Virus record (IMG/VR): IMGVR_UViG_2654587728_000013 | Location: 1 to 43,613 of that record | Strand: one strand, 5' to 3' | From: a virus | Taxonomy: Duplodnaviria > Heunggongvirae > Uroviricota > Caudoviricetes | DNA length: 43,613 nucleotides | Shown here: positions 1 to 43,613 of the stretch, piece after piece | How the letters are laid out: the number at the start of each line of letters is the position of its first letter | Numbering within the stretch: the stretch's first letter is position 1 | Position numbers and translations under genes: made by a program | The notes under the pieces: generated by a model | The model's database searches: none | Seen by the model: only the letters and a program-made list of their open reading frames with translations | What the model was told of the DNA's origin: nothing

Positions 1-255
1 TTATTTCTCCGTATTCTTATCGATTAGCCGCATCATGCGTCTGAGCATTTTTTTGTATCGATCTGGTTCATCGAACTCAATAGAGAATCCTGGATCGCAA
101 AGTCCGCCATGTTCGTAATATGGTTTCTCAATCGGATATTTAGCCAATATTTTTGCATGCGCCTCCGCTCTTACCGCTGCCCTGCGCGTCAAAAAATGTC
201 GACCGCGAGAAGGAGAAAACCAGACTTTTTTCATTTGCATGGTCACCGTGCTCAT
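1..255 (-). CDS. hypothetical early protein (last gene of early-left operon)
   Basis: ORF 1..276(-); stop TAA at window position 1-3; start uncertain (ATG candidates at 276/255/240); follows coupled upstream gene. Confidence 0.4.
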   Translation of the reverse strand: MSTVTMQMKKVWFSPSRGRHFLTRRAAVRAEAHAKILAKYPIEKPYYEHGGLCDPGFSIEFDEPDRYKKMLRRMMRLIDKNTEK

Positions 256-428
256 ACTGTTCGTTCCTTCCCGCAAATATTAGATGTTGATGGCGCAGAG
301 TTATTAAGTGCCGCTGTTAGCATCTCAACATCACCGCGTAACCGGTTAATTTCATCGTCGCGCTGAACAATCACAGCGCGCTGCTCTTCCAGTTGGCGGA
401 TTAACTCCGCCTCATTGAACATGGTCAT
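252..428 (-). CDS. small hypothetical protein
   Basis: ORF frame 252..506(-); start MTMFNEAEL overlaps methyltransferase stop as ATGA (translational coupling). Confidence 0.4.
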   Translation of the reverse strand: MTMFNEAELIRQLEEQRAVIVQRDDEINRLRGDVEMLTAALNNSAPSTSNICGKERTV

Positions 429-1018
429 GCTGCCTCCGTCCTTACAACCGGAACAGAGCAGCCTGGTAGCAACTGCACCGACGGGCCTTCGCACTGATTG
501 CCCCATACGTCGAAACCATGTGACGACTGGCGGGCGAATAGCTCAATGCGCGGAACATCGCCCAGCAACTGCACCAGTTTTTCGCGGATGATGTCAGGCT
601 TGCGCGAGTTTTCCATGCGCGGCGCCGTGACGTGCTGGCAGATTGACGCATCCATGCGGGCCGGTAGTTTCCCACGCACCGCAAACAGGCAGTCTTCGCT
701 GTTCGCCCTTGTCATGTGGCCCATGCCGATCGCGCTGTTACCTTTGTGCTTATTCGTCTTGTGCCAGGTGAATCCCTTCATGGTCATCAGCTTGAAGCCC
801 CACGATTCGACCACTTTCAACGCCTCAACCGGCTGAGTAGGAACCCACCACATTGCCAGTAGGCAATCGTCGGCGGCAAGATCCCACACTGGCAGGCGGC
901 AGATATCCAGCACGTTCATCACCGGGTATTTAAACCCTGCTCCGCGCTCGCCGTCGGCTGCTTTGTCGCGGTATGTCCAGGGTGGATCTGCGTAGATAAG
1001 AGTGTATTTACCGGTCAT
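425..1018 (-). CDS. DNA N6-adenine methyltransferase, MT-A70 family (orphan phage methylase)
   Basis: 197 aa; motif IYADPPWTY (DPPW catalytic motif) near N-terminus. Confidence 0.85.
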   Translation of the reverse strand: MTGKYTLIYADPPWTYRDKAADGERGAGFKYPVMNVLDICRLPVWDLAADDCLLAMWWVPTQPVEALKVVESWGFKLMTMKGFTWHKTNKHKGNSAIGMGHMTRANSEDCLFAVRGKLPARMDASICQHVTAPRMENSRKPDIIREKLVQLLGDVPRIELFARQSSHGFDVWGNQCEGPSVQLLPGCSVPVVRTEAA

Positions 1019-1179
1019 TCTGCACCGCCTTTCACGAAAATGTTCATCAGCTCAGCAATGCGCTGAGCCTTTAATGGGTTTTTGATAACCTTTCTGCCTG
1101 GCACAATCCATCCGCAACGAAGAGCTGAATAAACCAGCGTGATGCTACCTACGCGGATATTGTCGTGAGGGTTAGTCAT
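1015..1179 (-). CDS. small hypothetical protein
   Basis: ORF 1015..1254(-); start trimmed to MTNPHDN to avoid overlap with upstream gene; stop overlaps methylase start. Confidence 0.3.
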   Translation of the reverse strand: MTNPHDNIRVGSITLVYSALRCGWIVPGRKVIKNPLKAQRIAELMNIFVKGGAE

Positions 1180-1471
1180 ACACCACCCCACGACATCCGA
1201 TCCCTGCATATTCGCCTCGGCGCAGGCCGTTACCTCTCGATATGCACTGATCACGGCGTATCGCTATTCTGGCGCGTTCAACCTCACCGACTGCTGCATC
1301 CATGCACAGCAACCAAAGCCTGGCTGCAATGCGGAACTGGCCTTTCGATTCTCGCTCAACAGCGCGCTTTTCTACCTCCATCGCCGCAGGAGTTACGGCG
1401 ACAACCTTTGAAGCCTGACGCTGAGACACATAGTTCAGGTGATACTTTTCAAGACGGGTTAATTTGCTCAT
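1172..1471 (-). CDS. hypothetical protein
   Basis: ORF 1172..1555(-); likely start MSKLTRLEKY at 1471. Confidence 0.45.
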   Translation of the reverse strand: MSKLTRLEKYHLNYVSQRQASKVVAVTPAAMEVEKRAVERESKGQFRIAARLWLLCMDAAVGEVERARIAIRRDQCISRGNGLRRGEYAGIGCRGVVYD

Positions 1472-1580
1472 CGGATCCAGCCTTCTCTGAAAATTACCGC
1501 CAGCAGATACAGCCAGGCGGAAACGGCGGTCAGGAATAAGTACCATCCTGACCATTTTTCCCAGTGCCTGATCAGCGCTG

Positions 1581-1832
1581 TCATGCGGCGTTACTTACTG
1601 GGCGGTAAACACGCTGATCAACCGGCGGCTTTTTTCCGGTGAACTCTGCCGGGCTGGTGGCCTGACGCTCATCAAGCCAGTTTTCAACCTCTTCAGCATT
1701 CCATGCACAACGTTTATCAGTGATCCAGAAGCGCTGCGGGAACTCGCCATTGCGCTCCATGCGGTCAATGGTGCTCATCGATACCGGCACCACTGCCATC
1801 AGTTCCTTTTTGCCAAATGCTCTTTTCATCAT
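1581..1832 (-). CDS. AlpA-family HTH transcriptional regulator / excisionase-like
   Basis: 83 aa; KELMAVVPVSMSTIDRMERNGEFPQ...AWNAEEVENWLDER matches AlpA/Xis-type HTH pattern; RBS AGAGAGG upstream. Confidence 0.7.
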   Translation of the reverse strand: MMKRAFGKKELMAVVPVSMSTIDRMERNGEFPQRFWITDKRCAWNAEEVENWLDERQATSPAEFTGKKPPVDQRVYRPVSNAA

Positions 1833-1875
1833 TACCTCTCTTGCATTTGCGACGCGCGCGGCGCCGCAGTGGTGG

Positions 1876-2757
1876 TTACATCGGTACTTCGTTCAGTTCG
1901 TCGCAGCGAATGGTGTAAACGTCAGTTGCTTTTGCCAGCAGGTCATCATCACCAGCCAGTTTCTGGGCAACGTATTTGTATGCTTTGTCCAGGTCAGCCT
2001 GGGTGTTGTAGTTCATCGCCGCGCCGGAAAATGCGTGCAAAATCTCTTCAGGACCGCGATCGTCTTTATGCTGCTGACGCTCTTCCTGCTTCTGCTCTGG
2101 TTTTGAGTTGATCAGGCTGTTCATGCCATGAGCCGTTGCCGCAGATGGCGTGATGTCGCGCTCAACACGCGGTGTTGTCTCCTGCAATTCGTCAGGGGTG
2201 TATACTCCGAGCAGAACATCAGGTGCATGCAGACGAGCCCAACGCTTAACGCACAGGTAAGCAAGCTGCTGTCGTGGATCCTGTTCCCACAGCGGAGAGT
2301 TACGGACACCTGCCTGAGCCATGCTGATGGTAAGCTCGCGCGGCTCTGCTTCGCCTTTCAGTACTGCCGATACTGTTACGGTCAGTGATGGTGATTTGTC
2401 GCTCTTGCCATTCACCTTTGACCAGTCACCATCCCAGCGGTAATTCAGGCGAGTTGAAAGCAGGTTTGAAGAAGACACGACGGCGTTAACCAGTTGTGCT
2501 TCATAGCCAAGAGTTCCGTTTACAACGTGCGTCTTCTGCGCAACAGCGAACGGGTTCATGCCCCATTGCGCCGCCTGCATGGTAACTGCCAGACAATCAG
2601 CAGGCTTTCCTGCCAGGTGCTGAGGAACGGTTGCTTTACTGTCTGCCATCAGGGTTGCGAAACGTACCAGGCGGTCCATACCCTCAGGACTGAATATTGC
2701 AGCCGCTGTCCCTACGGTAGCGCCTGGCTGTGATGTGATTGCGATATCGTTGCTCAT
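1876..2757 (-). CDS. recT: RecT-family single-strand annealing recombinase
   Basis: DRLVRFATLMADSKATVPQHLAGKPADCLAV...QWGMNPFAVAQKTHVVNGTLGYEAQL is characteristic of RecT; start MSNDIA overlaps upstream stop (ATGA). Confidence 0.85.
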   Translation of the reverse strand: MSNDIAITSQPGATVGTAAAIFSPEGMDRLVRFATLMADSKATVPQHLAGKPADCLAVTMQAAQWGMNPFAVAQKTHVVNGTLGYEAQLVNAVVSSSNLLSTRLNYRWDGDWSKVNGKSDKSPSLTVTVSAVLKGEAEPRELTISMAQAGVRNSPLWEQDPRQQLAYLCVKRWARLHAPDVLLGVYTPDELQETTPRVERDITPSAATAHGMNSLINSKPEQKQEERQQHKDDRGPEEILHAFSGAAMNYNTQADLDKAYKYVAQKLAGDDDLLAKATDVYTIRCDELNEVPM

Positions 2758-3575
2758 ACGTACATATCCTGTTTTCGTGCCCATTCAGGGCGTTTAATAA
2801 TTTCCACGCCGCCCCATTCATCGCTGATGCGGCATTCGTGATAGGTGTTCAGATCCCGGCGGAATAACTGATGCCCGGCGTCAACATCTGGCGCATCCAG
2901 CTCGAACACGCGGACAGGGTATCGACCGCAGTCGATGGTTTCGCTCACAGCCAGGAAGAAGAATCCGTGTGGCTGCCCGGTTACTTTCAGTGCGCCTTCG
3001 CGGTACATGGCGTCCTGGACGTGGTAGCGGAATTCCTCGATGTGACGGGCAAAGCGATCCATGTCTGCAACTTTTTTCACATCTACGATCACGTTGTGCT
3101 CATTCAGCCATTTATCTGGACGGATTCGGCACAGTTCGCCAGTCTCTTCGTCATTCCAGTACATCGACGCTTCATAGTGACCTGGTGCTTCCAGCATCCA
3201 CCTCGCCGCAGGGTGGGCCATTGCGCTGTCGCGCATCAGTTTCAGTTTCCGGCCCTGCTCGGCATCCATCACCGTCATACCCATGTCGGCAACGTCTTTC
3301 AGGAATGCTTCTTCGTCTGCTTTTCCCTGATTTGTGCGTCGGTTGAACTGTGGCGCCACGATGAAACGCTTATCGAATTCCTTCGGCTCCAGCAGCAGGC
3401 AGTGCAGAGCAGTACCCATGTCCAGTGCCGATTTTTTCTCTTCATCTTCCGGCGCTGCCTTGACCCATTTCAGAAGGGCAGGGTTCTTGGCCACCATATC
3501 CAGTTGTGACTTACTCACGCCGTCACCGGCGTGGTAGTCCTCGTTGCTGATGTCGAAATAGATACCGGTATTCAT
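2754..3575 (-). CDS. PD-(D/E)XK exonuclease (RecE/YqaJ-like partner of RecT)
   Basis: 273 aa; IVDVKK...EEFRYHVQ nuclease-like motifs; immediately upstream of and coupled to recT. Confidence 0.7.
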   Translation of the reverse strand: MNTGIYFDISNEDYHAGDGVSKSQLDMVAKNPALLKWVKAAPEDEEKKSALDMGTALHCLLLEPKEFDKRFIVAPQFNRRTNQGKADEEAFLKDVADMGMTVMDAEQGRKLKLMRDSAMAHPAARWMLEAPGHYEASMYWNDEETGELCRIRPDKWLNEHNVIVDVKKVADMDRFARHIEEFRYHVQDAMYREGALKVTGQPHGFFFLAVSETIDCGRYPVRVFELDAPDVDAGHQLFRRDLNTYHECRISDEWGGVEIIKRPEWARKQDMYV

Positions 3576-3874
3576 GCCGCATTCCTTTTGCTGTCGATCT
3601 GGTCAGCCAGGTCAAGACGGGCGATGACGCCAGTTAATTCACGTTTGAACGACGACATAAGCTCTTCGAAATCATCGCTTTCAAATGCCGCTTCCAGAAC
3701 TTCATAACGAACACCGGCACGGAGAATTGCCCGCTTGAATGACTCTTCCATTTCGCAACCAGCAACTGCTTCGATCAGCTCAACGTGGCGGTCGTACAGT
3801 TCAGATGACAGCTGGTAGTCATTGCTGAACTGAGTTGCTATTTTTTTCAGGTTATTGAATTGCTGAATGTGCAT
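3572..3874 (-). CDS. hypothetical protein
   Basis: ORF 3572..4003(-) trimmed to MHIQQFNNL start with GAGGTGG RBS; avoids overlap with upstream gene. Confidence 0.45.
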   Translation of the reverse strand: MHIQQFNNLKKIATQFSNDYQLSSELYDRHVELIEAVAGCEMEESFKRAILRAGVRYEVLEAAFESDDFEELMSSFKRELTGVIARLDLADQIDSKRNAA

Positions 3875-3881
3875 AGCCACC

Positions 3882-4874
3882 TCAGTAGTTGATGGTTGTT
3901 GCTGGAACTTTCCCGCGAGCGATGGCGACAACACATGCTTTCGCCCAGTCATCAGGAATACCCTGTTCAATGAGCGCCTGAACCGCAGCAGCATTAATGG
4001 CACGACGGTGCTCTACATCAGCAGCGCGTGCTGCCGCTTCATCAGCGATGCGCTTCTCTTCCGCCAGACGGGCTACTTCTTTCGCTTCAGCTTCACGCTT
4101 GATGCGATCGGCTTCTTCCTGCGCTTTGCGTTGCTCAACTGCGATAGCTTCCTGTTTTTCGCGCTCGGCACGATCTGCGGCTTCCTTCTTCTCTGCTTCA
4201 GCTTTTTGCTCTGTGGCAATGCGGTTACGCTCTGCTTGCTCTGCCTTGAGCTTTAATTCAGCCTCACGACGGGCAGATTCAGCGCGTTCACGCTCTATTT
4301 TCTCTTCAGCTTCACGCCTGGCCTTTTCTTCCGCCTGGCGCTTCAACTCTTCTTCATGAGCAATGCGCTGGCGCTCTGCTTCTTCTGCTTTCGCCTTCGC
4401 TTCTCGGTCGAATGCGTCGTTCATCAGCAGGGCCATCTCGTGATCCGCTTCGAACTTGGCAGCCCGCTCCTGATCGAACTTGATGTTCATCTCCAGTGCT
4501 TCGGCGTGCAGCACATTCATGGCTTCTTCAGCCTTGATGCGTTCCTGCTCGGCCTCCCATTCGGTAAGTGGGCGGCGAACCTCATCGCGCATCTCATCGC
4601 AAGCTGATACAAATCGACGCAGTTCAGCCTCAGCAGGTTTGACGGCTTCTTTCAGATGACGAAGGTAATCTCGACCAGGCTTTTCAACTGCTGTTTTACT
4701 GCGAGAAACCTGTGCTGCCAGAGATGCAATGCGGGCACGACCTTTGGCAGTGCTCAGGTCCGGAACTTCGTTAACGCTTTCGCGGATCTGTTCGAGGAAC
4801 TTTTCCAGACCGTTTTCTACGTAAATGCTTGGCGCCATATCTGGCGCAATTTCGATAATTGCTAATTCGCTCAC
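3882..4874 (-). CDS. highly charged coiled-coil protein (Glu/Arg/Ala/Lys-rich), function unknown
   Basis: 330 aa; ~200-aa central E/R/A/K heptad-like low-complexity region; GTG start with GGGGGTGAG RBS. Confidence 0.6.
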   Translation of the reverse strand: MSELAIIEIAPDMAPSIYVENGLEKFLEQIRESVNEVPDLSTAKGRARIASLAAQVSRSKTAVEKPGRDYLRHLKEAVKPAEAELRRFVSACDEMRDEVRRPLTEWEAEQERIKAEEAMNVLHAEALEMNIKFDQERAAKFEADHEMALLMNDAFDREAKAKAEEAERQRIAHEEELKRQAEEKARREAEEKIERERAESARREAELKLKAEQAERNRIATEQKAEAEKKEAADRAEREKQEAIAVEQRKAQEEADRIKREAEAKEVARLAEEKRIADEAAARAADVEHRRAINAAAVQALIEQGIPDDWAKACVVAIARGKVPATTINY

Positions 4875-5020
4875 TTACTCACCCCCATATCCATTTCCGT
4901 TTTTACCGCCAGCTTGCTGACGAATACCCAGTTCATTGCTTCACCCAGCGTGCGGAACTTCCAGCTCATCAGCCCGCAAGCTGTAACGCAGTACCAACCA
5001 TTGATGACTTTCCACTGCAT
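4871..5020 (-). CDS. small hypothetical protein, first gene of early-left operon
   Basis: Short version of ORF 4871..5152(-); start chosen at MQWKV (RBS AGAGAGG) because two perfect operator sites lie inside the longer ORF. Confidence 0.3.
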   Translation of the reverse strand: MQWKVINGWYCVTACGLMSWKFRTLGEAMNWVFVSKLAVKTEMDMGVSK

Positions 5021-5032
5021 ACGAACCTCTCT

Positions 5033-5188
5033 ATTACCATTTTGGTAATACCTGGAGATGCAGGAAAACCACGAAGTGGTGGTTTCTGCCTGAGCGATGC
5101 GCTCATGTATTACCTTTTGGGTAATAATCAGATCAAAAAGTGATTGTGTCAATAGGTATGACGAGAAAAAAATTACCGTTTTGGTAAT
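5033..5188. promoter_or_regulatory. OL-like operator triplet: ATTACC-N5-GGTAAT at 5033..5049, 5109..5125, 5172..5188
   Basis: Three perfect 17-bp palindromes spaced 76 and 63 bp; minus-strand TTGACA (5147-5152) 17 bp from GATTAT overlapping site 2. Confidence 0.6.
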
Positions 5189-5245
5189 TGCGTGAGGCGC
5201 GAGCTTACCGCCATCGGGCAGGTAAAGCGTCAGAATGGCGGGGGA

Positions 5246-5842
5246 TTACTTGCTTTTGTTCTGCTCAAACACGAAGTTAATGAATGAGGTGATCTTGTTT
5301 TTCTCTTCCTGAGGCAGAGCTGCATACAACCTGTGGTCGTAGTCGATAACACCAGGAGCGCCGACGGGAATAATCATCTCGTATGCTTCATGCCCGAACG
5401 CGCGCGCCAGGGAGGAAAGAACGCCGATAGTTGTGCTGACTTCCGCTTTCATAATCCGGTTAACTGTGGCCGGGCCAATACCAGCTGCTACAGCAACTTT
5501 CTTTTCTGATGTCATTTCCGTGTTCTTTCTCATCCAGGCATTGAGCGTGGCTGCAGCCTGCTTCTCTACAGTCCATTCGCCATCATCAGTGGCCGGAATA
5601 AAGATATCAGCCTGTACCGCGTCCAGTTCGTGATCGACATCAAGCCAGAACTTTTCTTTGCGCGCTGCTTCCTCAATGATACGCGCTGCATTTGGTCCGA
5701 TGTTTTTGATGCCAGTGCACCACCTGTTGACCAGGTTCTGCGAACGCTTCACACGTTCGGCAAAGCGCAACTGGGTATCATCGAAATCCCGGCGAATGAT
5801 TTCGTTAAGGTTTTTGCGTCTTATGTCATAAATACTTTTCAT
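5246..5842 (-). CDS. prophage repressor, tandem XRE-type HTH, no LexA-like peptidase domain
   Basis: 198 aa; two HTH-like segments (QLRFAERVKRSQNLVNRW... and EKKVAVAAGIGPATVNRIMKAE...); flanked by operator triplets; divergent from Cro-like gene. Confidence 0.6.
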   Translation of the reverse strand: MKSIYDIRRKNLNEIIRRDFDDTQLRFAERVKRSQNLVNRWCTGIKNIGPNAARIIEEAARKEKFWLDVDHELDAVQADIFIPATDDGEWTVEKQAAATLNAWMRKNTEMTSEKKVAVAAGIGPATVNRIMKAEVSTTIGVLSSLARAFGHEAYEMIIPVGAPGVIDYDHRLYAALPQEEKNKITSFINFVFEQNKSK

Positions 5843-5895
5843 AGCTATTGTATTTGTCCATTTAATGTTACCTAACTGACTAAATTTAAATGAAT

Positions 5896-5959
5896 ATTAC
5901 CATAAAGGTAAAGTTACCATAACGGTAATAATCATTGATTTTTTCACCAGAAAGGTAAT
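5896..5959. promoter_or_regulatory. OR-like operator triplet: 5896..5912, 5913..5929 (TTACC-N5-GGTAA) and 5943..5959 (TCACC variant)
   Basis: Divergent intergenic region between repressor and Cro-like gene; plus-strand TTGATT (5935-5940) then TAATAA/ATAATT about 17 bp downstream overlapping third site. Confidence 0.6.
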
Positions 5960-5997
5960 AATTCAGATATGAATAGACAGGCTGAGATAAGCAAAAT

Positions 5998-6231
5998 ATG
6001 AGTGACGAAAAAAAATTTGATTTCAAAAAGCACTGGCTGGGACTGTCTCCTGATGAGCGTGAAGCATTTGCAGATGAAGCCGGAACCACCAGTCATTACA
6101 TCCAGACTCACCTGACCGGGCGCCGCAAGATGCCGGGTAAGCGACTGATGGACGGGCTGTTTAAAGCATGTCGCTCCCGCGAATGGACAAAGTCTAAACC
6201 TGAATTAGTGCTCTTCTTCTACGACCGATAA
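5998..6231 (+). CDS. Cro-like HTH regulator
   Basis: 77 aa; first rightward gene divergent from repressor; HTH-like segment AGTTSHYIQTHLTGRRKMPGKRLMDGL. Confidence 0.5.
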   Translation: MSDEKKFDFKKHWLGLSPDEREAFADEAGTTSHYIQTHLTGRRKMPGKRLMDGLFKACRSREWTKSKPELVLFFYDR

Positions 6232-6379
6232 CCCTCCCTGAACCCATCAATGCCGTCATTACCTGGCGGCTCCTTCCTGCATAAAACACCTTTTCGGTAA
6301 TAAAAAACCATATACGGTTGATCTTTTTTTCTTCCTGCATCAAAATCATCGTAATAGTAAACGTTAATGAGGTTGTGCA

Positions 6380-6580
6380 ATGGAGATTATTACTCGCCTT
6401 GACGCTGCAAAGGCAGGTCTTAAGCGTTATTACACCGGAAAACAGTGTAAGCATGGTCATGACAGTGAGCGCTACGTTTACAACGGGCACTGCGTTACAT
6501 GCGCCATCAACACGAGCCTGCGCCGCCAGGCAGAAATAAAGCAGCTCATGGCCGAAGCCAGCCTGCAACACTCAAGCTGA
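6380..6580 (+). CDS. small zinc-binding protein, possible CII-position regulator
   Basis: 66 aa; Cys/His cluster CKHGHDSERYVYNGHCVTC; position between cro-like and replication genes. Confidence 0.35.
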   Translation: MEIITRLDAAKAGLKRYYTGKQCKHGHDSERYVYNGHCVTCAINTSLRRQAEIKQLMAEASLQHSS

Positions 6581-6595
6581 CGACAGGTATTTACC

Positions 6596-7414
6596 ATGAG
6601 CAGATACGCAACAGAGTGGGCATGGAAAACAAATCCGGGCAGCTCATCACTGAAACTCATCCTGCTCTCGATGGCTGATCGAGCCGATGAATACAACCTG
6701 TGCTATCCAAGCATCGAACGCCTGGTTACCGACACAAGCCTGAATAAAAAAACAGTTCAGGCTGGTCTTATTTCGCTCATCGGAATGGGGCTAATTTCAG
6801 ATACAGGAGAAAGAAAAGGGGCAACAAGAAGGGTCCGGGTTTTCTCTTTAAACATACCCAAAAACGGTAATGTTACCAATATTGGGAATATACCCAAAAA
6901 CGGGAAGTTGAATGATCCCAAAAACGGGAAGTTGAATGATCCCAAAAACGGGAAGTTGAATGATCCCAAAAACGGGAAGTTGAATGATCCCAAAAACGGG
7001 ATGCAGAACCTATCAGTTAACCAGTCATATAACCAAGAGAAGGAGAGGGGCGATAAAACTGGGGGTTTAGTGCCTCAGAGGACTGACGCTAACAACGCCG
7101 TGATTAACAACTTTGTCCCTCCTGGTGGACTGGGGCAATTCGGGAAATTTGTCATGCATGAGCACTGGTCACCATCGGATGATTTCCTCCGGGTGTCTTC
7201 ATTGCAGGGCATTAACCTGGATTGCCAGCCAACGCCACAGGAGCTTGCAGAGTTCAGGGTTTACTGGATGGCCGAGGGTAAGGCTTTCCACCATGCGCAA
7301 TGGGAGCAAAAACTTGCCAGACGTCTGCAGATCAGCAGACAGAACAAACTTACCTCACCTGAAAACAACGTACCGCACTGGAACAGTCCAGAGGCGTGGG
7401 AGGATTTCCTGTGA
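6596..7414 (+). CDS. replication initiation protein (lambda O-like) containing the origin iterons
   Basis: 272 aa; N-terminal HTH-like domain; internal PKNGKLND x4 repeats encoded by DNA iterons; followed by P-like gene. Confidence 0.75.
   Translation: MSRYATEWAWKTNPGSSSLKLILLSMADRADEYNLCYPSIERLVTDTSLNKKTVQAGLISLIGMGLISDTGERKGATRRVRVFSLNIPKNGNVTNIGNIPKNGKLNDPKNGKLNDPKNGKLNDPKNGKLNDPKNGMQNLSVNQSYNQEKERGDKTGGLVPQRTDANNAVINNFVPPGGLGQFGKFVMHEHWSPSDDFLRVSSLQGINLDCQPTPQELAEFRVYWMAEGKAFHHAQWEQKLARRLQISRQNKLTSPENNVPHWNSPEAWEDFL
6857..7000 (+). repeat. origin-like iteron array: 4 perfect 24-bp direct repeats (6893..6988) plus flanking partial copies
   Basis: CCCAAAAACGGGAAGTTGAATGAT x4, with CCCAAAAACGG partials at 6857 and 6989; lies inside the O-like gene as in lambda ori. 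Confidence 0.75.
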
Positions 7415-8196
7415 ATAACGTATTTACCGCCATCCAGAACCGAGACGGTGAGGCTATGGCCAGCTTAACCGGTTCAGACCGTCAATATGCAGGCAGCGAC
7501 AACGTTGTGAACATCACGGCAGAGCGCCTTGTAGATGCCCTGTTTAAACAGCTTAAGCAGCTATTCCCGGCAGCTGAGCAGACCAACCTGAAGACTCCGG
7601 CGCAGGAGACAGCAGCAAAGCAACAGTGGATCGCTGCATTCGCCGAAGGTGGCATCCGTACCCGTGAGCAGGTATCGGCAGGGATGCGACATGCCCGTGC
7701 CAGTGAATCACCGTTCTGGCCTTCACCTGGGCAATTCATCAAGTGGTGCAAAGACAGCAAGATGGTTCTGGGGATCAGCATTGATGACGTGATGGGGGAG
7801 TTTCACCGTTACGCCAAAGAGAAAAGCCTCCAGCCTGGTGGGCCCGAGAGATTCCCGTGGCGTCACCCGGTCATGTACTGGATTGTGTGTGATACCCGGA
7901 GGGCGATGTATCAGCGCCAGCTGAGTGAGGCTGAAGTTGAGAAGCATGCTCGCAAGCTGCTGGATGAATGGTCGGCAAAAGTGGCATCCGGTCACCAGAT
8001 TCCAGATCCGATACTCAGCATACAAGCCAAGCCAGAGCCAATGAGCACACCACAGACAGGCTCAGGTAACGCCTACCATCCACCAGGGCGAAGTTTCGGA
8101 TGCATGCCGAACGCAGCCACCCTGGGAGGGATAACGCCTGCACAGTGGCTCATGGAGGAATGCAGGCGAGGGAAGGCAGCAGGACTCATCAAGTAA
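7411..8196 (+). CDS. replication protein P-like helicase loader
   Basis: Recalled lambda P similarity (QQWIAAFAEGGIRTREQVSAGMRHAR...PSPGQFIKWCKD); GTG start at 7411 overlaps O-like stop (GTGA); ORF track start 7396. Confidence 0.75.
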   Translation: MNNVFTAIQNRDGEAMASLTGSDRQYAGSDNVVNITAERLVDALFKQLKQLFPAAEQTNLKTPAQETAAKQQWIAAFAEGGIRTREQVSAGMRHARASESPFWPSPGQFIKWCKDSKMVLGISIDDVMGEFHRYAKEKSLQPGGPERFPWRHPVMYWIVCDTRRAMYQRQLSEAEVEKHARKLLDEWSAKVASGHQIPDPILSIQAKPEPMSTPQTGSGNAYHPPGRSFGCMPNAATLGGITPAQWLMEECRRGKAAGLIK

Positions 8197-8232
8197 TACC
8201 AGCGCAGTAGCGCATTTTTTTACATCCAATGA

Positions 8233-8249
8233 ATTACCAAAAGGGTAAT
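8233..8249. promoter_or_regulatory. operator copy ATTACC-AAAAG-GGTAAT
   Basis: Perfect TTACC-N5-GGTAA in intergenic region upstream of resolvase gene. Confidence 0.5.
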
Positions 8250-8294
8250 AAAATATGCGCATTGCTATTGAAATTAACCCATTTGTGGTTTTAA

Positions 8295-8311
8295 ATTACC
8301 TGAGAGGTAAA
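8295..8311. promoter_or_regulatory. operator copy ATTACC-TGAGA-GGTAAA overlapping RBS of resolvase gene
   Basis: Perfect TTACC-N5-GGTAA ending 3 bp before ATG at 8314. Confidence 0.5.
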
Positions 8312-8313
8312 TC

Positions 8314-8778
8314 ATGGCGGCAGTATTAGGGATTGACCCAGGATGCAGCGGATCTCTGGTCCTGATAACTGAGCAGGGCGGATACATCGACCACCTGGCA
8401 ATGCCGACCATCAAGGTTGGGACAAAGTCCAGAGTCAACGGCGCAGCGGTGGCTGCATGGCTGCGTAAGTACGGAATTACGCACGCATACCTCGAGCAGG
8501 TGGGCGCAATGCCAGGGCAGGGAACGGCGAGCATGTTCACGTTCGGTCATGCCGCTGGGGTAGCGGAGGGGATCCTGCAGGGTCTCAACATTCCGTACAC
8601 GCTGGTAACGCCGCAGGCCTGGAAGAAGTCAGCCGGTCTCATCGGAAGTGACAAGGACGCGGCACGCAGCAGAGCAATTCAGCTCTACCCGGAACTCAGG
8701 GCGCTGGATGCAAAAGCGAAAGGTCAGGCCATAGCTGATGCGCTGTTAATCGCCAGGCACGGGATCGGTATCAAATAA
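8314..8778 (+). CDS. RuvC-like Holliday junction resolvase
   Basis: 154 aa; N-terminal LGIDPGCSGSLVL resembles RuvC-family catalytic motif. Confidence 0.65.
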   Translation: MAAVLGIDPGCSGSLVLITEQGGYIDHLAMPTIKVGTKSRVNGAAVAAWLRKYGITHAYLEQVGAMPGQGTASMFTFGHAAGVAEGILQGLNIPYTLVTPQAWKKSAGLIGSDKDAARSRAIQLYPELRALDAKAKGQAIADALLIARHGIGIK

Positions 8779-8834
8779 CGATCCTTTTAGTTATCAAACT
8801 AATCAATAACTTATACGGGTAAGCGAGGGTAATA

Positions 8835-9152
8835 ATGGGAAGCAATATCATTGAGTTAGCGAAGTTAGGACATGAGCGCGCGGCTGAACTGAAAGCATCA
8901 TGCGGTGCTGTCGACGTGCGCAGCATGGCGCAACTGATTAGCGATCTGGCTACACAACTTGAAGTGCAGCATGTTCGCTCAACCAGCATGGCAGTACAGC
9001 TCGCTAACGCCGAGAGCAAGTGCAGGGAGCTGGAATCTCGGACGGTCAATCTTCCTGAAGCACTGAACAGTTACGCTGGCGTGAAAATCTATCGCCCGAA
9101 TGATGTTATCGAAGCAATCCGCGCCGCTGGCATTGGCGTGAAGGGGGATTGA
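8835..9152 (+). CDS. hypothetical protein (possibly Ead/Ea22-like)
   Basis: 105 aa; RBS GAGGGTAATA; family assignment is a recollection only. Confidence 0.4.
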   Translation: MGSNIIELAKLGHERAAELKASCGAVDVRSMAQLISDLATQLEVQHVRSTSMAVQLANAESKCRELESRTVNLPEALNSYAGVKIYRPNDVIEAIRAAGIGVKGD

Positions 9153-9153
9153 G

Positions 9154-9525
9154 ATGGCACTGACGAAAAAACAACGTGCAGAGCTACGCATGAAGTTTGG
9201 CGGTCGCTGTGCTTACTGTGGGTGTGAGCTTGGAGATAAATGGCATGCAGACCATGTAAAGCCAGTTCTTAGGCACATGAACGGAGGCGGCATGATTCAT
9301 GCAGAAAACGACAATGAGGCAAATATGGTTCCGGCCTGTCACCCATGCAATCTGCATAAACACTGCAGTAGCCTGGAAGATTACCGGCGAATTATCGGTG
9401 ATGGTCGTCGTGAATTCCTTGTGTCCGGGAAAGGAAAAGCGCTAGTTCGTATGGGGTTGGTTGAAATGAAATCTGACCCAGTGGTGTTCTGGTTCGAAAA
9501 ATATCAAGAAGGAGCGTCAGCATGA
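9154..9525 (+). CDS. HNH endonuclease
   Basis: 123 aa; CAYCGCEL...HADHVKP...N...CHPCNLHK zinc-finger HNH motif. Confidence 0.8.
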   Translation: MALTKKQRAELRMKFGGRCAYCGCELGDKWHADHVKPVLRHMNGGGMIHAENDNEANMVPACHPCNLHKHCSSLEDYRRIIGDGRREFLVSGKGKALVRMGLVEMKSDPVVFWFEKYQEGASA

Positions 9526-10229
9526 CAACTAACAACCACCCGGCGAACGGCCCTGTATCACTCGATCGCCTGCACCAGATAAGCGAAATACTCAGTAAAG
9601 CAGCAGCACAAAGCGACGGCGGTAATCTCGGCTACGCAATGGTTGATGCTGTGAAGGTGATTGATGGAGCGATTGCTTCGTTTGGTGCTGATCCTGTTGG
9701 TTACTTCTACGCAGAGAAACCAGGCGATTGGTATCAAATTTCAGATGGAGACAGAGTACCAAGTCATAGGAGTATACCGCTTTACGCCAGACCGCAGTCA
9801 TCGCCAGTAGTGAAACTACCGAATGAATTCATCAGCAGTGAGGGTATCGTTGTTCAGATAGAAAAGTTGATGGCTGTGCTAGCAGTGCATGGAATTCAGT
9901 ATGAGCGCAGAGGTAACGCATGCTGCTCTGCCATGCTTCAGACTGGCAACTCTCCGGTGACTCCGGATGGTTGGATTCCGGTAAGCGAGCGGATACCTGA
10001 AGGAAGCGAAGAAGTTTTATGCACCAAAGAATTTGATGGTCCTGGTGACTGGCGCAAGAAGGTAGGTTATTGGCTCGCAGGGAAATGGACAGTGTATGGC
10101 GCATCATGGACGCCAACTCACTGGATGCCACTTCCAGCAGCACCGCAGCAGGAGGTGAAATCAGCGCTTGAACATGGGATGCAGCGTTACGCCGGAGCTA
10201 TGCAAAAACTGTCAGAAGGGGATAAGTGA
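9522..10229 (+). CDS. DUF551-type phage protein
   Basis: 235 aa; C-terminal W..P.THWMPLP motif typical of DUF551. Confidence 0.55.
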   Translation: MTTNNHPANGPVSLDRLHQISEILSKAAAQSDGGNLGYAMVDAVKVIDGAIASFGADPVGYFYAEKPGDWYQISDGDRVPSHRSIPLYARPQSSPVVKLPNEFISSEGIVVQIEKLMAVLAVHGIQYERRGNACCSAMLQTGNSPVTPDGWIPVSERIPEGSEEVLCTKEFDGPGDWRKKVGYWLAGKWTVYGASWTPTHWMPLPAAPQQEVKSALEHGMQRYAGAMQKLSEGDK

Positions 10230-10314
10230 TGCCGCCAGTTAAAGTGGTTGTTATTACGCTGGCTATGTGCGCTATCTGCCAGTTAATTGCTGCCTCTGGA
10301 ATGGGGATTTGGTG

Positions 10315-10653
10315 ATGGCTAAATCCGCAGCAGAGCGCAAAGCAGCGCAGCGTGCCCGCCAGGCTGAATCTGGTAACCGCAAGCTGGAATTGCAACTAGA
10401 CGAGCAGGAACTGGAGATGCTGGCGAGAAACTGCGCCGCCCGTCGCCCTGGTCGGGCGCCGTATGACATGAACGAGTACATCGCGTTGCTTATACGCCAG
10501 GATGATGCGCGGGTTCGTGGGCGCATCAAGTCAATCAGCTCTAACCGTTGCGGGAAATGTGGCGATGCGCTGCCAGTTGAGTCGTGTCCGTGTGATGGTG
10601 ATTCGGCATGCTGGGTGACGCGTGGCTGGCATGATACTAAACTAGCGGTGTGA
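10315..10653 (+). CDS. hypothetical Cys-rich protein
   Basis: ORF 10267..10653 trimmed to MAKSAAERKAAQ; C-terminal CGKCGD...CPCDGDSAC cluster; last gene before terminase. Confidence 0.45.
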   Translation: MAKSAAERKAAQRARQAESGNRKLELQLDEQELEMLARNCAARRPGRAPYDMNEYIALLIRQDDARVRGRIKSISSNRCGKCGDALPVESCPCDGDSACWVTRGWHDTKLAV

Positions 10654-10661
10654 CATGTCAC
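10650..10661. repeat. 12-bp palindrome GTGACATGTCAC (copy 1 of 3) overlapping stop codon
   Basis: Exact palindrome; same sequence at 13166..13177 and 31721..31732, each next to a GC hairpin. Confidence 0.6.
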
Positions 10662-10681
10662 GATAGAGACAATAAATTGCA

Positions 10682-10712
10682 AAGGCCGCCGACTATGGCG
10701 GCTTTGTTTTGC
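10682..10712 (+). terminator. rho-independent terminator
   Basis: AAAGGCCGCC-GACTAT-GGCGGC followed by TTTGTTTTG. Confidence 0.6.
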
Positions 10713-10720
10713 GTGTTACT

Positions 10721-10737
10721 ATTACCAAAACGGTAAT
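10721..10737. promoter_or_regulatory. operator copy ATTACC-AAAAC-GGTAAT upstream of terminase genes
   Basis: Perfect TTACC-N5-GGTAA between terminator and small terminase start. Confidence 0.5.
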
Positions 10738-10756
10738 TATTACTTCGGTGGTAACA

Positions 10757-11350
10757 ATGCCCGCAGAACCAAAAGCACCAAAACGCAAATCAACGCAGTA
10801 TAAGCCAATTACAGCGATGCAGGAGGCTTACGCGCAGGAATATACCAAATGCCCTGAGAATCAGACTCAGGCAGCGATTAACGCAGGATTTTCGCCAAAT
10901 ACGGCGGCAGTCAAGGCCAGTGTCATGATGCGTGATGAGCGTATCCAGAAACGGATCGCCGAACTGATGGAAGAGCGTAACAAGCGTTTGCGCGTCAGTG
11001 CGGACTACGTACTGCTCCGCCTGGTGGAAATTGACCAGATGGACGTGATCGATATCCTGAACGATGACGGCACACTGAAGCCTATCCGCGAGTGGCCAAA
11101 GATATGGCGTACTACACTGAGCGGTTTCGATTTGTCATCGACCATCATGAATATGAACGAGGATTCGATAGAAACAATCCTCAAAAAAATCAAATGGCCT
11201 GACAAGGTGAAGAACCTCGAGCTTATCGGTAAGCACGTCGACGTCAATGCGTTCAAAGAGCGCATGGAGGTTTCCGGCACAGTAACGATTGCCGACCGCA
11301 TGGCGAAGGCCCGCCGTCGCGTGAAAGAGCTGGATGGTGGTGAAGAATGA
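10757..11350 (+). CDS. terS: terminase small subunit
   Basis: ORF 10709..11350 trimmed to MPAEPKAPKRK; P27-like small terminase signature (AYAQEY...AAINAGFSP); immediately upstream of large subunit. Confidence 0.7.
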   Translation: MPAEPKAPKRKSTQYKPITAMQEAYAQEYTKCPENQTQAAINAGFSPNTAAVKASVMMRDERIQKRIAELMEERNKRLRVSADYVLLRLVEIDQMDVIDILNDDGTLKPIREWPKIWRTTLSGFDLSSTIMNMNEDSIETILKKIKWPDKVKNLELIGKHVDVNAFKERMEVSGTVTIADRMAKARRRVKELDGGEE

Positions 11351-12822
11351 CAGCCGCAGCCATGTCGCCGGAAGAGCAGCTTGTCGAGGATATTGCATCG
11401 TTCACATATGACCCGCTGGGCTATTCGCTGTATGCGTTTCCGTGGGGCGAAGAGGGGACAGAACTGGCGCATGCCACCGGCCCGCGAAAATGGCAGGCAG
11501 ACGCATTCCGCGAGATACGCGATCACCTGCAGAATCCAGCAACGCGTCACCAGCCGCTGATGTTGGCCCGCGCATCCGGCCACGGTATCGGTAAATCTGC
11601 GTTCATCTCGATGCTCATCAACTGGGGCATGTCTACCTGTGAAGACTGCAAGGTGGTGGTGACCGCCAACACCGACAACCAGCTGCGCACCAAAACATGG
11701 CCTGAAATCATCAAATGGTCGAACCTGGCTATCACGAAAGAGTGGTTCACCTGCACCGCCACCGCGATGTACAGCAACGATCCCGGTCACGACAAACGCT
11801 GGCGCGCTGATGCTATTCCATGGTCTGAACACAACACCGAGGCGTTCGCCGGTCTGCACAACGAACGCAAGCGCATCATCGTTGTATTCGATGAAGCGTC
11901 CAACATTGCCGATCTGGTGTGGGAAGTTGCCGAGGGTGCGCTGACGGACGAAGACACCGAAATCATCTGGGTGGCGTTCGGGAACCCTACGCGTAACACC
12001 GGGCGTTTCCGTGAATGCTTCCGCAAATACAAACACCGCTGGAAGTGCGCGCAGATAGACAGCCGCACCGTGGAAGGCACCAACAAGCAGCAGTTGCAGA
12101 AGTGGGTTGATGACTACGGCGAGGATAGCGACTTCGTGAAAGTTCGTGTACGCGGGATCTTCCCTGATGCGTCTGAACTCCAGTTTATCCCGACAGGCCT
12201 GACTGATTCCGCAATGAAGCGCGTGGTGACAGCCGGGCAGGTGGCGCACGCTCCGGTGATTATCGGTGTTGACCCGGCGTATTCCGGTGTGGATGACGCG
12301 GTGATATACCTGCGCCAGGGGCTTCACAGCAAAGTGCTATGGACCGGCAATAAGACAACCGATGATCTGATTATGGCAAAGCGTATCGCTGATTTTGAAG
12401 ACCAGTACCAGGCTGACGCTGTATTCATCGACTTCGGGTATGGTACCGGGCTGAAGTCAATCGGTGATGGCTGGGGCCGTTCCTGGCAACTGATACCTTT
12501 CGGCGGCGGCTCTACCGATCCGCAGATGCTCAACAAGCGCGGCGAGATGTTCAACAGCTGCAAAACGTGGCTGAAAATTGGTGGCGCACTGGATGACCAG
12601 GAAACGGCTGACGACCTGTCGGCGGCTGAGTACAAAGTCAGGGTGGACGGCAAGATAGTTATTGAGCCGAAGGAAGATATCAAAGAGCGGTTAGGCCGTT
12701 CTCCTGGCAAGGGTGATGCGCTGCTGCTGACGTTTGCTTTCCCGGTGTCGAAACGTATGAATATACCAGGACAGCAAAGCCAGCAGGGCAAGGCGTTGAC
12801 AGAATACGACCCCTATGCATAG
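11347..12822 (+). CDS. terL: terminase large subunit
   Basis: 491 aa; Walker A-like ASGHGIGKS, Walker B-like IIVVFDEASN; ATGA overlap with small subunit. Confidence 0.85.
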   Translation: MTAAAMSPEEQLVEDIASFTYDPLGYSLYAFPWGEEGTELAHATGPRKWQADAFREIRDHLQNPATRHQPLMLARASGHGIGKSAFISMLINWGMSTCEDCKVVVTANTDNQLRTKTWPEIIKWSNLAITKEWFTCTATAMYSNDPGHDKRWRADAIPWSEHNTEAFAGLHNERKRIIVVFDEASNIADLVWEVAEGALTDEDTEIIWVAFGNPTRNTGRFRECFRKYKHRWKCAQIDSRTVEGTNKQQLQKWVDDYGEDSDFVKVRVRGIFPDASELQFIPTGLTDSAMKRVVTAGQVAHAPVIIGVDPAYSGVDDAVIYLRQGLHSKVLWTGNKTTDDLIMAKRIADFEDQYQADAVFIDFGYGTGLKSIGDGWGRSWQLIPFGGGSTDPQMLNKRGEMFNSCKTWLKIGGALDDQETADDLSAAEYKVRVDGKIVIEPKEDIKERLGRSPGKGDALLLTFAFPVSKRMNIPGQQSQQGKALTEYDPYA

Positions 12823-13094
12823 TGAATTGATATCAGAGCTACAACCAAGGCAACTAATGCAATGATTAGTGACGCACCAGTTAGCAAAAGTGATGCGGTA
12901 TTCATCATGCGCTGATAATAGAATGCACGCATTGACTCTATTCTTTCACCGGTCTCAGCAGGGTCTTTTAATCCATTAGGGAATGTGCTTTCAAATCCTT
13001 CAAATACCTTTCTTTCAATGGCATTGTGCATGGCCATGTTCCACTCATGGGTTGAGTTCACAAAGGTATTAACAATTTTTTGTTTAATTTTCAT
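12813..13094 (-). CDS. small C-terminally membrane-anchored protein (moron)
   Basis: ORF 12813..13172 trimmed to MKIKQK so it excludes the terminator hairpin; C-terminal TM helix LLLTGASLIIALVALVVALISI; opposite strand to flanking operon. Confidence 0.45.
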   Translation of the reverse strand: MKIKQKIVNTFVNSTHEWNMAMHNAIERKVFEGFESTFPNGLKDPAETGERIESMRAFYYQRMMNTASLLLTGASLIIALVALVVALISIHYA

Positions 13095-13136
13095 GGTCCA
13101 CTCGCTGTGATAATCGAATGAGTGATTATGCCATAC

Positions 13137-13160
13137 AAAAAAGCCCGCGCATCGGCGGGC
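13137..13160 (-). terminator. rho-independent terminator (minus strand)
   Basis: GCCCGC-GCATCG-GCGGGC hairpin with T-run on minus strand, just downstream of stop of 13182..13613. Confidence 0.55.
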
Positions 13161-13165
13161 TGAAT

Positions 13166-13177
13166 GTGACATGTCAC
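13166..13177. repeat. 12-bp palindrome GTGACATGTCAC (copy 2 of 3)
   Basis: Exact copy; lies between stop of 13182..13613 and its terminator hairpin. Confidence 0.6.
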
Positions 13178-13181
13178 AGCG

Positions 13182-13613
13182 TTATATCAAATCTTTCCAT
13201 TCTACCCATTTTCCAGTTCTGCGATGGACCTCATCTCGTTTCAAAAACAGCAACTCCCTGCATCGTTCGCAGCCATCAAACTCATCGGAATTATTCTTGA
13301 AATTTTTTGCTCGGCGATACGTATAAATCCCGCAAACACAACGAGCAACATAGCGAGCACCTTTATTTTTTGCTCCTTGCGTGACAGCAAGGCCAATTAT
13401 TGTCAATCTCCCGCGCTTTCTTCCGATCATTGCTTTCACTTCTCGCCGTTGTTGCGGGTTTTTAATGTTATATACAGAAAACACTGGCAACGGCAGATCG
13501 CTGTCTCCTGTCTGGATAACTTTGTTTGGTGTCCAATCCACGCCCTTACCAACAACTCTCGCAGCAACCCGGTCAACCGGAAGGCGCTTCATGTCAAACA
13601 GGTCTTTGCTCAT
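13182..13613 (-). CDS. hypothetical basic Cys-cluster protein (moron)
   Basis: 143 aa; RBS AAGGTGAG; C-terminal CVCG...CERC cluster; opposite strand to flanking terminase/portal genes. Confidence 0.5.
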   Translation of the reverse strand: MSKDLFDMKRLPVDRVAARVVGKGVDWTPNKVIQTGDSDLPLPVFSVYNIKNPQQRREVKAMIGRKRGRLTIIGLAVTQGAKNKGARYVARCVCGIYTYRRAKNFKNNSDEFDGCERCRELLFLKRDEVHRRTGKWVEWKDLI

Positions 13614-13620
13614 AATCTCA

Positions 13621-13647
13621 CCTTAAAAAAATGCCCACCGAAGTGGG
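13621..13647 (-). terminator. intrinsic terminator on minus strand abutting the RBS of 13182..13613
   Basis: Minus strand reads GCCCAC-UUCG-GUGGGC followed by seven U, then AAGGTGAG-ATG. Confidence 0.55.
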
Positions 13648-14250
13648 CGAACTGGAAGTAAGGGTGCCTTCCATGGCAGTTACGGGTTTACAGCGCAACG
13701 TCATCGCAATGGCGTTCTGCTGTAAAAAAAGTGTCGGTACCAGCGAGGGGCAACTCGGGATGAATCTGGCACCGACAAAGTCACACAGCAATTACATTGG
13801 CACTACGGTTTACCACGGTCCTAACGTGATTCGTTTGTGGTGGCTGGTGCTGAACTCCAGCTCAGTGGCGCGGTGTTTCAATATCGTAACCGCCCGTTCC
13901 ATCCGCGTTCGATCAGTCCGTATGCTCGCTTAGAACGTTTCGCCTGCTTATCTTTTCTCAACCGTTTGACGGTCAGCCCCGCCATTAACCACAACATTGA
14001 GAGCACTGCGCCTGTATCGGTTAGCGTCATGGGATTAACCGGTCACCCCAATGCTCTCATCGTTGCATCCTCGTCTCTTCCGAGGTGTCACACCGTATCG
14101 CCACGATGGTGAATCGTCTGTCCGTGCTTACCTGACACTGGCTTGCACATTCCGGCTACCCGGCTGGGGAAGTAGCATCAATGGAACCCATCCGGACCGC
14201 TGCGGCACATGTGCCATATGCCGTACATCAACTGCGTTACATCAACATCA

Positions 14251-14267
14251 ATTACCTAAAAGGTAAT
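14251..14267. promoter_or_regulatory. operator copy ATTACC-TAAAA-GGTAAT upstream of portal operon
   Basis: Perfect TTACC-N5-GGTAA about 90 bp upstream of small ORF 14357. Confidence 0.5.
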
Positions 14268-14356
14268 ATCTGATGTTATAAGTGTCAATAGCCTACGCTA
14301 AATAAATCATATGTGGTTAAATTGGTAATAATTTAATTGCGTACGGAGCTATTGCT

Positions 14357-14563
14357 ATGTGTATCGGCAGCAAGCCATCAGTGCCAGCAGCGCCAGAAGT
14401 ACAGGCTGCGCCACAGGAGCAGGATGCAGCAGTTGTCAGTTCTCGTGACGACGAAGAACGCCGCCGCCGTGCAGCAGCAGGACGCAGTTCCACTCTGCTG
14501 ACTGGTGCTCAGGGTGACACCTCAACCGCAAACACCAGCGGTAAAACGCTGCTTGGTCAGTAA
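14357..14563 (+). CDS. small low-complexity protein preceding portal
   Basis: 68 aa; RBS GGAG 8 nt upstream; Ala/Gln/Arg-rich; could be spurious. Confidence 0.35.
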   Translation: MCIGSKPSVPAAPEVQAAPQEQDAAVVSSRDDEERRRRAAAGRSSTLLTGAQGDTSTANTSGKTLLGQ

Positions 14564-14577
14564 CGGAGTAGGCAGAG

Positions 14578-16248
14578 ATGGCGGAAACCGAAAAAGAGCG
14601 CCTGCTGAAGCAACTTGCGCAGCTGAAGAATGAGCGCACATCGTTCGAATCGCACTGGCGTGATCTGAGTGACTTCATCAATCCGCGTGGCTCCCGCTTT
14701 CTGACATCTGATGTAAACCGTGATGATCGCCGTAACACCAAGATTGTTGATCCCACTGGCTCAATGGCTCAGCGCATTCTGTCCAGCGGCATGATGTCAG
14801 GCATCACCAGTCCGGCACGACCGTGGTTCAAACTGGCAACGCCTGACCCTGACATGATGGACTATGGCCCGGTGAAAATCTGGCTGGAAGTCGTGCAGCG
14901 CCGCATGAACGAAGTGTTCAACAAATCGAATTTGTATCAGTCACTGCCTGTTATGTACGCAAGTCTGGGTACTTTCGGCACCGGCGCTATGGCTGTTCTG
15001 GAAGATGACCAGGACGTGATCCGCACAATGCCTTTCCCTATTGGCAGTTACTACCTGGCTAACAGTCCGCGCGGTAGCGTAGACACCTGCATTCGCCAGT
15101 TCTCCATGACCGTGCGCCAGATGGTGCAGGAATTCGGTCTGGATAACGTCAGTACATCCGTAAAAGGCATGTGGGAAAATGGCACGTATGAAACGTGGGT
15201 GGAGGTTAACCACTGCATCACGCCTAACGTCAACCGCGACAGCGGTAAGATGGACAGCAAGAACAAGCCTTACCGCTCTGTCTATTTCGAAACTGGCGGT
15301 GACGCTGACAAGCTGCTGCGTGAATCCGGATTTGATGAATTCCCTATTCTGGCGCCGCGCTGGGAAGTGAATGGCGAAGACGTTTACGCCTCATCCTGTC
15401 CTGGAATGCTGGCACTCGGTCAGGTTAAAGCCCTTCAGGTTGAGCAGAAGCGCAAAGCTCAGTTGATCGATAAAGCCACTAACCCGCCGATGGTTGCCCC
15501 GACATCGCTCAAGAATCAGCGGGTTTCCCTGTTGCCTGGCGATGTGACGTACCTCGACGTGTTGACCGGTCAGGATGGTTTCAAACCTGCATACCTGGTA
15601 AACCCGAATACCGCCGACCTGCTGGCTGACATTCAGGACACTAGGCAGACCATCAACAGCGCCTACTTCGTTGACCTCTTCATGATGCTGCAAAACATCA
15701 ACACCCGATCTATGCCGGTGGAAGCGGTGATCGAGATGAAGGAAGAGAAACTGCTGATGCTTGGCCCGGTGCTTGAGCGCCTGAATGACGAAGCGCTTAA
15801 CCCGCTTATCGATCGCGTGTTCTCAATCATGGCCCGCAAGAACATGTTGCCAGAACCTCCTGACGTTCTTCAGGGTATGCCGCTGCGTATCGAGTACATC
15901 TCTGTGATGGCTCAGGCTCAGAAATCTATCGGCCTCACCAGCCTGTCGCAGACAGTTGGATTTATCGGGCAACTGGCGCAGTTCAAACCTGAAGCGCTCG
16001 ACAAGCTTGATGTGGATCAGGCTATCGACGCGTTCTCTGAAATGTCAGGCGTATCGCCAACCGTCATCGTTCCGCAGGAGCAGGTACAGGGTATTCGTGA
16101 AGAGCGAGCTAAACAGGCTCAGGCGGCACAGGCAATGGCTATGGGTCAGGCGGCAGCGCAGGGGGCCAAGACTCTCAGCGAAACGCAGACCAGCGACCCG
16201 AGCGCATTAACTGCTATCGCTAATGCAGCAGGAGCACCGCAGCAATGA
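14578..16248 (+). CDS. portal protein
   Basis: 556 aa directly after terminase module; RBS GGAG; size and position typical of portal. Confidence 0.75.
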   Translation: MAETEKERLLKQLAQLKNERTSFESHWRDLSDFINPRGSRFLTSDVNRDDRRNTKIVDPTGSMAQRILSSGMMSGITSPARPWFKLATPDPDMMDYGPVKIWLEVVQRRMNEVFNKSNLYQSLPVMYASLGTFGTGAMAVLEDDQDVIRTMPFPIGSYYLANSPRGSVDTCIRQFSMTVRQMVQEFGLDNVSTSVKGMWENGTYETWVEVNHCITPNVNRDSGKMDSKNKPYRSVYFETGGDADKLLRESGFDEFPILAPRWEVNGEDVYASSCPGMLALGQVKALQVEQKRKAQLIDKATNPPMVAPTSLKNQRVSLLPGDVTYLDVLTGQDGFKPAYLVNPNTADLLADIQDTRQTINSAYFVDLFMMLQNINTRSMPVEAVIEMKEEKLLMLGPVLERLNDEALNPLIDRVFSIMARKNMLPEPPDVLQGMPLRIEYISVMAQAQKSIGLTSLSQTVGFIGQLAQFKPEALDKLDVDQAIDAFSEMSGVSPTVIVPQEQVQGIREERAKQAQAAQAMAMGQAAAQGAKTLSETQTSDPSALTAIANAAGAPQQ

Positions 16249-16544
16249 TGGATATCGACGACGAAGGACGCAAAGCAGAGCTTGACGCCAAACAGCAACT
16301 TCTGGCTCAGCGTGATATCGACGACATCAAGTTCGTTATGGGTAGCGAGCAAGGCCGCCGCGTTATCTGGTCGATGCTGGAGAGGGGAAAGGTGTTCTCA
16401 CCATGCTTCGCTGGTGATTCGCACTTAACTGCATTCAACGAAGGGCAGCGCAACCTGGCACTGGCATTGTTTCAGCGCGTCATGGCGCACTGTCCTGAAC
16501 AGTATCTGAAAATGGCCGCTGAGTCTCAGGAGAAAGACAAATGA
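16245..16544 (+). CDS. hypothetical head-morphogenesis protein
   Basis: 99 aa; ATGA-coupled to portal. Confidence 0.45.
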   Translation: MMDIDDEGRKAELDAKQQLLAQRDIDDIKFVMGSEQGRRVIWSMLERGKVFSPCFAGDSHLTAFNEGQRNLALALFQRVMAHCPEQYLKMAAESQEKDK

Positions 16545-17086
16545 TCCGTAAACGCATGATCAGGCTGAGAAACGATGGTAACTCGACCATTGCAGACTTT
16601 TATGCAGTGGATGAAGAGCCGCAGACATTTCAGATGGACATATTTAACTGGACTGGATCTCAGGTTGTGGCTGATGCCGCTTTTCAGAACTTCTTTTCAC
16701 TTTCCGGGATCGTTAAAGCTGCTGACGGTAACGCGAATCTCAGCATCAATTCGGGAAATCTTATATTCCCTGCTCAGGAAGCGCCGAGCCAGGTTCTTTT
16801 CAGTACCCGTATTAACGGTACCGTTGGTGGTGCGTCAGGAACGGCAAGGGAATGGATGATTCAGACCAGGCGCCCAAATGGCGACATCGTCGGATCCGAG
16901 TCAAGCGTGAAGGTGAACGGAACCAGCATCAGTAACCGTGACGATGTACTTGCCAGTTTCACCATGAATGAACTTGATCCGTTCACCGTCAGCGGAATTC
17001 AGGTCGGCCTTTCAAATGAATCAGGCCAGACCATCACGTTGACCTCTGTATCTGTCAGGGTTCAACGCGTCATCAGCATTGATTAA
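16541..17086 (+). CDS. hypothetical virion protein
   Basis: 181 aa; coupled to upstream gene. Confidence 0.45.
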   Translation: MIRKRMIRLRNDGNSTIADFYAVDEEPQTFQMDIFNWTGSQVVADAAFQNFFSLSGIVKAADGNANLSINSGNLIFPAQEAPSQVLFSTRINGTVGGASGTAREWMIQTRRPNGDIVGSESSVKVNGTSISNRDDVLASFTMNELDPFTVSGIQVGLSNESGQTITLTSVSVRVQRVISID

Positions 17087-17100
17087 CAAGAAGGTAACGT

Positions 17101-17811
17101 ATGAATTTATTTGATCGTTTGCTGCATCGCCGTCTTTGCAATGAGCAACCTGCTGATGGTGGCGCAGCTCCTGCTGCATCTGAACCCGCAGCATCAACTG
17201 GTGATAATCCGGCACCCGCTGGCGATCCGGCTAAACCAGAAGGCGATAAGTCACATCCTGGCACTGAAAGCGACAAGCCTCAGGACGACAAGCCTATCGA
17301 TGGCGATAAGCCAAAAGAGGAAAAGCCTGGTGAAGACAAGGATAAGAAGCCGGAAGGCGCTCCGGAGAAATACGAGTTCAAACCAGCTGAAGGTCAGGAA
17401 CTTGATGCTGCCGCTCTGGAGCAGTTCGAGCCTATCGCCCGCGAACTGAACCTGACTAATGAGCAGGCGCAGAAGATGGTCGATCTGTACGGCACCAAGA
17501 TTATGCCAATGGTCCAGCAGCAGCAGGCGGAAGCCTGGCAGAAAACCACCGAACAGTGGGCTGCTGACGTTAAGGCAGACAAGGAGATCGGCGGAGACAA
17601 TCTCACCGGTAACCTGAGCGCAGCACAGCGTGCTCTTGCTCAGTTCGGCACACCTGAACTGAAAGAATATCTGGAAGGCACCGGCCTGGGTAATCACCCT
17701 GAACTGGTGAAGGCTTTCATCAAAATCGGTAAAGCCATGTCAGAAGACGGCATGGTAACCGGGAAAGAAAGCGGTCAGCGTAGTGCTGCCGAAGTGCTCT
17801 ATGGCAAATAA
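17101..17811 (+). CDS. scaffolding protein (putative)
   Basis: 236 aa, acidic Pro/Lys/Asp-rich N-terminus, helical C-terminus; immediately upstream of capsid gene. Confidence 0.55.
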   Translation: MNLFDRLLHRRLCNEQPADGGAAPAASEPAASTGDNPAPAGDPAKPEGDKSHPGTESDKPQDDKPIDGDKPKEEKPGEDKDKKPEGAPEKYEFKPAEGQELDAAALEQFEPIARELNLTNEQAQKMVDLYGTKIMPMVQQQQAEAWQKTTEQWAADVKADKEIGGDNLTGNLSAAQRALAQFGTPELKEYLEGTGLGNHPELVKAFIKIGKAMSEDGMVTGKESGQRSAAEVLYGK

Positions 17812-17825
17812 GAGAGGAAATAACC

Positions 17826-18812
17826 ATGGCTGTTAAAGGCTTAACTGCGCTGACGCTGGCAGACTGGGGCAAGCGCATCGACCCGAACGGGAAAGTCGAT
17901 AAGATTATCGAGCTTCTCGCACAAACCAACCCTATCCTGCAGGATATGCTGATCGTTGAAGGTAACCTTCCTACAGGTCACCGTACCACTATCCGCTCAG
18001 GCCTGCCGTCAGCAACATGGCGTCTGCTGAACTATGGCGTGCAGCCAAGCAAATCCACCACTGTACAGGTAACAGACTCCTGCGGAATGCTGGAAACCTA
18101 TGCCGAAATCGATAAGTCTCTGGCTGACCTGAACGGCAACACCGCTGAATTCCGTCTGTCTGAAGACCGCGCATTCATTGAAGCTATGAACCAGCAGATG
18201 GCTCAGACCCTGTTCTATGGTGATACCAGTGTTAACCCGCAGCAGTTTATGGGGCTGGCGTCTCGTTATTCCAGCAAATCAGCTGGTAACGGCCAGAACA
18301 TTATCGACGCTGGTGGCACTGGCACAGATAACACTTCTATCTGGCTGGTTGTATGGGGTGAAAACACTGTTCACGGCATCTTCCCGAAAGGTCAAAAGGC
18401 TGGCCTTCATATGGAAGATAAGGGCCAGCAGACCCTTAAAGATGCCAATGGTGGCCAGTATGAAGGCTACCGCACTCACTATAAGTGGGATAACGGCCTG
18501 GCTCTTCGTGACTGGCGCTACGTTGTTCGTATCGCCAACATCGATGTAAGCGATCTGTCTGTTCCTGCCTCTGCTGCAAACATCGTCACTCAGATGGTTA
18601 AAGCTCTGCACCGCGTTCCTAACCTGAAGATGGGCCGTGCGGCTTTCTACATGAACCGCACCGTTGCCCAGGCTCTCGACCTGCAATCTCTGGATAAAGC
18701 CTCTCTGGCTCTGTCCGTCAAAGAGACAGAAGGCGAATGGTGGACCACTTTCCGTGGCATTCCTATCCGTGAAACCGATGCGATTCTGGAAACAGAAGCG
18801 CGCGTTGTTTAA
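17826..18812 (+). CDS. major capsid protein
   Basis: 328 aa following scaffold; strong RBS. Confidence 0.75.
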   Translation: MAVKGLTALTLADWGKRIDPNGKVDKIIELLAQTNPILQDMLIVEGNLPTGHRTTIRSGLPSATWRLLNYGVQPSKSTTVQVTDSCGMLETYAEIDKSLADLNGNTAEFRLSEDRAFIEAMNQQMAQTLFYGDTSVNPQQFMGLASRYSSKSAGNGQNIIDAGGTGTDNTSIWLVVWGENTVHGIFPKGQKAGLHMEDKGQQTLKDANGGQYEGYRTHYKWDNGLALRDWRYVVRIANIDVSDLSVPASAANIVTQMVKALHRVPNLKMGRAAFYMNRTVAQALDLQSLDKASLALSVKETEGEWWTTFRGIPIRETDAILETEARVV

Positions 18813-18863
18813 CGCCTGTTATTAACTGATGGGCCTTAACCGGCCCATGAATGGAGAAAGAAA

Positions 18864-19304
18864 ATGATCCTCGACAAACTGTTGATGTTCTCCGAAGCGC
18901 AGGCGGTTACGGCTTCCGCAGCTTCTACTGATGTAATCGATCTCGGTCCTATCGACGGTACCCGCCGTGATATCGGTGTTGGTTACCCGCTGGAGTTCTG
19001 GGCAAACGTGAATACCACTGCAACCGCAGGCGGTGCTGCAACCCTGAACGTTCAGTTGCAGACCAGCCCGGATAACTCCACCTGGACCACGCTGTACGAT
19101 AGCGGCACGTTGGCGCTAGCGGCGTTGACTGCTGGAAAGCGCCTGTTTTCCGCGAAAGTTCCGGCAGGTGTCCAGCGTTATCTGCGTGTTAACTATGTGG
19201 TCGGTACTGGCCCGCTGACTGCCGGTGCTTTCACCTCGGGAATTAACCTGGATGTTGATAACAACAGCCCGTACTACCCGATTCGTTCAAAAGTGACTGG
19301 CTAA
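18864..19304 (+). CDS. hypothetical structural protein (possible capsid decoration)
   Basis: 146 aa; RBS GGAGA; Thr/Ala/Gly-rich beta-like composition. Confidence 0.45.
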   Translation: MILDKLLMFSEAQAVTASAASTDVIDLGPIDGTRRDIGVGYPLEFWANVNTTATAGGAATLNVQLQTSPDNSTWTTLYDSGTLALAALTAGKRLFSAKVPAGVQRYLRVNYVVGTGPLTAGAFTSGINLDVDNNSPYYPIRSKVTG

Positions 19305-19314
19305 GGGGATAGCG

Positions 19315-19695
19315 ATGTCAGGTGAAAAAGCAAGATACCGCGTCCTGCGTTTATCTCACATTCATAACAACCTCTGGCCAGAAGGCTCTGAAGTTGAGTA
19401 TGACGGCGAACCAGGTACGGCGCTGGAGCCACTGAACGATGCGGCGAAATTGGCAAAAGAGATCGCCGAAAAGCGTAAAGGAAGATCGGCTTCTGTAGTT
19501 ATCAATGTTCCATCTCCAGCTGCGGTTCATCAAGTAGTGGAAGAAGTGAAATCTGATGGCACTGGCGCGGTAAGTGAAGACCTTACTCTGCTTCGACAGC
19601 AGTATGAGGATTTACTAGGCAAGAAGCCGGGCAATAAAACGGCTGAAACTCTGGCAAAAGAGATCGCCGAAAAGCGTGCCGAACTGGGCGTCTAA
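19315..19695 (+). CDS. hypothetical protein with internal 27-bp direct repeat
   Basis: 126 aa; LAKEIAEKR occurs twice; followed by terminator. Confidence 0.45.
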   Translation: MSGEKARYRVLRLSHIHNNLWPEGSEVEYDGEPGTALEPLNDAAKLAKEIAEKRKGRSASVVINVPSPAAVHQVVEEVKSDGTGAVSEDLTLLRQQYEDLLGKKPGNKTAETLAKEIAEKRAELGV

Positions 19696-19711
19696 GCCTC
19701 GCTAATCAAAC

Positions 19712-19733
19712 AAGGGGCTTCGGCCCCTTTATT
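19712..19733 (+). terminator. rho-independent terminator/attenuator
   Basis: AAGGGGC-TTCG-GCCCCTT followed by TATT. Confidence 0.6.
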
Positions 19734-19746
19734 GCAGGAGTCCGTT

Positions 19747-20070
19747 ATGGATCTGGTAAACCTCAAAACCGGCACCGACACCTATCAGGATGAGGAGGGT
19801 AAAACCCAGACTCGTGATGATTATCCGTGGGGCCTTTGCATTGAATTGAACAACGAGACGTTAGCCAAGCTAAAGGCAGCACCTCAATCTGCTGGCACTG
19901 AAGTAATGATCACTGCAAAGGCAACTATTCGCTCAACTTCTACCCGCGAAACGGAAGATGGAATGCAGCATAACGCCAGTCTGCAGATCACTGATATGGC
20001 GCTCAGTCCAGTATCCGGTGAGCAACCGAAGTCAGCAGCGCAAACTCTCTACGGTGGGGAGGATGATTAA
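19747..20070 (+). CDS. hypothetical virion protein
   Basis: ORF track start 19732 is TTG; ATG at 19747 with CAGGAG RBS preferred. Confidence 0.45.
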   Translation: MDLVNLKTGTDTYQDEEGKTQTRDDYPWGLCIELNNETLAKLKAAPQSAGTEVMITAKATIRSTSTRETEDGMQHNASLQITDMALSPVSGEQPKSAAQTLYGGEDD

Positions 20071-20675
20071 TGGCTTCTGTTATCGAGATCTGCAACCGCG
20101 CGCTGAGCAATATCGGCAACAGTCGCAGCATTAACAGCCTGAATGAAGCCAGCAAAGAGGCCGGGCAGTGCTCCCTGCATTTTGATGCGTGCCGCGATGC
20201 TGCTCTGGCTGACTTCGACTGGAACTTTGCTACCAAACGCGTGGCGCTGGCTGATACCAATAACCCGCCTCCTGACTGGCAGTACGCTTACCAGTACCCA
20301 TCTGATTGCGTCCGTATAACTGAGATCATGCCGACCGGCATACGCAATCCTACCGCTGCGCAGCGCATTGAATATGTTGTCGGTTCCAATGAGGACCTGA
20401 CAGGTAAGCTCATTTACACCGATCAGCCGAAAGCGTGGTTGAAGTACGTGGCGCGGGTTACTGACGTCAATATGTATGATGCCATTTTTATGGAGGCGCT
20501 TTCCTGGCGTCTGGCCGCTGCCATTAATATGGCGCTTACCGGTAGCGCAGATCTCGGTAACAACGCACTGACGATGTACAACCGTGTGATCCTGAGCGCT
20601 GGCTCACATAGCCAGAATGAATCGCAGGAGCCACAACCTCCGGTAGATGAATTCACAGCAGCGAGGTTGTCATAA
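20070..20675 (+). CDS. tail adaptor-like protein (podovirus gatekeeper-like)
   Basis: 201 aa directly upstream of 825-aa protein; assignment by size and gene order only. Confidence 0.4.
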   Translation: MASVIEICNRALSNIGNSRSINSLNEASKEAGQCSLHFDACRDAALADFDWNFATKRVALADTNNPPPDWQYAYQYPSDCVRITEIMPTGIRNPTAAQRIEYVVGSNEDLTGKLIYTDQPKAWLKYVARVTDVNMYDAIFMEALSWRLAAAINMALTGSADLGNNALTMYNRVILSAGSHSQNESQEPQPPVDEFTAARLS

Positions 20676-23152
20676 TGGCTTTTAGCTGGATTCAACCGAG
20701 CTTTGCCGGTGGTGAAATTGGTCCGTCACTGTATGGCCGTATTGATATGTCAAAGTATCAGGTGGCACTGCGCAAGTGCGATAACTTCATTGTTCGCCAA
20801 TATGGTGGTGTAGAGAACAGACCAGGTACGCGCTTTGTTGGTCCTGCTAAATACCCTGATCGCAAGTGCCGGTTAATCCCATTTCAGTTCTCGACCGTAC
20901 AGACCTATGCTCTGGAGTTCGGGCACAACTATATGCGCGTTATCAAAGATGGCGCTTATGTTCTGACGACCAGCAATGTTATTTATGAGCTGGCGATGCC
21001 GTATGCTGACACTGACCTTTTCCGCATTAAATTCACGCAGAGCGCCGATGTTCTGACGCTGGTGCATCCCGCATACCCTCCGAAAGAACTGCGCCGCTAT
21101 GCGCACGACAACTGGCAGATCGTCGATGTCACCACCAAAAACGGGCCGTTCGAAGATATCAACGTTGACGAGACTGTGAAGGTCTACGCCAGCGCCAGCA
21201 CCGGCACCATTACGTTGACGGCCAGTTCTGCAATCTTCGGTGCTGAACAGGTTGGAAAACTGTTCTATCTCGAGCAGCCCGCGGTTGATTCCGTCCCAGT
21301 ATGGGAAACCAGTAAAACCACAGCAATAAACGACGTTCGTCGTGCAGACAGCAACTACTACCGCGCGAATACTGCAGGTAAGACCGGGACCCTTCGCCCG
21401 TCTCACACTGAAGGTATGTCTTGGGATGGATGGGGCGGTACCGGATCAGATGATACCGGGATACAGTGGGAATACCTGCACAGCGGTTTCGGCATTGCAA
21501 AAATCACAGCAGTGGCTGGCGATGGCCTGACAGCAACTGCCGATGTGATCTCGTTCATTCCATCTCAGGTTGTTGGCTCCGCTAACGCCAGCTATAAGTG
21601 GGCTAAATATGCGTGGAACAGCGTTAACGGCTACCCTAGTACCGTTGTTTACTACCAGCAGCGCCTGTACTTTGCCGCATCTACCGCGTATCCACAAACC
21701 ATCTGGGCAAGCCGCACCGGAGACTATAAAGACTTCGGTAAGAACAACCCTATTCAGGATGACGATCGCATCATCTACACCTACGCCGGGCGACAGGTGA
21801 ATGAGATCCGTCATCTTATTGACGTTGGTAACCTGGTCGCTCTGACATCTGGCGGGGAATATACGATATCCGGGGACCAGAATAAGGTCCTCACGCCATC
21901 GGCGTTCTCGTTCAGTTCGCAGGGCAATAACGGCTCCAGCAATGTTCCGCCGATCGCTGTGGCAAACATCGCACTGTTCATCCAGGAGAAAGGTAGCGTT
22001 GTGCGTGATCTGGCCTACTCCTTCGATGTCGACGGATATCAGGGAACAGACCTGACCATACTGGCAAACCACCTGTTCCAGAAACACAGCATTGTTGACT
22101 GGTCATTCTGCATTGTGCCGTACAGCAGCGCTTTCTGCATTCGTGATGACGGTAAATTACTGGTGCTCACGTATATGCGCGATCAGCAGGTTTTCGCCTG
22201 GGCACCGCAGTCCAGCGCTGGTAAATACGAAAGCACCTGCTCAATCAGTGAAGGCAGCGAGGATGCTGTTTACTTCGTGGTTAACCGTACTATCAATGGG
22301 CAGACCGTACGTTACATCGAACGCCTGTCCAGCCGCCTGTTTACCAGTGATGAAGATGCGTTCTTTGTCGATTGTGGCCTGAGCTACGACGGGCGCAATA
22401 CATCATCACGCACAATGACCATCAGTGGAGGCACAGGTGACTGGAACTATCAGGTTGATTACCCGGTTACAGTAAGCGGTGGTGCGTATTTCGTTAATAC
22501 TGATGTAGGCGCTCAGATTCAGTTCCCATATACCGGCACAGATCCAGACACTAATGAACCGGTCGCTAAAGAGTTGCGCGGCGACATCATTTCAGTGACC
22601 AGTAATACTGCGGTAGTCGTGCGCTTCAATCGTAATGTTCCGGCGGTACTGCGCAATGCGGCCACAACTAACTGGCAGATGGCCCGCCAGACGTTCAGTG
22701 GCCTGTCGCACCTCGAAGGTCAGACAGTAAACATCCTGTCAGATGCCAGCGTTGAGCCTCAGAAGGTTGTCACTGGTGGTTCAGTCACGCTGGAGTCACC
22801 AGGTGCAGTTGTGCATATCGGATTGCCTATCACCGCTGAATTCGAAACACTGGACATCAATATCAATGGGCAGGAAACGCTGCTGGACAAAAAGCAGGTA
22901 ATCCCTACTGTCACGATGGTAGTCAACGCAAGCCGTGGAATCTGGGCAACAACTCCTGGCGGAACCTGGTATGAATATCCGCAGCGTGAATTTGAGTTCT
23001 ACGACGATCCTGTTGATGATGCTACAGGCAAGGTTGAAGTGAAACTCGACAGCAACTGGGATAAAAACGGACGCGTTAAGGTTCGCCAGCTTGACCCACT
23101 CCCGCTTTCTGTTCTTGCTGTATTGCCTCGCCTCACCGTCGGAGGCTTCTGA
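20675..23152 (+). CDS. large tail structural protein (nozzle/tail-tube-B-like)
   Basis: 825 aa; position between adaptor-like gene and internal virion genes. Confidence 0.5.
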   Translation: MAFSWIQPSFAGGEIGPSLYGRIDMSKYQVALRKCDNFIVRQYGGVENRPGTRFVGPAKYPDRKCRLIPFQFSTVQTYALEFGHNYMRVIKDGAYVLTTSNVIYELAMPYADTDLFRIKFTQSADVLTLVHPAYPPKELRRYAHDNWQIVDVTTKNGPFEDINVDETVKVYASASTGTITLTASSAIFGAEQVGKLFYLEQPAVDSVPVWETSKTTAINDVRRADSNYYRANTAGKTGTLRPSHTEGMSWDGWGGTGSDDTGIQWEYLHSGFGIAKITAVAGDGLTATADVISFIPSQVVGSANASYKWAKYAWNSVNGYPSTVVYYQQRLYFAASTAYPQTIWASRTGDYKDFGKNNPIQDDDRIIYTYAGRQVNEIRHLIDVGNLVALTSGGEYTISGDQNKVLTPSAFSFSSQGNNGSSNVPPIAVANIALFIQEKGSVVRDLAYSFDVDGYQGTDLTILANHLFQKHSIVDWSFCIVPYSSAFCIRDDGKLLVLTYMRDQQVFAWAPQSSAGKYESTCSISEGSEDAVYFVVNRTINGQTVRYIERLSSRLFTSDEDAFFVDCGLSYDGRNTSSRTMTISGGTGDWNYQVDYPVTVSGGAYFVNTDVGAQIQFPYTGTDPDTNEPVAKELRGDIISVTSNTAVVVRFNRNVPAVLRNAATTNWQMARQTFSGLSHLEGQTVNILSDASVEPQKVVTGGSVTLESPGAVVHIGLPITAEFETLDININGQETLLDKKQVIPTVTMVVNASRGIWATTPGGTWYEYPQREFEFYDDPVDDATGKVEVKLDSNWDKNGRVKVRQLDPLPLSVLAVLPRLTVGGF

Positions 23153-23616
23153 TGATTAAAGCTCAGATCGTACCAGCTACCACAGAGCACATCGAAGCCA
23201 TCGTTCCACATGTTCGCCAGGCTGATATCGATGAATTTCTGGCAACCAATGGATGGAGTCCGCGTCGCGTACTGGAAACCGGTCTGCGCACGTCAACATT
23301 CTGCTGCGCCGGATTGATTAATGGTGAAGTGGTGACTGTCTTTGGCGTAGCGCCAGCATCGATGATCGGCGGCAGCGGTATTCCGTGGCTGGTTGGCACT
23401 GACGCGCTGGAAAAATACCAGCGTACTTTCCTTCGCCGCTGCGGAAAAGTGGTCAATGCAATGCTGACCGTTTATCCGTATCTTGAAAATTATGTTGATG
23501 CGCGTAACCACACTGCACGCATCTGGCTTCACTGGCTGGGATTCACCATCGATGAGCCTCAGCCATACGGCATTAATAACCTACCGTTTCACCGTTTCCA
23601 CATGGAGAGAAAATAA
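23152..23616 (+). CDS. hypothetical virion protein
   Basis: 154 aa; coupled start. Confidence 0.4.
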   Translation: MIKAQIVPATTEHIEAIVPHVRQADIDEFLATNGWSPRRVLETGLRTSTFCCAGLINGEVVTVFGVAPASMIGGSGIPWLVGTDALEKYQRTFLRRCGKVVNAMLTVYPYLENYVDARNHTARIWLHWLGFTIDEPQPYGINNLPFHRFHMERK

Positions 23617-24158
23617 TGTGCAGCCCGGCTATCGCTCTTGCTGGCGCCAGTGTCGCTTTAAGTGGCGTTTCAGCATACAACCAGTACCAGCAAGGTAAGT
23701 ATTCATCTGCTGTTGCAGAGCAGAATGCAGAAGTGGCCACGGCACAGGCACAGGATTCTATCAACCGTGGCAACGCTCAGGCTGATGAGGTTCGTCGCCG
23801 TAATCGTCAGGCCGCTGGCACCCAGGCGGCAACCATGGGCGCTACAGGTGCAGATCTATCCACTGGTGGAGCGCTGGATATCTTCGGCGATACAGCGCAG
23901 TTTGGCGCGCTGGATGCGCTGACCACGGTCAATAACGCTCAGCGTGAAGCATATGGCTTTCAGGTTCAGGCTGAAAACTACAAAGCTCAGGCCAACTCAG
24001 CACGCAAGCAGGGGAATATGGGAGCATTTACCACACTGCTGACTGCTCCGCTTAATGCCTATGGTGCTTATAGGATTGGTGGTGGTGAATGGAACCCGTT
24101 CACACAAAGTACCCCAGCACCGATCAGCGCTGCCATCGGCACACCAACCGGTCGATAA
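23616..24158 (+). CDS. internal virion protein (putative)
   Basis: 180 aa; N-terminal hydrophobic segment, Ala/Gln/Gly-rich. Confidence 0.45.
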   Translation: MCSPAIALAGASVALSGVSAYNQYQQGKYSSAVAEQNAEVATAQAQDSINRGNAQADEVRRRNRQAAGTQAATMGATGADLSTGGALDIFGDTAQFGALDALTTVNNAQREAYGFQVQAENYKAQANSARKQGNMGAFTTLLTAPLNAYGAYRIGGGEWNPFTQSTPAPISAAIGTPTGR

Positions 24159-24170
24159 GGAGACATAGAA

Positions 24171-26792
24171 ATGCCAACAGTACCAACAGTCACCGGTCGA
24201 CAGGTAGAAAGCAGAGGGTTTCAGTCTCCTGGGTTTCAGGCATTCGATCAGCCAAATATCGGTGATGCTATCGTCGACGCTGGCAGCAAAGCCATCAACG
24301 TATTTGGAGAGGCCAAGCAACGGGCAAATGTGGCACTTACCCAAGAGGCAACTCTTCAACTGAATGCGGTTGGCAACGATCTGCTAAATAACCCTGATTC
24401 AGGATTCATGAATCTGCAAGGGAAGAACGCGATCGGCAAGGGGCAGGAGTACGTGCAGCAGTTTGATTCTCAGGCGCAGAGCATTGCAGCAAGCCTGCCG
24501 GATGAGCAGGCGCGAAATGCGTTTCTTCAGCAGGCACAGCAGCAGAGAATCCAGTTCAAGACGACCGCTGTTCGCCATGAAGTTGGGCAGGTGCGTCAGT
24601 ACGAAGCAGGTATGCAGGAGGGAACGTTACGTTCGCTGGCACAGCAGGCGATTTCTCCTGGTCTGTTTGTTCCTGCATTGATGAATGCTCGTAATTCTAT
24701 TATCGCTTATGGGAAAGCCCACGGACAGAGCGATGAGGAAATAGAGTCTAATTTCGTGCAGTGGCGTGAGCAGGCCGCCAACCGCGCCAGCGAAGCATGG
24801 TATACACCAACCTATCAGCAAATCATGGGGCCGGAAGGTAAGATCGAAGTTACCGACACTCCGAGCGAATCGCAGCTTTTTTCCGCGATGATCTGGCAGG
24901 AATCCGGAGGTAATCAGTATGGCAAAGACGGTTTACCACTGGTATCTCCGAAAGGTGCAGTAGGGGTGGCGCAGGTGATGGAGGATACGGGGCCGGAAGC
25001 AGCACGACTGGCTGGCGTACCGTGGGATCGTGATAAGTGGCTGAACGATACGCGCTACAATGCGAAGCTTGGTCAAGCCTACTTCGGCGCGCAGATGAAG
25101 AAGTATGACAATAATCCTGTACTGGCGGTGGCGGCGTATAACGCTGGGCCAGGTGCGGTTGATGGATGGATAAAGCAGTTTGGCGACCCGCGTACTGGTG
25201 CGGTGAGCAATGAGCAATTCGCTGCGGCAATCCCTTATGATGAAACTCGCAACTATGTCGCGAAAGTAACCGGCAGCGCTCCGGCGATACCAGGAACTGC
25301 TACGATGGAAAACCTCATCAATCAGCCTTTCTGGGATGCGATGAGTCCGCAGAACAAATCAGCGATGATGAGCAAAGTGGCAGGCATGTACGATATGCAA
25401 GCCGCAGCTGGTCGCGTGTCATTGCAAAGCCGCATGCAGGATGACCTTGCTAAATTAGAGTCAGGACAGAAAGTTAACCCGATCTCGGAACGTGAGTGGC
25501 TGGCGGTCATGCCGTTGCAGGCAAGCCCGGCGGAGCGCATTCAGATGCGCGAGTCATTCCAGCAATATCAGCAGGCGATGACGCTGCAACCGGTATATCA
25601 ATCCATTGTTCAGGGTTCTGCGCAGCAGGGTATCGCTGCGGTGCAGTCTATGGTGCCGCAGGAAGATGACCCTGACTTTAAATTTAAGCAGAGCTTGTAC
25701 GCAACTGCGCAGGCCAAACTGAATCAGGTAATTAAAGCGCGCGAGTCCGACCCGGGTACGTGGCTACAAGCCAACTCGCCGGTGGTGAAAAACGCCTTTG
25801 AGCAATATCAGAACAACCAGGCATCAGGTGAATATCTGGTTTCCCGTCTGCAAGCAGAGAAAGACCGCCTTGGTATCAATAGTAAGAAGGTACTTCCTGA
25901 CGCCATGGTTAACAACCTCATTTCTCAGATCGATAACAATAAAGAATCAAGCGTAACCGCCATTCAGTCGGTGGCGCAGTCGTTCGGAAAATACTCCGAT
26001 CAGGTTATGCAGCAGGTGCAGAAAAGCGCATATCCAGCGCTTCAAGTCATCATGGCGACCAATAATCCTCGGGCCGCCAACGCGCTCTGGCAAAACCGCA
26101 GTGTTAAAACTTCTGACCTGCGCGGCAGCTTTGAGAAGACAGACGCCGACAGCGCTGATTCATCTTGGAATGACCAGGCAAAAGATTTTGCCGGGACGAT
26201 GGTTGTACAGCCTGGCGGGTCTGCCGTGTGGAACAACTTCAACGAGCAGGGTAAACGCCTGACCTACACCTATATGCAGCGCGGCATGTCGCCTGGCGAT
26301 GCAGCAAAACAGGCATATCAGGACGTTCTCGGTGAGCAGTATCAGACCAATGGCACCTGGCGTATGCCTAACAACGCCGGGCATGATATTCGTGACGTTA
26401 ATGACGGCGCTAACGTGTACCTGAAGAATCTGTCAGCAGATCAGATCATGCCGCTAATCGGTGACGCCCGTCTGCCGGATGAGGTTAACCGAGAGCAAAG
26501 TATTTCCCGCATTCGTGATAACGCACAGTGGGTAACCAACAGCGACGAAACAGGGCTTACGCTGATGATGAATGGTCTGTTGATCAACAATGCGCAGGGG
26601 CAGCCGATTACAGTTTCGTTTGCTGACCTCGCGAAACTTGGCGCTGGCAACCGTACAACTTGGAACAGCCTGACCAAATTCGTGCAGACGCCGGTTAAGT
26701 ACACTCCGGGCCAGTCGAAGAATTACACGGTAGAAAGTCAGCGTGAAAATCTGATCAACATTATCCAGAACGGCCAGCAGACGGGACGATAA
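24171..26792 (+). CDS. internal virion protein with lytic transglycosylase (SLT) domain
   Basis: 873 aa; WQESGGNQYGKDG...GVAQVMEDTGPE...AAYNAGPGAVDGW matches SLT signature. Confidence 0.75.
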   Translation: MPTVPTVTGRQVESRGFQSPGFQAFDQPNIGDAIVDAGSKAINVFGEAKQRANVALTQEATLQLNAVGNDLLNNPDSGFMNLQGKNAIGKGQEYVQQFDSQAQSIAASLPDEQARNAFLQQAQQQRIQFKTTAVRHEVGQVRQYEAGMQEGTLRSLAQQAISPGLFVPALMNARNSIIAYGKAHGQSDEEIESNFVQWREQAANRASEAWYTPTYQQIMGPEGKIEVTDTPSESQLFSAMIWQESGGNQYGKDGLPLVSPKGAVGVAQVMEDTGPEAARLAGVPWDRDKWLNDTRYNAKLGQAYFGAQMKKYDNNPVLAVAAYNAGPGAVDGWIKQFGDPRTGAVSNEQFAAAIPYDETRNYVAKVTGSAPAIPGTATMENLINQPFWDAMSPQNKSAMMSKVAGMYDMQAAAGRVSLQSRMQDDLAKLESGQKVNPISEREWLAVMPLQASPAERIQMRESFQQYQQAMTLQPVYQSIVQGSAQQGIAAVQSMVPQEDDPDFKFKQSLYATAQAKLNQVIKARESDPGTWLQANSPVVKNAFEQYQNNQASGEYLVSRLQAEKDRLGINSKKVLPDAMVNNLISQIDNNKESSVTAIQSVAQSFGKYSDQVMQQVQKSAYPALQVIMATNNPRAANALWQNRSVKTSDLRGSFEKTDADSADSSWNDQAKDFAGTMVVQPGGSAVWNNFNEQGKRLTYTYMQRGMSPGDAAKQAYQDVLGEQYQTNGTWRMPNNAGHDIRDVNDGANVYLKNLSADQIMPLIGDARLPDEVNREQSISRIRDNAQWVTNSDETGLTLMMNGLLINNAQGQPITVSFADLAKLGAGNRTTWNSLTKFVQTPVKYTPGQSKNYTVESQRENLINIIQNGQQTGR

Positions 26793-26793
26793 T

Positions 26794-28500
26794 ATGCCGA
26801 TTTATACAGATGACCCAGGGCAGGGAATAAACCAGCCGCTGTCGAATGCCCCATCAGGGCTTGGTGAATCGCTGCTTTCCTCCCTGAAAGAGGGATTCAA
26901 AGAGGGGCCTGTTGTGTCAGGTTATCGGTTTTCTCAAGCCGACCAACTGGCAAATGACCCAAATTCGACCATCGTCAGTAAATCTGACGCGGAAACACGC
27001 CTTAAAGAGTACGGCGTTAAAAGTATCAATGTGCCTGACGGCGGTGTTACACAAACATTCCTCGACCATGTGATCAGCGAGCGCAGAGAAACTCTGGCGA
27101 AGCAGCAGATCGCCATGTCTGCCCCGTCTGGATGGGTTGCCACTCCGCTTAACTTTGCCGCAAACCTTGCAGGATCAATGGCTGATCCCGGTAACGTGGC
27201 TTTGGCGCTGGTCCCGTTCGGTGGAGAAGCAAAGGCGGCAACTATGCTTGGGCGCTTCGGTGAGCGTCTTTCCACCGGTGCTCGGCTTGGCGCTGCTCAG
27301 GCCATTGCCACCGTACCTCTGACGGCACAGGCAGCAGCGGCAGAAGGAGATGACTTCACATATGGCAACGCGCTGGAGAGCACCTTCTTTAACACCATCG
27401 CTGGCGGGTTGATGCACGCTGGCGGCGGGCTGATATCGGATGTGGTACGCTCCCGCAGGGCTGGTACTGTTGAAAATCCTGCTGCCTCGCAAGACGTTCA
27501 GCCTGTCGCTGATGCGCAGCCAACACCGGTGTTTACGCCTGACAATATACCGGCAGGCGTAAATATTCCTGAGTCCGGCACCAACGCCGATCTGTCAGCG
27601 GCAATCGCGCGGGATGCGGAAGCGTATGCCTACAGCCGCGCCTATGATGATGTTGTGCCGGAATATATGGCAAGGCAGCAGGAGCTACAGACAGGGAGCA
27701 TTGACAACGTTGCGGATCTGCGAACTGAGTTGGTGACCAACAACAGGCAAAGTGAGGCACTTGACGCAACTCTGGCCCAGCGCACGACCGATTACCAGGC
27801 GCAACGCATGAAATTCAAAGCAGCACGAGCCAGGGCGCAGCGAGATATTGAGGTTGAGAAAGACGCCATCACCGCGCGTAACCAGGAAATTACGCAACAG
27901 ATTGAACGTAATGCTGCAGCAGAGCAGGCAAAAGGCAGAGAGGCGCAACTGTCCCGCAAAGAGATACCTGACGACTTGGCGCCGTTGATAGCCCAGCGTG
28001 CGCAACAGATTCGCGAAAGCATGCAGATGTCGCCTGTGGCTGGCGCAGTGCGCACTGCGTCGGCAGCGGTTCGTGAGGCTGACTGGAGCGTTAACCAGCA
28101 GGCGTATCGAGGCGCACTGGCGCACATGATGGAAGGGCGCTCGCCTGATATTGAGCCATTCTATGATCTGCACAAACCAGCTCTACGCGAGCGTGCTATC
28201 CAGCGCATACAAAATCCGGTGCGGCAGGCTGATGAAGGTTCCCGCGCCGTCAGTGAAAGTGCGGATCGTGTGTGGCAGGATACGCAGAAGGTTGACCATG
28301 AAATAACAGCGGCTACCGCTGATCTGGAAAATGAATTTAATATCAGTGATGCGCTGCTGAACGACATTGCCACTGACAATCCTGACCTGGCTGCGTCGAT
28401 GCGGGAGAATATTGCAGCGATCCGTGCAGAGGCCAGTGACGACTCTATCGGAAAAGCGTACCGCGCTTTCGCCGCCTGTCTGATTAACCGGGGGCTGTAA
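26794..28500 (+). CDS. internal virion / ejection protein (putative)
   Basis: 568 aa; in injection-protein block. Confidence 0.5.
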   Translation: MPIYTDDPGQGINQPLSNAPSGLGESLLSSLKEGFKEGPVVSGYRFSQADQLANDPNSTIVSKSDAETRLKEYGVKSINVPDGGVTQTFLDHVISERRETLAKQQIAMSAPSGWVATPLNFAANLAGSMADPGNVALALVPFGGEAKAATMLGRFGERLSTGARLGAAQAIATVPLTAQAAAAEGDDFTYGNALESTFFNTIAGGLMHAGGGLISDVVRSRRAGTVENPAASQDVQPVADAQPTPVFTPDNIPAGVNIPESGTNADLSAAIARDAEAYAYSRAYDDVVPEYMARQQELQTGSIDNVADLRTELVTNNRQSEALDATLAQRTTDYQAQRMKFKAARARAQRDIEVEKDAITARNQEITQQIERNAAAEQAKGREAQLSRKEIPDDLAPLIAQRAQQIRESMQMSPVAGAVRTASAAVREADWSVNQQAYRGALAHMMEGRSPDIEPFYDLHKPALRERAIQRIQNPVRQADEGSRAVSESADRVWQDTQKVDHEITAATADLENEFNISDALLNDIATDNPDLAASMRENIAAIRAEASDDSIGKAYRAFAACLINRGL

Positions 28501-31046
28501 TGGCTAACGAATTTCTTACGCAATGCGAAATGACCGTCAATGCAGCTGCCGGGCGCAAGCTGTCTGATGACGAAATGGAATCTTTGGTGCGTGACATGAA
28601 CGACACCACAAACCGGATACTGGCTGGTAATGAAGCACTGACGCTGGAAGAAGCAGCGATGCGCGCCGCGCAGGAGCTTGGTAATCGCGAGCAACTGGCT
28701 AAAGTCATTGAGGCACGGAATAAGGCCATTAATACCCGTATTGCAGCTCAGCGCCTTGGCGAGCTTCGCCGGACTTGGAAAGACCGTCCGGACATCGGTC
28801 TGGAGGCTATTCTTGTCGGACGTAATGACGCGCGCACTGGTTCCCGCCGCTCGGTATCCTCTGAGGTTGCCCAACTGCGCGGTAAGTATCATGCTGGTAT
28901 CAACTATGATTTCGACCAGGCAGGACTGGTTAAATTTATTGCCAGTGGCAGCAATGACCGCGAGATAGCCGACGCCATGTGGCGCATTGGCCGCGGACAG
29001 AAAACGGACGGTATGACGCCGCAATCAGTCAGTGCCGCTAAGATCATCATGAAGTGGCAGGAAACTGCGCGCGTGGATGAAAACCGTGCTGGTGCCTGGA
29101 TTGGTAAGATGCCTGGCTACATCGTCCGGCAGTCGCATGACATACTGAAAATCCGTGCCGCCGGGTATGAATCCTGGCGCAATACCATTCTGCCGCGGCT
29201 GGATGATGCCACCTTTGACGGGATCACAGACCGAGAAGGGTTCCTGCGTGGTGTCTACGACGGCCTTGCCTCCGGTGTGCACCTTACCTCTGAAAAACCA
29301 GACTGGATGAATGGCTTTAAGGGATCGGCGAATGCGGCCAAACGAGCCAGCCAGGAGCGGGTGTTGCACTTCAAAGACGGTGTTAACTGGCACGAATACA
29401 ACGAGCAATTCGGAACTGGCAGCCTGCGTGAGGCAGTATTCGGCGGACTGAACAGCGCGGCGCGCACTACGGGCATGATGCGCGTGCTTGGTACCAACCC
29501 GCAGAACATGTTCAAGTACCTGACAGACACCATCGCAAAAGACGTGAGCAAGCAGAGCAACCCTTCGGCGCTGGCTGATTTCATGACCAAGGTGCGCCGC
29601 CTGAATCGCACGGTTATGCCACAGGTTGATGGATCGCTGAATATCCCCGGCAGTGTTGGCTGGGCTAATGCCTCAGCCAACGTGCGCGGCTGGCTGCGTA
29701 TGAGTCAGCTTGGAGGAGCGGTCATTTCATCTTTTAACGACGTGCCAATCTCGGCGACAGAAATGCGGTATCAGGGCCAGAACTTCATGCAGGCGCTGAC
29801 CGGCGCGATGAAGGGGCGCTTTTCCCGCTACACCAGTGATGAGCAGAAGGAGATCCTTTCATCTATCGGCGTTTACTCCGACGCGATGACGCAGGAAATC
29901 ATCCGTCGCATGTCTGGCGACGACAGCATGAGCGGCAAGATGGGGCGTGCGCAGCAGCTATTCTTCAAATACAACCTTATGAACTTCTGGACAGAATCCG
30001 GGCGTAACAGCAACGCCATGATGATAACAAACTGGCTGGCGAAGAACGCCGATCAGCAATTTTCTGCACTGCCGGAGGACCTGCGCCGCGTTCTGGACCT
30101 GCACGGCATAGGTGACGCTGAATGGAATATCTACCGCAGCATGGACATGGCAGACAGCGAAGGCCGCAAATTCATGACGACCAGCGGAATTCGTGGCGTT
30201 CCGGATGAGGTGATAGCCTCATATGTTGAAGGAAAAGGCATGAAGGTCACCGAGCGATCTATTGCCGATGCGAGAGACACGCTGGAAAGCCAACTTCGTG
30301 GGTATATTCTTGACCGACTAAACATCGCTATGTCAGAGCCGGGAGATCGTACGCAGGCGTTTATGAAGATGGGCACTGTACCAGGAACAGTAGCTGGGGA
30401 GGCAATACGTTTCGCTGGTCAGTACAAATCGTTCACTGCGAGTTTCATGCAGAACGTGCTTGGACGTGAGGTATTCGGGCGCGGTTATACTCCCGCTGGC
30501 CTGGGTGAATCAAAAACAGGATCGCTGACGAATGCGCTGCTGCGTAACGGAAAAGGTGCATTCTTGGGGGCGGCAAACCTGTTCGTCTGGGCAACCATGT
30601 TTGGCTATATCTCTATGCAGTCGAAACTATTGCTTAAGGGGCAGACGCCGCGTCCGGCAGATGCCAAGACATTCCTCGCAGCCGCATCTCAGGGCGGCGG
30701 CCTAGGCATCTTGGGCGACTTCATGTTTGGCGAAGTCAATCGCATGGGTGCTGGTCCAGTGACATCATTGATGGGGCCAGCCGCGTCGAACGCTGATAGC
30801 ATTATCACGCTGTTCCAGCAGACAACGCGCGGCGATGCAGACCTGGGTGACTGGTATCGCACCGCGCTGGACAATACGCCTTTCCTTAACGTGTTCTGGC
30901 TGCGCACAGCAATGAATGGTTTAATATTGAACCGTATACAGGATGCTCTTGACCCTGGATCACTGGAGCGCTATCAGCGCCGTGTTGAACGGGAGCAGGG
31001 TAACGACTTTCTGATCCCACCATCGCAGTTCATGCTAGGGAAGTAA
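28500..31046 (+). CDS. large internal virion / ejection protein (putative)
   Basis: 848 aa; last large gene of the core block. Confidence 0.5.
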   Translation: MANEFLTQCEMTVNAAAGRKLSDDEMESLVRDMNDTTNRILAGNEALTLEEAAMRAAQELGNREQLAKVIEARNKAINTRIAAQRLGELRRTWKDRPDIGLEAILVGRNDARTGSRRSVSSEVAQLRGKYHAGINYDFDQAGLVKFIASGSNDREIADAMWRIGRGQKTDGMTPQSVSAAKIIMKWQETARVDENRAGAWIGKMPGYIVRQSHDILKIRAAGYESWRNTILPRLDDATFDGITDREGFLRGVYDGLASGVHLTSEKPDWMNGFKGSANAAKRASQERVLHFKDGVNWHEYNEQFGTGSLREAVFGGLNSAARTTGMMRVLGTNPQNMFKYLTDTIAKDVSKQSNPSALADFMTKVRRLNRTVMPQVDGSLNIPGSVGWANASANVRGWLRMSQLGGAVISSFNDVPISATEMRYQGQNFMQALTGAMKGRFSRYTSDEQKEILSSIGVYSDAMTQEIIRRMSGDDSMSGKMGRAQQLFFKYNLMNFWTESGRNSNAMMITNWLAKNADQQFSALPEDLRRVLDLHGIGDAEWNIYRSMDMADSEGRKFMTTSGIRGVPDEVIASYVEGKGMKVTERSIADARDTLESQLRGYILDRLNIAMSEPGDRTQAFMKMGTVPGTVAGEAIRFAGQYKSFTASFMQNVLGREVFGRGYTPAGLGESKTGSLTNALLRNGKGAFLGAANLFVWATMFGYISMQSKLLLKGQTPRPADAKTFLAAASQGGGLGILGDFMFGEVNRMGAGPVTSLMGPAASNADSIITLFQQTTRGDADLGDWYRTALDNTPFLNVFWLRTAMNGLILNRIQDALDPGSLERYQRRVEREQGNDFLIPPSQFMLGK

Positions 31047-31047
31047 T

Positions 31048-31419
31048 ATGAACAGAATTATATTAATGACTCTTCTTATTTTTTTTGTTGGAAAAGCTTC
31101 TGCTGATACTACATCACCTTTAATGATTCAGCCTAAAAATGGAGAAACATTGGAGGATTCTAAAAAGCATACAATGGAATACTTTGGATGCATAAAAGGG
31201 CAGGCTGTAAAGTATGCCAAGACAGGAGAAAGTGTTGATTCCATATCAAAAGCTTCGGTTGTGTCATGCGAGTCATATATACCAATGATCGCCGAGTCGA
31301 ATATATATTATTTAAACTCTTCGCAAGATGGTAAGCGGCAATTTACAGAAAGGCTAAAATCTGATGGTGAGAGATTAGCCACAAAATTTGCCATGGATGA
31401 GAAGATTAAAAATAAATAG
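31048..31419 (+). CDS. small secreted protein (AT-rich moron)
   Basis: 123 aa; signal peptide MNRIILMTLLIFFVGKASA; visibly low GC (estimated ~35%, not computed). Confidence 0.55.
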   Translation: MNRIILMTLLIFFVGKASADTTSPLMIQPKNGETLEDSKKHTMEYFGCIKGQAVKYAKTGESVDSISKASVVSCESYIPMIAESNIYYLNSSQDGKRQFTERLKSDGERLATKFAMDEKIKNK

Positions 31420-31427
31420 GTGACCAC

Positions 31428-31724
31428 ATGCAAGCTATTGGTTTCATTGTTTACATAGTTGTTGGTCTTTTTCAGTTGGCTGCGATCATGGCTGGTCTTG
31501 AATCGTGGTGGGGACTGCACTGGATAGTGGCTGCACCCATTGCTTTCATCGTTAGTTATATCCCGTTGGTCGGTTCCATTGTTGGAATGGTTGGCGCTGT
31601 CGACGTATGGCGTTGGGAATGGTGGCAGGCAGGGCTTCTTTTCTTTGGCGGCCTGGTTTTTGCTATTGCGTGCGGGGGGATGTCTTCGTTCTTCGAATGG
31701 CTATCCTTCAGGAAAAGAGCGTGA
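31428..31724 (+). CDS. small three-TM membrane protein
   Basis: 98 aa; three hydrophobic helices; RBS AGGTGA; stop overlaps GTGACATGTCAC palindrome. Confidence 0.55.
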   Translation: MQAIGFIVYIVVGLFQLAAIMAGLESWWGLHWIVAAPIAFIVSYIPLVGSIVGMVGAVDVWRWEWWQAGLLFFGGLVFAIACGGMSSFFEWLSFRKRA

Positions 31725-31732
31725 CATGTCAC
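31721..31732. repeat. 12-bp palindrome GTGACATGTCAC (copy 3 of 3)
   Basis: Exact copy overlapping stop of 31428..31724; GC hairpin 25 bp downstream. Confidence 0.6.
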
Positions 31733-31748
31733 AAAGGCCACTGCACCC

Positions 31749-31771
31749 ACAAAAAAGCCCGCGTCGCGGGC
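31749..31771 (-). terminator. rho-independent terminator (minus strand; possibly bidirectional)
   Basis: GCCCGCG-T-CGCGGGC hairpin with A-run on plus / T-run on minus, directly after stop of 31772..32236. Confidence 0.55.
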
Positions 31772-32236
31772 TTACTCTTCTTCATCGCTACCAAAGAGCG
31801 GGTTATCGTTGTAGTCAGAGAGAAGAAACGGTATGTGCTCCCTCGAATACCCAACCACAACTATTTCATCTCCGTCTTTCGCATAGTGAATGCATTCATT
31901 TGAATGCTTCCCACCAGGGTTGAATTTTAAGTCAACAGTATGATTTCTGAAGGTGTTAGGATACCACGTGGGACCACAATGATAGTGCCAGTAATTTTCC
32001 TGCTCATAATTGTCTGAACCGGGAATTTTATCATAGTTGTCGTCAACCCAAGATGGCTTGTTTTTACCTACAAGCGTTCTGCCATTGGCAACATCTTCCA
32101 TAAAATTTTGGATGGTTTCCAACTCCAGGTCCGTGAGATGTGGTCCATCTACTGCGAAAGGTTCGTTACTGGCACCGGTTATAAAGCCAAATGCAACCCT
32201 AGGCTTAAACTTCAAGTTACACCCCTGACAGGTCAA
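31772..32236 (-). CDS. hypothetical protein with acidic C-terminal tail
   Basis: 154 aa; only start-like codon at 5' end is TTG immediately after in-frame TAA of upstream small ORF; start uncertain. Confidence 0.4.
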   Translation of the reverse strand: MTCQGCNLKFKPRVAFGFITGASNEPFAVDGPHLTDLELETIQNFMEDVANGRTLVGKNKPSWVDDNYDKIPGSDNYEQENYWHYHCGPTWYPNTFRNHTVDLKFNPGGKHSNECIHYAKDGDEIVVVGYSREHIPFLLSDYNDNPLFGSDEEE

Positions 32237-32404
32237 TTATTTTGCGCGAAATGCCGCCTTGAAGTCGTTGAAAGAAGTCCCTGACTGATAAGTCATGTCC
32301 TGGTCGCGATCTTTGTTAGCGCGACCAAGCATTACTTTACCAATGGCATCCCAGCATTGCTTGGCTTGCTCATTTTGTTGAGTCCGATTTTTCAACGCTG
32401 TCAT
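32237..32404 (-). CDS. small ORF (55 aa) in same frame as downstream 154-aa ORF
   Basis: Found by manual translation (below ORF-track size cut-off); strong RBS AGGAGA; ends at TAA followed in frame by TTG of next ORF. Confidence 0.35.
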   Translation of the reverse strand: MTALKNRTQQNEQAKQCWDAIGKVMLGRANKDRDQDMTYQSGTSFNDFKAAFRAK

Positions 32405-32418
32405 AGTGCGTCTCCTTC

Positions 32419-32435
32419 TTTACCTTTGAGGTAAT
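32419..32435. promoter_or_regulatory. operator copy TTTACC-TTTGA-GGTAAT over RBS of small ORF
   Basis: Perfect TTACC-N5-GGTAA. Confidence 0.5.
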
Positions 32436-32499
32436 ATTACGCGAATCTACGTCACACCGCCAATGATTATTTTATAGGCGCATCCCTGCGCCATCGTCA

Positions 32500-33198
32500 T
32501 CAGAACTTACCAGTCATGCTGTTGATGTACTGCGCATGAGTCTGGATATCGCGCAGGCATTTACTGGCGCCGACAATGTAGCTCATCATGGCCGCGAACT
32601 CTGCTACAGCACCTTCAACATCATGCCCGTCTGCGTCCAGTTGGCGTAGCAGGCTCATCATCAAAGAGTGCTCTGTCAGACCAAGAACACCTTCAGGTGA
32701 ATGGATGTGTTCACGGTAGTTTGGCTTGAGTGGGGCGCTGTATTCCTGTTTCTCTTCCGTCTTCATCGCTTCCAGAATGGCGGGCATGAAGCTGGCTACA
32801 ACCTTTTGCGCTTTGTCTGCCGGTGATAATTCTTCACGAACGTATCGACCAGTGCGGCGGATTTGCGGAAGAACGTCGCCAGTTACCCATTTGCGGAAAC
32901 GATAGGGGATAGTACCAGGAGTTACCGCATCGCGGCAGCGCAGGATCAGAGTGTAGAGGCCGGATTCAGAGATGATGAGGGTATTAGGGTTCCCTCGTTT
33001 TCCGTCGGTTAAAGCGACGGTATTCTTTTCGTCGTCATCCAATTTAAGCAGAGCATCACGGTTGTTTGATATACCAAGAGCATTACATACATCTAACGCA
33101 ATAAACCATGGCTCGCCGTCGATGATGATTGCACGAATATCGGCTTGCGATTCGAAAGAAAAAACTGAAGTATTTTTTTGAGTTGTCATAGTGATCAC
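32500..33198 (-). CDS. Bro-N domain antirepressor
   Basis: 232 aa; N-terminal FSFESQADIRAIIIDGEPWFIALDVCNALGI matches Bro-N; distinct C-terminal domain. Confidence 0.7.
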   Translation of the reverse strand: MITMTTQKNTSVFSFESQADIRAIIIDGEPWFIALDVCNALGISNNRDALLKLDDDEKNTVALTDGKRGNPNTLIISESGLYTLILRCRDAVTPGTIPYRFRKWVTGDVLPQIRRTGRYVREELSPADKAQKVVASFMPAILEAMKTEEKQEYSAPLKPNYREHIHSPEGVLGLTEHSLMMSLLRQLDADGHDVEGAVAEFAAMMSYIVGASKCLRDIQTHAQYINSMTGKF

Positions 33199-33457
33199 CT
33201 TTTAGTCTGGTTAATCACCACCGGAGGTTCCAATCTCGGAGGTGGTGAACTGTGCAGGGTTGGAACTACCGGCTAAAAGGACCCGGCGCACCTTTCGGTG
33301 CCCCCACACAGCCCACCATAATGCGAATGTGGCCGTGCTTAACGCATAAAAAAACCGCTTGCGCGGTGAATGCGCCTTTTAGTATCCGGGGTTCCAATCC
33401 CGGCACTGGATTTTGCCAGTGCCTGATCACTATGGCACAAGTATTTTGCGTTGTAAA

Positions 33458-33474
33458 TTTACCGTAAAGGTAAT
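33458..33474. promoter_or_regulatory. operator copy TTTACC-GTAAA-GGTAAT in antirepressor promoter region
   Basis: Perfect TTACC-N5-GGTAA. Confidence 0.5.
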
Positions 33475-33504
33475 AATAAACGCATTATGTAGGTTATTTC
33501 AACC

Positions 33505-33765
33505 TTATGTGGTTTGCTTGCGTAACTGTTCCGCACAGTAATCGAGATGCGTTTGCAGATCCTGCATGGTCATTTGAGAGCTTGTTACGTAATTCACAAG
33601 GGCAACCAATTCAGCCAGCGGCCCGTCAACGTTGAAGCCGTCTTTATCGAGTTCCCGCAGCAACTTCATCAGATGCGAGTCCTCCACCAGGGATCTAACG
33701 CCTACCGGCGTGTGTATTCTTTCCTCAAATCCTTCTTCCAGCGGATGGTGATACTGCCGTTGCAT
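33505..33765 (-). CDS. stand-alone paralog of the antirepressor C-terminal domain
   Basis: Aligns by eye to C-terminus of 32500..33198 (HLMKLLRELDKDGFNVDGPLAEL vs SLMMSLLRQLDADGHDVEGAVAEF); start at MQRQYHH with GGAG RBS. Confidence 0.5.
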   Translation of the reverse strand: MQRQYHHPLEEGFEERIHTPVGVRSLVEDSHLMKLLRELDKDGFNVDGPLAELVALVNYVTSSQMTMQDLQTHLDYCAEQLRKQTT

Positions 33766-33840
33766 CTCTTCTTCTCCATGCAATCACTGTATAAACATAC
33801 AGTAGCAGAAGATTTACTGACTATCCAGCACGAAATGTAA

Positions 33841-33857
33841 ATTACCTGTAAGGTAAT
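33841..33857. promoter_or_regulatory. operator copy ATTACC-TGTAA-GGTAAT between antirepressor paralog and tailspike
   Basis: Perfect TTACC-N5-GGTAA in divergent intergenic region. Confidence 0.5.
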
Positions 33858-33962
33858 AAAGTATGTGTTCATTCCTCATTAGGTTCATATAAGGTTTTTA
33901 TGGTAATACAATGATTCAGAGTGCATGCGCGCCGGGCGCAAAAGCAATCTGGAGAAAATGAC

Positions 33963-36650
33963 ATGACGGTTTCAACCGAAGTTGACCACAATGACTACAC
34001 AGGTAACGGGGTCACGACATCATTCCCATATACCTTCCGAATTTTTCATAAGTCTGATCTGGTGGTGCGGGTTGTTGACCTGAGCGAAAACATCACTGAA
34101 TTAACACTGGACACTGACTACACGGTGACAGGTGCTGGCGGATATACTGGCGGGAATGTTGTTTTATCGTCGCCTCTTGCCAATGGTTATCAGATTTCGA
34201 TATCCAGAGAGTTACCGGTTACCCAGGAGACTGATCTCAGAAATCAGGGTAAGTTTTTCGCAGAAGTGCATGAGGATGCTTTTGATAAGTTGACCATGCT
34301 GATACAGCAGGCAATTAGTTGGCTGCGCCTTTCTTTACGTAAGCCGTCTTTTATTGCAAATTATTATGATGCCCTGGGTAACTACATACGAAATCTTCGT
34401 GACCCGTCACGACCACAGGATGCAGCTACAAAAAATTACGTTGACGGAGTTGCTGAAGGTAACACTTCTTATGCAGATTCTCTATTTAAAAGAACCTTAA
34501 GAGTTCCTGAGGATTATGTTGACCAGATACCATCAAATGCTGATAGATCAAATAAAATACTTGCTTTTGATTCTGGCGGTAAACCTATTGCTGTTTTACC
34601 TGAATCTGGTTCTGCTTCAGATGTTTTAATTGAGCTGGCAAATAACGGTGATAAAAAAATTGGTAGCTCATATGGAGGCACAGTTTATAGCGACTACCAA
34701 CGATCAATTTTTGTCAAAAAGGCAGAATTTTCTTCAGGTTTAACCATTTCATCAAAGAATGATGCTTGTCTTTATGCTGATGGGCTATGGTACGTATGGA
34801 CTGGAGCATTACCTCACACCATCTCGTCTGGTGAATTTCCGGATGTCGAAACAACTAAATGGGCATGCGTTGGACTTCTGAATGGTTACCGAATCAATGA
34901 AGTAAAAAATTTCATTGAGAAACCCGGCATCACAAATGATTCACCAGCAATTAAACTTGCTATTTACTCGTTAGTGCGTCTTGGCTACGGAGAGTTGATT
35001 GTTACAGCTAACTCAAAAGTAAACATAATCACAGAGGTTGCAATACCATTTGCCATTGATGGAATCCCTGTATCCATAGGAATAAGAGGTGAAGGTGTAA
35101 TAAACTCTCTGGGGAATGTCCCAGAGATAAGGTTTGGACTTAACTCAAGGGGGATTGTGTTTGGTAATGTTTGCTATTCATTAGACCGCCTGGTGTTATC
35201 ACAATATGTAGGATCAGAAAATACAGATGTGATAAGCAAAACATCCAACACCATTACTCTGGTATCAAATCCATTTCAGGCTAATGGTGGAAATATAATT
35301 ACATGGCCTTTGACTGACAACAACACCGCAGGTGTTCCAGTAAGTAACTTCTGTCAATTCAGCACTAACTCTGGGGCTTTCTTTGCTACAGGACTTGTTA
35401 ATAACTCTGATGGGAGTTGTACATTAACCGGAGTTACTGGGTGCAATGGAACCCCTTCGTCAGAGATATCGAACGTCACAAAAGTTGTCAGATTTACATC
35501 AAGAGCGCATCAGTTACCAGATGACACCTATCCGCGCACAGCAGCATGCATCAGTTTAGATGTCATAGAGAACCCTACTATAAGCAACTTATGGGTTCTG
35601 CAAACATATCGAACTTTCTCATTCAAAGATGGAAATGGAGGCGGAGAAGGTTCAGGTCTGGGTCATTACGGATTGTGGAATGACATCATAGTCGATGGGA
35701 CCAAAGAATTTGTAGGCGGTACAGATTTGAGTGGCGGCAGCATTCAAGGAATTGAAGGCGGACAGTTTGTTAATATCCATCTGTTTGGTACTAAGTATGG
35801 TTTTCGTGGCCGAAGAATGAAGTCATGTATGTTCTCAAACTGCACACACTATGCTTTTACAGGCGGTAAAATATTTGACATTCTGGAGTTTGATGGTTTT
35901 TCATGGGGAGGCGGTTCTATTGGTTGGAACTCAGGTTCTGGGTACATCAGCAATGTTATGGATTGTGTAAATGGTGATAACATTACATTCACCGGTGTTA
36001 AGTTTGGTAGGCACCACACTACAGAATCAGGACCGGCTTTTAAATGCTCATCTCGTTTTACTAATTTTTCATTTACCGGAAACAGCCATGAATCAGTGAG
36101 CGAAGGTGGATTCACTGATATTGGTTTCTTTGATGTAAATGAATTTTCTAGATCAAGTATTGGCGAAAACGCAATTGGGTTTAATGGTAATGGGCAACCA
36201 ACACTAACGATGTCTACTTCTGCACCTGATATTGCAAGATTCGCAGGTACTAGATTTAATCAGCCTGTTCTCACAAATGCCCCTGCTGGCATTTATGATA
36301 ACGAACATACTTCAGGTAAAGGAACATTCTATTCTACATCAGACTATCGTGACTCAGGTAAGATTTTAATAATACCTGATATTAACTCGGCCTCACCATG
36401 GCCTGATGATTCTAGAAATATAATAAAATTTGGCGGTACTTTATCTCCTGGTAAAACTCTAATGCTTCCAGAGCTAACTATATTGAATGGGACGCTTCTT
36501 AGGAGCATGGTTTTACTAGATCTTTCATCAGTAAATTTCAATGGTCAGACTATCGGTATTTATAATGGACCTACACTTATAACTACATTGTCATCACAAG
36601 GAATATATGAGTTTCTTAGTGTAGGATCTACTTATTACAGGATAAAATAA
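33963..36650 (+). CDS. tailspike / receptor-binding protein (mosaic)
   Basis: 895 aa from ATG with GGAGAAAA RBS (ORF track start 33921); N-terminal region of normal GC, C-terminal ~2.2 kb AT-rich and Gly/Asn/Ser/Thr-rich. Confidence 0.7.
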   Translation: MTVSTEVDHNDYTGNGVTTSFPYTFRIFHKSDLVVRVVDLSENITELTLDTDYTVTGAGGYTGGNVVLSSPLANGYQISISRELPVTQETDLRNQGKFFAEVHEDAFDKLTMLIQQAISWLRLSLRKPSFIANYYDALGNYIRNLRDPSRPQDAATKNYVDGVAEGNTSYADSLFKRTLRVPEDYVDQIPSNADRSNKILAFDSGGKPIAVLPESGSASDVLIELANNGDKKIGSSYGGTVYSDYQRSIFVKKAEFSSGLTISSKNDACLYADGLWYVWTGALPHTISSGEFPDVETTKWACVGLLNGYRINEVKNFIEKPGITNDSPAIKLAIYSLVRLGYGELIVTANSKVNIITEVAIPFAIDGIPVSIGIRGEGVINSLGNVPEIRFGLNSRGIVFGNVCYSLDRLVLSQYVGSENTDVISKTSNTITLVSNPFQANGGNIITWPLTDNNTAGVPVSNFCQFSTNSGAFFATGLVNNSDGSCTLTGVTGCNGTPSSEISNVTKVVRFTSRAHQLPDDTYPRTAACISLDVIENPTISNLWVLQTYRTFSFKDGNGGGEGSGLGHYGLWNDIIVDGTKEFVGGTDLSGGSIQGIEGGQFVNIHLFGTKYGFRGRRMKSCMFSNCTHYAFTGGKIFDILEFDGFSWGGGSIGWNSGSGYISNVMDCVNGDNITFTGVKFGRHHTTESGPAFKCSSRFTNFSFTGNSHESVSEGGFTDIGFFDVNEFSRSSIGENAIGFNGNGQPTLTMSTSAPDIARFAGTRFNQPVLTNAPAGIYDNEHTSGKGTFYSTSDYRDSGKILIIPDINSASPWPDDSRNIIKFGGTLSPGKTLMLPELTILNGTLLRSMVLLDLSSVNFNGQTIGIYNGPTLITTLSSQGIYEFLSVGSTYYRIK

Positions 36651-36672
36651 AAAAGCGGGGCATTGACCCCGC
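36642..36672 (-). terminator. rho-independent terminator (minus strand)
   Basis: GCGGGG-CATTGA-CCCCGC hairpin preceded on plus strand by A-run (T-run on minus). Confidence 0.55.
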
Positions 36673-36732
36673 AGCTAAACTATCTTCGAATCTTATTAAT
36701 TATCTTTCTTCCTAGATTAACAAAAGGCTTTT

Positions 36733-37698
36733 CTACTGTCCTGTAGAAATAATTAAAGGAATACCATTTATTAAATTGAAGTAACTTTTATATCCAACAA
36801 AGAAAGCAGAAGGATACTTATCACTCACATTTAATCTTTTCCCTAATCCGTATTTAGTGTCTAACCATACCACAACTTCATCATTATGTTTGTTCTTTGC
36901 AGTCATGCGGTAAACATTTGGATATTTACCCTTAGGGCCACTATCATTTGGTCCGCTGGAGGTGTCTTTCCATTCTTGAGAGTCACCTGATTCATAACAA
37001 ATTGAACTGTTAGCATACAGTTGGGAAAGTGCAGTTTGTAGTCCGTAGTAAGTGTGTATCCTCACCTTTTCAAGGGGAACCATTTTGATATGCACATCTG
37101 CACGTCCTTCATTAAATTTCATTTTTACTTTCTGTTGAATAATCTCTCTACCAGAACCATCTTTCTTTTTGGTGTTAAAGCCCTGTATGTTAGACGTAGT
37201 TTCTATCACTAAATCATTTGTATACCCCTTAAATGTATCATTGACCATCTTCCCATCTACCCATACCTGAAGAGAAACATGCCTGGCTGTAGGAGAGCCA
37301 CTCTGGTTCCCATTAAACCCATGCCAGCCACCTGTGAACTCAGCTATTGGGTCATCACCATCTTCATTACTTTCTGCGCTGACCATAATTGGTCCAATGA
37401 TGTCCGTGTCGAATGTTTGAACTGTCGTTAACCCATCCAGTCTGCCACTGGGAAAATCTGTATACTTCCAAGAAAAATTTTTGTAAATCCTTGAAAATGA
37501 AAATATTTTGTTAAGACCAGTTCTATTAAGCTCAATTACCCGGTCTTCAAGTAGTGAATATTTGTACTGAATTTTTATGTCTGCGTTCGGAACATCAACA
37601 CTAACGTACTGTTTTTCTTTTGCAACATCCTCAGACGCTGTTCCTGCTAACGTGCAAGCTATGATGATAAACAAAGAAATTGATATCGTTTTTTTCAT
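36733..37698 (-). CDS. predicted lipoprotein, function unknown (AT-rich moron)
   Basis: 321 aa; signal peptide with lipobox-like IIAC; low GC; convergent with tailspike. Confidence 0.55.
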   Translation of the reverse strand: MKKTISISLFIIIACTLAGTASEDVAKEKQYVSVDVPNADIKIQYKYSLLEDRVIELNRTGLNKIFSFSRIYKNFSWKYTDFPSGRLDGLTTVQTFDTDIIGPIMVSAESNEDGDDPIAEFTGGWHGFNGNQSGSPTARHVSLQVWVDGKMVNDTFKGYTNDLVIETTSNIQGFNTKKKDGSGREIIQQKVKMKFNEGRADVHIKMVPLEKVRIHTYYGLQTALSQLYANSSICYESGDSQEWKDTSSGPNDSGPKGKYPNVYRMTAKNKHNDEVVVWLDTKYGLGKRLNVSDKYPSAFFVGYKSYFNLINGIPLIISTGQ

Positions 37699-37816
37699 GC
37701 CAATTTACCCGAAAACAATCTTGTAGTAATCATAACTTTTCTGTGCATTTTTTTCATTTTGTTAGATTTATCCACAAATAATGTGTAGAAACTCGCCAAG
37801 AGTGTCATAGTTTATT

Positions 37817-37834
37817 TAAACCATATATGGTTTA
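37817..37834. promoter_or_regulatory. 18-bp perfect palindrome TAAACCATATATGGTTTA
   Basis: In divergent promoter region between lipoprotein gene and lysis cassette. Confidence 0.4.
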
Positions 37835-37894
37835 TTGTGTATGATGTGATCACCAACTAATGGGGGTCTTTATGCACAGTAAACGGTGGTCACC

Positions 37895-38299
37895 ATGTCA
37901 GCCCAGCTAACCAGTGAGTCTTTAAATCAGTGGCTTAGTATGGGTTCTCTGGCTGCAGTGATCGCAGGAGTTCCACCCGAAGTGGCGCTTGGTGCTTTAT
38001 CAGGTGCGGTAATATTTATTACCTCAGCCGTTGAGTATCCAATACGCCGCCGGGTTCTCCTGTCGATGCTCAGCTTCCTCTGCGGGCTTCTATTCTACAA
38101 ACCAACTGCATCAATCCTTATCGGCGTAGCCAGCCTGATCCCAACTATCACACAGGATTCATTCGAGAAAGGGATCGTCTTCTCTGCTGGCGCGTTCGTG
38201 TCGGCAATCGTCGCAGTACGTATTGGTATCTGGCTCTATCACCGTTCCGACAATCCACGCGATTTAATCCCGGGGAGAAAAGACGATGACAACTCATGA
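37895..38299 (+). CDS. holin-like membrane protein (about 4 TM)
   Basis: First gene of lysis cassette; multiple hydrophobic helices; ORF track start is GTG at 37886. Confidence 0.45.
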   Translation: MSAQLTSESLNQWLSMGSLAAVIAGVPPEVALGALSGAVIFITSAVEYPIRRRVLLSMLSFLCGLLFYKPTASILIGVASLIPTITQDSFEKGIVFSAGAFVSAIVAVRIGIWLYHRSDNPRDLIPGRKDDDNS

Positions 38300-38594
38300 G
38301 CTGCTTTTACTGATTGCCAATGCGGTTATCTGTTCTGCGATAGCAATCCGCGTCGGAACCTTCCGGCGTAATGGATCGCAACACCGCCGGTGGGGTGGGT
38401 GGATAGCCTACTTCCTTATCGTGGCATCAGCCAGCATCCCCGTCCGCGCCGCATATGCAATCTGGTATCACACACCAATGGCCGCTGATTTATCAGAGGT
38501 CATCATCAATGCTGTCATGCTTGCCGCTGTTCTGAAGACGCGCGGCAATGTCGTGCAGATATTCAAAATATCGAGGTCTCAACATGGACATTAA
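38286..38594 (+). CDS. holin/antiholin-like membrane protein (3 TM)
   Basis: 102 aa; three TM helices, basic C-terminus; overlaps neighbours. Confidence 0.45.
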
Positions 38595-39210
38595 CCAGTT
38601 CCGGCTAGCAGCCGGTATTACTGAACAACTGGCCACGCGCTGGTACCCACACATCACCGCAGCCATGAATGAGTTTGGCATTATTAAACCTGATGACCAG
38701 GCGATGTTTATTGCGCAGGTCGGGCATGAGTCCGAAGGGTTTACCCGGTTACAGGAAAACTTCAACTACAGCGTTAACGGTCTGTCCGGGTTTATCCGTG
38801 CCGGGCGTATCACTCCAGACCAGGCCAACGCACTCGGCAGGAAAACATATGAGAAGTCTCTTCCTCTGGAGCGCCAGCGCGCGATCGCCAATCTGGTGTA
38901 CAGCAAGCGCATGGGTAACAACGGCCCAGGTGATGGATGGAATTATCGCGGTCGTGGACTTATCCAGATCACTGGTCTGAACAACTACCGGGATTGCGGT
39001 AATGGTCTGAAGGTTGATCTGGTCGCTCATCCTGAACTGCTGGCGCAGGATGAATACGCGGCCCGCAGCGCGGCGTGGTTCTTCGCCAGCAAAGGTTGCA
39101 TGAAGTACACGGGAGACCTAGTGCGCGTCACGCAGATTATCAACGGTGGCCAGAACGGTATCGACGACCGGCGAGCACGTTACGCCGCTGCTCGTAAGGC
39201 ACTGTTATGA
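38584..39210 (+). CDS. endolysin, glycoside hydrolase family 19 (chitinase-like)
   Basis: [17 protein letters not shown] and QVGHESEGF motifs; start MDINQF (ORF track 38548). Confidence 0.8.
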
Positions 39211-39689
39211 TCTGGGCATTCATCAAAGCGTACTGGAAACAGTTGCTTATCGTAGTGATGCTTGCGGCGCTGGTTATCGGTGGAGTGGTTGCGTGGAAGG
39301 ATAACGGCGACCGGAAGTATGCCGCCGGGTATGCTCAGGCGCAGGCAGACCAGAAACAGGCTGATGATAAAGCCCGTAAACACGACGAACAGGAGAAAGT
39401 GATCAATGAACGTGAAGCGCAGCAGAGGATCGACCAGGCGCGTAATGATGCTCTTGATGCTTCCGCTCGCGCTGGCCGGTTGCAGCAACAGCTCGTTGCC
39501 ATCCGTGAGCAGCTCAGGCAGTATAACTCCACTGTCGGCGCTGGGACGTCAGCCGCAGATACCGGCGTTTTGCTTACCGACGTGCTCAGCAAATCTCTCG
39601 AGCGAAACCGACAACTGGCAGAGTACGCTGACCGGGCCGCCGAAGCCGGAAGAGTCTGTGAAAAGCAGTACGATTCGCTGACTAGGTGA
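39207..39689 (+). CDS. i-spanin (Rz-like)
   Basis: 160 aa; N-terminal TM helix then Gln/Ala/Arg-rich coiled coil; follows endolysin. Confidence 0.7.
39406..39681 (+). CDS. o-spanin (Rz1-like lipoprotein) embedded in +1 frame
   Basis: 91 aa; RBS AGGAGA; signal peptide with lipobox LALAGC; Pro/Ser-rich; fully nested in i-spanin gene. Confidence 0.6.
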   Translation: MNVKRSRGSTRRVMMLLMLPLALAGCSNSSLPSVSSSGSITPLSALGRQPQIPAFCLPTCSANLSSETDNWQSTLTGPPKPEESVKSSTIR

Positions 39690-40120
39690 CATGGCATTTT
39701 TCATGGTACTGATTTCCGGTGACGGTATATAAAACGGTACGGTAAAAATCGGTTTCAGGAAAATTGTTGTCAGTCAATTAGTTATGCTTACCGTAAATAA
39801 TTGAGTGGGAATGATTTAACGTCTGGCAACAGCCTGCACGTAAAAGCAGTAAAGTACCTCTAAGCCCGCGTAACTGCGGGCTTTTTTGTTTTTGTATCTG
39901 GCACTTTCTGGCAGCTGTTAGCAACGGGAAGCACGGTTTTTTCAATGGAATTTTTGATGGTACTCTCTGGTTTCGAATTCAGGTTTGAAAAAGTACCATG
40001 TGATAAATTTCGGTTGAGTTATGGTATTTATTTTTTATAACTCAATTAAAAACAGAGAGTTAAACAAGTTTTCTGAATTTTTTACAACATGGTATTTTTG
40101 ATAAAGGAAAACAATAAAAC
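39690..40120. other. candidate attP / integrase arm-site region
   Basis: Non-coding 430 bp upstream of int with repeated ATGGTA(C/T)T elements at 39702, 39955, 40019, 40088 and inverted copy AGTACCATG at 39992. Confidence 0.4.
39862..39893 (+). terminator. rho-independent terminator after lysis cassette
   Basis: AAGCCCGCG-TAACT-GCGGGCTT followed by TTTTTGTTTTT. Confidence 0.7.
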
Positions 40121-41311
40121 ATGTTGACTGACACCAGGCTGCGTCACCTTAAGCCGAAGGAGAAACTCTATAAAGTTAATGACCGTGATGGTCTGTATGT
40201 TGCGGTCACTCCGGCTGGAACTATTTCATTTCGTTATAACTATTCAATAAACGGAAGACAGGAGACCGTTACTTTTGGCCGCTATGGTGTTGGAGGGATC
40301 ACGCTTGCAGAAGCGCGTGAACGGCTCAATGAAGCTAAAAAAATGGTTGCCAGTGGAAGATCGCCAGCGAGGGAAAAAGCTAGAGATAAAGCTCGTATCA
40401 AAGATGCGGAGACTTTTGGTGCATGGGCTGAGAAATGGTTACGCGGTTATCAAATGGCTGAATCGACGCGTGATATGCGGCGTTCGGTATATCAAAGGGA
40501 GTTGAAGTCAAAATTTGCGCAGCAGAAATTGACCGAGATTACACATGAAGACTTACGCGCATTAACCGATAACATTGTCGAGAGAGGGGCACCGGCGACA
40601 GCTGTGCACGCCAGAGAGATTGTATTGCAAGTCTATCGCTGGGCTATTGAGCGCGGTCAGAAGGTTGAGAATCCCGCTGATCTGGTACGGCCTGCAAGCA
40701 TAGCGAAATTTGAGCCTCGTGACAGGGCATTGACGCCAGTTGAAATTGGTCTGATGTATCGGTACATGGAACGGGTAGGAACGACGCCATCAATCAGAGC
40801 AGCGGTTAAACTTTTGCTGTTAACGATGGTACGTAAAAGTGAGCTTACTAACGCAACCTGGAACGAGATCAATTTTAGTGAGGCATTATGGACGATACCA
40901 AAGGAGAGGATGAAACGACGTAATCCACATTTGGTTTTTCTTTCCAGACAGGCAATGGATATTATGATTGCTCTCAAAACCTTTGCCGGTAGCTCTGATT
41001 TTATCCTTCCTTCGCGGTACGATTCCGATGCGCCAATGAGTAGCGCTACTTTAAACCGGGTTTTGACACTGACGTATCGTCTGGCTCAGAAAGAAGGGGA
41101 CTTGTTACCTAAGTTTGGTCCCCATGACTTACGGCGTACTGCCAGCACCTTGCTACATGAGGCCGGGTACAATACTGACTGGATTGAGAAGTGCCTTGCC
41201 CATGAACAAAAGGGGGTACGAGCTGTTTATAACAAGGCTGAATATCGTGAGCAGAGGGCCGAGATGCTACAAGATTGGGCGAATATGATTGATGAATGGA
41301 CTAGTAAGTAG
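40121..41311 (+). CDS. int: site-specific tyrosine integrase
   Basis: 396 aa; N-terminal arm-binding-like domain (LTDTRLRHLKPKEKLYKV), C-terminal catalytic region with HDLRRT and conserved Tyr context. Confidence 0.9.
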   Translation: MLTDTRLRHLKPKEKLYKVNDRDGLYVAVTPAGTISFRYNYSINGRQETVTFGRYGVGGITLAEARERLNEAKKMVASGRSPAREKARDKARIKDAETFGAWAEKWLRGYQMAESTRDMRRSVYQRELKSKFAQQKLTEITHEDLRALTDNIVERGAPATAVHAREIVLQVYRWAIERGQKVENPADLVRPASIAKFEPRDRALTPVEIGLMYRYMERVGTTPSIRAAVKLLLLTMVRKSELTNATWNEINFSEALWTIPKERMKRRNPHLVFLSRQAMDIMIALKTFAGSSDFILPSRYDSDAPMSSATLNRVLTLTYRLAQKEGDLLPKFGPHDLRRTASTLLHEAGYNTDWIEKCLAHEQKGVRAVYNKAEYREQRAEMLQDWANMIDEWTSK

Positions 41312-41434
41312 TTAATAATCAGTGATTTAAGTGGATATACTTCTTTTATCTACGCCAGGAGAGCAATTTTAGCCGCTAAAATTTACTGAATCTTTACTGG
41401 TTTTATCTGGATTGCATAAAAAGGAAAAATAAAA

Positions 41435-42064
41435 GTGCCTGAGTTGTCTGTAATTATACAATGGATGAATCAATACCCTAAGACCGGCTGGCTATTGCTG
41501 TGTATCTATATTGCACTCGGTGTAGTTCGTCACAGAGTAATTAATGCTGAATCTGGAAGTGTATTTCGTGGACTACTCAATCTTAGGAAGCGCCGGCTAG
41601 AGCAAATGCTGACACAGCCATATTTGAATAAAAATGCGGTCCGTCTGGCAAAGCGTGAGCTTCGTCAGCGCAGCCTTTATCGGCTCACAGGCTTGTATAA
41701 TTATCGGCTGCAGGATTTGGCTGTAATAATGTGTGATCGTTATGGGTTGCGGGCTGGTTATCTCAAGCCGTGGCGTAACTGGCTCGAAGAACGGGATGGA
41801 CGGATTGTGTTCAACAGGAAATGGCATTGTTTTCGCTGGCGTCTTTTTCTGGTAGGTCAGATTGTAAACACAGTTCTACTAATCTTATTCATTATGTATA
41901 TAGTTTCTCATTCTTCGGCCGAAATGATCGCACCGCTTATGTTACTCTTCATGCTTGTATGGTGGTTTCCTTGGCTAATGATCACCTCGGTACCTACCCC
42001 TAGGTGGACTCGCGAAATGGAAGTCTATCTTGAGAAATTTAACGCTGAACAGACCATGGTTTAA
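41435..42064 (+). CDS. membrane protein, function unknown (AT-rich, integrase-adjacent)
   Basis: 209 aa; one N-terminal and two C-terminal TM helices around a basic cytoplasmic region; GTG start (ATG alternative at 41465). Confidence 0.45.
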   Translation: MPELSVIIQWMNQYPKTGWLLLCIYIALGVVRHRVINAESGSVFRGLLNLRKRRLEQMLTQPYLNKNAVRLAKRELRQRSLYRLTGLYNYRLQDLAVIMCDRYGLRAGYLKPWRNWLEERDGRIVFNRKWHCFRWRLFLVGQIVNTVLLILFIMYIVSHSSAEMIAPLMLLFMLVWWFPWLMITSVPTPRWTREMEVYLEKFNAEQTMV

Positions 42065-42641
42065 ACTGTTCTTTGTTACCATGCATTCAGAGTGAATTGT
42101 CAGAGTTTTGGAAGATTCCATCCTACGAGTAATACTCACAAGGTAATTCACATAATCAATAGGTTAAGTCATAAGCTTCTTGACCCTACATGAGAAGACG
42201 AATTTTAGCTGCTAAAAGTTTGGGCATATTTGGACTTAAATGCCACCGACATGATTCTAATAATTAAGCCAGTACCTAATGAGCCAAGAGAAGACAACTG
42301 TAAACGCCCCTTGGCTTAGACTTGCTTTCAGGAAAGCGAATGCTTTTTATGGTCAGGGACAAGTAAGGGGATGAGCCATTGCATAACCATAAAACCAATT
42401 CGTTCTATGTCATTACAGATCGGCTTCAGTGATTTACTGGTGAGGTAGTATCACTGTGATCCGTTTTGCATAACGCTTACAGCTGCGCTACAAACAATAA
42501 ACTATAATACTGTATTTTCAAAATCATCAATTTGAAGCAGGGTAATCGCGAAAAACCCTCGTAAGTGGCTGGTTATAATTCAATAAAGTGGATGATATTA
42601 AGACTTAAACTGCCACCATAATAGCTCGTGGATATACTATT

Positions 42642-43613
42642 TTAAATATTAAATTCTTTCCTCACAGACGCTAAGGCCTTGGACACAGCCTGCTTTGTCA
42701 TAGTTGTGTAGTGATTTTTTTCTAAAACCTGTGCGGTTTCAAACTGGTTAAAACCTTGGTGTTTTAATATGATTATTTTTTTCTTAGTATCAGTGAATTT
42801 GGAGTCAACCATTCGTCTGGCAATATTCCTAAGTTTATCTAGATCTGCTGGGGTTAAAGTTTGACCCTGCATCCACTCATGAAAATAGGTATCAATCAAT
42901 ATATCCCCTGTGTTTGCGTTAGCTTTATGCGGTTTAGCGCATTGCCGTCTAAGCCTTATTAATTCTTTATTGAACTGTTCGAGAGACCGCTTTCCTTGTC
43001 TGTATTTGGGATTCCATAGACCATTGGTGAGTTTGGGCCTATGGTCAGAACAATATCGATGACTAAGGACCTGTTTTTCATGAACGGGGAACTCATTATC
43101 GTTAGCAACAAATTCTGATATCTCACTGATCAACTTGGAAAATTCGGTTAGATTACCGCAGAACTCGCAATAACCGAGCTTACGCTGTGAATTTATAGTT
43201 ACTCCTTTTGCAGGAGAGGATTTCTTCGGCCGCTTGGATGCGCACTCACTGACTAATTCAATAAGAGACTCAATCGTAGCGGTAAAGCATTTATCAAGAG
43301 AAGTTTGTTGATCTAAAGTCAGAACGAAATTACGCAAAAGAAGTCTTTGTGCCTGTACTACGACGTTTAAGCCCACTTTTTTAAGTACATCACTAAATCC
43401 TAGATTTACTCCAGAAATGTAGTCTTTATGACTTGGTGGCAGGGAATTTACATAAGCAGCTACTGCTGGATCAATAACTTCCTGTATGAGACGCAGTATT
43501 GGATACCTCCGTGAAAATATGGAGTACGGATAACTACGCTCTACAAATAATTTAATTGCAGCTGCAACTGTGAGGTCACAGCCTTCCCAGATAGTAATTT
43601 TCATGTCAACCAT
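42642..43613 (-). CDS. hypothetical protein with C-terminal HTH (LuxR/sigma-70 region-4-like), possibly truncated at window edge
   Basis: 323 aa; AT-rich; C-terminus IIILKHQGFNQFETAQVLEKNHYTTMTKQAVSKAL; first ATG is the last 3 nt of the window. Confidence 0.45.
   Translation of the reverse strand: MVDMKITIWEGCDLTVAAAIKLFVERSYPYSIFSRRYPILRLIQEVIDPAVAAYVNSLPPSHKDYISGVNLGFSDVLKKVGLNVVVQAQRLLLRNFVLTLDQQTSLDKCFTATIESLIELVSECASKRPKKSSPAKGVTINSQRKLGYCEFCGNLTEFSKLISEISEFVANDNEFPVHEKQVLSHRYCSDHRPKLTNGLWNPKYRQGKRSLEQFNKELIRLRRQCAKPHKANANTGDILIDTYFHEWMQGQTLTPADLDKLRNIARRMVDSKFTDTKKKIIILKHQGFNQFETAQVLEKNHYTTMTKQAVSKALASVRKEFNI

Follow-up and report, generated by a model that had tools for sequence, protein, structure and literature searches.

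A gene for an MT-A70 methyltransferase is located among the recombination genes of a prophage with no restriction enzyme in sight, and the question raised by this locus is what such a solitary enzyme methylates, and why. The DNA analysed, referred to here as the window, is 43,613 nucleotides long, and the genes of interest (positions 425–3575) lie in a prophage that is integrated at guaA and belongs to Uetakevirus (epsilon15/SPN1S-like), as part of its conserved early-left (PL) operon.

The early-left operon

The operon consists of 12 repressor-controlled genes on the minus strand and spans positions 1–5152 (Table 1), extending past 425–3575 in both directions, from the PL-like promoter (5152–5124) to base 1. 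The promoter is situated between the first operon gene and the repressor gene (5246–5842), with operator palindromes on either side. Chance alone would give 0.05 palindromes of this type in the window, which contains 12. In epsilon15, repressor-binding sites are annotated at the corresponding position. Release of the repressor would produce one leftward transcript from this promoter, along which the genes would be translated in a coupled series.

The genes named in the earlier note were all found in place on the minus strand, and the early-left position that it assigned to them is supported. Its proposal that ATGA start-stop overlaps link successive genes stands for most junctions. As read from the sequence, the operon contains seven ATGA overlaps, one GTGA overlap and one overlap of 8 nt. 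Within 425–3575, ATGA connects the exonuclease to RecT, the Xis-like gene to the 38-aa ORF, this ORF to the PerC-like gene, and DUF1317 to the methyltransferase; at the borders, it connects the 100-aa gene to the exonuclease (3575–3572) and the methyltransferase to the 58-aa gene (428–425). The proposal does not stand at two junctions, since the PerC-like and DUF1317 genes share an 8-nt overlap (ATGACTAA) instead of ATGA, and RecT is separated from the Xis-like gene by a 43-nt gap with a GC hairpin. In epsilon15, the annotation describes the equivalent feature as a stem-loop for transcriptional pausing. Plus-strand antisense ORFs of 112–212 aa inside the operon gave no family match and were treated as spurious.

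Table 1. Features of the early-left operon, listed in the direction of transcription (window coordinates).
Feature	Position	Strand	Evidence and remarks
Operator palindromes ATTACC-N5-GGTAAT, three copies (OL)	5033–5049, 5109–5125, 5172–5188	.	Palindrome scan
PL-like sigma-70 promoter	5124–5152	-	TTGACA-17-GATTAT, 10/12 matches; serves the early-left operon
gp37-like protein, 49 aa, first operon gene	4871–5020	-	phrog_898; same size as epsilon15 gp37; GTGA overlap with next gene
Charged Glu/Ala/Lys/Arg-rich protein, 330 aa	3882–4874	-	PHROGs match (phrog_1376)
gp36-like protein, 100 aa	3572–3874	-	phrog_856; ATGA overlap with exonuclease start
RecE-type PD-(D/E)XK 5'-3' exonuclease, nuclease domain only, 273 aa	2754–3575	-	DUF3799 Pfam match
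RecT single-strand annealing protein, 293 aa	1876–2757	-	PF03837, E=2.5e-31; phrog_561, E=1e-136
GC-rich hairpin in RecT-Xis spacer	1848–1868	-	-13.6 kcal/mol; without U-tract
AlpA/excisionase (Xis)-like HTH protein, 83 aa	1581–1832	-	PF05930, E=1.2e-5; phrog_66
Membrane protein, epsilon15 gp32 homologue, 38 aa	1468–1584	-	phrog_17484, E=1e-28; ATGA overlap on each side
PerC-like transcriptional activator, 99 aa	1172–1471	-	phrog_868, E=2e-55
DUF1317 small protein, 54 aa	1015–1179	-	PF07026, E=2.5e-21; ATGA overlap with methyltransferase start
Solitary MT-A70 (beta-class) N6-adenine methyltransferase, 197 aa	425–1018	-	PF05063, E=2.8e-25
58-aa protein	252–428	-	phrog_4701; ATGA overlap with methyltransferase stop
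84-aa protein, final operon gene	1–255	-	phrog_21496; convergent with a phage integrase just left of the window

The module is already known: sequenced Uetakevirus phages and hundreds of enterobacterial prophages carry it with the same annotations, and phage and E. coli records that contain it number in the hundreds. It is 92–98% identical to annotated genes of the Salmonella phages SPN1S, PAT1 and epsilon15 (Uetakevirus), and nucleotide identity to related early-left operons is 92–97% (92–93% for SPN1S, PAT1 and 65FD, which have the same annotated genes). The common order (gp37, gp36, exonuclease VIII, RecT, Xis/AlpA, 38-aa membrane protein, PerC-like, DUF1317, MT-A70 methyltransferase, small ORF) is the same in SPN1S, SPC32H, PAT1, epsilon15 and the guaA prophage of EPEC E2348/69; as for the window prophage, integration at guaA is seen in E2348/69 and in Citrobacter braakii. 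Compared with the Uetakevirus operons, the window adds the 330-aa phrog_1376 gene and the terminal 84-aa gene. The former is missing from SPN1S and epsilon15 but present in the E2348/69 prophage, and its product has no Pfam or PADLOC match and no useful PDB match. Conversely, the window has no counterpart of the DGQHR/DndB-like and HNH genes of SPN1S, the ASCH gene of the E2348/69 prophage and the C5-cytosine methyltransferase of epsilon15. The Pfam PerC match of the PerC-like protein (E=6e-4) is below the gathering score.

The RecE-type exonuclease and RecT

The earlier note regarded RecT and the PD-(D/E)XK exonuclease as a recombination pair, and the profile and PDB matches, together with the ATGA coupling, confirm the two as a homologue of Rac RecET. 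The alignment of the exonuclease with the C-terminal nuclease domain of RecE (PDB code 3H4R, E=1.2e-83) runs over the full length, and the protein covers positions 606–873 of 877 in the NCBIfam exonuclease VIII model PRK09709 (E=4.6e-96). Its RPDK (152–155) and DVKK (165–168) segments align with RecE, and the catalytic D...D-x-K is kept. Unlike Rac RecE, the exonuclease in the window comprises the C-terminal domain only. As in the Rac system, a translationally coupled RecT-family annealing protein is encoded directly downstream. We place the start of RecT at the ATG at 2757, rather than 2784; this start overlaps the exonuclease stop (ATGA at 2757–2754), and the protein is equal in length to SPN1S RecT. 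RecT scores 109 bits against PF03837 (cut-off 24) and has no useful match among PDB sequences. No Gam-like inhibitor was recognised.

Exonuclease activity, annealing activity and a RecE–RecT interaction are predicted for this two-component recombinase, the functional analogue of which in phage lambda is Red Exo/Beta. The minimal RecE nuclease domain would resect double-strand ends in the 5'-3' direction, and RecT would then anneal the exposed single strands, leading to phage recombination and recombination-dependent replication.

The solitary methyltransferase and its candidate target

The methyltransferase matches the whole MT-A70 profile (positions 1–172 of 172; 89.7 bits, cut-off 23.9), and is called MTase_II by PADLOC. 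The DPPW motif (motif IV, residues 11–14) is close to the N-terminus, ahead of the NSRKP (137–141), IELFAR (158–163) and WGNQ (172–175) blocks, which is the permuted order of the beta class. All of these motifs align with MTA1-type PDB chains, and the PDB matches (MT-A70 chains, E=1.8e-13) include MTA1-type enzymes and METTL3. The protein is essentially a bare catalytic core, and is predicted to transfer the SAM methyl group to adenine N6. It is 98.5% identical to the SPN1S enzyme and 94% identical to that of epsilon15. A dN/dS of 0.04–0.07 (dS 0.6–0.95) indicates strong purifying selection, which argues only that the protein is functional.

The earlier note saw no restriction enzyme in the same operon as the methyltransferase, and this is borne out: the gene is joined to the operon by ATGA coupling, and scans with Pfam, PADLOC, PHROGs and NCBIfam detected no restriction endonuclease in the operon or in the other scanned prophage ORFs, with the limit that divergent restriction enzymes may escape such profile searches. 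Apart from the RecE-like exonuclease, the nucleases found in the prophage comprise only a small HNH protein and a RuvC-like protein, and nuclease models match none of the 54-, 58- and 84-aa proteins encoded around the methyltransferase. A Type II restriction-modification system combines a methyltransferase with an endonuclease of the same specificity; here, PADLOC sees the MTase_II component only. Close relatives without a partner gene are common, and DUF1317 directly abuts the methyltransferase in about 31 of 80 loci.

We also considered whether, if the genome were circular, the 323-aa and 209-aa genes at the right end might supply the missing restriction enzyme. Gene boundaries coincide with both ends of the window, and the ATG at the would-be junction is preceded by a GGAG at a distance of 7 nt. 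Both circularity and operon membership were rejected. The would-be junction sequence is absent from viral and genome collections, and near-identical contigs carry a phage integrase, followed by guaA, immediately left of base 1. The right end (41435–43613) is a separate guaA island that is 99.8% identical in E. coli strains, where it lies beside its own integrase and without this methyltransferase.

The enzyme probably serves in Dam-isospecific GATC methylation of replicating phage DNA. We infer both DNA as the substrate and GATC as the target from homologues. When p32 of Serratia phage BZS1 was the sole gene expressed in dam- E. coli, the DNA became MboI-resistant and DpnI-sensitive (PMC7556043). 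The p32 enzyme is active alone in E. coli (PMC7556043); for the enzyme in the window, GATC specificity is putative. HK639_35, a homologue of p32 with 75% identity (PMC7556043), shows 46% identity with the window enzyme, and the two have the LLPGC..V..TEAA C-terminus in common. Both are beta-class MT-A70 cores encoded in a leftward operon downstream of RecT, but HK639_35 has an insertion of ~24 aa mid-domain. M.EfaBMDam of Tn1549 is cited as GATC-specific in PMC7556043, and p32 is only 41% identical to it (PMC7556043, PMC6602927), so specificity appears to be kept across wide divergence. For M.EcoGV, the accounts in PMC10810198 and PMC6602927 include GATC methylation in vivo on overproduction, and describe the enzyme as highly similar to gp5 of phage PA8. 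The window enzyme resembles these two in being an MT-A70 protein with the same motifs, encoded in a leftward prophage operon, close to its integrase end. Against a GATC target, purified PA8 gp5 was nearly inactive on dam- DNA in vitro (PMC10810198). A literature search found no methylation work relevant to Uetakevirus.

With GATC as target, the enzyme would place m6A in the same position as host Dam, and, under limiting host Dam, would maintain full methylation of phage DNA that is rapidly replicating and recombining. In enterobacteria, host Dam makes such methylation largely redundant, and because the mark is a duplicate its selective benefit is unexplained, which counts against GATC; the role of phage Dam-like enzymes is described as not well understood (PMC7556043). 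Candidate benefits, which are speculative, are shielding from m6A-sensitive GATC cutters and blocking of MutH incision of RecET heteroduplexes. The prophage contains 165 GATC sites (observed/expected 0.8), evenly spread with a maximum of 4 per 100–300 bp, no more than for random placement, and no avoidance, enrichment or clustering was found in it. The unremarkable frequency makes the site statistics speak neither for nor against a GATC target. Because of the even spread there is no P1-pac-like cluster to back the suggestion, made in the earlier note, that methylation marks DNA for packaging, and this guess is left without support. Its other functional guesses, protection from host restriction and a mark for replication, stay conjectural. 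That note also took the lack of a phage-specific methylation motif as a refutation, which is misleading because a Dam-isospecific enzyme adds no new motif in a dam+ host.

Alternative substrates and partners

We consider it unlikely that the enzyme is instead a DNA adenine methyltransferase of non-GATC or relaxed specificity that gives broad anti-restriction against host Type I–III systems. Anti-restriction is a common job of solitary phage methyltransferases, and prophage adenine methyltransferases of relaxed specificity are known, such as M.EcoGII (PMC5778455) and the Serratia OS31 enzyme (PMC7556043). The window enzyme has no separate target-recognition domain (197 aa compared with 172 positions in the catalytic profile), and few substitutions can shift specificity. 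However, all three prokaryotic MT-A70 enzymes for which specificity data were found (M.EfaBMDam, p32 and M.EcoGV) are GATC-specific as reported in the sources cited above, and neither M.EcoGII nor the OS31 enzyme is known to belong to this MT-A70 group.

An RNA substrate is improbable. The Stx-phage enzyme M.EcoPA8orf6770P (PA8 gp5) is 74% identical over residues 1–187, and is reported to prefer 16S rRNA in 30S subunits when complexed with PNB-2 and to be nearly inactive on DNA (PMC10810198); a similar enzyme in the window could target host 16S rRNA for methylation, with effects on translation or prophage induction. The RNA writer METTL3 is among the closest solved structures, but the top PDB matches are ciliate MTA1-type DNA 6mA enzymes. 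Furthermore, in that study it was PNB-2, encoded just upstream in PA8, that conferred the RNA preference (PMC10810198). In the window the upstream gene is DUF1317, not PNB-2, and tblastn of PA8 gp6 and gp7 found no homologue of PNB-2 or PNB-1 in the window (best E=0.9 for PNB-2). The alignment of the two enzymes ends at residue 187, beyond which the C-terminal tails are unrelated. The 21-aa tail of the Stx-phage enzyme, proposed by its authors as needed for PNB-2 binding (PMC10810198), is replaced by an LLPGC..TEAA tail, as in HK639_35, and the window has neither this tail nor PNB-2. According to the same authors, variants without the PA8-type tail do not co-occur with PNB-2, and their study did not establish which rRNA base is modified (PMC10810198). 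The 16S rRNA alternative, although published for so similar an enzyme, is absent from the interpretation in the earlier note.

It is similarly doubtful that the MT-A70 core is a catalytic module for which exchangeable proteins, from a hypervariable slot upstream of the methyltransferase, set the substrate as a DNA motif or RNA. In relatives, the slot just upstream is occupied by PNB-2, ASCH-domain, DGQHR/DndB-like, PD-(D/E)XK-like or PAPS-reductase-like genes. On this view, the window would show a partner-less ground state, in which the enzyme might act on RNA or on single-stranded RecET recombination intermediates.

A cryptic restriction-modification or defence pair, made up of the methyltransferase and a nearby nuclease that escaped recognition, is highly improbable. 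Restriction enzymes are frequently missed by profile searches, and a few close relatives have a PD-(D/E)XK-like gene directly upstream, either PDDEXK_5 (23.9 bits, below cut-off) or MmcB-like, but the flanking 54-, 58- and 84-aa genes each match a conserved phage family and have no nuclease signature, the larger genes at 41435–43613 sit on a different mobile element without this methyltransferase, and the RecE-like nuclease is clearly a recombination protein.

With Dam-like GATC methylation as the preferred reading, the locus has little discovery value, and what worth remains lies in offering a clean case, free of partner genes, in which to test the phage MT-A70 'Dam-like' enzymes. The question that it poses for this family is redundant GATC methylation of DNA versus the recently claimed methylation of rRNA, and a related one is whether co-expression with RecET is meaningful, for example in suppressing MutH-directed mismatch repair.

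Organisation and control of the early-left operon

The range 425–3575 is bounded precisely by the methyltransferase stop codon and the exonuclease start codon, and the two genes lie on the minus strand. It is part of a chain of 12 genes, of which the first encodes 49 aa and the last, which ends at base 1 of the window, 84 aa. Seven of the 11 junctions are ATGA overlaps, in agreement with the start-stop overlaps described in the earlier note; the others are one GTGA overlap, one 8-nt ATGACTAA overlap, and two short gaps of 7 and 43 nt. The 43-nt gap, between RecT and the excisionase-like gene, contains a GC hairpin (−13.6 kcal/mol) without a U-tract, and its counterpart in phage epsilon15 is annotated as a pause site. 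The RecT start was placed at the ATG at 2757 by rebuilding the junction, and the upstream ATG at 2784 was rejected.

Features of the window
Feature	Coordinates	Strand	Basis
MT-A70 family methyltransferase	425–1018	−	PF05063, E=2.8e-25, all 172 profile positions matched
DUF1317	1015–1179	−	profile search
PerC-like activator	1172–1471	−	phrog_868, E=2e-55
38-aa membrane protein	1468–1584	−	profile search
AlpA/excisionase-like protein	1581–1832	−	profile search
RecT	1876–2757	−	PF03837, E=2.5e-31; phrog_561, E=1e-136
PD-(D/E)XK exonuclease	2754–3575	−	DUF3799
330-aa charged protein	3882–4874	−	phrog_1376
49-aa gene	4871–5020		
Sigma-70-like promoter	5152–5124	−	TTGACA-17-GATTAT
HTH repressor gene	5246–5842		
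cro-like gene	5998–6231		
Operator-like palindromes	5033–5188, 5896–5929, 8233–8311, 10721–10737, 14251–14267, 32419–32435, 33458–33474, 33841–33857		palindrome scan
119-aa and 143-aa ORFs	12813–13613	−	
Bro-N antirepressor-like gene	32500–33198	−	
C4 antisense RNA	33238–33323	−	Rfam, 77 bits
isrK Hfq-binding RNA	33348–33422	−	Rfam, 76 bits
396-aa integrase	40121–41311		

By alignment, the exonuclease has a narrower identity than the Pfam name implies, namely that of the RecE nuclease domain. Its alignment with the C-terminal nuclease domain of E. coli RecE, as solved by crystallography (PDB 3H4R, E=1.2e-83), runs from end to end; it also matches positions 606–873 of 877 in the exonuclease VIII model (E=4.6e-96), and its RPDK and DVKK motifs line up with RecE. 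The proposed recombineering pair is thus a genuine RecE-domain/RecT pair. Only a 100-aa gp36-like gene separates the RecET genes from an upstream gene for a Glu/Ala/Lys/Arg-rich, highly charged protein of 330 aa. This protein has no match in Pfam, PADLOC or PDB, is present in the E2348/69 prophage but absent from SPN1S and epsilon15, and could be a recombination accessory.

The promoter is flanked on both sides by the palindrome ATTACC-N5-GGTAAT (three copies), and directly upstream of this region are the repressor gene and the divergent cro-like gene. This is, to judge from its layout, a lambda-style OL/PL arrangement, and the early-left label is thus correct. A crude promoter scan detected no internal promoter in the operon, and the methyltransferase is predicted to stay silent until derepression. 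The palindrome occurs 12 times in the window (at most one mismatch) versus 0.05 expected by chance, at OL and OR and also ahead of the late, replication and antirepressor regions, which suggests that the repressor controls many promoters throughout the prophage.

An orphan methyltransferase and its likely target

As the earlier note held, the methyltransferase has no recognisable cognate restriction enzyme, and is an orphan within the limits of profile detection. PADLOC returned an MTase_II component only. Each of the neighbouring proteins, of 54, 58 and 84 aa, matches a conserved phage family, and none bears a nuclease signature. Nor did scans of the remaining prophage ORFs reveal a restriction enzyme: apart from structural, replication and lysis functions, they gave only a small HNH protein and a RuvC-like resolvase.

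The 197-aa protein is essentially a bare MT-A70 catalytic core, with DPPW at positions 11–14 followed by NSRKP, IELFAR and WGNQ, and is under strong purifying selection (dN/dS 0.04–0.07 at dS 0.6–0.95). It is probably a stand-alone Dam-isospecific DNA methyltransferase, a reading we favour because of its GATC-specific relatives and because of its differences from the phage PA8 system. Those prokaryotic MT-A70 enzymes for which data on specificity were found are all reported to be GATC-specific (PMC7556043, PMC6602927, PMC10810198), including M.EfaBMDam of Tn1549 (PMC7556043) and M.EcoGV of an O104:H4 Stx phage, which gives GATC methylation when overproduced (PMC6602927, PMC10810198). Serratia phage BZS1 p32, alone in dam− E. 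coli, confers MboI resistance and DpnI sensitivity, and is hence GATC-specific (PMC7556043). HK639_35, reported to be 75% identical to p32 (PMC7556043), has 46% identity to the window enzyme, and the two have a C-terminal LLPGC..V..TEAA tail in common.

A DNA methyltransferase with different or relaxed specificity ranks second and is rather unlikely. An RNA target, ranked third, is more doubtful still, although PA8 gp5 (M.EcoPA8orf6770P), which shares 74% identity with the window enzyme across residues 1–187, is nearly inactive on DNA in vitro and prefers 16S rRNA when complexed with PNB-2, encoded just upstream (PMC10810198). No homologue of PNB-2, or of the PA8 protein PNB-1, was found in the window, and the PA8 C-terminal tail, proposed by its authors to mediate PNB-2 binding (PMC10810198), is replaced in the window enzyme.

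In Stx phages, PNB-2 occupies the slot directly upstream of the methyltransferase. Among 80 IMG/VR loci with methyltransferases at least 89% identical, the gene in this slot (equivalent to window 1015–1018) is highly variable, and overlaps the methyltransferase start by 4 nt in nearly all loci. It is DUF1317 in about 31, as in the window, an ASCH-domain protein in about 16, DUF1382 in about eight, a PDDEXK_5-like protein scoring below the Pfam cut-off in six, DGQHR/DndB-like in two, MmcB-like in two, PAPS-reductase-like and SAM-methyltransferase-like in one each, and without assigned family in several. The slot may be no more than a permissive insertion hot spot, or it may point to interchangeable partners of the MT-A70 core. 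Since it is empty in the window, with DUF1317 abutting the methyltransferase, this variability leaves the verdict on the module unchanged.

The prophage and the guaA site

Window 363–6330 is 92–93% identical to Salmonella phages SPN1S, PAT1, 65FD and SPC32H and about 91% identical to epsilon15 (genus Uetakevirus), and the annotated genes and functions of these phages match those of the window. The guaA prophage of EPEC E2348/69 is 97% identical, and an IMG/VR contig is 99.6% identical over window 1–13047. In this contig and in a Citrobacter braakii genome, guaA and then a 417-aa integrase gene directly adjoin base 1 on its left, the integrase 3 nt past base 1 in near-identical contigs (L008, 13003–14256; L006, 5363–6616). 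The window therefore represents a chromosomal provirus from which its own integrase has been cut off. The first base of the window coincides exactly with a stop codon and the last with a start codon, suggesting that the ends of the provirus call were set at gene boundaries.

Window 39800–43613 is another element, with 99.8% identity to a guaA island that is present in E. coli strains and runs on into RepA and Trb conjugation genes. This second element, at the guaA attachment site in tandem with the prophage, encodes the 396-aa integrase and proteins of 209 and 323 aa for which no family match was found; the final 15 nt of guaA recur at 39800–39814. The idea that, on a circular genome, the 209-aa and 323-aa genes might supply the missing restriction partner was rejected: the junction sequence is absent from the collections searched, and the genes are found with another integrase and without the window methyltransferase.

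Elsewhere, the C4 and isrK RNAs lie upstream of and adjoin the Bro-N gene, in what looks from sequence like a P1/P7-style RNA-controlled antirepressor module in an epsilon15-like prophage. The 119-aa and 143-aa ORFs separate the large terminase gene from the portal gene and are opposed to the late operon. They lie in a patch of lower GC (0.47), have no significant family match, and may be a moron insertion.

Distribution and possible roles

The module genes are real and were correctly described, and the RecET/methyltransferase module is well conserved, already annotated in phages and already known. Nucleotide similarity placed it in 42 phage records (and protein similarity the methyltransferase in 516), and it occurs in at least 598 stretches of IMG/VR and 470 of the 5426 complete E. 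coli genomes.

The function of Dam-like enzymes in phages has been called unclear (PMC7556043). The prophage part (bases 1–39800) contains 165 GATC sites, 0.8 times the Markov expectation, which is unremarkable among 4-nt palindromes. They are evenly spread, with at most four in any 100–300 bp, a density equalled or exceeded by random placement; there is therefore no P1-pac-like cluster to back the suggested packaging mark. Protection from restriction is plausible, though largely redundant with host Dam. Because a Dam-isospecific enzyme adds no new motif in a dam+ host, failure to detect a phage-specific motif, which the earlier note took as refutation, would be a false negative. Full methylation would leave no hemimethylated GATC sites for MutH to cut. 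Co-expressed with RecET, the methyltransferase may thus keep nascent and recombinant DNA fully methylated and so protected from MutH.

Follow-up and report, generated by a model that had tools for sequence, protein, structure and literature searches.

Among the closest described relatives of the regulatory system considered here is the Rep–Ant switch of phage SPC32H (PDB 5D50 and 5D4Z), reportedly the subject of Kim & Ryu (2013, J Virol) and Kim et al. (2016, PNAS). SPC32H Rep is reported to bind palindromic DNA sites as a tetramer, which the antirepressor Ant disassembles; the dimer binds weakly. The protein has been described with a tetramerisation domain associated with DNA looping, and is reported to share its tetramerisation fold and overall architecture with Rco of the Bacillus plasmid pLS20, a TetDloop tetramer that loops DNA between operators 75 bp apart. 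In the words of a 2023 paper on the subject, the mechanism of repression by Rep "has not been extensively characterized". Scattered sites are on record for phage ε15, whose RefSeq entry (NC_004775.2) tags seven equivalent sites, with the same sequences as those described below, as "protein_bind: repressor": one upstream of each of terS, the portal operon, the tail fiber gene and the resolvase gene, and three beside the repressor gene. Kropinski et al. (2007, Virology 369:234) is the paper reportedly named beside the annotation of these ε15 gp38 binding sites.

The stretch of DNA analysed here (the window, 43,613 nucleotides) is a complete ε15-like phage genome, and the phage belongs to the genus Uetakevirus; it is not lambdoid. 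It carries immunity features of the Uetakevirus type, namely an orthologous Rep, the same layout of palindromes, and an ant gene that is divergent from the tailspike gene and has a LexA box. Rep matches PDB 5D50 (SPC32H Rep) over its full length (E=4e-128, about 5 substitutions, about 97% identity) and ε15 gp38 with 98.5% identity, while Ant is 100% identical to its SPC32H counterpart. The HTH_3, HTH_31 and HTH_26 domains of Pfam map to residues 104-150 of Rep, and no S24 (LexA-like autocleavage) domain was detected by Pfam. The SPC32H switch also has a LexA box upstream of ant and the same operator motif, which occurs at ten perfect positions in that genome. We find no essential difference between the two systems, apart from accessory cassettes that the window adds. 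The same 17-bp palindrome is found at the same positions in ε15, relative to which the window adds two operator-bearing accessory cassettes (32419 and 33458). The ε15 tags cover only the seven perfect ATTACC...GGTAAT copies; neither the triplet on the OR side nor the second resolvase site is listed there, and the weaker sites are left out too. A Rep-like site upstream of the lysis genes, present in ε15 and phiV10, is missing from the window. As the ε15 reference genome already annotates scattered repressor sites, operator dispersal is a known feature of the ε15-like group and not a discovery.

The 12 perfect TTACC-N5-GGTAA palindromes of the original prediction are recovered site for site. With 12 exact matches, TTACCNNNNNGGTAA is far more frequent in the window than by chance: 100 dinucleotide-preserving shuffles average 0.00. 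The degenerate copies that had been noted are present as well: 19 matches to ATTACC-N5-GGTAAT with up to two mismatches, where 1.07 are expected. When all palindromes composed of a 5-mer, a spacer and the reverse complement were enumerated, TTACC-N5-GGTAA came out well ahead of all others in each of the window, ε15 and SPC32H. A symmetrised position weight matrix (PWM) shows two equally conserved half-sites, and the sites are symmetric 17-bp palindromes. Fourteen sites score at least 15.9 and everything else scores 10 or less, at the level of shuffled sequence, leaving a sharp gap between. The set comprises the 12 perfect copies, 5943 (TTCACC...) and 6285 (AACACC...).

With homology-corrected gene boundaries, all 14 sites fall in non-coding sequence, which makes up 8.25% of the genome (binomial P=6.8e-16); on a greedy, deliberately over-called ORF map the count is 8/14 (P=2.2e-6). 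When only the intergenic sequence (41% GC) is shuffled, perfect motifs arise at 0.0045 per shuffle, compared to 12 observed. Six sites flank the repressor gene as OL-like and OR-like triplets, one of them the TCACC variant at 5943, just as proposed. The remaining eight lie outside the triplets, and all but 6285 are clearly beyond the immunity region; for those seven, gene annotation agrees with the neighbours that were proposed (resolvase, terS, portal operon, antirepressor genes, a minus-strand ORF pair and tailspike).

Table 1 Operators, predicted promoters and regulatory genes in the window.
Feature	Position	Strand	Remarks
OL-side operator ATTACCATTTTGGTAAT	5033..5049		PL leader; 13 bp before first leftward gene start (5020)
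OL-side operator	5109..5125		Fused to PL -10, covers +1
Predicted PL, TTGACA-17-GATTAT (10/12)	5124..5152	-	Promoter scan
OL-side operator	5172..5188		19 bp upstream of PL -35
Rep, immunity repressor, 198 aa	5246..5842	-	Homology to PDB 5D50 (SPC32H Rep) and ε15 gp38
OR-side operator ATTACCATAAAGGTAAA	5896..5912		Closest to rep start; motif counts, PWM
OR-side operator GTTACCATAACGGTAAT	5913..5929		Abuts 5896; 5 bp upstream of PR -35
Predicted PR, TTGATT-16-AATAAT	5935..5962	+	Promoter scan
OR-side operator TTCACCAGAAAGGTAAT	5943..5959		Half-site with one mismatch; inside PR spacer and -10
gp39 homologue, first rightward gene, Cro-position small regulator	5998..6231	+	ε15 gp39, 100% identity
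14th site AACACCTTTTCGGTAAT	6285..6301		Between gp39 and gp40-like gene (6380); PWM 15.9
Upstream operator, resolvase promoter	8233..8249		Just 3' of small terminator; ε15 35906 annotated repressor site
Predicted P-resolvase, TTGAAA-17-TTAAAT	8268..8296	+	-35 TTGA and TGTGG..AAAT block conserved in alignment
Downstream operator, resolvase promoter	8295..8311		-10 fused; ends 3 bp before RuvC ATG
Terminator closing early-right operon	10682..10705	+	Directly 5' of terS operators
Extended -10 (TGtTACTAT), predicted terS promoter	10714..10722	+	Final two bases shared with operator start
terS operator ATTACCAAAACGGTAAT	10721..10737		ε15 12-27 annotated repressor site
Degenerate second terS operator ATTACTTCGGTGGTAAC	10739..10755		Covers terS ribosome-binding site; ends 1 bp before ATG
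Operator	14251..14267		98 bp upstream of gp3-like gene and portal operon (14357/14578); ε15 2931-2947 annotated
Operator	32419..32435		Fused to predicted minus-strand promoter TTGGCG-18-TAATAT, 32463-32434
Operator	33458..33474		Fused to predicted minus-strand promoter TTGAAA-18-TATTAT, 33502-33473
ant, small SPC32H-type antirepressor	33508..33765	-	95% identical to ε15 gp19
LexA box CTGTATAAACATACAG upstream of ant	33787..33802		Read from sequence
Operator, divergent ant/tailspike intergenic region	33841..33857		Tailspike gene 33963; ε15 19895-19911 annotated

In the immunity region, the triplets overlap strong PL and PR predictions. The 5109 and 5172 operators are separated by 63 bp centre-to-centre and the other OL-side interval is 76 bp. 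Counted along the predicted PL transcript, 5033 covers roughly +68 to +84. On the OR side, 5896 and 5913 have a centre spacing of 17 bp. The product of the first rightward gene matches PHROG 35, transcriptional repressor (E=3e-11), and the 6285 site that follows it has counterparts in ε15 (33728) and phiV10 (33111).

Several transcription units start just 3' of a terminator. At five predicted promoters (PL, P-resolvase, P-terS, P32419 and P33458) the -10 hexamer begins exactly 4 nt 5' of the operator and ends in the operator's first "AT", and each promoter faces the adjacent gene. On these promoter predictions, the five sites are classical promoter-occluding operators. In a sigma70 consensus scan of the operator regions, promoter-like sites were no commoner than in shuffled sequence, so the promoter calls rest on the fixed geometry and on conservation. 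No convincing core promoter was found overlapping 14251, 33841, 6285 or 5033. Operator pairs 62-63 bp apart bracket the predicted PL and P-resolvase; the resolvase pair, upstream of a RuvC-like gene that starts at 8314, keeps its 62 bp distance in all six phages with no indels. The TGnTAnTAT of the terS promoter is invariant in four phages, and the true start of terS is at 10757. The 10739 site, 18 bp from 10721, has a PWM score of only 9.9, yet its position is conserved in ε15, phiV10, TL-2011b and BUCT554.

The core of the LexA box upstream of ant, CTGTATA...ACAG, is kept in all six phages. The predicted promoter at 32419 faces a pair of minus-strand ORFs of 55 aa (32237-32404) and 154 aa (31772-32236), and its operator is kept in an E. 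coli prophage and TL-2011b. The one at 33458 would drive a 54-aa HTH ORF (33266-33430) and a Bro-N antirepressor-like gene (32500-33198); here the operator is kept in phiV10, TL-2011b and an E. coli prophage. These accessory-cassette operators are conserved where the overall identity is about 77%, and one promoter-operator module is found upstream of unrelated cargo. The idea that they serve moron promoters is unproven: the cassette promoters are operator-covered, and the cassettes are hence predicted to be off in lysogens.

The core motif is located at syntenic positions in SPC32H, phiV10, TL-2011b and BUCT554. Alignments of orthologous intergenic regions show invariant half-sites with drifting spacers and flanks, and the half-site is common to all genus members examined. 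The core motif is the same although the phiV10-type Rep is only 42% identical; in its N-terminal HTH this Rep retains the stretch NLVNRW. In phage ZX5, overexpression of a phiV10-type repressor lowered the transcripts of holin and endolysin by over 99.9%. This is consistent with repression reaching the late genes, an effect that could be indirect.

The best explanation, which we put at a probability of about 0.8, is that ATTACC-N5-GGTAAT with its AT-rich spacer serves as the Rep operator at the heads of the transcription units, and that Ant would release them all. Judged from the sequence, the palindrome is almost certainly the binding site of the main repressor, and it is placed at the promoters of almost all transcription units. 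Because operator-like palindromes are present at the heads of most units, direct control by a single repressor very probably extends to early, packaging, head, tail and antirepressor genes. The separate units would be early-left, early-right, resolvase/'nin-like', terS-terL, portal/head-tail, tailspike, ant and the two accessory minus-strand cassettes. With Rep operators at each head, one repressor species could silence every unit of the lysogen directly, with no antitermination or activator relay. The analysis demonstrates the enrichment, positions and conservation of the motif, the promoter geometry and the identities of Rep and Ant; occupancy of every dispersed site by Rep, the reality of the predicted promoters and cooperative binding or looping at paired sites are inferred from these. 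As the operator is fused to the -10 at five promoters, Rep on the DNA would block both the -10 and the start of transcription; the operator at PR is located in the spacer and the -10. PL and P-resolvase each have another operator upstream of the -35, at a distance of 62-63 bp or about six helical turns. Such an arrangement would suit a tetrameric repressor whose two DNA-binding units clamp or loop the promoter. Upon induction, the LexA-controlled Ant, reported to dismantle the Rep tetramer, would free all operators together.

The original prediction that one repressor silences the phage genome-wide thus stands in part. Control of late and antirepressor genes is supported by site positions, promoter overlap and conservation in six phages, whereas its dimer, stoperator and moron components are not. 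The near-identical SPC32H Rep, reported as a tetramer on DNA with weak binding by the dimer, speaks against "one repressor dimer". At slightly under even odds, the arrangement may represent a 'flat' Uetakevirus circuit, in which a portable -10/operator part (NNNNAT/TACC...) and 62-63 bp clamp or loop pairs would let Ant fire all units. The fused part would be reused at early, packaging and accessory promoters and would move with swappable cargo cassettes. As far as could be checked, there is no earlier description of this fused-module and fixed-spacing architecture.

The likeness to mycobacteriophage stoperators that had been suggested fails on their defining features. In cluster A mycobacteriophages (L5 gp71, TipsytheTRex repressor), stoperators are asymmetric, orientation-dependent 13-mers in more than 20 copies; the repressor is a monomer with two DNA-binding domains that blocks elongation, and has no known antirepressor. 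The shared traits are many immunity-repressor sites across the genome in short intergenic regions, and one repressor that reaches past the immunity region. In contrast, the 14 sites of the window are symmetric 17-mers, the repressor is of a type reported as a tetramer and antirepressor-driven, and most of the interpretable sites overlap a predicted -10/+1, at least five being fused to the -10. The contrast with lambda, where operators are confined to the immunity region, is beside the point because the phage is a Uetakevirus and not lambdoid. Similar to lambda CI with OL and OR, the window has divergent PL and PR, three operators on each side of the repressor and a first rightward gene in the Cro position. 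Unlike lambda, Rep has no S24 autocleavage domain and induction is by antirepressor; the OL-side sites are not adjacent but separated by 63 and 76 bp, and additional operators lie beyond two adjacent PL/PR triplets. Lambda CI-type immunity is rejected on these grounds. The window recalls the Rco system in its operator pairs, which are 62-63 and 76 bp apart and bracket promoters; looping by Rep is putative, and Rep sites are single palindromes, unlike the direct-repeat arrays of Rco. Phage P1 C1, with many dispersed, asymmetric operators and an antirepressor, and the repressor of Streptomyces phage phiC31, with dispersed 17-bp conserved inverted repeats, resemble the window phage in that a single immunity repressor serves many operons through genome-scattered operators. 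To our knowledge, both are unrelated to Rep, with no homology or common sequence motif.

It is possible, though unlikely, that some sites are roadblocks, stoperator-like in effect, at which Rep stops read-through RNA polymerase without occluding a promoter. The candidates are 5033, 10739, 14251, 6285 and 33841. The first lies within the predicted PL transcript, 10721/10739 and 8233/8295 are directly 3' of terminators, where read-through would arrive, and no strong sigma70 promoter overlaps 14251, 6285 or 33841. However, symmetric sites such as these cannot show the dependence on orientation by which stoperators are defined, and the fused -10 explains five sites as ordinary operators. Auxiliary sites cooperative with 5109 account equally well for 5033 and 5172, and with upstream promoters also repressed in the lysogen there would be little read-through to block.

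Less probable still is that the dispersed palindromes are mainly bound by another protein, with Rep only at OL/OR. Small regulators are encoded (gp39, a gp49-like protein and the 54-aa HTH protein), and lambdoid Cro and CI use common operators, which makes shared occupancy plausible; the half-site is also constant although Rep diverges to 42% identity. Nevertheless, the PWM does not distinguish dispersed from OL/OR sites, members of the genus share a conserved recognition-helix region in Rep, the ε15 curators assigned the sites to the repressor, and the best sites of a host factor would not be expected around the phage repressor gene. A non-regulatory motif (a restriction-modification or methyltransferase target, a recombination or module boundary, or an AT-rich intergenic by-product) is already disfavoured and very improbable: TTACC-N5-GGTAA superficially resembles bipartite type I recognition sites, DNA methyltransferases are encoded in the phage group (ε15 record) and the sites lie at mosaic module junctions, but this reading has to face 12 motifs against 0.0045 per intergenic shuffle, the fixed register with -10 elements and gene starts, and triplets around the repressor gene for which it offers no rationale.

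Since the existence and dispersal of the sites are on record for ε15, what is still of value is confirmation by experiment, together with the geometry of promoters and operators. If Rep acts on all sites, a temperate phage would keep its entire genome silent through a single repressor and relieve this in one antirepressor step, a circuit logic simpler than the lambda cascade. Such a circuit would be relevant to predicting the induction of very common E. coli and Salmonella prophages; of 5,426 complete E. coli genomes that were searched, about 830-900 match the queried regions. It would in addition supply synthetic control with an operator/promoter part that is compact and well defined.

The 43.6-kb window contains 12 copies of the palindrome TTACC-N5-GGTAA, against none across 100 dinucleotide-preserving shuffles, and each of the 12 copies of the original prediction was recovered at its position. 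With up to two mismatches allowed, ATTACC-N5-GGTAAT gives 19 matches against 1.07 expected. As a guard against circularity, we enumerated all palindromes consisting of a 5-mer, a spacer of 0–12 nt and the reverse complement; TTACC-N5-GGTAA ranks first by a large margin in the window, ε15 and SPC32H. A symmetrised position weight matrix (PWM) trained on the perfect copies yields 14 sites scoring 15.9–27.7, while the remainder score at most 10.0, the level seen in shuffled sequence. The operator spacer is AT-rich, and its centre (position 9) is A or T in every copy.

With gene boundaries corrected through homology to curated relatives, 14/14 sites fall in non-coding DNA, which makes up 8.25% of the genome (P=6.8e-16). 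A greedy longest-ORF map placed six sites within ORFs, which comparison with curated relatives identified as over-calls or over-extended starts. Taken as a conservative bound, this over-called map leaves 8/14 sites non-coding (P=2.2e-6). Shuffling of intergenic sequence only (41% GC) produces 0.0045 motifs per shuffle. The original observation is borne out, as are the two operator triplets flanking the repressor gene and the identities of the neighbouring genes.

Coordinates of operators, promoters and related features. Operators are named by the start of the 17-bp copy in the window; a slash marks the operator start within the −10 hexamer.
Genome	Feature	Position	Sequence or layout	Context
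Window	rep	5246–5842(−)		immunity repressor
Window	ant	33508–33765(−)		antirepressor
Window	LexA box	33787–33802	CTGTATAAACATACAG	directly upstream of ant
Window	attP core	39800–39816	ATTGAGTGGGAATGATT	
Window	PWM site beyond perfect copies	5943	TTCACC…	"TCACC variant" of the original prediction
Window	PWM site beyond perfect copies	6285	AACACC…	
Window	Over-called or over-extended ORFs	4859–5143(+), 6194–6571(−), 10709 start, 14051–14266(+), 33252–33467(+)		judged against curated relatives
Window	PL	operator 5109	TTGACA-17-GATT/AT	
Window	P-resolvase	operator 8295	TTGAAA-17-TTAA/AT	
Window	P-terS	operator 10721	extended −10 TGtTACT/AT	
Window	P32419	operator 32419	TTGGCG-18-TAAT/AT	
Window	P33458	operator 33458	TTGAAA-18-TATT/AT	
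Window	Second palindrome	10650–10661	GTGACATGTCAC	directly after gp49-like gene, ahead of terminator and terS operators
Window	Second palindrome	13166–13177	GTGACATGTCAC	adjoins start of minus-strand ORF downstream of terL
Window	Second palindrome	31721–31732	GTGACATGTCAC	late-operon end
ε15	Second palindrome	2142, 19517, 39612	GTGACATGTCAC	same relative positions
SPC32H	Second palindrome	2145, 19634, 38629	GTGACATGTCAC	same relative positions
BUCT554	Second palindrome	5660, 8259, 27924; also 21342	GTGACATGTCAC	first three at matching positions
Window	Third motif	6306–6319, 14305–14318, 33501–33514, 33883–33896, 37819–37832 (and 8277–8290)	AACC-N6-GGTT / CATAT-NN-GGTT	predicted promoters of gp40-like gene, portal operon, Bro-N cassette, tailspike gene, lysis cassette
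ε15	Annotated repressor site	12–27		before terS
ε15	Annotated repressor site	2931–2947		before gp3 and portal gene
ε15	Annotated repressor site	19895–19911		before tail fiber
ε15	Annotated repressor sites	32479, 32554, 32616		beside repressor gene
ε15	Annotated repressor site	35906–35922		before resolvase
ε15	Unannotated OR-side triplet	33340–33403		
ε15	Unannotated operator	35968–35984		second resolvase operator
ε15	Unannotated site	24703–24719		upstream of lysis genes
ε15	Unannotated site	33728–33744		after gp39

The window is a complete ε15-like podovirus genome of the genus Uetakevirus. The nearest phages are Salmonella PAT1, 65FD, 66FD, ε15 and SPC32H, with the φV10 type farther off, and a search of 5,426 complete E. 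coli genomes matched related prophage segments in about 830–900 of them. The attP core, reported as common to ZX5, φV10 and ε15 with integration at the guaA 3′ end, is intact, so the window represents free phage DNA as opposed to an integrated prophage. Its integrase is just 52% identical to that of ε15.

The 198-aa repressor matches SPC32H Rep (PDB 5D50) with E=4e-128 and about five substitutions, and is 98.5% identical to ε15 gp38. It carries HTH_3-type signatures, and no S24 autocleavage domain was found with Pfam. The ant product is 100% identical to SPC32H Ant. The perfect LexA box upstream of it is kept in 6/6 phages compared, in agreement with the LexA control reported for SPC32H Ant. 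Between the LexA box and Rep operator 33841 lies an invariant block, CTATCCAGCA. On every feature tested (repressor, operator motif, its synteny, Ant and LexA box) the window belongs to the ε15/SPC32H Rep–Ant immunity system. In secondary sources, SPC32H Rep is described as a tetramer on palindromic DNA, with DNA-binding domain pairs contributed by different dimers and a tetramerisation fold linked to DNA looping, that is taken apart by tetrameric Ant; according to one of them, the repression mechanism "has not been extensively characterized".

Corresponding positions carry the core motif in SPC32H (10 perfect copies), φV10, TL-2011b and Enterobacter phage BUCT554 (8 perfect copies). When the intergenic regions of P-resolvase, portal, ant–tailspike and terS are aligned with their orthologues, spacers and neighbouring bases vary around unchanging half-sites, TTACC and GGTAA, the pattern that would be expected of sites under selection. 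Both accessory-cassette operators also persist in φV10, in TL-2011b and in an E. coli prophage whose identity over this stretch is only about 77%. The φV10-type repressor is only 42% identical to the window Rep overall, but its N-terminal HTH retains the NLVNRW stretch. Since φV10, TL-2011b and BUCT554 retain the TTACC/GGTAA core despite this divergence, a test of repressor/operator covariation is uninformative inside the genus. The annotated terS start of φV10 (NC_007804.2, position 41) puts the extended −10 and both Rep operators (86–120) within the CDS; an alignment that includes the window, TL-2011b and BUCT554 points to the ATG directly after the second operator, at about 122, as the true start.

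Five sites share one layout, in which a −10-like hexamer starts exactly 4 nt ahead of the operator and its final two bases are the operator "AT". The predicted promoter points at the adjacent gene in 5/5 cases, and the extended −10 of P-terS (TG-n-TA-n-TAT) is unchanged in four phages. At PR (TTGATT-16-AATAAT), operator 5943 falls within the spacer and −10. Because a consensus promoter scan gave no more sites in total than in shuffles, the promoter calls rest on the fixed-register geometry and its conservation. At the five fused sites, bound Rep would sit over the −10 and the start of transcription, amounting to ordinary promoter occlusion. None of the operators 5033, 6285, 14251 and 33841 overlaps a convincing core promoter; these may be auxiliary or cooperative sites, control unrecognised promoters, or act as roadblocks.

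At PL and P-resolvase a second operator is located upstream of the −35, at centre-to-centre distances of 63 and 62 bp, respectively. The P-resolvase spacing of 62 bp is free of indels in 6/6 phages, and each of them has its matching OL-side pair at 62 or 63 bp. The remaining spacings are 17–18 bp (5896/5913 and 10721/10739), 30 bp (5913/5943) and 76 bp (5033/5109). Such promoter-bracketing pairs, about six helical turns apart, would suit a tetramer with two DNA-binding units. A search for 62-bp partners of single sites found a conserved GGTAAT 62 bp downstream of 14251, a candidate partner, and for 33841 a candidate at 50 bp instead. The operators of the resolvase and of terS each follow immediately on a terminator, and one is also annotated after gp18 in ε15; the genome thus resembles a series of units, each gated on its own.

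Behind operator 32419 lie two ORFs (31772–32404(−)) of 55 aa (PHROG 8607) and 154 aa (PHROG 5954), neither of which has a match in Pfam or NCBIfam. With their promoter fused to this operator, the two are predicted to act in the lytic phase instead of being morons expressed in the lysogen. The promoter-operator module (32434–32500) is common to TL-2011b (33263–33420), together with an upstream hairpin-like GGCACAGGGATGTGCC; in that phage a small ORF and a YafO-family toxin come after the module. The comparison suggests that the cargo has been exchanged behind a conserved regulatory module. We also considered whether the window cargo is related to the YafO cassette and rejected this (E=0.4).

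Two other motifs recur in the window. A second perfect palindrome, GTGACATGTCAC, has three copies, with counterparts at the same relative positions in ε15, SPC32H and BUCT554; a further regulator may bind it, or it may form part of bidirectional terminators. A third motif overlaps predicted core promoters. Its form CATATNNGGTT has five exact matches at four loci, all intergenic. It is kept in other phages at the portal, tailspike and Bro-N sites and is weakly enriched in ε15. At the lysis promoter, the place taken by a third-motif palindrome in the window is occupied by a Rep-like site in ε15 and φV10. The third motif may belong to a second regulator or be a variant Rep site. No tRNA was found in the window near the portal-operon site, where SPC32H has one.

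The dispersal of Rep operators is an already known feature. The feature table of the ε15 RefSeq record (NC_004775.2) holds seven "protein_bind … repressor … lysogeny" features whose 17-mers are the same as those in the window, so the dispersal was already recognised when ε15 was annotated. That record covers perfect 6+6 palindromes only, seven in all. A literature search on the operator motif string found nothing relevant.

The original prediction held that one repressor dimer silences dispersed promoters in the manner of mycobacteriophage stoperators. A single repressor acting at many promoters is very likely; the dimer and the stoperator analogy do not stand. P1 C1 and φC31 c govern multi-operator regulons under one immunity repressor, and the likeness to these and to the cluster A mycobacteriophage repressors lies in one immunity repressor reaching the whole genome. 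Cluster A stoperators are asymmetric, orientation-dependent 13-mers that are bound by a monomer and block elongation; no antirepressor is known from the phages that carry them. In contrast, the window sites are symmetric and most of the interpretable ones are promoter-fused, the near-identical SPC32H Rep is reportedly a tetramer, and induction is driven by an antirepressor. The system also differs from lambda: Rep has no S24 domain, wide gaps separate the OL-side sites, and further operators lie beyond the immunity region. Possibly new are the fusion of −10 and operator as a module recurring at five promoters, the link of this module to swappable cargo (in TL-2011b unrelated genes follow it) and the fixed 62–63-bp operator pairing. 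These possibly new parts are modest additions to the ε15/SPC32H immunity system.

Follow-up and report, generated by a model that had tools for sequence, protein, structure and literature searches.

How can a lysogen be induced when the repressor that maintains it carries no domain for cutting itself? The question is raised by the gene at positions 5246..5842 of a 43,613-nucleotide Caudoviricetes genome (IMG/VR record IMGVR_UViG_2654587728_000013), which we have analysed over its full length and refer to below as the window. The initial annotation of this DNA had proposed a repressor that is inactivated by an antirepressor rather than by self-cleavage, had assigned the antirepressor role to a Bro-N protein encoded elsewhere in the genome, with a small protein as its paralog, and had left the induction trigger undefined. 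On the basis of sequence relationships we consider it probable, at roughly 85%, that the window is an epsilon15-like (Uetakevirus) genome with an SPC32H-type antirepression switch and that its Bro-N protein, under RNA control, is a candidate for a second antirepressor. The main use of the analysis is as a correction, in that the trigger turns out to be an ordinary LexA box and the supposed paralog the real antirepressor. The coordinates of all features are collected in Table 1.

Table 1. Features of the repressor, antirepressor and putative RNA control regions of the window
Feature	Position	Strand	Description and basis
Left operator set	5034..5187		Three exact sites (5034, 5110, 5173); 3' of rep, toward leftward early genes
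rep	5246..5842	minus	198-aa non-cleavable two-domain HTH repressor; PDB identity and Pfam
Right operator set	5897..5962		Exact sites at 5897 and 5914, one-mismatch site at 5944; 5' of rep
cro-like early regulator, 77 aa	5998..6231	plus	Divergent from rep; PHROG 35 'transcriptional repressor', E = 3.4e-11
ORF, 154 aa	31772..32236	minus	PHROG 8607 or 5954, both of unknown function
ORF, 55 aa	32237..32404	minus	PHROG 8607 or 5954, both of unknown function
Rep-type operator	32420..32434		Just upstream of the RBS of the 55-aa ORF
Bro-N::Ant-like fusion	32500..33189	minus	229 aa from ATG 33189 (232 aa from GTG 33198)
Bro-N gene leader with C4 targets	33198..33233	minus	Complementarity and covariation
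C4 antisense RNA	33238..33323	minus	Full-length match to Rfam RF01695, 77.1 bits (gathering score 45)
IsrK-like sRNA (a1/b1 copy of C4 targets)	33348..33422	minus	Match to Rfam RF01394, 76.1 bits (gathering score 50)
Rep-type operator	33459..33473		Immediately 5' of the -35 hexamer in the promoter-like site of isrK
ant, antirepressor, 86 aa	33505..33765	minus	Identity to PDB 5D50_E and to annotated SPC32H ant
LexA (SOS) box CACTGTATAAACATACAGTA	33785..33804		20 bp ahead of the ant ATG; 17/20 to the E. coli consensus
Rep-type operator	33842..33856		ant/tailspike intergenic region; abuts a minus-strand TTTACA hexamer

The repressor and its operators

The interval 5246..5842 is a single long minus-strand ORF. 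A Pfam search of its product, Rep, returns HTH_3 in two stretches, with the top match at residues 109-150 (E = 1.6e-8), and a weak Cro-like HTH match at residues 25-61, and no Peptidase_S24 even at E <= 1. PHROG models divide Rep into a repressor-like N-domain (residues 1-86) and a C-domain (96-197), and the layout of the protein is that of an N-terminal HTH DNA-binding domain, a linker (73-91) and a C-terminal HTH-fold domain (92-198), the last being the part matched by PDB entry 5D4Z. Along its full length Rep shows 97.5% identity to 5D50_A, the 'Repressor' of Salmonella phage SPC32H; its identity to 5D4Z_A is also 97.5%, and that to the annotated repressor of epsilon15 is 98.5%. The DNA around rep is 94-95% identical to epsilon15, SPN1S and SPC32H, which are Salmonella uetakeviruses, and since the identity between E. 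coli genomes and the ant/Bro-N region (31700..33900) is only ∼77% the window does not resemble an E. coli phage. Among Rep homologues down to 42% identity the N-domain is conserved and the operator half-sites are the same.

Could Rep nevertheless be inactivated by RecA-stimulated autocleavage, as lambda CI or LexA are? The one feature that might be cited in favor of such a mechanism is an Ala-Gly dipeptide at residues 120-121, the only one in Rep, but it is located within the C-domain HTH of a solved structure (5D4Z). A scan of the Rep sequence found no Cys-Gly, and the linker at 73-91 is free of both dipeptides; in addition, a length of 198 aa leaves no room for a protease domain over and above the failure to find S24. 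Induction in this group of phages is moreover described as antirepressor-mediated in a review (PMC7380047). Autocleavage of Rep is scarcely credible given these results, and a self-cleaving repressor of the LexA/lambda CI type was rejected as a candidate, both the S24 Ser/Lys domain and a cleavage site in the linker being absent. We conclude that Rep is not inducible by RecA-mediated self-cleavage. On this point the initial annotation was sound throughout: its description of a protein with two HTH-like segments and lacking an S24/LexA-like C-terminal domain agrees with Pfam, the HMM check that it proposed gives HTH_3 and no Peptidase_S24 at E <= 1, its view that RecA-mediated autocleavage is unlikely is borne out, and its preference for inactivation by an antirepressor is right in principle.

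The operator of Rep is the palindrome TTACC-N5-GGTAA, of which the window contains 12 exact copies where 0.00 are expected by chance; the same pattern with a 6-base spacer has no match in the window, and the correct spacer is 5 bases. As had been noted, operator triplets flank the repressor gene, with three exact sites on one side and two exact sites plus one with a single mismatch on the other, and the epsilon15 GenBank record marks the corresponding sites as protein_bind features labelled 'repressor'. The left set overlaps a P_L-like promoter (TTGACA-17-GATTAT, 5152..5124, minus strand) and the right set a P_R-like promoter (5935..5962, plus strand) that points at the cro-like gene, the product of which is a homologue of epsilon15 gp39. 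Further exact operators at 8234, 8296, 10722 and 14252 lie ahead of other transcription units, and the copies that had been reported near the Bro-N gene and the small gene are indeed seen, at 33842, 33459 and 32420. The counterpart of the first of these is marked as a repressor site in the epsilon15 record (19895..19911); it is kept in SPC32H and is present in phiV10 with one mismatch (a TCACC half-site). The operator at 33459 is conserved in six of seven uetakevirus-type loci, with PH444 having TTGCC in one half-site, and that at 32420 has identically placed counterparts in E. coli CP8-3 and in TL-2011b. In the lysogenic state Rep would be expected to occupy the 15-bp palindromes that flank rep, shutting the divergent early promoters, and may also act through the single or paired operators ahead of other transcription units.

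With regard to the genome as a whole, a single intact attP core, ATTGAGTGGGAATGATT (core sequence taken from PMC9782041), is located at 39800..39816 upstream of the integrase gene, so the window is in phage order and not in the order of an integrated prophage. There is no terminal repeat between the ends of the window, and ARAGORN finds no tRNA in it, though the intergenic RNAs have T-loop-like motifs.

Ant and the LexA box upstream of its gene

The 86-aa product of the small gene is 100% identical to 5D50_E, deposited as 'Anti-repressor protein', and identical also to the annotated ant product of SPC32H, which is encoded in the same place, beside the tailspike gene and outside the immunity region. 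Because 5D50 is one PDB entry holding both Rep and Ant chains, the pair has a solved complex.

The sequence preceding ant supplies the trigger. The initial annotation had found no LexA box; one is present in the form of CACTGTATAAACATACAGTA, unique in the window, and its score against the E. coli consensus is equalled by no shuffle (0.00 expected). The 16-bp core, CTGTATAAACATACAG (CTGT-N8-ACAG, 33787..33802), is identical in SPC32H and is the one occurrence of this pattern in the whole window, where the next-best CTG-N10-CAG site has 7 mismatches. All seven related loci contain CTGT-N8-ACAG, which stands upstream of the small ant wherever that gene is annotated. A natural comparison is provided by SPC32H and SPC32N. 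Over the 601 bp around ant that were aligned there are two base differences between these phages, one of them being a G-to-T change in the LexA box that converts CTGT to CTTT. The SPC32N-type mutation of the box is said, in work by Kim and Ryu in 2013, to make Ant expression constitutive and the phage lytic, and Rep itself is reportedly left uncleaved on induction according to the primary SPC32H paper. With a canonical LexA box ahead of ant and its core identical in SPC32H, the trigger that had been regarded as undefined is defined, as a path from the SOS response through LexA cleavage and Ant to the release of Rep.

The review cites the SPC32H work for synthesis of the antirepressor following self-cleavage of LexA (PMC7380047). 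A second paper, in summarising the 2016 structure work, states that Rep binds DNA as a tetramer and that an Ant tetramer binds two Rep dimers, breaking the Rep tetramer (PMC9638917). Applied to the window, host LexA on the SOS box would keep ant silent until DNA damage leads to RecA-stimulated LexA cleavage, whereupon Ant would be made, would bind the C-terminal domains of Rep and capture its N-terminal DNA-binding domains, and would in this manner free Rep from the DNA and turn on the lytic genes. The LexA, Ant and Rep steps are experimental for SPC32H; for the present phage we infer them from protein identities of 97.5% and 100% and from the identical core of the LexA box.

The partnership is also reflected in the distribution of the two proteins. 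An Ant domain is found in 35 of 50,697 phage records and each of these (35/35) encodes a Rep homologue, and the confinement of the Ant fold to Rep-encoding genomes speaks for Ant-like domains being directed at Rep-family proteins. When this phage is compared with phiV10, the Rep C-domains are only 37% identical and the Ant proteins 88% identical.

The Bro-N gene and its proposed RNA control layer

The Bro-N protein named in the initial annotation is encoded at the stated position (32500..33198), on the minus strand, with the start revised to ATG 33189 from the homologues and the position of the Shine-Dalgarno sequence. Its Bro-N domain (PF02498) spans residues 21-111, with a Pfam score of 73.7 bits against a cut-off of 25.6 (E = 1.9e-20), and residues ∼150-225 are Ant-like, being 41% identical to Ant over 75 aa (E = 5e-22) and matching 5D50_E with E = 3e-16. 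The suggestion that 33505..33765 is a paralog of the Bro-N protein C-terminus is correct in this sense. The complete protein matches PHROG 130, 'anti-repressor Ant' (E = 1.8e-52), and is 67% identical to the ORF4 anti-repressor of ZX5, the Ant-like C-domain included. Overexpression of the ZX5 Bro-N anti-repressor reduced the lysogen count from 1e9 to 1e6, with a drop of 75% in repressor mRNA, in a study that treats ORF4 as the sole anti-repressor of ZX5 and mentions neither a small Ant, LexA, SPC32H nor the RNAs described below (PMC9782041). The module is common to the E. coli uetakeviruses ZX5, TL-2011b and phiV10, phage Tyrion and a Citrobacter prophage, and a scan of genome contigs with the Bro-N protein gave one close locus, in Citrobacter werkmanii (80%), plus two distant ones. 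In phiV10 the annotators named the corresponding product a 'putative anti-immunity protein', and phiV10 is among those relatives in whose Bro-N protein tblastn detected no Ant-like C-domain, there being one Ant-like place in phiV10.

Might the Bro-N protein then be the principal antirepressor, with the small protein a mere paralog and a trigger other than LexA? Proteins with a Bro-N domain are often annotated as antirepressors, the overexpressed ZX5 homologue favors the lytic route, and a Rep-type operator is located upstream of the Bro-N module, all of which would fit. However, it is the small protein that is identical to the Ant crystallised with Rep and whose gene has its own LexA box, and both SPC32H and epsilon15 have the same rep, ant and LexA box yet do without the Bro-N module. 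We judge this arrangement to be quite improbable. Of the Bro-N antirepressor circuit originally put forward, what survives is that the Bro-N protein is plausibly an antirepressor; the cognate crystallised partner of Rep is instead the small 86-aa Ant. The Bro-N protein, on our preferred reading, is plausibly an antirepressor in a separate IsrK/C4 module, which would constitute a second route and not the core of the circuit.

The module ends with the 55-aa and 154-aa ORFs, which are followed by a bidirectional terminator (31755..31773). Pfam and NCBIfam contain no match to the 154-aa ORF, PADLOC none to either ORF, and several ORFs flanking the pair are likewise without an NCBIfam or PADLOC match.

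Between ant and the Bro-N gene are encoded the IsrK-like sRNA and the C4 antisense RNA. The promoter-like site of isrK (minus strand, 33457..33429, TTTACA-17-CATAGT) stops 7 nt short of the 5' end of IsrK. The 33459 operator is centered near -44 of this promoter, where repression and activation are both possible. IsrK has its own terminator (33367..33354) and carries a1 at 33391..33397 and b1 at 33375..33382. At several loci in relatives isrK is overlapped by RF03163, which Rfam already curates as 'c4-a1b1, a1, b1 targets of C4 antisense RNA'. In C4 the a2 segment GUUCCAA (33260..33266) and the b2 loop CCUUUUAG (33273..33280) are both unpaired in the predicted fold. Each has its complement in the leader of the Bro-N gene, a2 in the a' sequence UUGGAAC (33227..33233) and b2 in b', CUAAAAGG (33198..33205), which lies 22 nt downstream of a' and forms part of the Bro-N Shine-Dalgarno. 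IsrK repeats both of the C4 target sequences, so that the C4 of the window makes 7-nt and 8-nt perfect pairs with the Bro-N leader and with IsrK alike. A 32-aa ORF with a GTG start (33211..33309) terminates 21 nt short of the Bro-N ATG, so that the two reading frames are separate.

The pairing covaries among related loci. In seven uetakevirus-type loci the triplets GUU/AAC, ACG/CGU and AGA/UCU change jointly in C4, leader and IsrK, and in Tyrion a compensating insertion of one base is seen in each of these elements. Over 18 loci comprising 16 specificities, the summed complementary runs between C4 and leader average 16.7 nt for cognate and 11.8 nt for non-cognate combinations, and those between C4 and IsrK 14.9 nt and 10.2 nt, respectively. 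These values are site-specific complementarity counts; duplexfold calculations on the whole RNAs gave only long, uninformative duplexes.

A C4-type antisense control layer is known from immI of P1 and P7 and from seqA-CI-seqC of P4. In Gifsy-1, IsrK supplied in trans raises translation of the antirepressor AnrP ∼140-fold (PMC4825925). The layer in front of the Bro-N gene is of the kind known from these systems. The exposed segments of C4 would pair with the Bro-N leader and its Shine-Dalgarno, blocking Bro-N translation, and IsrK, by offering decoy sites, would titrate C4 and release it. The Bro-N promoter would be coupled to Rep occupancy, with the protein appearing only after derepression or on infection, at which stage it might reinforce the inactivation of Rep or act in trans on the Rep proteins of related resident prophages.

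A different role for the Bro-N protein must be weighed here, namely that it spares its own Rep and serves as an anti-immunity factor against the repressors of other prophages (cf. P22 Ant and Fels-1 FsoA), or that it is a DNA-binding regulator with some other role. The name given to the phiV10 protein would suit the former, as would the precedent of FsoA, which inactivates a foreign repressor, takes no part in the induction of Fels-1 and is controlled by the phage repressor (PMC3121763). The isrK-C4 cassette is furthermore mobile, with relatives in 334 phage records, mostly of Stx phages, that have many different repressors; in the annotated loci that we compared, what follows the cassette is a gene labelled ant or antirepressor or else an unnamed ORF. 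The identity of only 41% between the Bro-N C-domain and Ant can be read in the same way. Against these points, the restriction of the Ant fold to Rep-encoding genomes in the phage collection points to the Rep family as target, and ZX5 ORF4 altered the lysogeny of ZX5 itself. We consider such a role rather unlikely, and it overlaps in part with our main explanation, which also permits action in trans.

Returning to the reading of Bro-N as a second antirepressor candidate, we offer a wider proposal, with less than even confidence. One Rep-binding fold may have been placed under two independent controls, the first being LexA, which releases Ant, and the second the combination of C4/IsrK and a Rep-operated promoter, behind which the Bro-N::Ant protein is held. 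The second copy could serve as a commitment lock, or as an inducer that is independent of SOS or acts across prophages, and the 16 a/b specificities in 18 loci might amount to an immunity code at the RNA level, apart from repressor immunity. We found no paper describing a two-control arrangement in uetakeviruses. If the Bro-N protein does act on Rep, the phage would be a tractable case of one repressor facing two antirepressors with different inputs, and the ZX5-type effect of Bro-N on lysogeny would be accounted for; the question of two antirepressors bears on how prophages of Salmonella and E. coli induce one another.

Comparison with known systems

The closest relative of the switch is that of SPC32H (Kim and Ryu 2013, J Virol; Kim et al. 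2016, PNAS), with which the window shares Rep (97.5%), Ant (100%), the LexA core, the sequence and layout of the operators and the placement of ant beside the tailspike gene; gp38/gp19 of epsilon15 is the corresponding switch in that phage. Relative to SPC32H and epsilon15 the present genome has ∼1.7 kb extra downstream of ant, comprising isrK, C4, the Bro-N::Ant-like gene and the two small ORFs, and where SPC32H has a terminator after ant the Bro-N module is found in its place. ZX5, TL-2011b and phiV10 display the same order of LexA box, small ant, Rep operator, isrK, C4 and Bro-N gene, but their Rep proteins are only 42% identical to Rep here and the a-site of their C4 is ACGCCAA rather than GUUCCAA.

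The RNA layer resembles P1/P7 immI (c4, icd, ant) and the isrK-orf45-anrP region of Gifsy-1 in that C4 is cotranscribed with its target, that an a1/b1 copy (IsrK) is located upstream and that two short stretches of complementarity extend across the RBS of the antirepressor operon. It may depart from P1 icd and Gifsy-1 orf45 in translational coupling, no coupling ORF being evident and b' covering the Bro-N Shine-Dalgarno itself, and it differs from both systems in that the promoter here is associated with a Rep-type operator and the antirepressor with the Ant fold of SPC32H.

The logic of a non-cleavable repressor and a small LexA-controlled antirepressor encoded outside the immunity region is the same in Gifsy GfoA/GftA, 186 Tum and N15 AntC (PMC3121763), and we found no sequence relationship of Rep or Ant to these proteins. 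The complexes differ as well, since the SPC32H-type tetramer of two-HTH-domain Rep and the Ant tetramer give a hetero-octamer and the Gifsy complexes are A2B2 (PMC9638917, PMC3121763). The core circuit is one that has already been published, as the SPC32H/epsilon15 switch, and each of the components dealt with here has a counterpart on record.

Conservation of Ant and of its target

Small Ant of the window phage, the cognate antirepressor of the repressor Rep, is 88% identical to that of ZX5, which reportedly has a phiV10-type Rep (PMC9782041), whereas between the window phage and phiV10-type Rep identity is only 37% in the Ant-binding C-terminal domain of Rep and 53% in the N-terminal domain, in an alignment that took in phiV10 (sequence L014), Tyrion (L015) and a Klebsiella phage (L016). 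Judged from these identities, conservation of Ant is far above that of its target, and the disparity hints that the immunity types may be cross-reactive.

The Bro-N gene and its surroundings

Over the 18 phage loci compared, target pairing of the IsrK and C4 RNAs covaries with the Bro-N leader. The phiV10 Bro-N gene sits behind the same isrK-C4 cassette as that of the window, and no Ant-like C-terminal domain was detected by tblastn in its 194-residue product (L002 2254..2838); the same search returned three Ant-like places in TL-2011b and HEMP4. From such sequence comparisons the C-terminal effector domain of Bro-N proteins encoded behind isrK-C4 appears exchangeable. Separately, PPyecE_EH1910 (L027) carries two isrK-C4 cassettes in tandem (885..1073 and 1541..1729) that differ in a/b specificity. 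The two-gene cassette downstream of the Bro-N gene, with its own Rep-type operator, is kept in E. coli prophages and TL-2011b; PADLOC gave no defence match for either ORF, and the 154-aa ORF had no Pfam or NCBIfam match.

Features of the window
Feature	Position	Strand	Remarks
24-bp tandem repeat, CCCAAAAACGGGAAGTTGAATGAT	6893..7001		Perfect, 4.5 copies; within ORF 6596..7414
Further Rep-type operators	8234, 8296, 10722, 10740, 14252		Upstream of RuvC-like gene, small terminase gene, portal region
Two-gene cassette (55-aa and 154-aa ORFs)	31772..32404	-	PHROG 8607 and 5954, families of unknown function
Operator of the cassette	32420..32434		Just upstream of RBS
IsrK (a1/b1) and C4 antisense RNA	33238..33422	-	Rfam-level matches (n=2); between ant and Bro-N gene
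attP core, ATTGAGTGGGAATGATT	39800..39816		Single intact copy; upstream of integrase gene 40121..41311

Likeness to known phages

The attP core equals the site at the 3' end of guaA known from phiV10, epsilon15 and ZX5 and, since one intact copy is present, the window is an unintegrated sequence in phage order. The further Rep-type operators, annotated before the same three places in epsilon15, suggest direct silencing by Rep of a number of middle or late transcription units and not of the early promoters alone. Downstream of the cro-like gene, the repeat within the 272-aa ORF encodes the repeated peptide NDPKNGKL and looks like putative replication-origin iterons situated inside the gene for an initiator, the arrangement seen in lambda O.

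Follow-up and report, generated by a model that had tools for sequence, protein, structure and literature searches.

Results

Genes at the locus

The window, that is, the whole stretch of 43,613 nt (43.6 kb) analyzed here, is an epsilon15/phiV10-like (Uetakevirus-type) prophage with the Salmonella phages PAT1, 65FD, and 66FD as its nearest relatives overall. Its regulatory region (5246 to 6231) consists of a leftward repressor gene (5246 to 5842), whose product has two HTH and matches Pfam HTH_3, a divergent promoter region, and a rightward ORF for a 77-aa small regulator (5998 to 6231) that matches phrog_35. This order of repressor, promoter region, and small rightward ORFs is that of genes p40 to p44 in phiV10. 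Downstream of the repressor and small-regulator genes, the plus strand carries the replication initiator gene (6596 to 7414) and, adjacent to and overlapping it, the gene for a lambda P-family helicase loader (7411 to 8196; Pfam Phage_lambda_P, E = 1.6e-56; phrog_109, "P-like helicase loader"). Alignment with the P proteins of lambda, GF-2, BUCT554, and phiV10 places the likely start of P at a GTG codon at 7411, which overlaps the TGA stop of the initiator gene (7412 to 7414); the upstream-most start in the ORF list is 7396. Early rightward transcription from the 5246 to 6231 region runs through the putative origin described below. A promoter and terminator scan of positions 5700 to 8400 gave no signal above shuffles, and an Rfam search of the region returned no match. 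DnaA boxes occur in the window at chance level, including a nonsignificant one at the initiator/P junction (7410 to 7418). The cumulative GC-skew minimum, at 5 to 7 kb, falls where the genes change orientation and is therefore non-discriminating as to the origin.

The 272-aa initiator is built of an HTH_36 N-domain, a repeat-encoded linker, and a DnaT-like C-domain. It matches Pfam HTH_36 over residues 18 to 67 (E = 2e-10, 40.7 bits; cut-off, 25), Pfam DnaT over residues 185 to 254 (E = 6.7e-17, 61.4 bits; cut-off, 25), and phrog_1032, "replication initiation protein," over residues 1 to 270 (E = 1.1e-96). With this full-length profile match and with both Pfam hits exceeding the gathering cut-off, the protein belongs to the HTH_36 plus DnaT-like phage initiators (phrog_1032; phiV10 gp43 type). 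The N-terminal DNA-binding domain (aa 1 to 86, coded by 6596 to 6853) is the putative iteron reader, as suggested by its co-occurrence with the repeat cores. The DnaT-like domain (aa 185 to 254, coded by 7148 to 7357), recognized by Pfam, NCBIfam, and PDB matches, would contact P and/or single-stranded DNA (ssDNA). The C-terminal 85 residues align with positions 86 to 170 of the 179 in NCBIfam DnaT and resemble the solved C-domain structures of Escherichia coli DnaT (PDB chains 4ou6, 9zbt, and others; E about 1e-20). Only this domain is common to the two proteins, the HTH_36 domain and the putative origin standing in place of the DnaT N-domain. Assignment as a true DnaT (primosomal protein I, PRK02854) was rejected, as the protein scored 88.7 bits where the equivalog cut-off is 201 and only positions 86 to 170 were matched. 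Neither lambda O nor the N-domain of the window initiator has a structure in the PDB, and single-sequence AlphaFold2 modeling of the initiator reached a mean pLDDT of 30.6, without a usable fold.

Anatomy of the repeat array

Tandem Repeats Finder, a core search, and the alignment of relatives delimit a plus-strand array of seven cores at 6857 to 7000. The cores start at 6857, 6875 (degenerate), 6893, 6917, 6941, 6965, and 6989, with core-to-core spacings of 18, 18, 24, 24, 24, and 24 bp, and have the form (T)CCCAAAAACGGG(A), in which CCC and GGG make up an outer dyad. Within the array, Tandem Repeats Finder reported a perfect 24-bp tandem sub-array at 6893 to 7001 on the same strand (unit CCCAAAAACGGGAAGTTGAATGAT, 4.5 copies, 100% matches, score 218), which is the sole strong tandem array across the window, and a degenerate array with an 18-bp period directly to its left (6854 to 6906). 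The 11-mer CCCAAAAACGG has six exact copies in the window, all of them within 6857 to 6999. When up to one mismatch was allowed, 7 matches were found, compared to 0.77 ± 0.94 expected, and none of 100 shuffles yielded as many as 7. The seventh, degenerate core is ACCAATATTGGG at 6875. These dyad-bearing direct repeats, at least four in number, sit between the coding parts for the HTH_36 domain and the DnaT domain. The array is in frame with the initiator ORF, where it is translated as IPKNGNVTNIGNIPKNG(KLNDPKNG)x4. The original prediction had described four perfect 24-bp repeats with partial flanking copies at 6857 to 7000, read as PKNGKLND repeats; all of this holds, the flanking copies being two cores 18 bp apart and the coordinates marking exactly where the first core begins and the last one ends. 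Each 24-bp unit also contains one GATC (6914, 6938, 6962, and 6986), which places four Dam sites at 24-bp steps.

On the minus strand, the array overlaps a 78-aa ORF with a TTG start (6757 to 6993), which the original prediction had dismissed as an artefact of the repeats. Our results bear this out. The repeat unit lacks stop codons in all three antisense frames, and the ORF is a by-product of it rather than a gene. Consistently, the open antisense stretch shortens with falling copy number, from 105 to 89 and then 81 codons, the open antisense frame in GF-2 is a different one, and the 78-aa product matches none of the PHROG families.

Conservation of the core among diverged relatives

For comparison, we collected by tblastn of phage records a set of diverged initiators with a homologous N-domain (45 to 90% identity), from E. 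coli phages phiV10, BP9, EC.W1-9, and PPompW, Edwardsiella phage GF-2, Vibrio phage H20, Acinetobacter phages AP22 and Ab105-2phi, and Burkholderia phage Bcep176. A profile scan of viral contigs with the N-domain alignment retrieved close relatives only. In every member of the set, repeats follow directly after the N-domain, and a core of the form CCNAAAWNNGG is common to all; the N-domain is thus always accompanied by these cores, in phages of five host genera. The core is kept in initiators with only 45 to 59% N-domain identity, across the five genera and in all three reading frames. In each locus, this pattern clusters in the 260-nt linker, with 0 to 0.5 occurrences per kb elsewhere, and initiators with a different N-domain lack it in their linkers.

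Several arrays dissociate the DNA core from the peptide. GF-2 carries AATGATCCCAAAATTGGGATTTTG in 2.8 copies and H20 carries CCGAAAACGGTACTTTGAATAGGC in 4.6 copies. In PPompW, GF-2, and H20, some core copies lie in other frames, and the spacing is irregular in PPompW and GF-2. In Bcep176, periods of 17 and 22 bp distribute the cores over all three frames, leaving no peptide repeat. The out-of-frame cores of these four phages encode unrelated peptides. Conversely, residues vary inside the arrays (P/T, K/E, and N/I) while the core positions CC..A.A..GG stay fixed. Codon usage follows the same trend. Among amino acids identical between the window and phiV10, the same codon is used at 37 of 42 positions in the segment comprising the iterons and the 12-mers, whereas in the folded domains this holds for 91 of 150 (Fisher p = 7e-4), and the corresponding figures for GF-2 are 20/22 and 26/50 (p = 1.4e-3). 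The occurrence of cores in all three frames, at periods such as 17 and 22 bp, indicates a constraint on DNA, not on the peptide. Collectively, these comparisons argue that the repeats are constrained at the DNA level and are specific to the DNA-binding domain of the initiator.

A second conserved element to the right of the array

Beyond the array, a second element on the plus strand (7001 to 7050) emerged from the diverged relatives as a block of (G)AAYC repeats. In the window, CAGAACC begins 5 nt past the last core, and AACC is repeated every 12 bp, at 7007, 7019, and 7031, with a purine run coming next. All eight diverged family members likewise have CAGAAC(C) beginning 5 to 6 nt beyond the last core and, behind it, two to four (G)AAYC repeats with periods of 9 to 13 bp (13 and 12 in H20, 9 to 10 in Bcep176, and 10 in PPompW). 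Since several of these spacings are not divisible by three, this, too, is an element at the DNA level. We regard the block as a candidate unwinding or ssDNA-loading region and as the likeliest place for opening or for loading onto a single strand.

The 48 nt past the last core contain 58% A+T versus roughly 49% for the window, and no lambda-like AT-rich tract adjoining the array was found. The least stable 40-mer of the initiator gene is at the left edge of the array (6843 to 6882) and does not stand out within the window, about 3% of window positions being less stable. The least stable 200-bp stretch of the window lies at 5828 to 6027.

Linkage of the repeats to the N-domain in mosaic initiators

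Naturally mosaic initiators separate the two halves of the protein. Enterobacter phage BUCT554 shares the DnaT-like C-domain and P with the window, but its N-domain is unrelated, and it is devoid of these repeats. In GF-2, this N-domain and its iterons are fused to a lambda-O C-domain, beside a lambda-type P. The P proteins are of two types, which track the type of C-domain and not that of the N-domain. This fits the rule known from lambda, in which the C-domain of the initiator contacts P (PMC6022878). More remote HTH_36 initiators have repeats of another kind in the equivalent position, namely, 24-mers containing GGGCAGGAGCTGCCC in the O gene of Stx phage 24B and different repeats, 22-mers, in Aeromonas phage 51. 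Taken together, the BUCT554 and GF-2 patterns, the P types, and the different repeats of distant HTH_36 initiators show that the N-domain and the repeats constitute one module, and the C-domain and the loader another. The N-domain and its repeats thus travel as a unit, and the mosaics behave as an origin model predicts.

Copy-number variation among close relatives

The replication module has its closest relatives in E. coli prophages (94 to 97% identity) and is present in 316 of 5,426 complete E. coli genomes (about 6%). Near-identical prophages have one to three 24-bp units. Prophages 94 to 97% identical to the window have fewer units than it does (one in E. coli MARGA_3, two in ET846), and two assemblies of a single strain, E. 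coli E2348/69, differ by having two and three. Across 80 IMG/VR relatives, the 18-bp units differ in number, as do the 24-bp units, always in frame. The commonest pattern (44/80) is six cores with two 24-bp units; at least four 24-bp units, as in the window, occur in only two of the 80. Complete genes among the relatives hold 4 to 9 cores, and none has fewer than four. Because four perfect units are rare among relatives, four is not a conserved number of units; what is conserved is a floor of about four cores. The four perfect units of the window are a recent in-frame expansion, by slippage or recombination, from an ancestor with two to three copies. By the same comparison, the core number is variable and tolerated, and extra 24-bp copies need not be individually selected.

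Among the records inspected, an 8,461-bp circular E. coli record lists no replication genes besides a PPompW-type initiator and a P gene, which it combines with a repressor/cro/YdaT region and defence genes. Such a circle would fit a lambda-dv-like plasmid, as judged from a single record with an incomplete gene table.

Discussion

Comparison with known origins

In lambda, iterons spaced 20 to 24 bp lie inside gene O (PMC7466680, PMC6022878, PMC8022706), and oriLambda combines four of them with an AT-rich tract; an O-some forms at this origin, and the C-domain of O recruits P-DnaB (PMC7466680, PMC6022878). The window shares with oriLambda direct repeats with a dyad and an A-rich center, placed within the initiator gene after the DNA-binding domain and ahead of the C-terminal one at a similar spacing (18 to 24 bp), an initiator gene overlapping a downstream P-family loader gene, and location in a rightward early operon. 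Its core, TCCCAAAAACGGGA, has an outer CCC/GGG dyad and an A-rich center, like the lambda iterons. There are also clear differences. The triplets are 6 nt apart in the window (CCC-N6-GGG) and 9 nt apart in lambda ITN1. The window repeats are in frame, partly perfect, and translated into peptide repeats, whereas the four annotated lambda iterons, of the form TCCCTCAAAACGAGGGA, are spaced 20, 24, and 23 bp and fall in frames 0, 2, 2, and 1. Short (G)AAYC repeats occupy the place of the 39-bp high-AT tract of lambda. In AP22 and Bcep176, the core is fully palindromic (CCCAAATTTGGG), in line with dimer binding like that of lambda O (PMC6022878).

The lambda-like in-gene arrangement proposed in the original prediction was thus recovered in its main features, i.e., repeats between the two domains in a gene that overlaps a lambda P homologue downstream of a repressor/cro region. 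The designation of the gene as "O-like" is apt for position and role and fails for family, the protein being of the HTH_36 plus DnaT-like type and not a lambda O. Membership of the lambda O family was rejected because the only Pfam match in the N-domain is HTH_36, while lambda O matches Phage_rep_O (PF04492). Homology of the N-domain with the lambda O N-terminus was likewise not significant (hhalign probability, 3%), and the C-domain is DnaT-like instead of the P-binding type of lambda O, which was found in GF-2. Both the window protein and lambda O weakly match phrog_678 and phrog_345, with matches that overlap the repeat-encoded linker and are not decisive.

Other lambdoid phages provide further parallels. 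Stx phages 933W and P27 have six iterons in O, variation in iteron number (four versus six) has been studied, and distal extra iterons can matter though weakly bound (PMC7466680). As in these related lambdoid origins, iteron number differs within the family of the window (4 to 9 cores). The Stx origins differ in having a true lambda O, lambda-type iterons, an AT-rich tract, and experimental support, whereas the window origin is predicted from sequence. Lambda, P22, and L, whose initiators are distantly related, each carry their own in-gene iterons, and the origin in gene 18 of phage L was inferred from sequence (PMC8022706), the route also taken here. Gene 18 of P22 and L thus resembles the window initiator gene in having its own repeats inside the coding region of an origin-binding initiator. 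It differs in the repeat sequence (L, TGTCCAACGGA) and in the partner, a DnaB-type helicase (gp12) and not a P-type loader. The closest counterparts are phiV10 gp43, the epsilon15-like "primosomal protein" (Uetakevirus), and the E. coli prophage genes for a "DnaT-like ssDNA-binding domain-containing protein," which belong to the same family with the same core repeats (78 to 97% nucleotide identity); in its four 24-bp units, the window exceeds most of them, two being the mode. In the public records inspected, only the protein is named and neither an origin nor a repeat feature is annotated. A literature search retrieved no description of this origin or its motif and no experimental work on the HTH_36 plus DnaT-like initiator family.

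A putative in-gene iteron origin

The position of the repeats, their frame-independent conservation as DNA, and their linkage to the N-domain support an in-gene iteron origin. We therefore consider it highly probable that positions 6857 to 7000 are the iteron, i.e., initiator-binding, part of a lambda-type prophage replication origin, inside the linker-coding segment of the initiator gene. By analogy with oriLambda, derepression would trigger rightward early transcription and synthesis of the initiator and P. The winged-helix N-domain (HTH_36) may then bind, as dimers, to the partly palindromic cores (CCC-N6-GGG), 18 to 24 bp apart, and the occupied cores would assemble into an O-some-like nucleoprotein complex. 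This complex would destabilize the adjoining DNA, most likely the (G)AAYC block, and the DnaT-like C-domain would recruit P-DnaB, so that the host helicase is loaded and replication initiates at the array.

A more elaborate version of this model can be put forward only tentatively, and we think it rather unlikely in full. It posits an origin in two parts, with three to four (G)AAYC repeats, 9 to 13 bp apart and beginning 5 to 6 nt past the last iteron, that would replace the AT-rich tract and be read as ssDNA during opening by the initiator or a host factor. In addition, an unstable number of iterons (4 to 9, varying even within one strain) would tune replication strength after induction.

Alternative readings of the repeats

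Repeats as uniform as these could also be a neutral minisatellite, prone to slippage but kept in frame, within a linker that is disordered, with no cis role and with the origin elsewhere. Such an account would explain well why the 24-bp units are perfectly identical, spacer included, why they number 1 to 5 among near-identical prophages and differ by one unit between the E2348/69 assemblies, and why every variant is in frame, as expected of a tolerant linker. It is hard to reconcile, however, with a core that persists at 45 to 59% N-domain identity over five host genera and three frames, with synonymous sites that are more conserved than those in the folded domains, with the joint loss of repeats and N-domain in BUCT554, and with the lack of complete genes with fewer than four cores, and we judge it improbable. 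Selection on PKNGKLND as a functional peptide repeat, e.g., a docking or oligomerization motif, has even less to recommend it. All periods in the window and its close relatives (18 and 24 bp) are multiples of three and generate a clean peptide repeat, as this idea would have it, but Bcep176, PPompW, GF-2, and H20 read the same DNA core in other frames into unrelated peptides, and residue changes are tolerated where the core is kept. We regard it as scarcely credible.

The repeats may instead be genuine initiator-binding sites with a regulatory task, such as autorepression or attenuation of the initiator-P transcript or a handcuffing-type copy control, the DNA being opened elsewhere, e.g., in the AT-rich repressor/cro intergenic region (5828 to 6027). 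Plasmid iterons act in both initiation and control, and this double role lends the proposal some plausibility, as do the lack of a strong AT-rich tract flanking the array and the low stability of 5828 to 6027. That region, however, is a divergent promoter/operator region, which is an ordinary cause of AT-richness. Moreover, the second repeat block is conserved and keeps a fixed distance of 5 to 6 nt to the last core, which points to a composite origin rather than an operator, and the position and order of the elements are those of oriLambda, where such sites are the origin (PMC7466680). A purely regulatory function is on this evidence unlikely, and we retain the in-gene iteron origin as the preferred reading.

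Implications

If the array is the origin, the initiator gene would not be freely recodable, given that it houses the origin repeats. The length polymorphism of the gene, its antisense ORFs, and the differences between assemblies all stem from these repeats. The picture of lambdoid phage replication is left unchanged, the arrangement being ordinary and no surprise to the specialist. Modest interest lies in the single core motif across phages of five host genera, in the short-repeat block instead of an AT-rich tract, and in the unstable copy number. The family also amounts to a natural swap set, in which the same N-domain and iterons are combined with DnaT-like, lambda-O-like, and other C-domains and with P, DnaB, and other partners, and which may be used to dissect how origin recognition is coupled to helicase recruitment. 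For the phages themselves, the array marks the probable replication origin of epsilon15/phiV10-like prophages and of the module carried by about 6% of complete E. coli genomes.

Repeats downstream of the iterons and relatives of the initiator

A second conserved repeat element lies directly downstream of the iteron array, at positions 7001-7050 of the window, and recurs in the related loci L006, L007 (Edwardsiella phage GF-2), L014, L015, L016, L017, and L019. In the window and in all of these loci, the element opens with the motif CAGAAC(C), which begins 5 to 6 nt 3′ of the last iteron. Between two and four copies of a (G)AAYC repeat come next, at intervals of 9 to 13 bp; several of these spacings are not divisible by three. 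The phage lambda origin carries an AT-rich tract at the place that the (G)AAYC element occupies in this initiator family. A natural chimera lies at positions 2001-3526 of L007 (GF-2), in which the N-terminal domain and iterons of the initiator family are joined, directly 3′ of the short-repeat block, to the C-terminal domain of lambda O, and this chimeric gene adjoins a lambda-type P gene. Another relative, an HTH_36-DnaT-like initiator, is carried along with P, a prophage immunity region, and defense genes on a circular E. coli record of 8,461 bp (L101; NZ_CP148379.1). No replication genes other than the initiator and P were found in its gene listing, which is incomplete. The record could represent a naturally occurring plasmid of the lambda-dv type, or it could be an artifact of assembly.

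Flanking genes and RNA elements

The P-family gene of the window most likely starts with the GTG codon at 7411, which overlaps the TGA stop of the initiator gene as GTGA (7411-7414); the upstream-most GTG proposed by the ORF finder, at 7396, is disfavored relative to this codon. Directly 5′ of the initiator gene sits a conserved 66-amino-acid ORF (6380-6580, plus strand) with a Cys/His pattern (CKHGH...CVTC), which matches phrog_1081 (unknown function) and was found in the phiV10-like relatives inspected. Elsewhere in the window, the minus strand gives two neighboring Rfam hits that exceed the gathering score, one for the C4 antisense RNA (33238-33323; 77.1 bits) and one for the Hfq-binding RNA isrK (33348-33422; 76.1 bits); both are probably part of a prophage antirepressor-control region.

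Copy number and Dam sites of the 24-bp unit

In the initiator gene of a single strain, E. coli E2348/69, one assembly (L011; NZ_CP059840.2) has three of the 24-bp iteron units and another (L012; NC_011601.1) has two. This discrepancy of exactly one unit reflects either real instability in culture or a difference in assembly. Each 24-bp unit of the window array contains one Dam site (GATC), such that four of them, at 6914, 6938, 6962, and 6986, succeed one another at 24-bp intervals. The repeat units of GF-2 likewise carry one GATC each; those of the Vibrio and Burkholderia relatives have none. A link of the array to SeqA or to methylation is possible.

Follow-up and report, generated by a model that had tools for sequence, protein, structure and literature searches.

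MatP, a protein with a four-helix bundle and a coiled coil, is found in Enterobacterales, Vibrio and Aeromonas. The consensus of its matS sites is 13 bp long (GTGACRNYGTCAC), with a 3-bp spacer (PMC6907758 Table 2). Proteins of the TraR/DksA family, which are common in temperate phages, carry a DxxDxA motif on their N-terminal helix (PMC9239242), and the target of TraR is RNA polymerase rather than DNA (PMC6970531). Ribbon-helix-helix (RHH) proteins bind DNA as dimers that insert a two-stranded antiparallel ribbon into the major groove. In lambda, Q is the last early gene and is separated from the late genes by its DNA site and a terminator; the binding element of Q proteins of this type is part of a late promoter with a sigma-dependent pause. 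LacI bound at O3 reportedly forms a roadblock at the lacI 3' end (said to be the subject of Abo et al. 2000, EMBO J).

We analyzed a window of 43,613 nucleotides, positions 1 to 43,613 of an IMG/VR virus record, which represents an epsilon15-like phage (Uetakevirus) and carries a repeated palindrome with the same arms as E. coli matS. The phage site is one base shorter (12 bp, with a 2-bp spacer) and is therefore not matS. The features under discussion are:

10315-10653, plus strand: gp49-like gene encoding 112 aa and assigned to phrog_536 ('transcriptional regulator'); its product is the candidate binder
10650-10661: site A, GTGACATGTCAC, enclosing the stop (TGA) of the gp49-like gene, at the junction of the early-right operon and terS
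10682-10705, plus strand: intrinsic terminator after site A, hairpin plus GTTTTG
10722-10736: immunity-repressor-type operator TTACC-N5-GGTAA upstream of terS, context only
13142-13161, minus strand: intrinsic terminator after site B, AGCCCGCCGATGCGCGGGCT plus TTTTTTG
13166-13177: site B, GTGACATGTCAC, downstream of terL and 4 nt before the minus-strand terminator
13182-13613, minus strand: cargo gene, variable among relatives, that runs up to site B (143 aa, phrog_18493)
31428-31724, plus strand: small gene of 98 aa, variable and without a Pfam family, whose end falls in site C
31721-31732: site C, GTGACATGTCAC; the structural operon's final small gene has its TGA stop inside it
31755-31773: terminator following site C, bidirectional (scored on both strands), AAGCCCGCGTCGCGGGCTT
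34399-34410: possible fourth site, GTGACCCGTCAC, with perfect arms and centre CC, within the tailspike ORF

Palindromes and terminators in Uetakeviruses

As the original prediction had claimed, the window holds exactly three copies of GTGACATGTCAC, compared with a mean of 0.01 in 100 dinucleotide shuffles, none of which reached three. Chance origin of these copies is ruled out by the shuffles together with the enrichment in distant-homologue loci described below. The copies overlap or closely follow stop codons, again as predicted: site A encloses TGA 10651-10653 of the ORF at 10267/10315-10653, site C encloses TGA 31722-31724 of the ORF at 31428-31724 and site B lies 4 nt past the TAA (13184-13182, minus strand) of the ORF at 13182-13613. 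The count of three stands for exact copies, to which we add the perfect-arm site at 34399, present in seven related loci and absent from epsilon15.

At sites A, B and C alike, the transcript that ends there runs past the palindrome into a terminator-like hairpin with a T-run, which agrees with the predicted order of palindrome and hairpin. By terminator scan and folding, all three are GC-rich hairpins with T-runs at the end of a transcription unit, and their equivalents in epsilon15 and phiV10 are annotated as terminators. Relatives carry an AGGCCGC-type hairpin after site C that is truncated in the window, where a second hairpin 22 nt further on takes the terminator role. Gaps between site and terminator range from 0 to 41 nt and are commonly 0-4 nt. 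The proposed palindrome-hairpin module is a composite, with terminator adjacency specific to Uetakeviruses, where 64% of sites adjoin a terminator compared with 1% in other lineages.

The site keeps its three positions in epsilon15, phiV10, Tyrion, PAT1 and about 140 related contigs, even though the flanking genes and the terminator sequences differ between relatives. Site B adjoins 17 kinds of cargo sequence: the 13182-13613 gene gives way to unrelated genes, many of which have their stops at a fixed distance of 4 nt from the palindrome. The flanks of site C fall into 16 kinds upstream and 13 downstream. As judged by sequence comparison, the 12-mer is a conservation island independent of its flanks and apparently selected in its own right. 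Its conservation is not that of gp49 coding sequence, since sites B and C are non-coding or lie in unrelated genes, and since in some relatives an extra gene splits gp49 from site A and the site persists.

The constrained unit is GTGAC-N2-GTCAC, with invariant arms and a variable centre, and the 12-bp perfect palindrome has the form of a short symmetric operator. Across the window and its relatives (1.5 Mb), 219 sites have a 2-bp spacer and none a 3-bp spacer; the corresponding counts in distant lineages are 79 and 0, giving about 300 sites that all share the 2-bp spacer. Sites occur in both orientations and in coding frames. Together with a predicted 12-mer hairpin of only -1.2 kcal/mol, this makes it extremely unlikely that the element acts at the RNA level, where it would affect stability, processing or termination as a small hairpin or a motif bound by protein at the 3' ends of mRNAs. 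Such a role would suit Uetakeviruses, where the site is always transcribed just ahead of a terminator and overlaps or abuts stop codons, but arm variants are single changes without compensation, the sites of other lineages face either way relative to transcription and also fall inside coding sequence, and Rfam finds no known RNA family at the sites.

The term 'shared boundary element' used in the original prediction fits Uetakeviruses as a description. A recombination, cassette-exchange or homing site, or the scar of a common insertion, that generates the adjacent variable regions is very unlikely to be the primary function, even though the sites fall exactly on mosaic junctions, the stop-to-palindrome gap at site B is fixed across so many cargo classes and the hairpin after site C appears recombined in the window. 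No recombinase or homing nuclease co-varies with the site, and the HNH ORF of the window (9154-9525) has no match in the four reference genomes. Cargo is flanked by a single copy rather than two; this lack of a second copy per junction also separates the sites from integron attC and cassette sites, and the sole integrase is the phage Int (40121-41311). A conserved stretch of about 45 bp, site plus terminator, suffices as a passive junction for homologous recombination. The original prediction had named occurrence at similar frequency inside core genes of relatives as evidence against a boundary role, and the sites of N15/phiKO2 and Mu-like phages come close to this, lying inside conserved essential genes (repA, transposase A) with no variable region nearby.

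Co-occurrence of site and gp49 family

All of the 80 terL loci examined have a gp49-family gene, and in most its stop codon lies within the site. All three copies do mark 3' ends, but the gene at site A is a core gene rather than an accessory one, as had been thought. The stop-in-site arrangement recurs for N15 gp46, phiKO2 Gp45, a P2-like Yersinia phage and two further contigs (L151 and L153), and in Mu-like phages the site falls within the last 13 codons, where it encodes V-T-G-H. Among loci found through distant homologues, 45 of 48 carry the site, with 79 sites in 811 kb where arbitrary palindromes with 5-mer arms average 0.9. Gene and site are both present in N15, phiKO2, YenM_201.16, K253 and epsilon15, as well as in Mu-like and Vibrio phages with the family, and neither is found in lambda, P2 or Mu (first 12 kb). 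Overall, the site co-occurs with this predicted DNA-binding family in at least five phage lineages, which, with its flank-independent conservation, supports the regulator-site option of the original prediction.

This pairing of gene and site in several unrelated phage types appears undescribed. Our literature search found none of these 12-mers in a phage context, and the ZX5 paper, which treats a regulatory protein of a Uetakevirus, does not deal with palindromes, terminators or the control of late genes.

Several other candidates were rejected. The epsilon15 'repressor' sites are a different motif, TTACC-N5-GGTAA, of which the window has 12 copies marking transcription-unit starts, and epsilon15 gp48 ('bZIP motif') has no homologue in the window that could serve as the binder. 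Although an MT-A70 methylase belongs to the Uetakevirus core, no methylase is annotated in the P2-like Yersinia carrier, which argues against a methyltransferase or restriction target. A pac or terminase site is excluded by N15 being a cos phage and by the distance of Mu-like and N15 sites from terminase genes. The SopB/ParB centromere of N15-like phages has a different sequence; the phiKO2 partition sites (GTGCGACCACGGTCGCAC) differ in both sequence and position from the three GTGAC-N2-GTCAC sites. A sigma-70 promoter using the GTGACA hexamer scored at site A only, and the scan found no promoter context at sites B and C.

The gp49-family protein

The family includes epsilon15 gp49, N15 gp46 and phrog_536. 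The gp49-like protein is predicted to combine a basic N-terminal helix, an RHH-like strand-helix-helix and a Cys-rich, TraR-like zinc finger. A first AF2 model, built from close homologues, reached a pLDDT of 63.6, and a fold search on it was uninformative; another model (pLDDT 91) has an RHH-like N-terminal half and a TraR/DksA-like zinc finger, with neither assignment significant. Its top structural matches were TacA, KacA, MazE, ParD and NikR, with MatP-matS among the best. Pfam RHH models match the family below threshold only, and the single gp49-like protein had no matches in Pfam, NCBIfam or PDB sequences.

The protein resembles RHH repressors (P22 Arc and Mnt, CopG, RHH antitoxins) in its small size, its predicted strand-helix-helix and a short palindromic site of about one dimer footprint. 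It differs in that its sites lie at gene or operon 3' ends or inside genes, rather than at the regulator's own promoter, and in the added N-terminal basic helix and C-terminal zinc finger. It also has no toxin partner gene, which rules out a toxin-antitoxin reading.

For the zinc finger, a search of PDB sequences with the family profile gave TraR, TraR and YbiI as its top three matches (hmmsearch E 0.03-0.04), and hhalign gave a probability of 77.7% (E 1.9e-5); single family members did not match the Pfam zf-dskA_traR model. What is shared with the RNA polymerase secondary-channel binders F TraR, lambda Orf73 and P2 Orf82 is a long helix, a CxxCG..(I/L)P...G...C zinc finger and a C-terminal helix, the first CxxC and third Cys aligning with TraR at similar spacing. 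In contrast, the gp49 family carries a further, N-terminal half and is linked to a DNA site, lacks the DxxDxA tip motif (the aligned region is R-x-P-Y, not acidic) and does not conserve R48/R49 or the fourth zinc cysteine, which is replaced, with alternative Cys at 91/93. Its finger is thus not of the TraR C4 type (CxxC-17-CxxC with R48/R49).

The matS-like half-sites raise the question of whether host MatP, or another host factor, binds the sites as variant matS and so ties phage or prophage into chromosome organisation. The structural match to MatP-matS agrees with this, as does one true matS-consensus 13-mer in Vibrio phage K253, and all phage records with the gp49 family infect Enterobacterales, Vibrio or Aeromonas, the MatP-bearing groups. 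We nevertheless consider host binding very improbable: not one of the roughly 300 sites has the 3-bp spacer, the sites follow the phage gene rather than the host (with none in lambda, P2 or the first 12 kb of Mu) and in at least four lineages one copy is physically joined to the stop codon of the phage gene. Nor was sequence-level homology detected between MatP and the gp49 family (hhalign probability 0.2% with E. coli MatP, its sequence verified against 4D8J), MatP was not retrieved by the profile searches of PDB sequences and the zinc finger is a feature of the phage protein.

A candidate operator at transcription-unit ends

We infer that a gp49-family protein binds the site. Taken as a whole, the explanation that we consider probable is that GTGAC-N2-GTCAC is the gp49-family operator at transcription-unit ends and acts as a boundary for RNA polymerase. 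The protein would be the last product of the early-right operon, its dimer probably docking on the 12-bp palindrome through the RHH-like N-terminal half and its C-terminal half bearing the TraR/DksA-like zinc finger. The three Uetakevirus sites stand at the ends of three transcription units, directly upstream of their terminators, and bound protein may act on elongating RNA polymerase as an orientation-independent boundary that reinforces these ends. One site covers gp49's own stop codon, so stalling at site A would truncate gp49 mRNA and provide gene-specific negative feedback of the LacI-O3 type. There too the regulator's site lies over the 3' end of its own gene, and occupancy may truncate the mRNA before the stop codon, but O3 is an auxiliary operator whereas the phage site is a high-symmetry primary site.

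Whether bound protein would block or terminate transcription, or instead antiterminate it, can be inferred only weakly. With the same binder and the opposite effect, the sites would form a Q-like antitermination switch that times late gene expression: accumulated gp49 would bind upstream of each terminator and engage RNA polymerase, possibly through the TraR-like domain, and polymerase would read through into terS/terL and past the structural operon. The gp49 gene occupies the position of a lambdoid Q, last in the early-right operon and immediately before site, terminator and late genes; the tight spacing to terminators, the similarity of the C-terminal half to an RNA-polymerase-binding protein and the lack of any other recognisable late regulator in Uetakeviruses also fit. 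We regard antitermination as fairly unlikely, however. The module at site B faces minus-strand cargo transcripts, so read-through would yield RNA antisense to terL, and every late unit comes with its own site of the repressor-operator type, which points to a separate promoter. Spacing to the terminators is variable, and the carriers among N15, P2-like and Mu-like phages already possess Q, Ogr or Mor, with their sites placed away from terminators. The family has no homology to lambda Q or similarity to known Q families (no Pfam or NCBIfam match to Q antiterminators), and, unlike in lambda, the site is not embedded in a promoter and one of three belongs to a unit on the opposite strand.

Returning to the operator at unit ends, the gp49 family, so far 'hypothetical' or a generic 'transcriptional regulator', gains a testable function and a precise DNA target across epsilon15/phiV10-type serotype-converting, N15-type telomere, Mu-like, P2-like and Vibrio phages. 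It is unusual for an operator to cover the stop codon of its own regulator, as it does here in several unrelated phage architectures. The suggested partitioning of Uetakevirus genomes, with immunity-repressor operators at unit starts and site plus terminator at unit ends, would explain the exchange of accessory (moron) genes at precisely these points. Contact between the TraR-like half and RNA polymerase, if it occurs, would give the family site-specific control of elongation or termination. A bolder and unlikely extension is that it represents a novel type of transcription factor, in which a half that binds DNA sequence-specifically is joined to an RNA-polymerase-binding module of the TraR/DksA type, and which is parked at defined genome points (operon ends, inside replication or transposition genes, its own stop codon). 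There it would choose locally between stop and read-through for arriving polymerase, and, as its half-sites are those of matS, it would share ancestry with the DNA-reading part of MatP. The near-identity to matS raises the concrete question of cross-talk or shared origin with host chromosome organisation.

Palindromes and terminators in Uetakevirus genomes

The window represents an epsilon15-like podovirus of the genus Uetakevirus, with the Salmonella phages PAT1 and epsilon15 as its nearest relatives. The original prediction of three copies of one palindrome at gene ends was confirmed: GTGACATGTCAC occurs exactly at 10650, 13166 and 31721 only, compared with a mean of 0.01 copies in dinucleotide-preserving shuffles (0 of 100 reached three). 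Its placement on or next to stop codons was also borne out, as was the hairpin that comes after each copy in the direction of the transcript ending there; a T-run accompanies each hairpin. Site A lies between terS and the last early-right gene (the epsilon15 gp49 homologue), site B just past terL, where a minus-strand cargo gene ends, and site C where the long structural operon ends, adjoining the minus-strand antirepressor operon.

Palindromic sites and terminator-like elements in the window
10650: site A; the TGA stop of ORF 10267/10315-10653 lies inside the site
10682-10705 (+): terminator-like hairpin and T-run after site A
13166: site B; 4 nt beyond the TAA of the minus-strand ORF 13182-13613
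13161-13142 (-): terminator-like hairpin and T-run after site B
31721: site C; the TGA stop of ORF 31428-31724 lies inside the site
31755-31773 (both strands): terminator-like hairpin and T-run after site C
34399-34410: possible fourth site, GTGACCCGTCAC, its arms perfect, within the tailspike ORF; shared by 7 related loci, not by epsilon15

The palindrome is found three times, at the corresponding positions, in each of epsilon15, phiV10, Tyrion and PAT1 (two of these copies have a one-base difference, none is annotated). The sites recur in IMG/VR loci, of which 80 were anchored on terL and 65 on the final large structural gene. Judged from these comparisons of sequence, the palindrome is conserved in its own right and its flanks are not. 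Among unique sequences, site B is preceded by 17 classes of upstream (cargo) flank versus 4 downstream, with the stop codons of many unrelated cargo genes 4 nt from the palindrome, while site C has 16 upstream and 13 downstream classes, among which the hairpin takes at least six different sequences. In loci with an additional gene inserted downstream of gp49, the palindrome persists on the far side of that gene. The common variant affects the central pair only (AT to AG/CT); neither the arms nor the 2-bp spacing varies, with 219 sites having a 2-bp spacer versus none with 3 bp in 1.5 Mb.

A strict terminator-like hairpin was found within 45 nt of 64% of 157 unique Uetakevirus sites, mostly 0–4 nt off, compared with 6% of random positions, but beside only 1 of 75 sites in other lineages. 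The combination of palindrome and hairpin therefore holds as a module specific to this genus and not as a general unit. The palindrome is a general element, put at the ends of transcription units in Uetakevirus, and we disfavour the alternative that it acts in RNA. One sublineage of phiV10-type relatives (for example, contig L002, from 39101 across the record ends) has, between site A and the terminator, a conserved mini-ORF of 8 codons (ATG CAT GAT GAA TTT GAT GGG TTT TGA; MHDEFDGF, variant MCDEYDGF). Its stop codon is 4 nt ahead of the hairpin, and it might be a leader peptide coupling translation to termination.

Probable repressor sites and other features of the window

A different motif, TTACC-N5-GGTAA, marks the starts of those transcription units, with 12 copies in the window where 0.04 are expected. 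Apart from those at OL and OR, copies precede terS, the gp3/portal operon, the antirepressor operon and the tailspike gene, as if every late unit were under the direct control of the immunity repressor. Their counterparts in the epsilon15 record are annotated there as repressor sites.

Copies of TTACC-N5-GGTAA in the window
5034, 5110, 5173, 5897, 5914, 8234, 8296, 10722, 14252, 32420, 33459, 33842

The minus-strand antirepressor operon begins with a 92-aa protein (33505-33783, -), a homologue of epsilon15 gp19 with 84–100% identity across five genomes; in epsilon15 and PAT1, its homologues share ~40% identity with the antirepressor-like ORF 32500-33198 over 77–79 residues. Upstream of that gene, the homologues of which are annotated Bro-N/antirepressor, Rfam matches place a C4 antisense RNA (33238-33323, -; 77 bits) and an isrK Hfq-binding RNA (33348-33422, -; 76 bits), the same type of arrangement as immI of P1/P7, here in a podovirus. 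An HNH endonuclease ORF (9154-9525, +) matches nothing in epsilon15, phiV10, Tyrion or PAT1 and probably entered the early-right operon as a mobile insertion. The integrase directly follows the lysis genes (39689-41311), an order shared with the epsilon15 phage record, so the window appears to be arranged as a phage genome and not as a prophage opened at attP.

The gp49 family as candidate binder

The gp49 homologue, whose gene ends inside site A, was picked from small proteins common to all five complete genomes. PHROGs assigns it to phrog_536 ('transcriptional regulator'); as a single query it had no matches in Pfam, NCBIfam or PDB sequence searches, and the family is without a curated domain model. 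Exhaustive searching yielded 157 family clusters at 50% identity, and members occur in only 150 of 50,697 phage records, from Uetakeviruses and N15-like, Yersinia P2-like, Vibrio and Aeromonas phages.

The site and the protein recur together across these phages. N15, an unrelated siphovirus whose prophage is a linear plasmid, has gp46 as its homologue and contains exactly three GTGAC-N2-GTCAC sites (about 0.04 expected; GTGACTGGTCAC is an N15 form): one enclosing the TGA stop of gp46, one within repA and one upstream of the antirepressor operon. Three sites occupy the same places in phiKO2, distinct from its annotated SopB partition sites. The sole site of the P2-like Yersinia phage vB_YenM_201.16 is on the homologue's stop codon, and sites overlap that stop in contigs L151 and L153 or lie 1–2 nt past it in L152 and L176. 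In Mu-like transposable phages (identified by MuA, MuB, GemA and Mor), the site is read as V-T-G-H in the homologue's last 13 codons, with two further sites inside the transposase gene. Of the three sites in Vibrio phage K253, one precedes the terS start codon by 19 nt. Among the 48 loci reached via distant homologues, 45 contained the site, with 79 copies in 811 kb; arbitrary palindromes with 5-mer arms averaged 0.9, and the next-best arm gave 22. Neither a gp49-family protein (family HMM) nor any site was present in lambda, in P2 or in the first 12 kb of Mu.

Our main argument for taking the family as the binder is that site and protein co-occur in this way and that, in at least four phage architectures, one copy is physically fused to the stop codon of the gene; we infer that it binds the site, and the 12-mer is quite probably its operator. 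In L157, L163 and similar loci (GC 43–48%), an intergenic cluster lies ~540 bp or more downstream of the homologue, where degenerate copies at roughly 35-bp intervals flank an exact site (GTGACATGGCAC ... GTGACATGTCAC ... GTGACTGACAC) in what looks like a multi-site operator.

The arms are identical to those of matS, the Escherichia coli MatP binding site (consensus GTGACRNYGTCAC; PMC6907758), but the phage site is always one base shorter and so, by the defining consensus, is not matS. Action of host MatP at the sites is disfavoured. In hhalign comparisons, the gp49 family gave a probability of 0.2% versus MatP and 78% versus TraR. K253 (L201) also carries, at 19491, one true matS-consensus 13-mer, GTGACACCGTCAC (~0.009 expected).

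The best PDB sequence matches of the family profile were TraR, TraR and YbiI (E about 0.03), and in the AF2 model (pLDDT 91.4, diverse alignment) a basic helix (5-19) leads into an extended segment (20-29), which is followed by helices 30-42 and 52-75, a zinc knuckle and one last helix. TraR-type proteins, which phages encode, target RNA polymerase and not DNA (PMC6970531, PMC9239242). Functional TraR is defined by a DxxDxA motif, R48/R49 and a fourth cysteine, none of which is conserved here, so the family was not filed under TraR. P2 (L203) has a bona fide TraR homologue, Orf82, at 27548-27772, just ahead of replication gene A; the gp49-family protein of vB_YenM_201.16 (L200) is at 6936-7295, just past gene A.

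Possible roles at unit ends

Bound at unit ends, the gp49-family protein might form a boundary that works on elongating polymerase in either orientation and reinforces the terminators, a polymerase effect we propose only tentatively. LacI bound at O3 can truncate its own mRNA; on this model, the gp49-family protein would, at its own stop codon, truncate its own message and limit its own synthesis. Antitermination, as by Q of lambda, fits the gene's position equally well but is harder to reconcile with the orientation of site B, the variable spacing and the other lineages.

Of the roles initially proposed, a regulator site is favoured by the co-occurring gp49 family, whereas a recombination site is disfavoured: the coincidence of sites with mosaic junctions is best explained passively, since homologous exchange among related phages would resolve where a conserved site and terminator have dispensable DNA on either side.

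The searchable literature contains no mention of these 12-mers in a phage context. As far as sequence can tell, the gp49 family belongs to a known kind, that of small DNA-binding regulators of phages that act at palindromic operators. What is unusual is that the operator sits on the regulator's own stop codon, that its matS-like half-sites have a different spacer, that the protein may carry a polymerase-binding zinc finger and that the sites lie at operon ends, not promoters.

Follow-up and report, generated by a model that had tools for sequence, protein, structure and literature searches.

Two unrelated reverse-strand cargo genes in an accessory hotspot between terL and gp3 of an ε15-like prophage

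The region between the large terminase gene (terL) and gp3 of a temperate ε15-like (Uetakevirus) prophage, whose host is most likely Salmonella, carries two minus-strand genes, here termed ORF A and ORF B. These genes are unrelated and separately swappable cargo in a gene-swapping hotspot that is common to ε15-like phages, and, as phage accessory regions go, the locus is fairly ordinary. The analysis was based on a single stretch of DNA of 43,613 nucleotides (IMGVR_UViG_2654587728_000013:1-43613; hereafter the window), in which an integrase gene was also found.

Genomic setting

The accessory region lies between two conserved borders, TerL and a small gp3-like gene, and is followed by the portal gene in the order annotated in ε15 and its relatives. 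The features of the region are listed below in window coordinates.

11347-12822, plus strand: TerL (large terminase subunit), conserved, bounding the accessory region on the left
12813-13094, minus strand: ORF B, 93 aa, cargo of the TerL-proximal slot 1
13125-13133, minus strand: extended -10 promoter-like element of ORF B, TGGCATAAT, directly downstream of the terminator U-run
about 13161-13136, minus strand: predicted backbone terminator 3' of the ORF A stop codon, AGCCCGC-CGAUGC-GCGGGCU followed by a U-run
13166-13177, no strand assigned: perfect 12-bp palindrome GTGACATGTCAC, 3' boundary of the slot-2 cargo
13182-13613, minus strand: ORF A, 143 aa, ATG start, cargo of slot 2
13618-13624, minus strand: ribosome-binding site (RBS) of ORF A, AAGGTGA
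13618-13652, minus strand: adaptor, a predicted terminator GCCCAC-UUCG-GUGGGC followed by A and seven U (13652-13633) and fused to AAGGTGA
13687-13776, minus strand: conserved leader, comprising a "terminator 0" hairpin with a U-run (13776-13724) and then a second hairpin (13726-13687)
13832-13986, minus strand: decayed tRNA scaffold, acceptor-stem ends kept and interior replaced
14357-14563, plus strand: gp3-like gene, 68 aa, conserved right border of the accessory region
14578-16248: portal gene

The composition of both genes is foreign: GC content is 0.454 for ORF A and 0.387 for ORF B as compared to 0.564 for TerL and 0.543 for the portal gene, while GC3 amounts to 0.43 and 0.37, respectively, as compared to 0.67 and 0.63 in the same flanks. 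ORF B lacks a terminator of its own and overlaps terL, such that the last 10 bp of TerL are shared with the end of ORF B inside the palindromic CTATGCATAG; the same 10-bp overlap is also seen in loci L007-L016.

A preliminary description of the window had recorded here two minus-strand genes, encoding a basic protein of 143 aa with a cysteine cluster and a C-terminally membrane-anchored protein of about 93 aa, in a lower-GC, opposite-strand insertion of the packaging module. The two genes and their low GC were borne out, the region being variable, reverse-strand accessory DNA of the packaging/head module; the protein features are detailed below. Its placement of the genes between terminase and portal is likewise correct, except that they are not alone there, as a conserved non-coding leader of ~700 nt (13650-14356) occupies the same interval.

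The conserved backbone

The adaptor, which sets the RBS 4-8 nt ahead of the cargo ATG, was found in 60 loci before at least seven unrelated protein families, and its stem varies in a compensatory manner (GCCCAC/GTGGGC and GCCCGG/CCGGGC). In PAT1, E2348/69 and ε15, which all lack ORF B, the terminator that lies 3' of ORF A in the window is found next to the stop codon of TerL. It is assigned to the backbone, since relatives with different cargo have it too, and is predicted to end the slot-2 transcripts. Both predicted terminators act on the minus strand only, and thus late transcription of the plus strand can cross the region. The palindrome GTGACATGTCAC, of which the window holds three copies, is kept between the slots whatever the cargo. 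It was considered as a binding site specific to ORF A and rejected as such, being also conserved in relatives that do not carry this gene.

Upstream on the minus strand, the stem of terminator 0 shows compensatory variants, while the highly conserved hairpin of the leader, UUUACAGC...GCUGUAAA, shows one covarying pair. At the position of the decayed tRNA scaffold, relatives possess either an intact tRNA-Arg(UCU) or a pseudo-tRNA. ARAGORN detected no tRNA in the window, and the 167-nt relic of the scaffold is not significantly structured (fold z-score -1.06). A search of positions 12700-14450 against Rfam returned nothing other than a sub-threshold match to a Trp leader (E 0.13), which corresponds to the terminator. 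The ε15 annotation carries RNase III, IHF and repressor sites.

Distribution of the cargo among relatives

The comparison set consisted of 80 phage loci with at least 95% identical TerL, in which ORF A is present in 7/80 and ORF B in 4/80; related loci of any kind number more than 586. The 71 complete slots with TerL at this level of identity range from 558 to 1878 bp in length and harbour ~20 or more cargo families, PF13876 being the commonest. Every ε15-like relative carries reverse-strand cargo between terL and gp3, sometimes together with tRNA-Arg. ORF A and ORF B occur together in the window and in L007-L010, L013, L022 and L029, ORF B without ORF A in L011, L012, L014-16 and L035, and ORF A without ORF B in PAT1, E2348/69, L024-26 and L073; in L029, ORF A is interrupted by a nonsense mutation and ORF B is intact. 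ORF B constitutes a ~315-bp insertion with exact boundaries, flanked by the stop codon of TerL on one side and by the backbone terminator on the other. An obligate two-gene system, either toxin-antitoxin or sensor-effector, was rejected in view of this independent distribution and of the terminator and predicted promoter that lie between the genes.

Among the alternative cargo, slot 2 of L049 holds a Tad2-like gene (PF11195, E 2e-23); this single example does not define the slot. PADLOC matches of a 272-aa sister cargo were discarded as coiled-coil noise.

These data revise several points of the preliminary description. It had regarded the pair as one two-gene moron, which does not agree with genes that occur independently, alone or with other partners, and that are separated by a terminator and a palindrome; nor is the insertion peculiar to this phage, in view of the reverse-strand cargo carried here by all ε15-like phages. 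The terminator with a UUCG loop and seven U ahead of the ORF A RBS, as well as the one described as the gene's own at its 3' end, do exist, though both belong to the backbone, the former preceding at least seven unrelated cargo families. The suggestion of exclusion or defence cargo found no direct support, since PADLOC returned no matches, the early lytic operons of other phages house relatives of ORF A, and in L049 the slot is filled by a Tad2-like anti-defence gene. Identity with a virion or packaging accessory family conserved in all relatives, which had been named as the finding that would speak against such cargo, was not encountered: the genes are as patchy as described above and neither matches a structural family. 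On sequence grounds, both proteins are placed outside the virion and packaging families.

ORF A, a putative zinc-ribbon protein

The ORF A protein is basic (pI 10.1; 31 K+R versus 16 D+E) and contains four cysteines (C92, C94, C115 and C118; CxC...CxxC) that are invariant across 40 diverse homologues. Pairwise dN/dS against homologous loci amounts to 0.07-0.21, with dS up to ~1.7, indicating purifying selection; nonsense mutations render the gene a pseudogene in L024 and L029. Such tolerated nonsense alleles were counted against a conserved virion role.

Profile searches against PHROGs matched ORF A to phrog_18493 (E 1e-61) and, over residues 52-109, to phrog_374 "HNH endonuclease" (E 8.8e-6), the latter outside any catalytic motif. 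A Foldseek search of BFVD matched the fold to AP2/HNH homing-endonuclease proteins (E 1e-3 to 1e-2), and it is the β-rich zinc-ribbon core (residues ~60-130) that resembles the AP2/HNH modules. The predicted fold resembles the non-catalytic modules of these enzymes. The protein has a single His and lacks the HNH motif or domain (PF01844), in contrast to the genuine HNH gene of the window (9154-9525), which does match PF01844. No Pfam match was obtained for ORF A or for 40 relatives, and ORF A had none in NCBIfam either, named anti-defence families such as PF11195 included; PADLOC-DB v2 returned no defence family at E <= 1. Identity with ribosomal protein bL31 was considered on the basis of a marginal, non-significant zinc-motif match in PDB sequence profiles and was rejected.

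At least 188 relatives were found across Gammaproteobacteria, with a common architecture of ~125-150 aa and, additionally, a conserved N-terminal motif (PVDRVAARV...). Eight loci were sampled, from six other phages or prophages; there, these relatives occupy early, nin or replication-side operons and have no constant neighbour. MT-A70 adjoins the relative in L020 as well as in L021 and is close by in L019, and the other contexts contain other small early genes. A relative in Rhizobium phages is labelled "HNH endonuclease" and is itself only 153 aa long. The ORF A family is a broad, uncharacterised group of phage early-region zinc-ribbon proteins. We infer that ORF A encodes a small zinc-ribbon protein that binds nucleic acid, its most plausible role lying in the lytic growth of the phage, either in DNA/RNA transactions or in counter-defence.

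A two-hexamer scan detected no σ70 promoter for ORF A or for the minus-strand leader.

ORF B, a putative tail-anchored membrane protein

An alternative reading frame of 119 aa for ORF B (start at 13172) was rejected, as it crosses the terminator and homologues are nearly all 93 aa long. The protein has one strongly hydrophobic segment (residues 70-88), followed by just five residues. AlphaFold2 models it as a two-helix hairpin (pLDDT 88.7), and the 65-residue hairpin, not the transmembrane helix, is the most conserved part of the family; W18, N19, H23 and E27 are invariant. Sequence and model together suggest an inner-membrane protein held by a C-terminal tail anchor, with its transmembrane helix at ~70-88 and the hairpin facing the cytoplasm. 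In longer homologues, a further domain is present along with a second transmembrane helix; two such ORF B-like proteins (P0161 and P0182) have no match in Pfam or PHROGs.

Purifying selection is evident for ORF B as well (dN/dS 0.11-0.18), and both ORFs are regarded as real genes because of their low dN/dS and the homologue family of each. ORF B is absent from deposited phage genomes and persists near guaA, beside a different slot cargo, in the decayed remnant of a prophage; it is a rare tail-anchored helical hairpin that is almost confined to slot 1 of the terL-gp3 region. Searches of NCBIfam, of PADLOC-DB v2 (at E <= 1) and of PDB sequence profiles returned no match, and a fold search against BFVD gave nothing below E 0.8. 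The Pfam family Hol_Tox (PF16935) matched weakly, at 18.1 bits (E 0.0025) against a cut-off of 23.3 bits, over the hydrophobic residues of the transmembrane helix only.

Homologues of ORF B with as little as 45% amino acid identity still have the extended -10 element ahead of them, in the form TGGCATAAT, TGGTATTAT or TGTGATAAT, within a UTR that otherwise diverges. This candidate promoter, proposed at the level of sequence, fails the two-hexamer rule of the promoter scan; if active, it would express ORF B constitutively. The hairpin most plausibly binds a component of the host or of an incoming phage at the inner face of the membrane. As a guess from topology, promoter and position, such binding would give protection of the lysogen (superinfection exclusion or abortive infection) or modification of the envelope.

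Proposed explanation and its alternatives

The explanation that we hold to be probable as a whole, with appreciable room for error, is a scaffold with two independent single-gene cassettes, of which ORF A is of the lytic type and ORF B encodes a membrane protein. Read along the minus strand, the scaffold would start with the leader, the tRNA or its relic, terminator 0, the conserved hairpin and the terminator-RBS adaptor, and would continue with the slot-2 cargo, GTGACATGTCAC, the backbone terminator, the slot-1 cargo and the end of terL. ORF A would represent a promoterless slot-2 cassette downstream of an adaptor common to every slot-2 cargo; devoid of its own promoter, it would have to be made by read-through of this backbone adaptor. 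ORF B would represent the slot-1 cassette, a separate insertion whose expression would start from an extended -10 promoter of its own.

Two alternatives treat both genes alike. A joint defence or exclusion cassette, for example a nucleic-acid sensor with a membrane effector that protects the lysogen, would account for two adjacent, same-strand, low-GC genes and for their co-occurrence in the loci listed above, and the Listeria TERi locus offers a precedent for reverse-strand defence genes expressed in lysogeny. This is nonetheless very unlikely, as each gene is found without the other, the backbone terminator and a separate predicted promoter lie between them, ORF B stays intact where ORF A is broken (L029), PADLOC yields no matches, and the relatives of ORF A are early lytic genes elsewhere. 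Both genes might instead be lytic-cycle accessory or counter-defence genes that aid infection and do not protect the lysogen. The early-operon location of the ORF A family, the Tad2-like anti-Thoeris gene in the same region of L049, and the intact tRNA-Arg(UCU) that relatives encode upstream on this strand, a sign of its transcription in lytic growth, all argue for this view; it is nevertheless unlikely, although worth keeping in sight, in that ORF B would be driven from a σ70-type extended -10 element that does not depend on phage regulators, the gene is kept in a decayed remnant incapable of lytic growth, and neither protein matches known anti-defence families.

Two further alternatives concern one gene each. 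ORF A might be a degenerate remnant of a homing endonuclease, which once mobilised itself into the slot and is now functionless. Its similarity to non-catalytic HNH/AP2 regions in the absence of an HNH motif, its nonsense alleles in L024 and L029, and the label given to its Rhizobium phage relative are compatible with such an origin; strong purifying selection, the uniform architecture and N-terminal motif of the family, which indicate a stand-alone functional group, and the shortness of the Rhizobium protein make it highly improbable. Similarly, ORF B might be a small holin-like or membrane-depolarising toxin that serves as effector in abortive infection, resembles a type I toxin or sets the timing of lysis. 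The weak Hol_Tox match and the single, very hydrophobic helix, together with the longer, two-helix homologues, would suit such a protein, while the sub-threshold score on hydrophobic residues, the stronger conservation of the cytoplasmic hairpin, the oddness of a constitutive promoter for an unregulated toxin and the lack of a conserved antitoxin partner leave little probability for it.

The scaffold with two independent cassettes also admits a bolder version, which we consider improbable when its parts are taken jointly: ORF B may be the first of a new class of tail-anchored prophage proteins, which would act on the cytoplasmic face of the inner membrane to block superinfecting phages or to trigger abortive infection, the adaptor and GTGACATGTCAC may form a dedicated, read-through-gated platform for the exchange of counter-defence cargo, and ORF A may be a new zinc-ribbon factor for anti-defence or host takeover.

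Significance

If the functional guesses hold, the locus supplies two uncharacterised small proteins for study, namely a member of a widely distributed phage zinc-ribbon family (at least 188 members, no Pfam model) and a rare tail-anchored membrane protein, and it represents a natural, sharply bounded cargo bay of ε15-like phages from Salmonella and E. coli. With more than 20 alternative cargo genes, the Tad2-like anti-Thoeris gene among them, this bay could be mined for defence and counter-defence functions. Furthermore, the terminator-RBS adaptor provides a tidy case of unrelated genes plugged into one expression context. Current understanding is not overturned by a typical phage accessory hotspot with two uncharacterised genes.

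Comparison with known systems

T4 Imm, P22 SieA and HK97 gp15 are small inner-membrane exclusion proteins of accessory nature that are expressed independently of the lytic programme. The predicted topology and promoter of ORF B fit this group, whereas ORF B differs in that its predicted anchor is at the tail and its conserved domain would face the cytoplasm, and searches of families, PDB and BFVD revealed no sequence or fold similarity. The core of ORF A is akin, in profile and predicted fold, to the N-terminal or central, non-catalytic modules of AP2/HNH homing endonucleases; unlike these enzymes, it has neither an HNH nor an AP2 domain, bears a distinct N-terminal motif and belongs to a stand-alone family of ~140 aa.

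The TERi locus of Listeria comK prophages, whose function, terminase inhibition, has been demonstrated experimentally (bioRxiv 10.1101/2025.02.27.640495), likewise places a small minus-strand gene in a lytic module, where shared expression signals precede cargo genes that are unrelated and alternate between prophages, making the site a hotspot. There is, however, no sequence relation; TERi resides in the early module of Gram-positive siphophages, and its conserved element is a promoter, whereas the one described here is a terminator-RBS adaptor known from sequence.

The moron concept reportedly arose from HK97 and lambdoid phages (Juhala, Hendrix and colleagues), a classical moron being a gene with its own promoter and its own terminator. 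The present genes resemble morons in their patchy presence, deviant base composition, opposed orientation and fixed, permissive site between essential late genes. With its own predicted promoter, only ORF B fits the classical pattern, and even ORF B has no terminator; ORF A uses a backbone adaptor and a backbone terminator, neither being its own, and the region comprises two adjacent slots, not one. Morons have also been described for P2-like prophages, where neaT, in moron position 2 of P2, opposes the flanking operon (PMC3573123).

The closest counterparts are the reverse gene ABK13674 of Salmonella phage ε15, located between terL and gp3, and the corresponding genes of phiV10, SPN1S/SPN9TCW, PAT1 and E. 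coli prophages, which share the same slot, orientation, 5' adaptor and 3' palindrome/terminator. The cargo itself differs: ε15 carries an unrelated PF13876 (N4 gp49/Sf6 gp66) protein and other relatives carry unrelated proteins of 61 to 305 aa, while PAT1, 65FD, 66FD and the E2348/69 prophage harbour ORF A itself, at 82-93% amino acid identity.

Genomic setting

The window is the genome of a temperate, ε15-like phage (genus Uetakevirus) encoding a tyrosine integrase, and the DNA around ORF A and ORF B matches the Salmonella phages ε15, PAT1 and SPN1S/SPN9TCW as well as many E. coli prophages. The closest proteins to ORF B come from Salmonella enterica assemblies, and the isolate-derived IMG/VR contig L022 carries an identical slot region (terL to gp3). 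The relevant features are as follows.

10709-11350, plus strand: terS
11347-12822, plus strand: terL
12813-13094, minus strand: ORF B (93 aa), between terL and gp3
13182-13613, minus strand: ORF A (143 aa), between terL and gp3
13650-14356: conserved non-coding sequence of ~700 nt, beyond ORF A and before gp3
13687-13776, minus strand: leader upstream of the adaptor, highly conserved in all relatives
13832-13986, minus strand: tRNA gene relic, acceptor-stem ends kept, interior replaced by ~150 nt of unrelated sequence
14357-14563, plus strand: gp3-like gene (68 aa)
14578-16248, plus strand: portal
33238-33422 (minus strand) and 32500-33198: area of C4 antisense RNA, isrK-like RNA and Bro-N gene

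In the last of these, the C4 antisense RNA (RF01695, 77 bits) and the isrK-like RNA (RF01394, 76 bits) adjoin a Bro-N domain gene, and the area is an immI-like antirepressor control module of the P1/P7 type. A small HNH endonuclease gene (PF01844, 9154-9525) precedes the terminase genes, a common arrangement beside terminases; it is adjoined by a 128-aa ORF (10267-10653) with a Cys-rich C-terminus and no match in a Pfam search.

All the features named in the preliminary description (ORFs, both terminators, composition) were found in the window. The two minus-strand genes are genuine, with dN/dS of 0.07-0.21 against homologous loci at dS up to ~1.7, and their GC and GC3 lie far under those of the flanking late genes. 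The observation is thus correct; its interpretation is in need of four corrections, and the function of neither gene goes beyond inference.

A variable accessory region in the phage backbone

A reverse-strand gene occupies the same place in ε15, PAT1, SPN9TCW, the prophages of E. coli E2348/69 and ETEC H10407, and strain ET846, with a different gene in each. On sequence comparison the region is a backbone feature rather than an insertion confined to this phage: the slot is universal in the genus and its cargo differs. Of 80 viral contigs with TerL at least 95% identical, 71 have a complete slot; in these, terL and gp3 lie 558-1878 bp apart, and the minus-strand ORFs fall into ~20 or more unrelated families. 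Seven of the 80 loci have ORF A, four have ORF B and 2-3 have the two together. The commonest cargo is a PF13876 (N4 gp49/Sf6 gp66) protein, a family without assigned function. At one locus (L049, TerL 97% identical), the accessory region holds a Tad2-like anti-Thoeris gene (PF11195, E 2e-23; 3524-3835, minus strand) besides a 91-aa membrane protein. Upstream, on the same strand as the cargo, SPN9TCW and H10407 retain an intact tRNA-Arg(UCU), at whose position E2348/69 has a 113-nt pseudo-tRNA and the window has the relic at 13832-13986.

Two slots with independent cassettes

ORF A and ORF B do not form the two-gene unit proposed earlier but are independent cassettes occupying neighbouring slots, one each. 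Alignment of the junctions shows that PAT1 and E2348/69, which lack ORF B but carry ORF A, have the terminator directly after the terL stop codon, with the ORF A stop codon next. The window has an insertion of ~315 bp, with ORF B, at precisely this point between terL stop codon and terminator, and the last codons of ORF B use the palindromic CTATGCATAG common to the terL end. At six homologous loci (L011, L012, L014-16, L035), the position upstream of ORF B holds a gene of 99 aa, one of 60 aa or no intact gene, and in the TerL-proximal position ORF B is itself replaceable by other small genes (slot ORF families F8, F14, F30 and F34). ORF A is interrupted by an in-frame stop at codon 95 in locus L024 (4520-4951) and at codon 58 in L029 (4835-5266), where ORF B remains intact, and its alleles are 3 residues shorter in L007-L010. 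Since interrupted and shortened alleles occur, ORF A is dispensable for the phage; together, the separate distribution, the exact insertion of ORF B and the nonsense alleles show that the two genes are not an obligate two-gene system.

Constant signals around ORF A

The terminator 5' of ORF A (GCCCAC-UUCG-GUGGGC, then A and U7) abuts the ribosome-binding site AAGGTGA, and the ATG follows 4 nt on; a second terminator lies past the stop codon, at 13161-13142. Both had been assigned to ORF A itself, whereas they belong to the backbone and are kept whatever the cargo. The 5' adaptor (hairpin-U7-AAGGTGA) recurs in 60 loci, with the cargo ATG 4-8 nt on and at least 7 unrelated protein families, its stem existing in two compensatory versions (GCCCAC/GTGGGC and GCCCGG/CCGGGC), and the 3' flank keeps the perfect palindrome GTGACATGTCAC and terminator regardless of cargo. 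Cargo ORFs are thus swapped precisely between constant flanks. The U-runs of both terminators, read directly from the sequence, are on the minus strand only, so that late transcripts of the plus strand can pass through. A two-hexamer scan gave no σ70-like promoter for either ORF A or the minus-strand leader; ORF A would be expressed by read-through of the adaptor from an upstream start.

In the leader, a hairpin with U-run ("terminator 0"), whose stem has compensatory variants, precedes a nearly invariant second hairpin, UUUACAGC...GCUGUAAA. The leader may act as a small RNA, as an attenuator or as an antitermination (nut/put-like) element; it varies too little for covariation to be tested. 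The leader upstream of gp3 has two more conserved palindromes, GGCACATGTGCC at 14204-14215 and ATTACCTAAAAGGTAAT at 14251-14267, the latter corresponding to a repressor/IHF-binding site annotated in the ε15 GenBank record.

The 12-bp GTGACATGTCAC occurs three times in the window (10650-10661, 13166-13177, 31721-31732; chance expectation ~0.01 by a rough estimate), each copy adjoining an intrinsic terminator at a module boundary: upstream of terS, where the 128-aa ORF ends in it, downstream of terL and cargo, and at the tail operon end. In most of the 80 relatives it flanks the terS-terL pair on both sides, and it may serve as a binding site for a regulator or mark a boundary of recombination.

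ORF B as a putative lysogen-expressed membrane factor

Directly past the terminator's U-run, on the minus strand upstream of ORF B, lies an extended -10 element, TGGCATAAT. Homologues with as little as 45% amino acid identity to ORF B still have this element, TGGTATTAT or TGTGATAAT ahead of the gene while the rest of the 5' UTR diverges, which suggests that ORF B has its own putative promoter, making it the more moron-like of the two genes, and may be expressed independently of the lytic programme. No terminator for ORF B was found in the window sequence, and its transcript would therefore continue into terL in antisense orientation.

The C-terminal anchor noted earlier was borne out (residues 70-88 very hydrophobic, 5 residues after), and the AlphaFold2 model (pLDDT 88.7) is a helical hairpin whose second helix runs on into it. 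The most conserved residues (W18, N19, H23, E27 and Y59-Y60-Q-R-M) lie in the cytoplasmic hairpin and juxtamembrane region, a pattern that points to specific binding of a partner on the cytoplasmic side of the membrane. The family is small: 1.8 billion representatives yielded 61 clusters at 50% identity. Nearly all homologues have 93 aa; a few are extended by a second transmembrane helix and by a domain of ~180 aa and unassigned type. A match to Hol_Tox fell below threshold. At all inspected loci but one, ORF B occupies the TerL-proximal slot of ε15-like phages. The exception is a decayed chromosomal remnant of this slot region near guaA/guaB (L107:3196-4282), in which ORF B comes after another known slot cargo. 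Besides the ORF B homologue, the remnant retains the slot leader and a membrane/coiled-coil cargo of 261 aa (phrog_4780, related to the 272-305-aa slot cargo), but it has no terminase. It suggests that slot cargo genes are kept after prophage decay. Of the two proteins, ORF B alone fits a lysogen-expressed membrane factor.

ORF A as a candidate nucleic-acid-binding module

ORF A is basic with a Cys cluster, as described (pI 10.1; four Cys invariant in 40 diverse relatives), and its AlphaFold2 model (pLDDT 77) shows a zinc-ribbon core of three strands together with a long C-terminal helix. It matches phrog_18493, a family without assigned function (E 1e-61), and gives a weaker match to a non-catalytic part of phrog_374 "HNH endonuclease"; against viral models, Foldseek returned AP2-domain and HNH homing-endonuclease proteins over 60-90 residues. 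Neither ORF A nor the 40 relatives contain an HNH motif or Pfam domain. A match to bL31 was marginal. Profile search retrieved at least 188 relatives of 120-150 aa from Enterobacteriaceae, Vibrio, Pseudomonas, Dyella and Kushneria, which in sampled genomes sit within co-directional early operons, in these contexts:

nin-like region, between NinB-like and YbcO genes
beside or near MT-A70 methyltransferases
Ead/Ea22-type early-left region
Rhizobium phage, adjoining a DnaA-like gene
Klebsiella phage SopranoGao, amid small early genes

We infer, as the best reading, that ORF A is a stand-alone nucleic-acid-binding module for lytic growth, possibly counter-defence. For the defence cargo previously envisaged there is no specific evidence, neither ORF belonging to any PADLOC defence family, and the affinities of ORF A point to a lytic-cycle or counter-defence role over defence.

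Comparison with known systems

Accessory-gene (moron) hotspots have long been known in tailed phages, and the terL-gp3 region is one of this known kind. Opposite-strand morons at fixed positions occur in P2-like prophages (PMC3573123). The closest architectural analogue found, although not homologous to the terL-gp3 region, is the Listeria TERi locus, where unrelated small genes alternate behind a conserved expression signal and some have been shown to block the packaging of invading phages (bioRxiv 10.1101/2025.02.27.640495).
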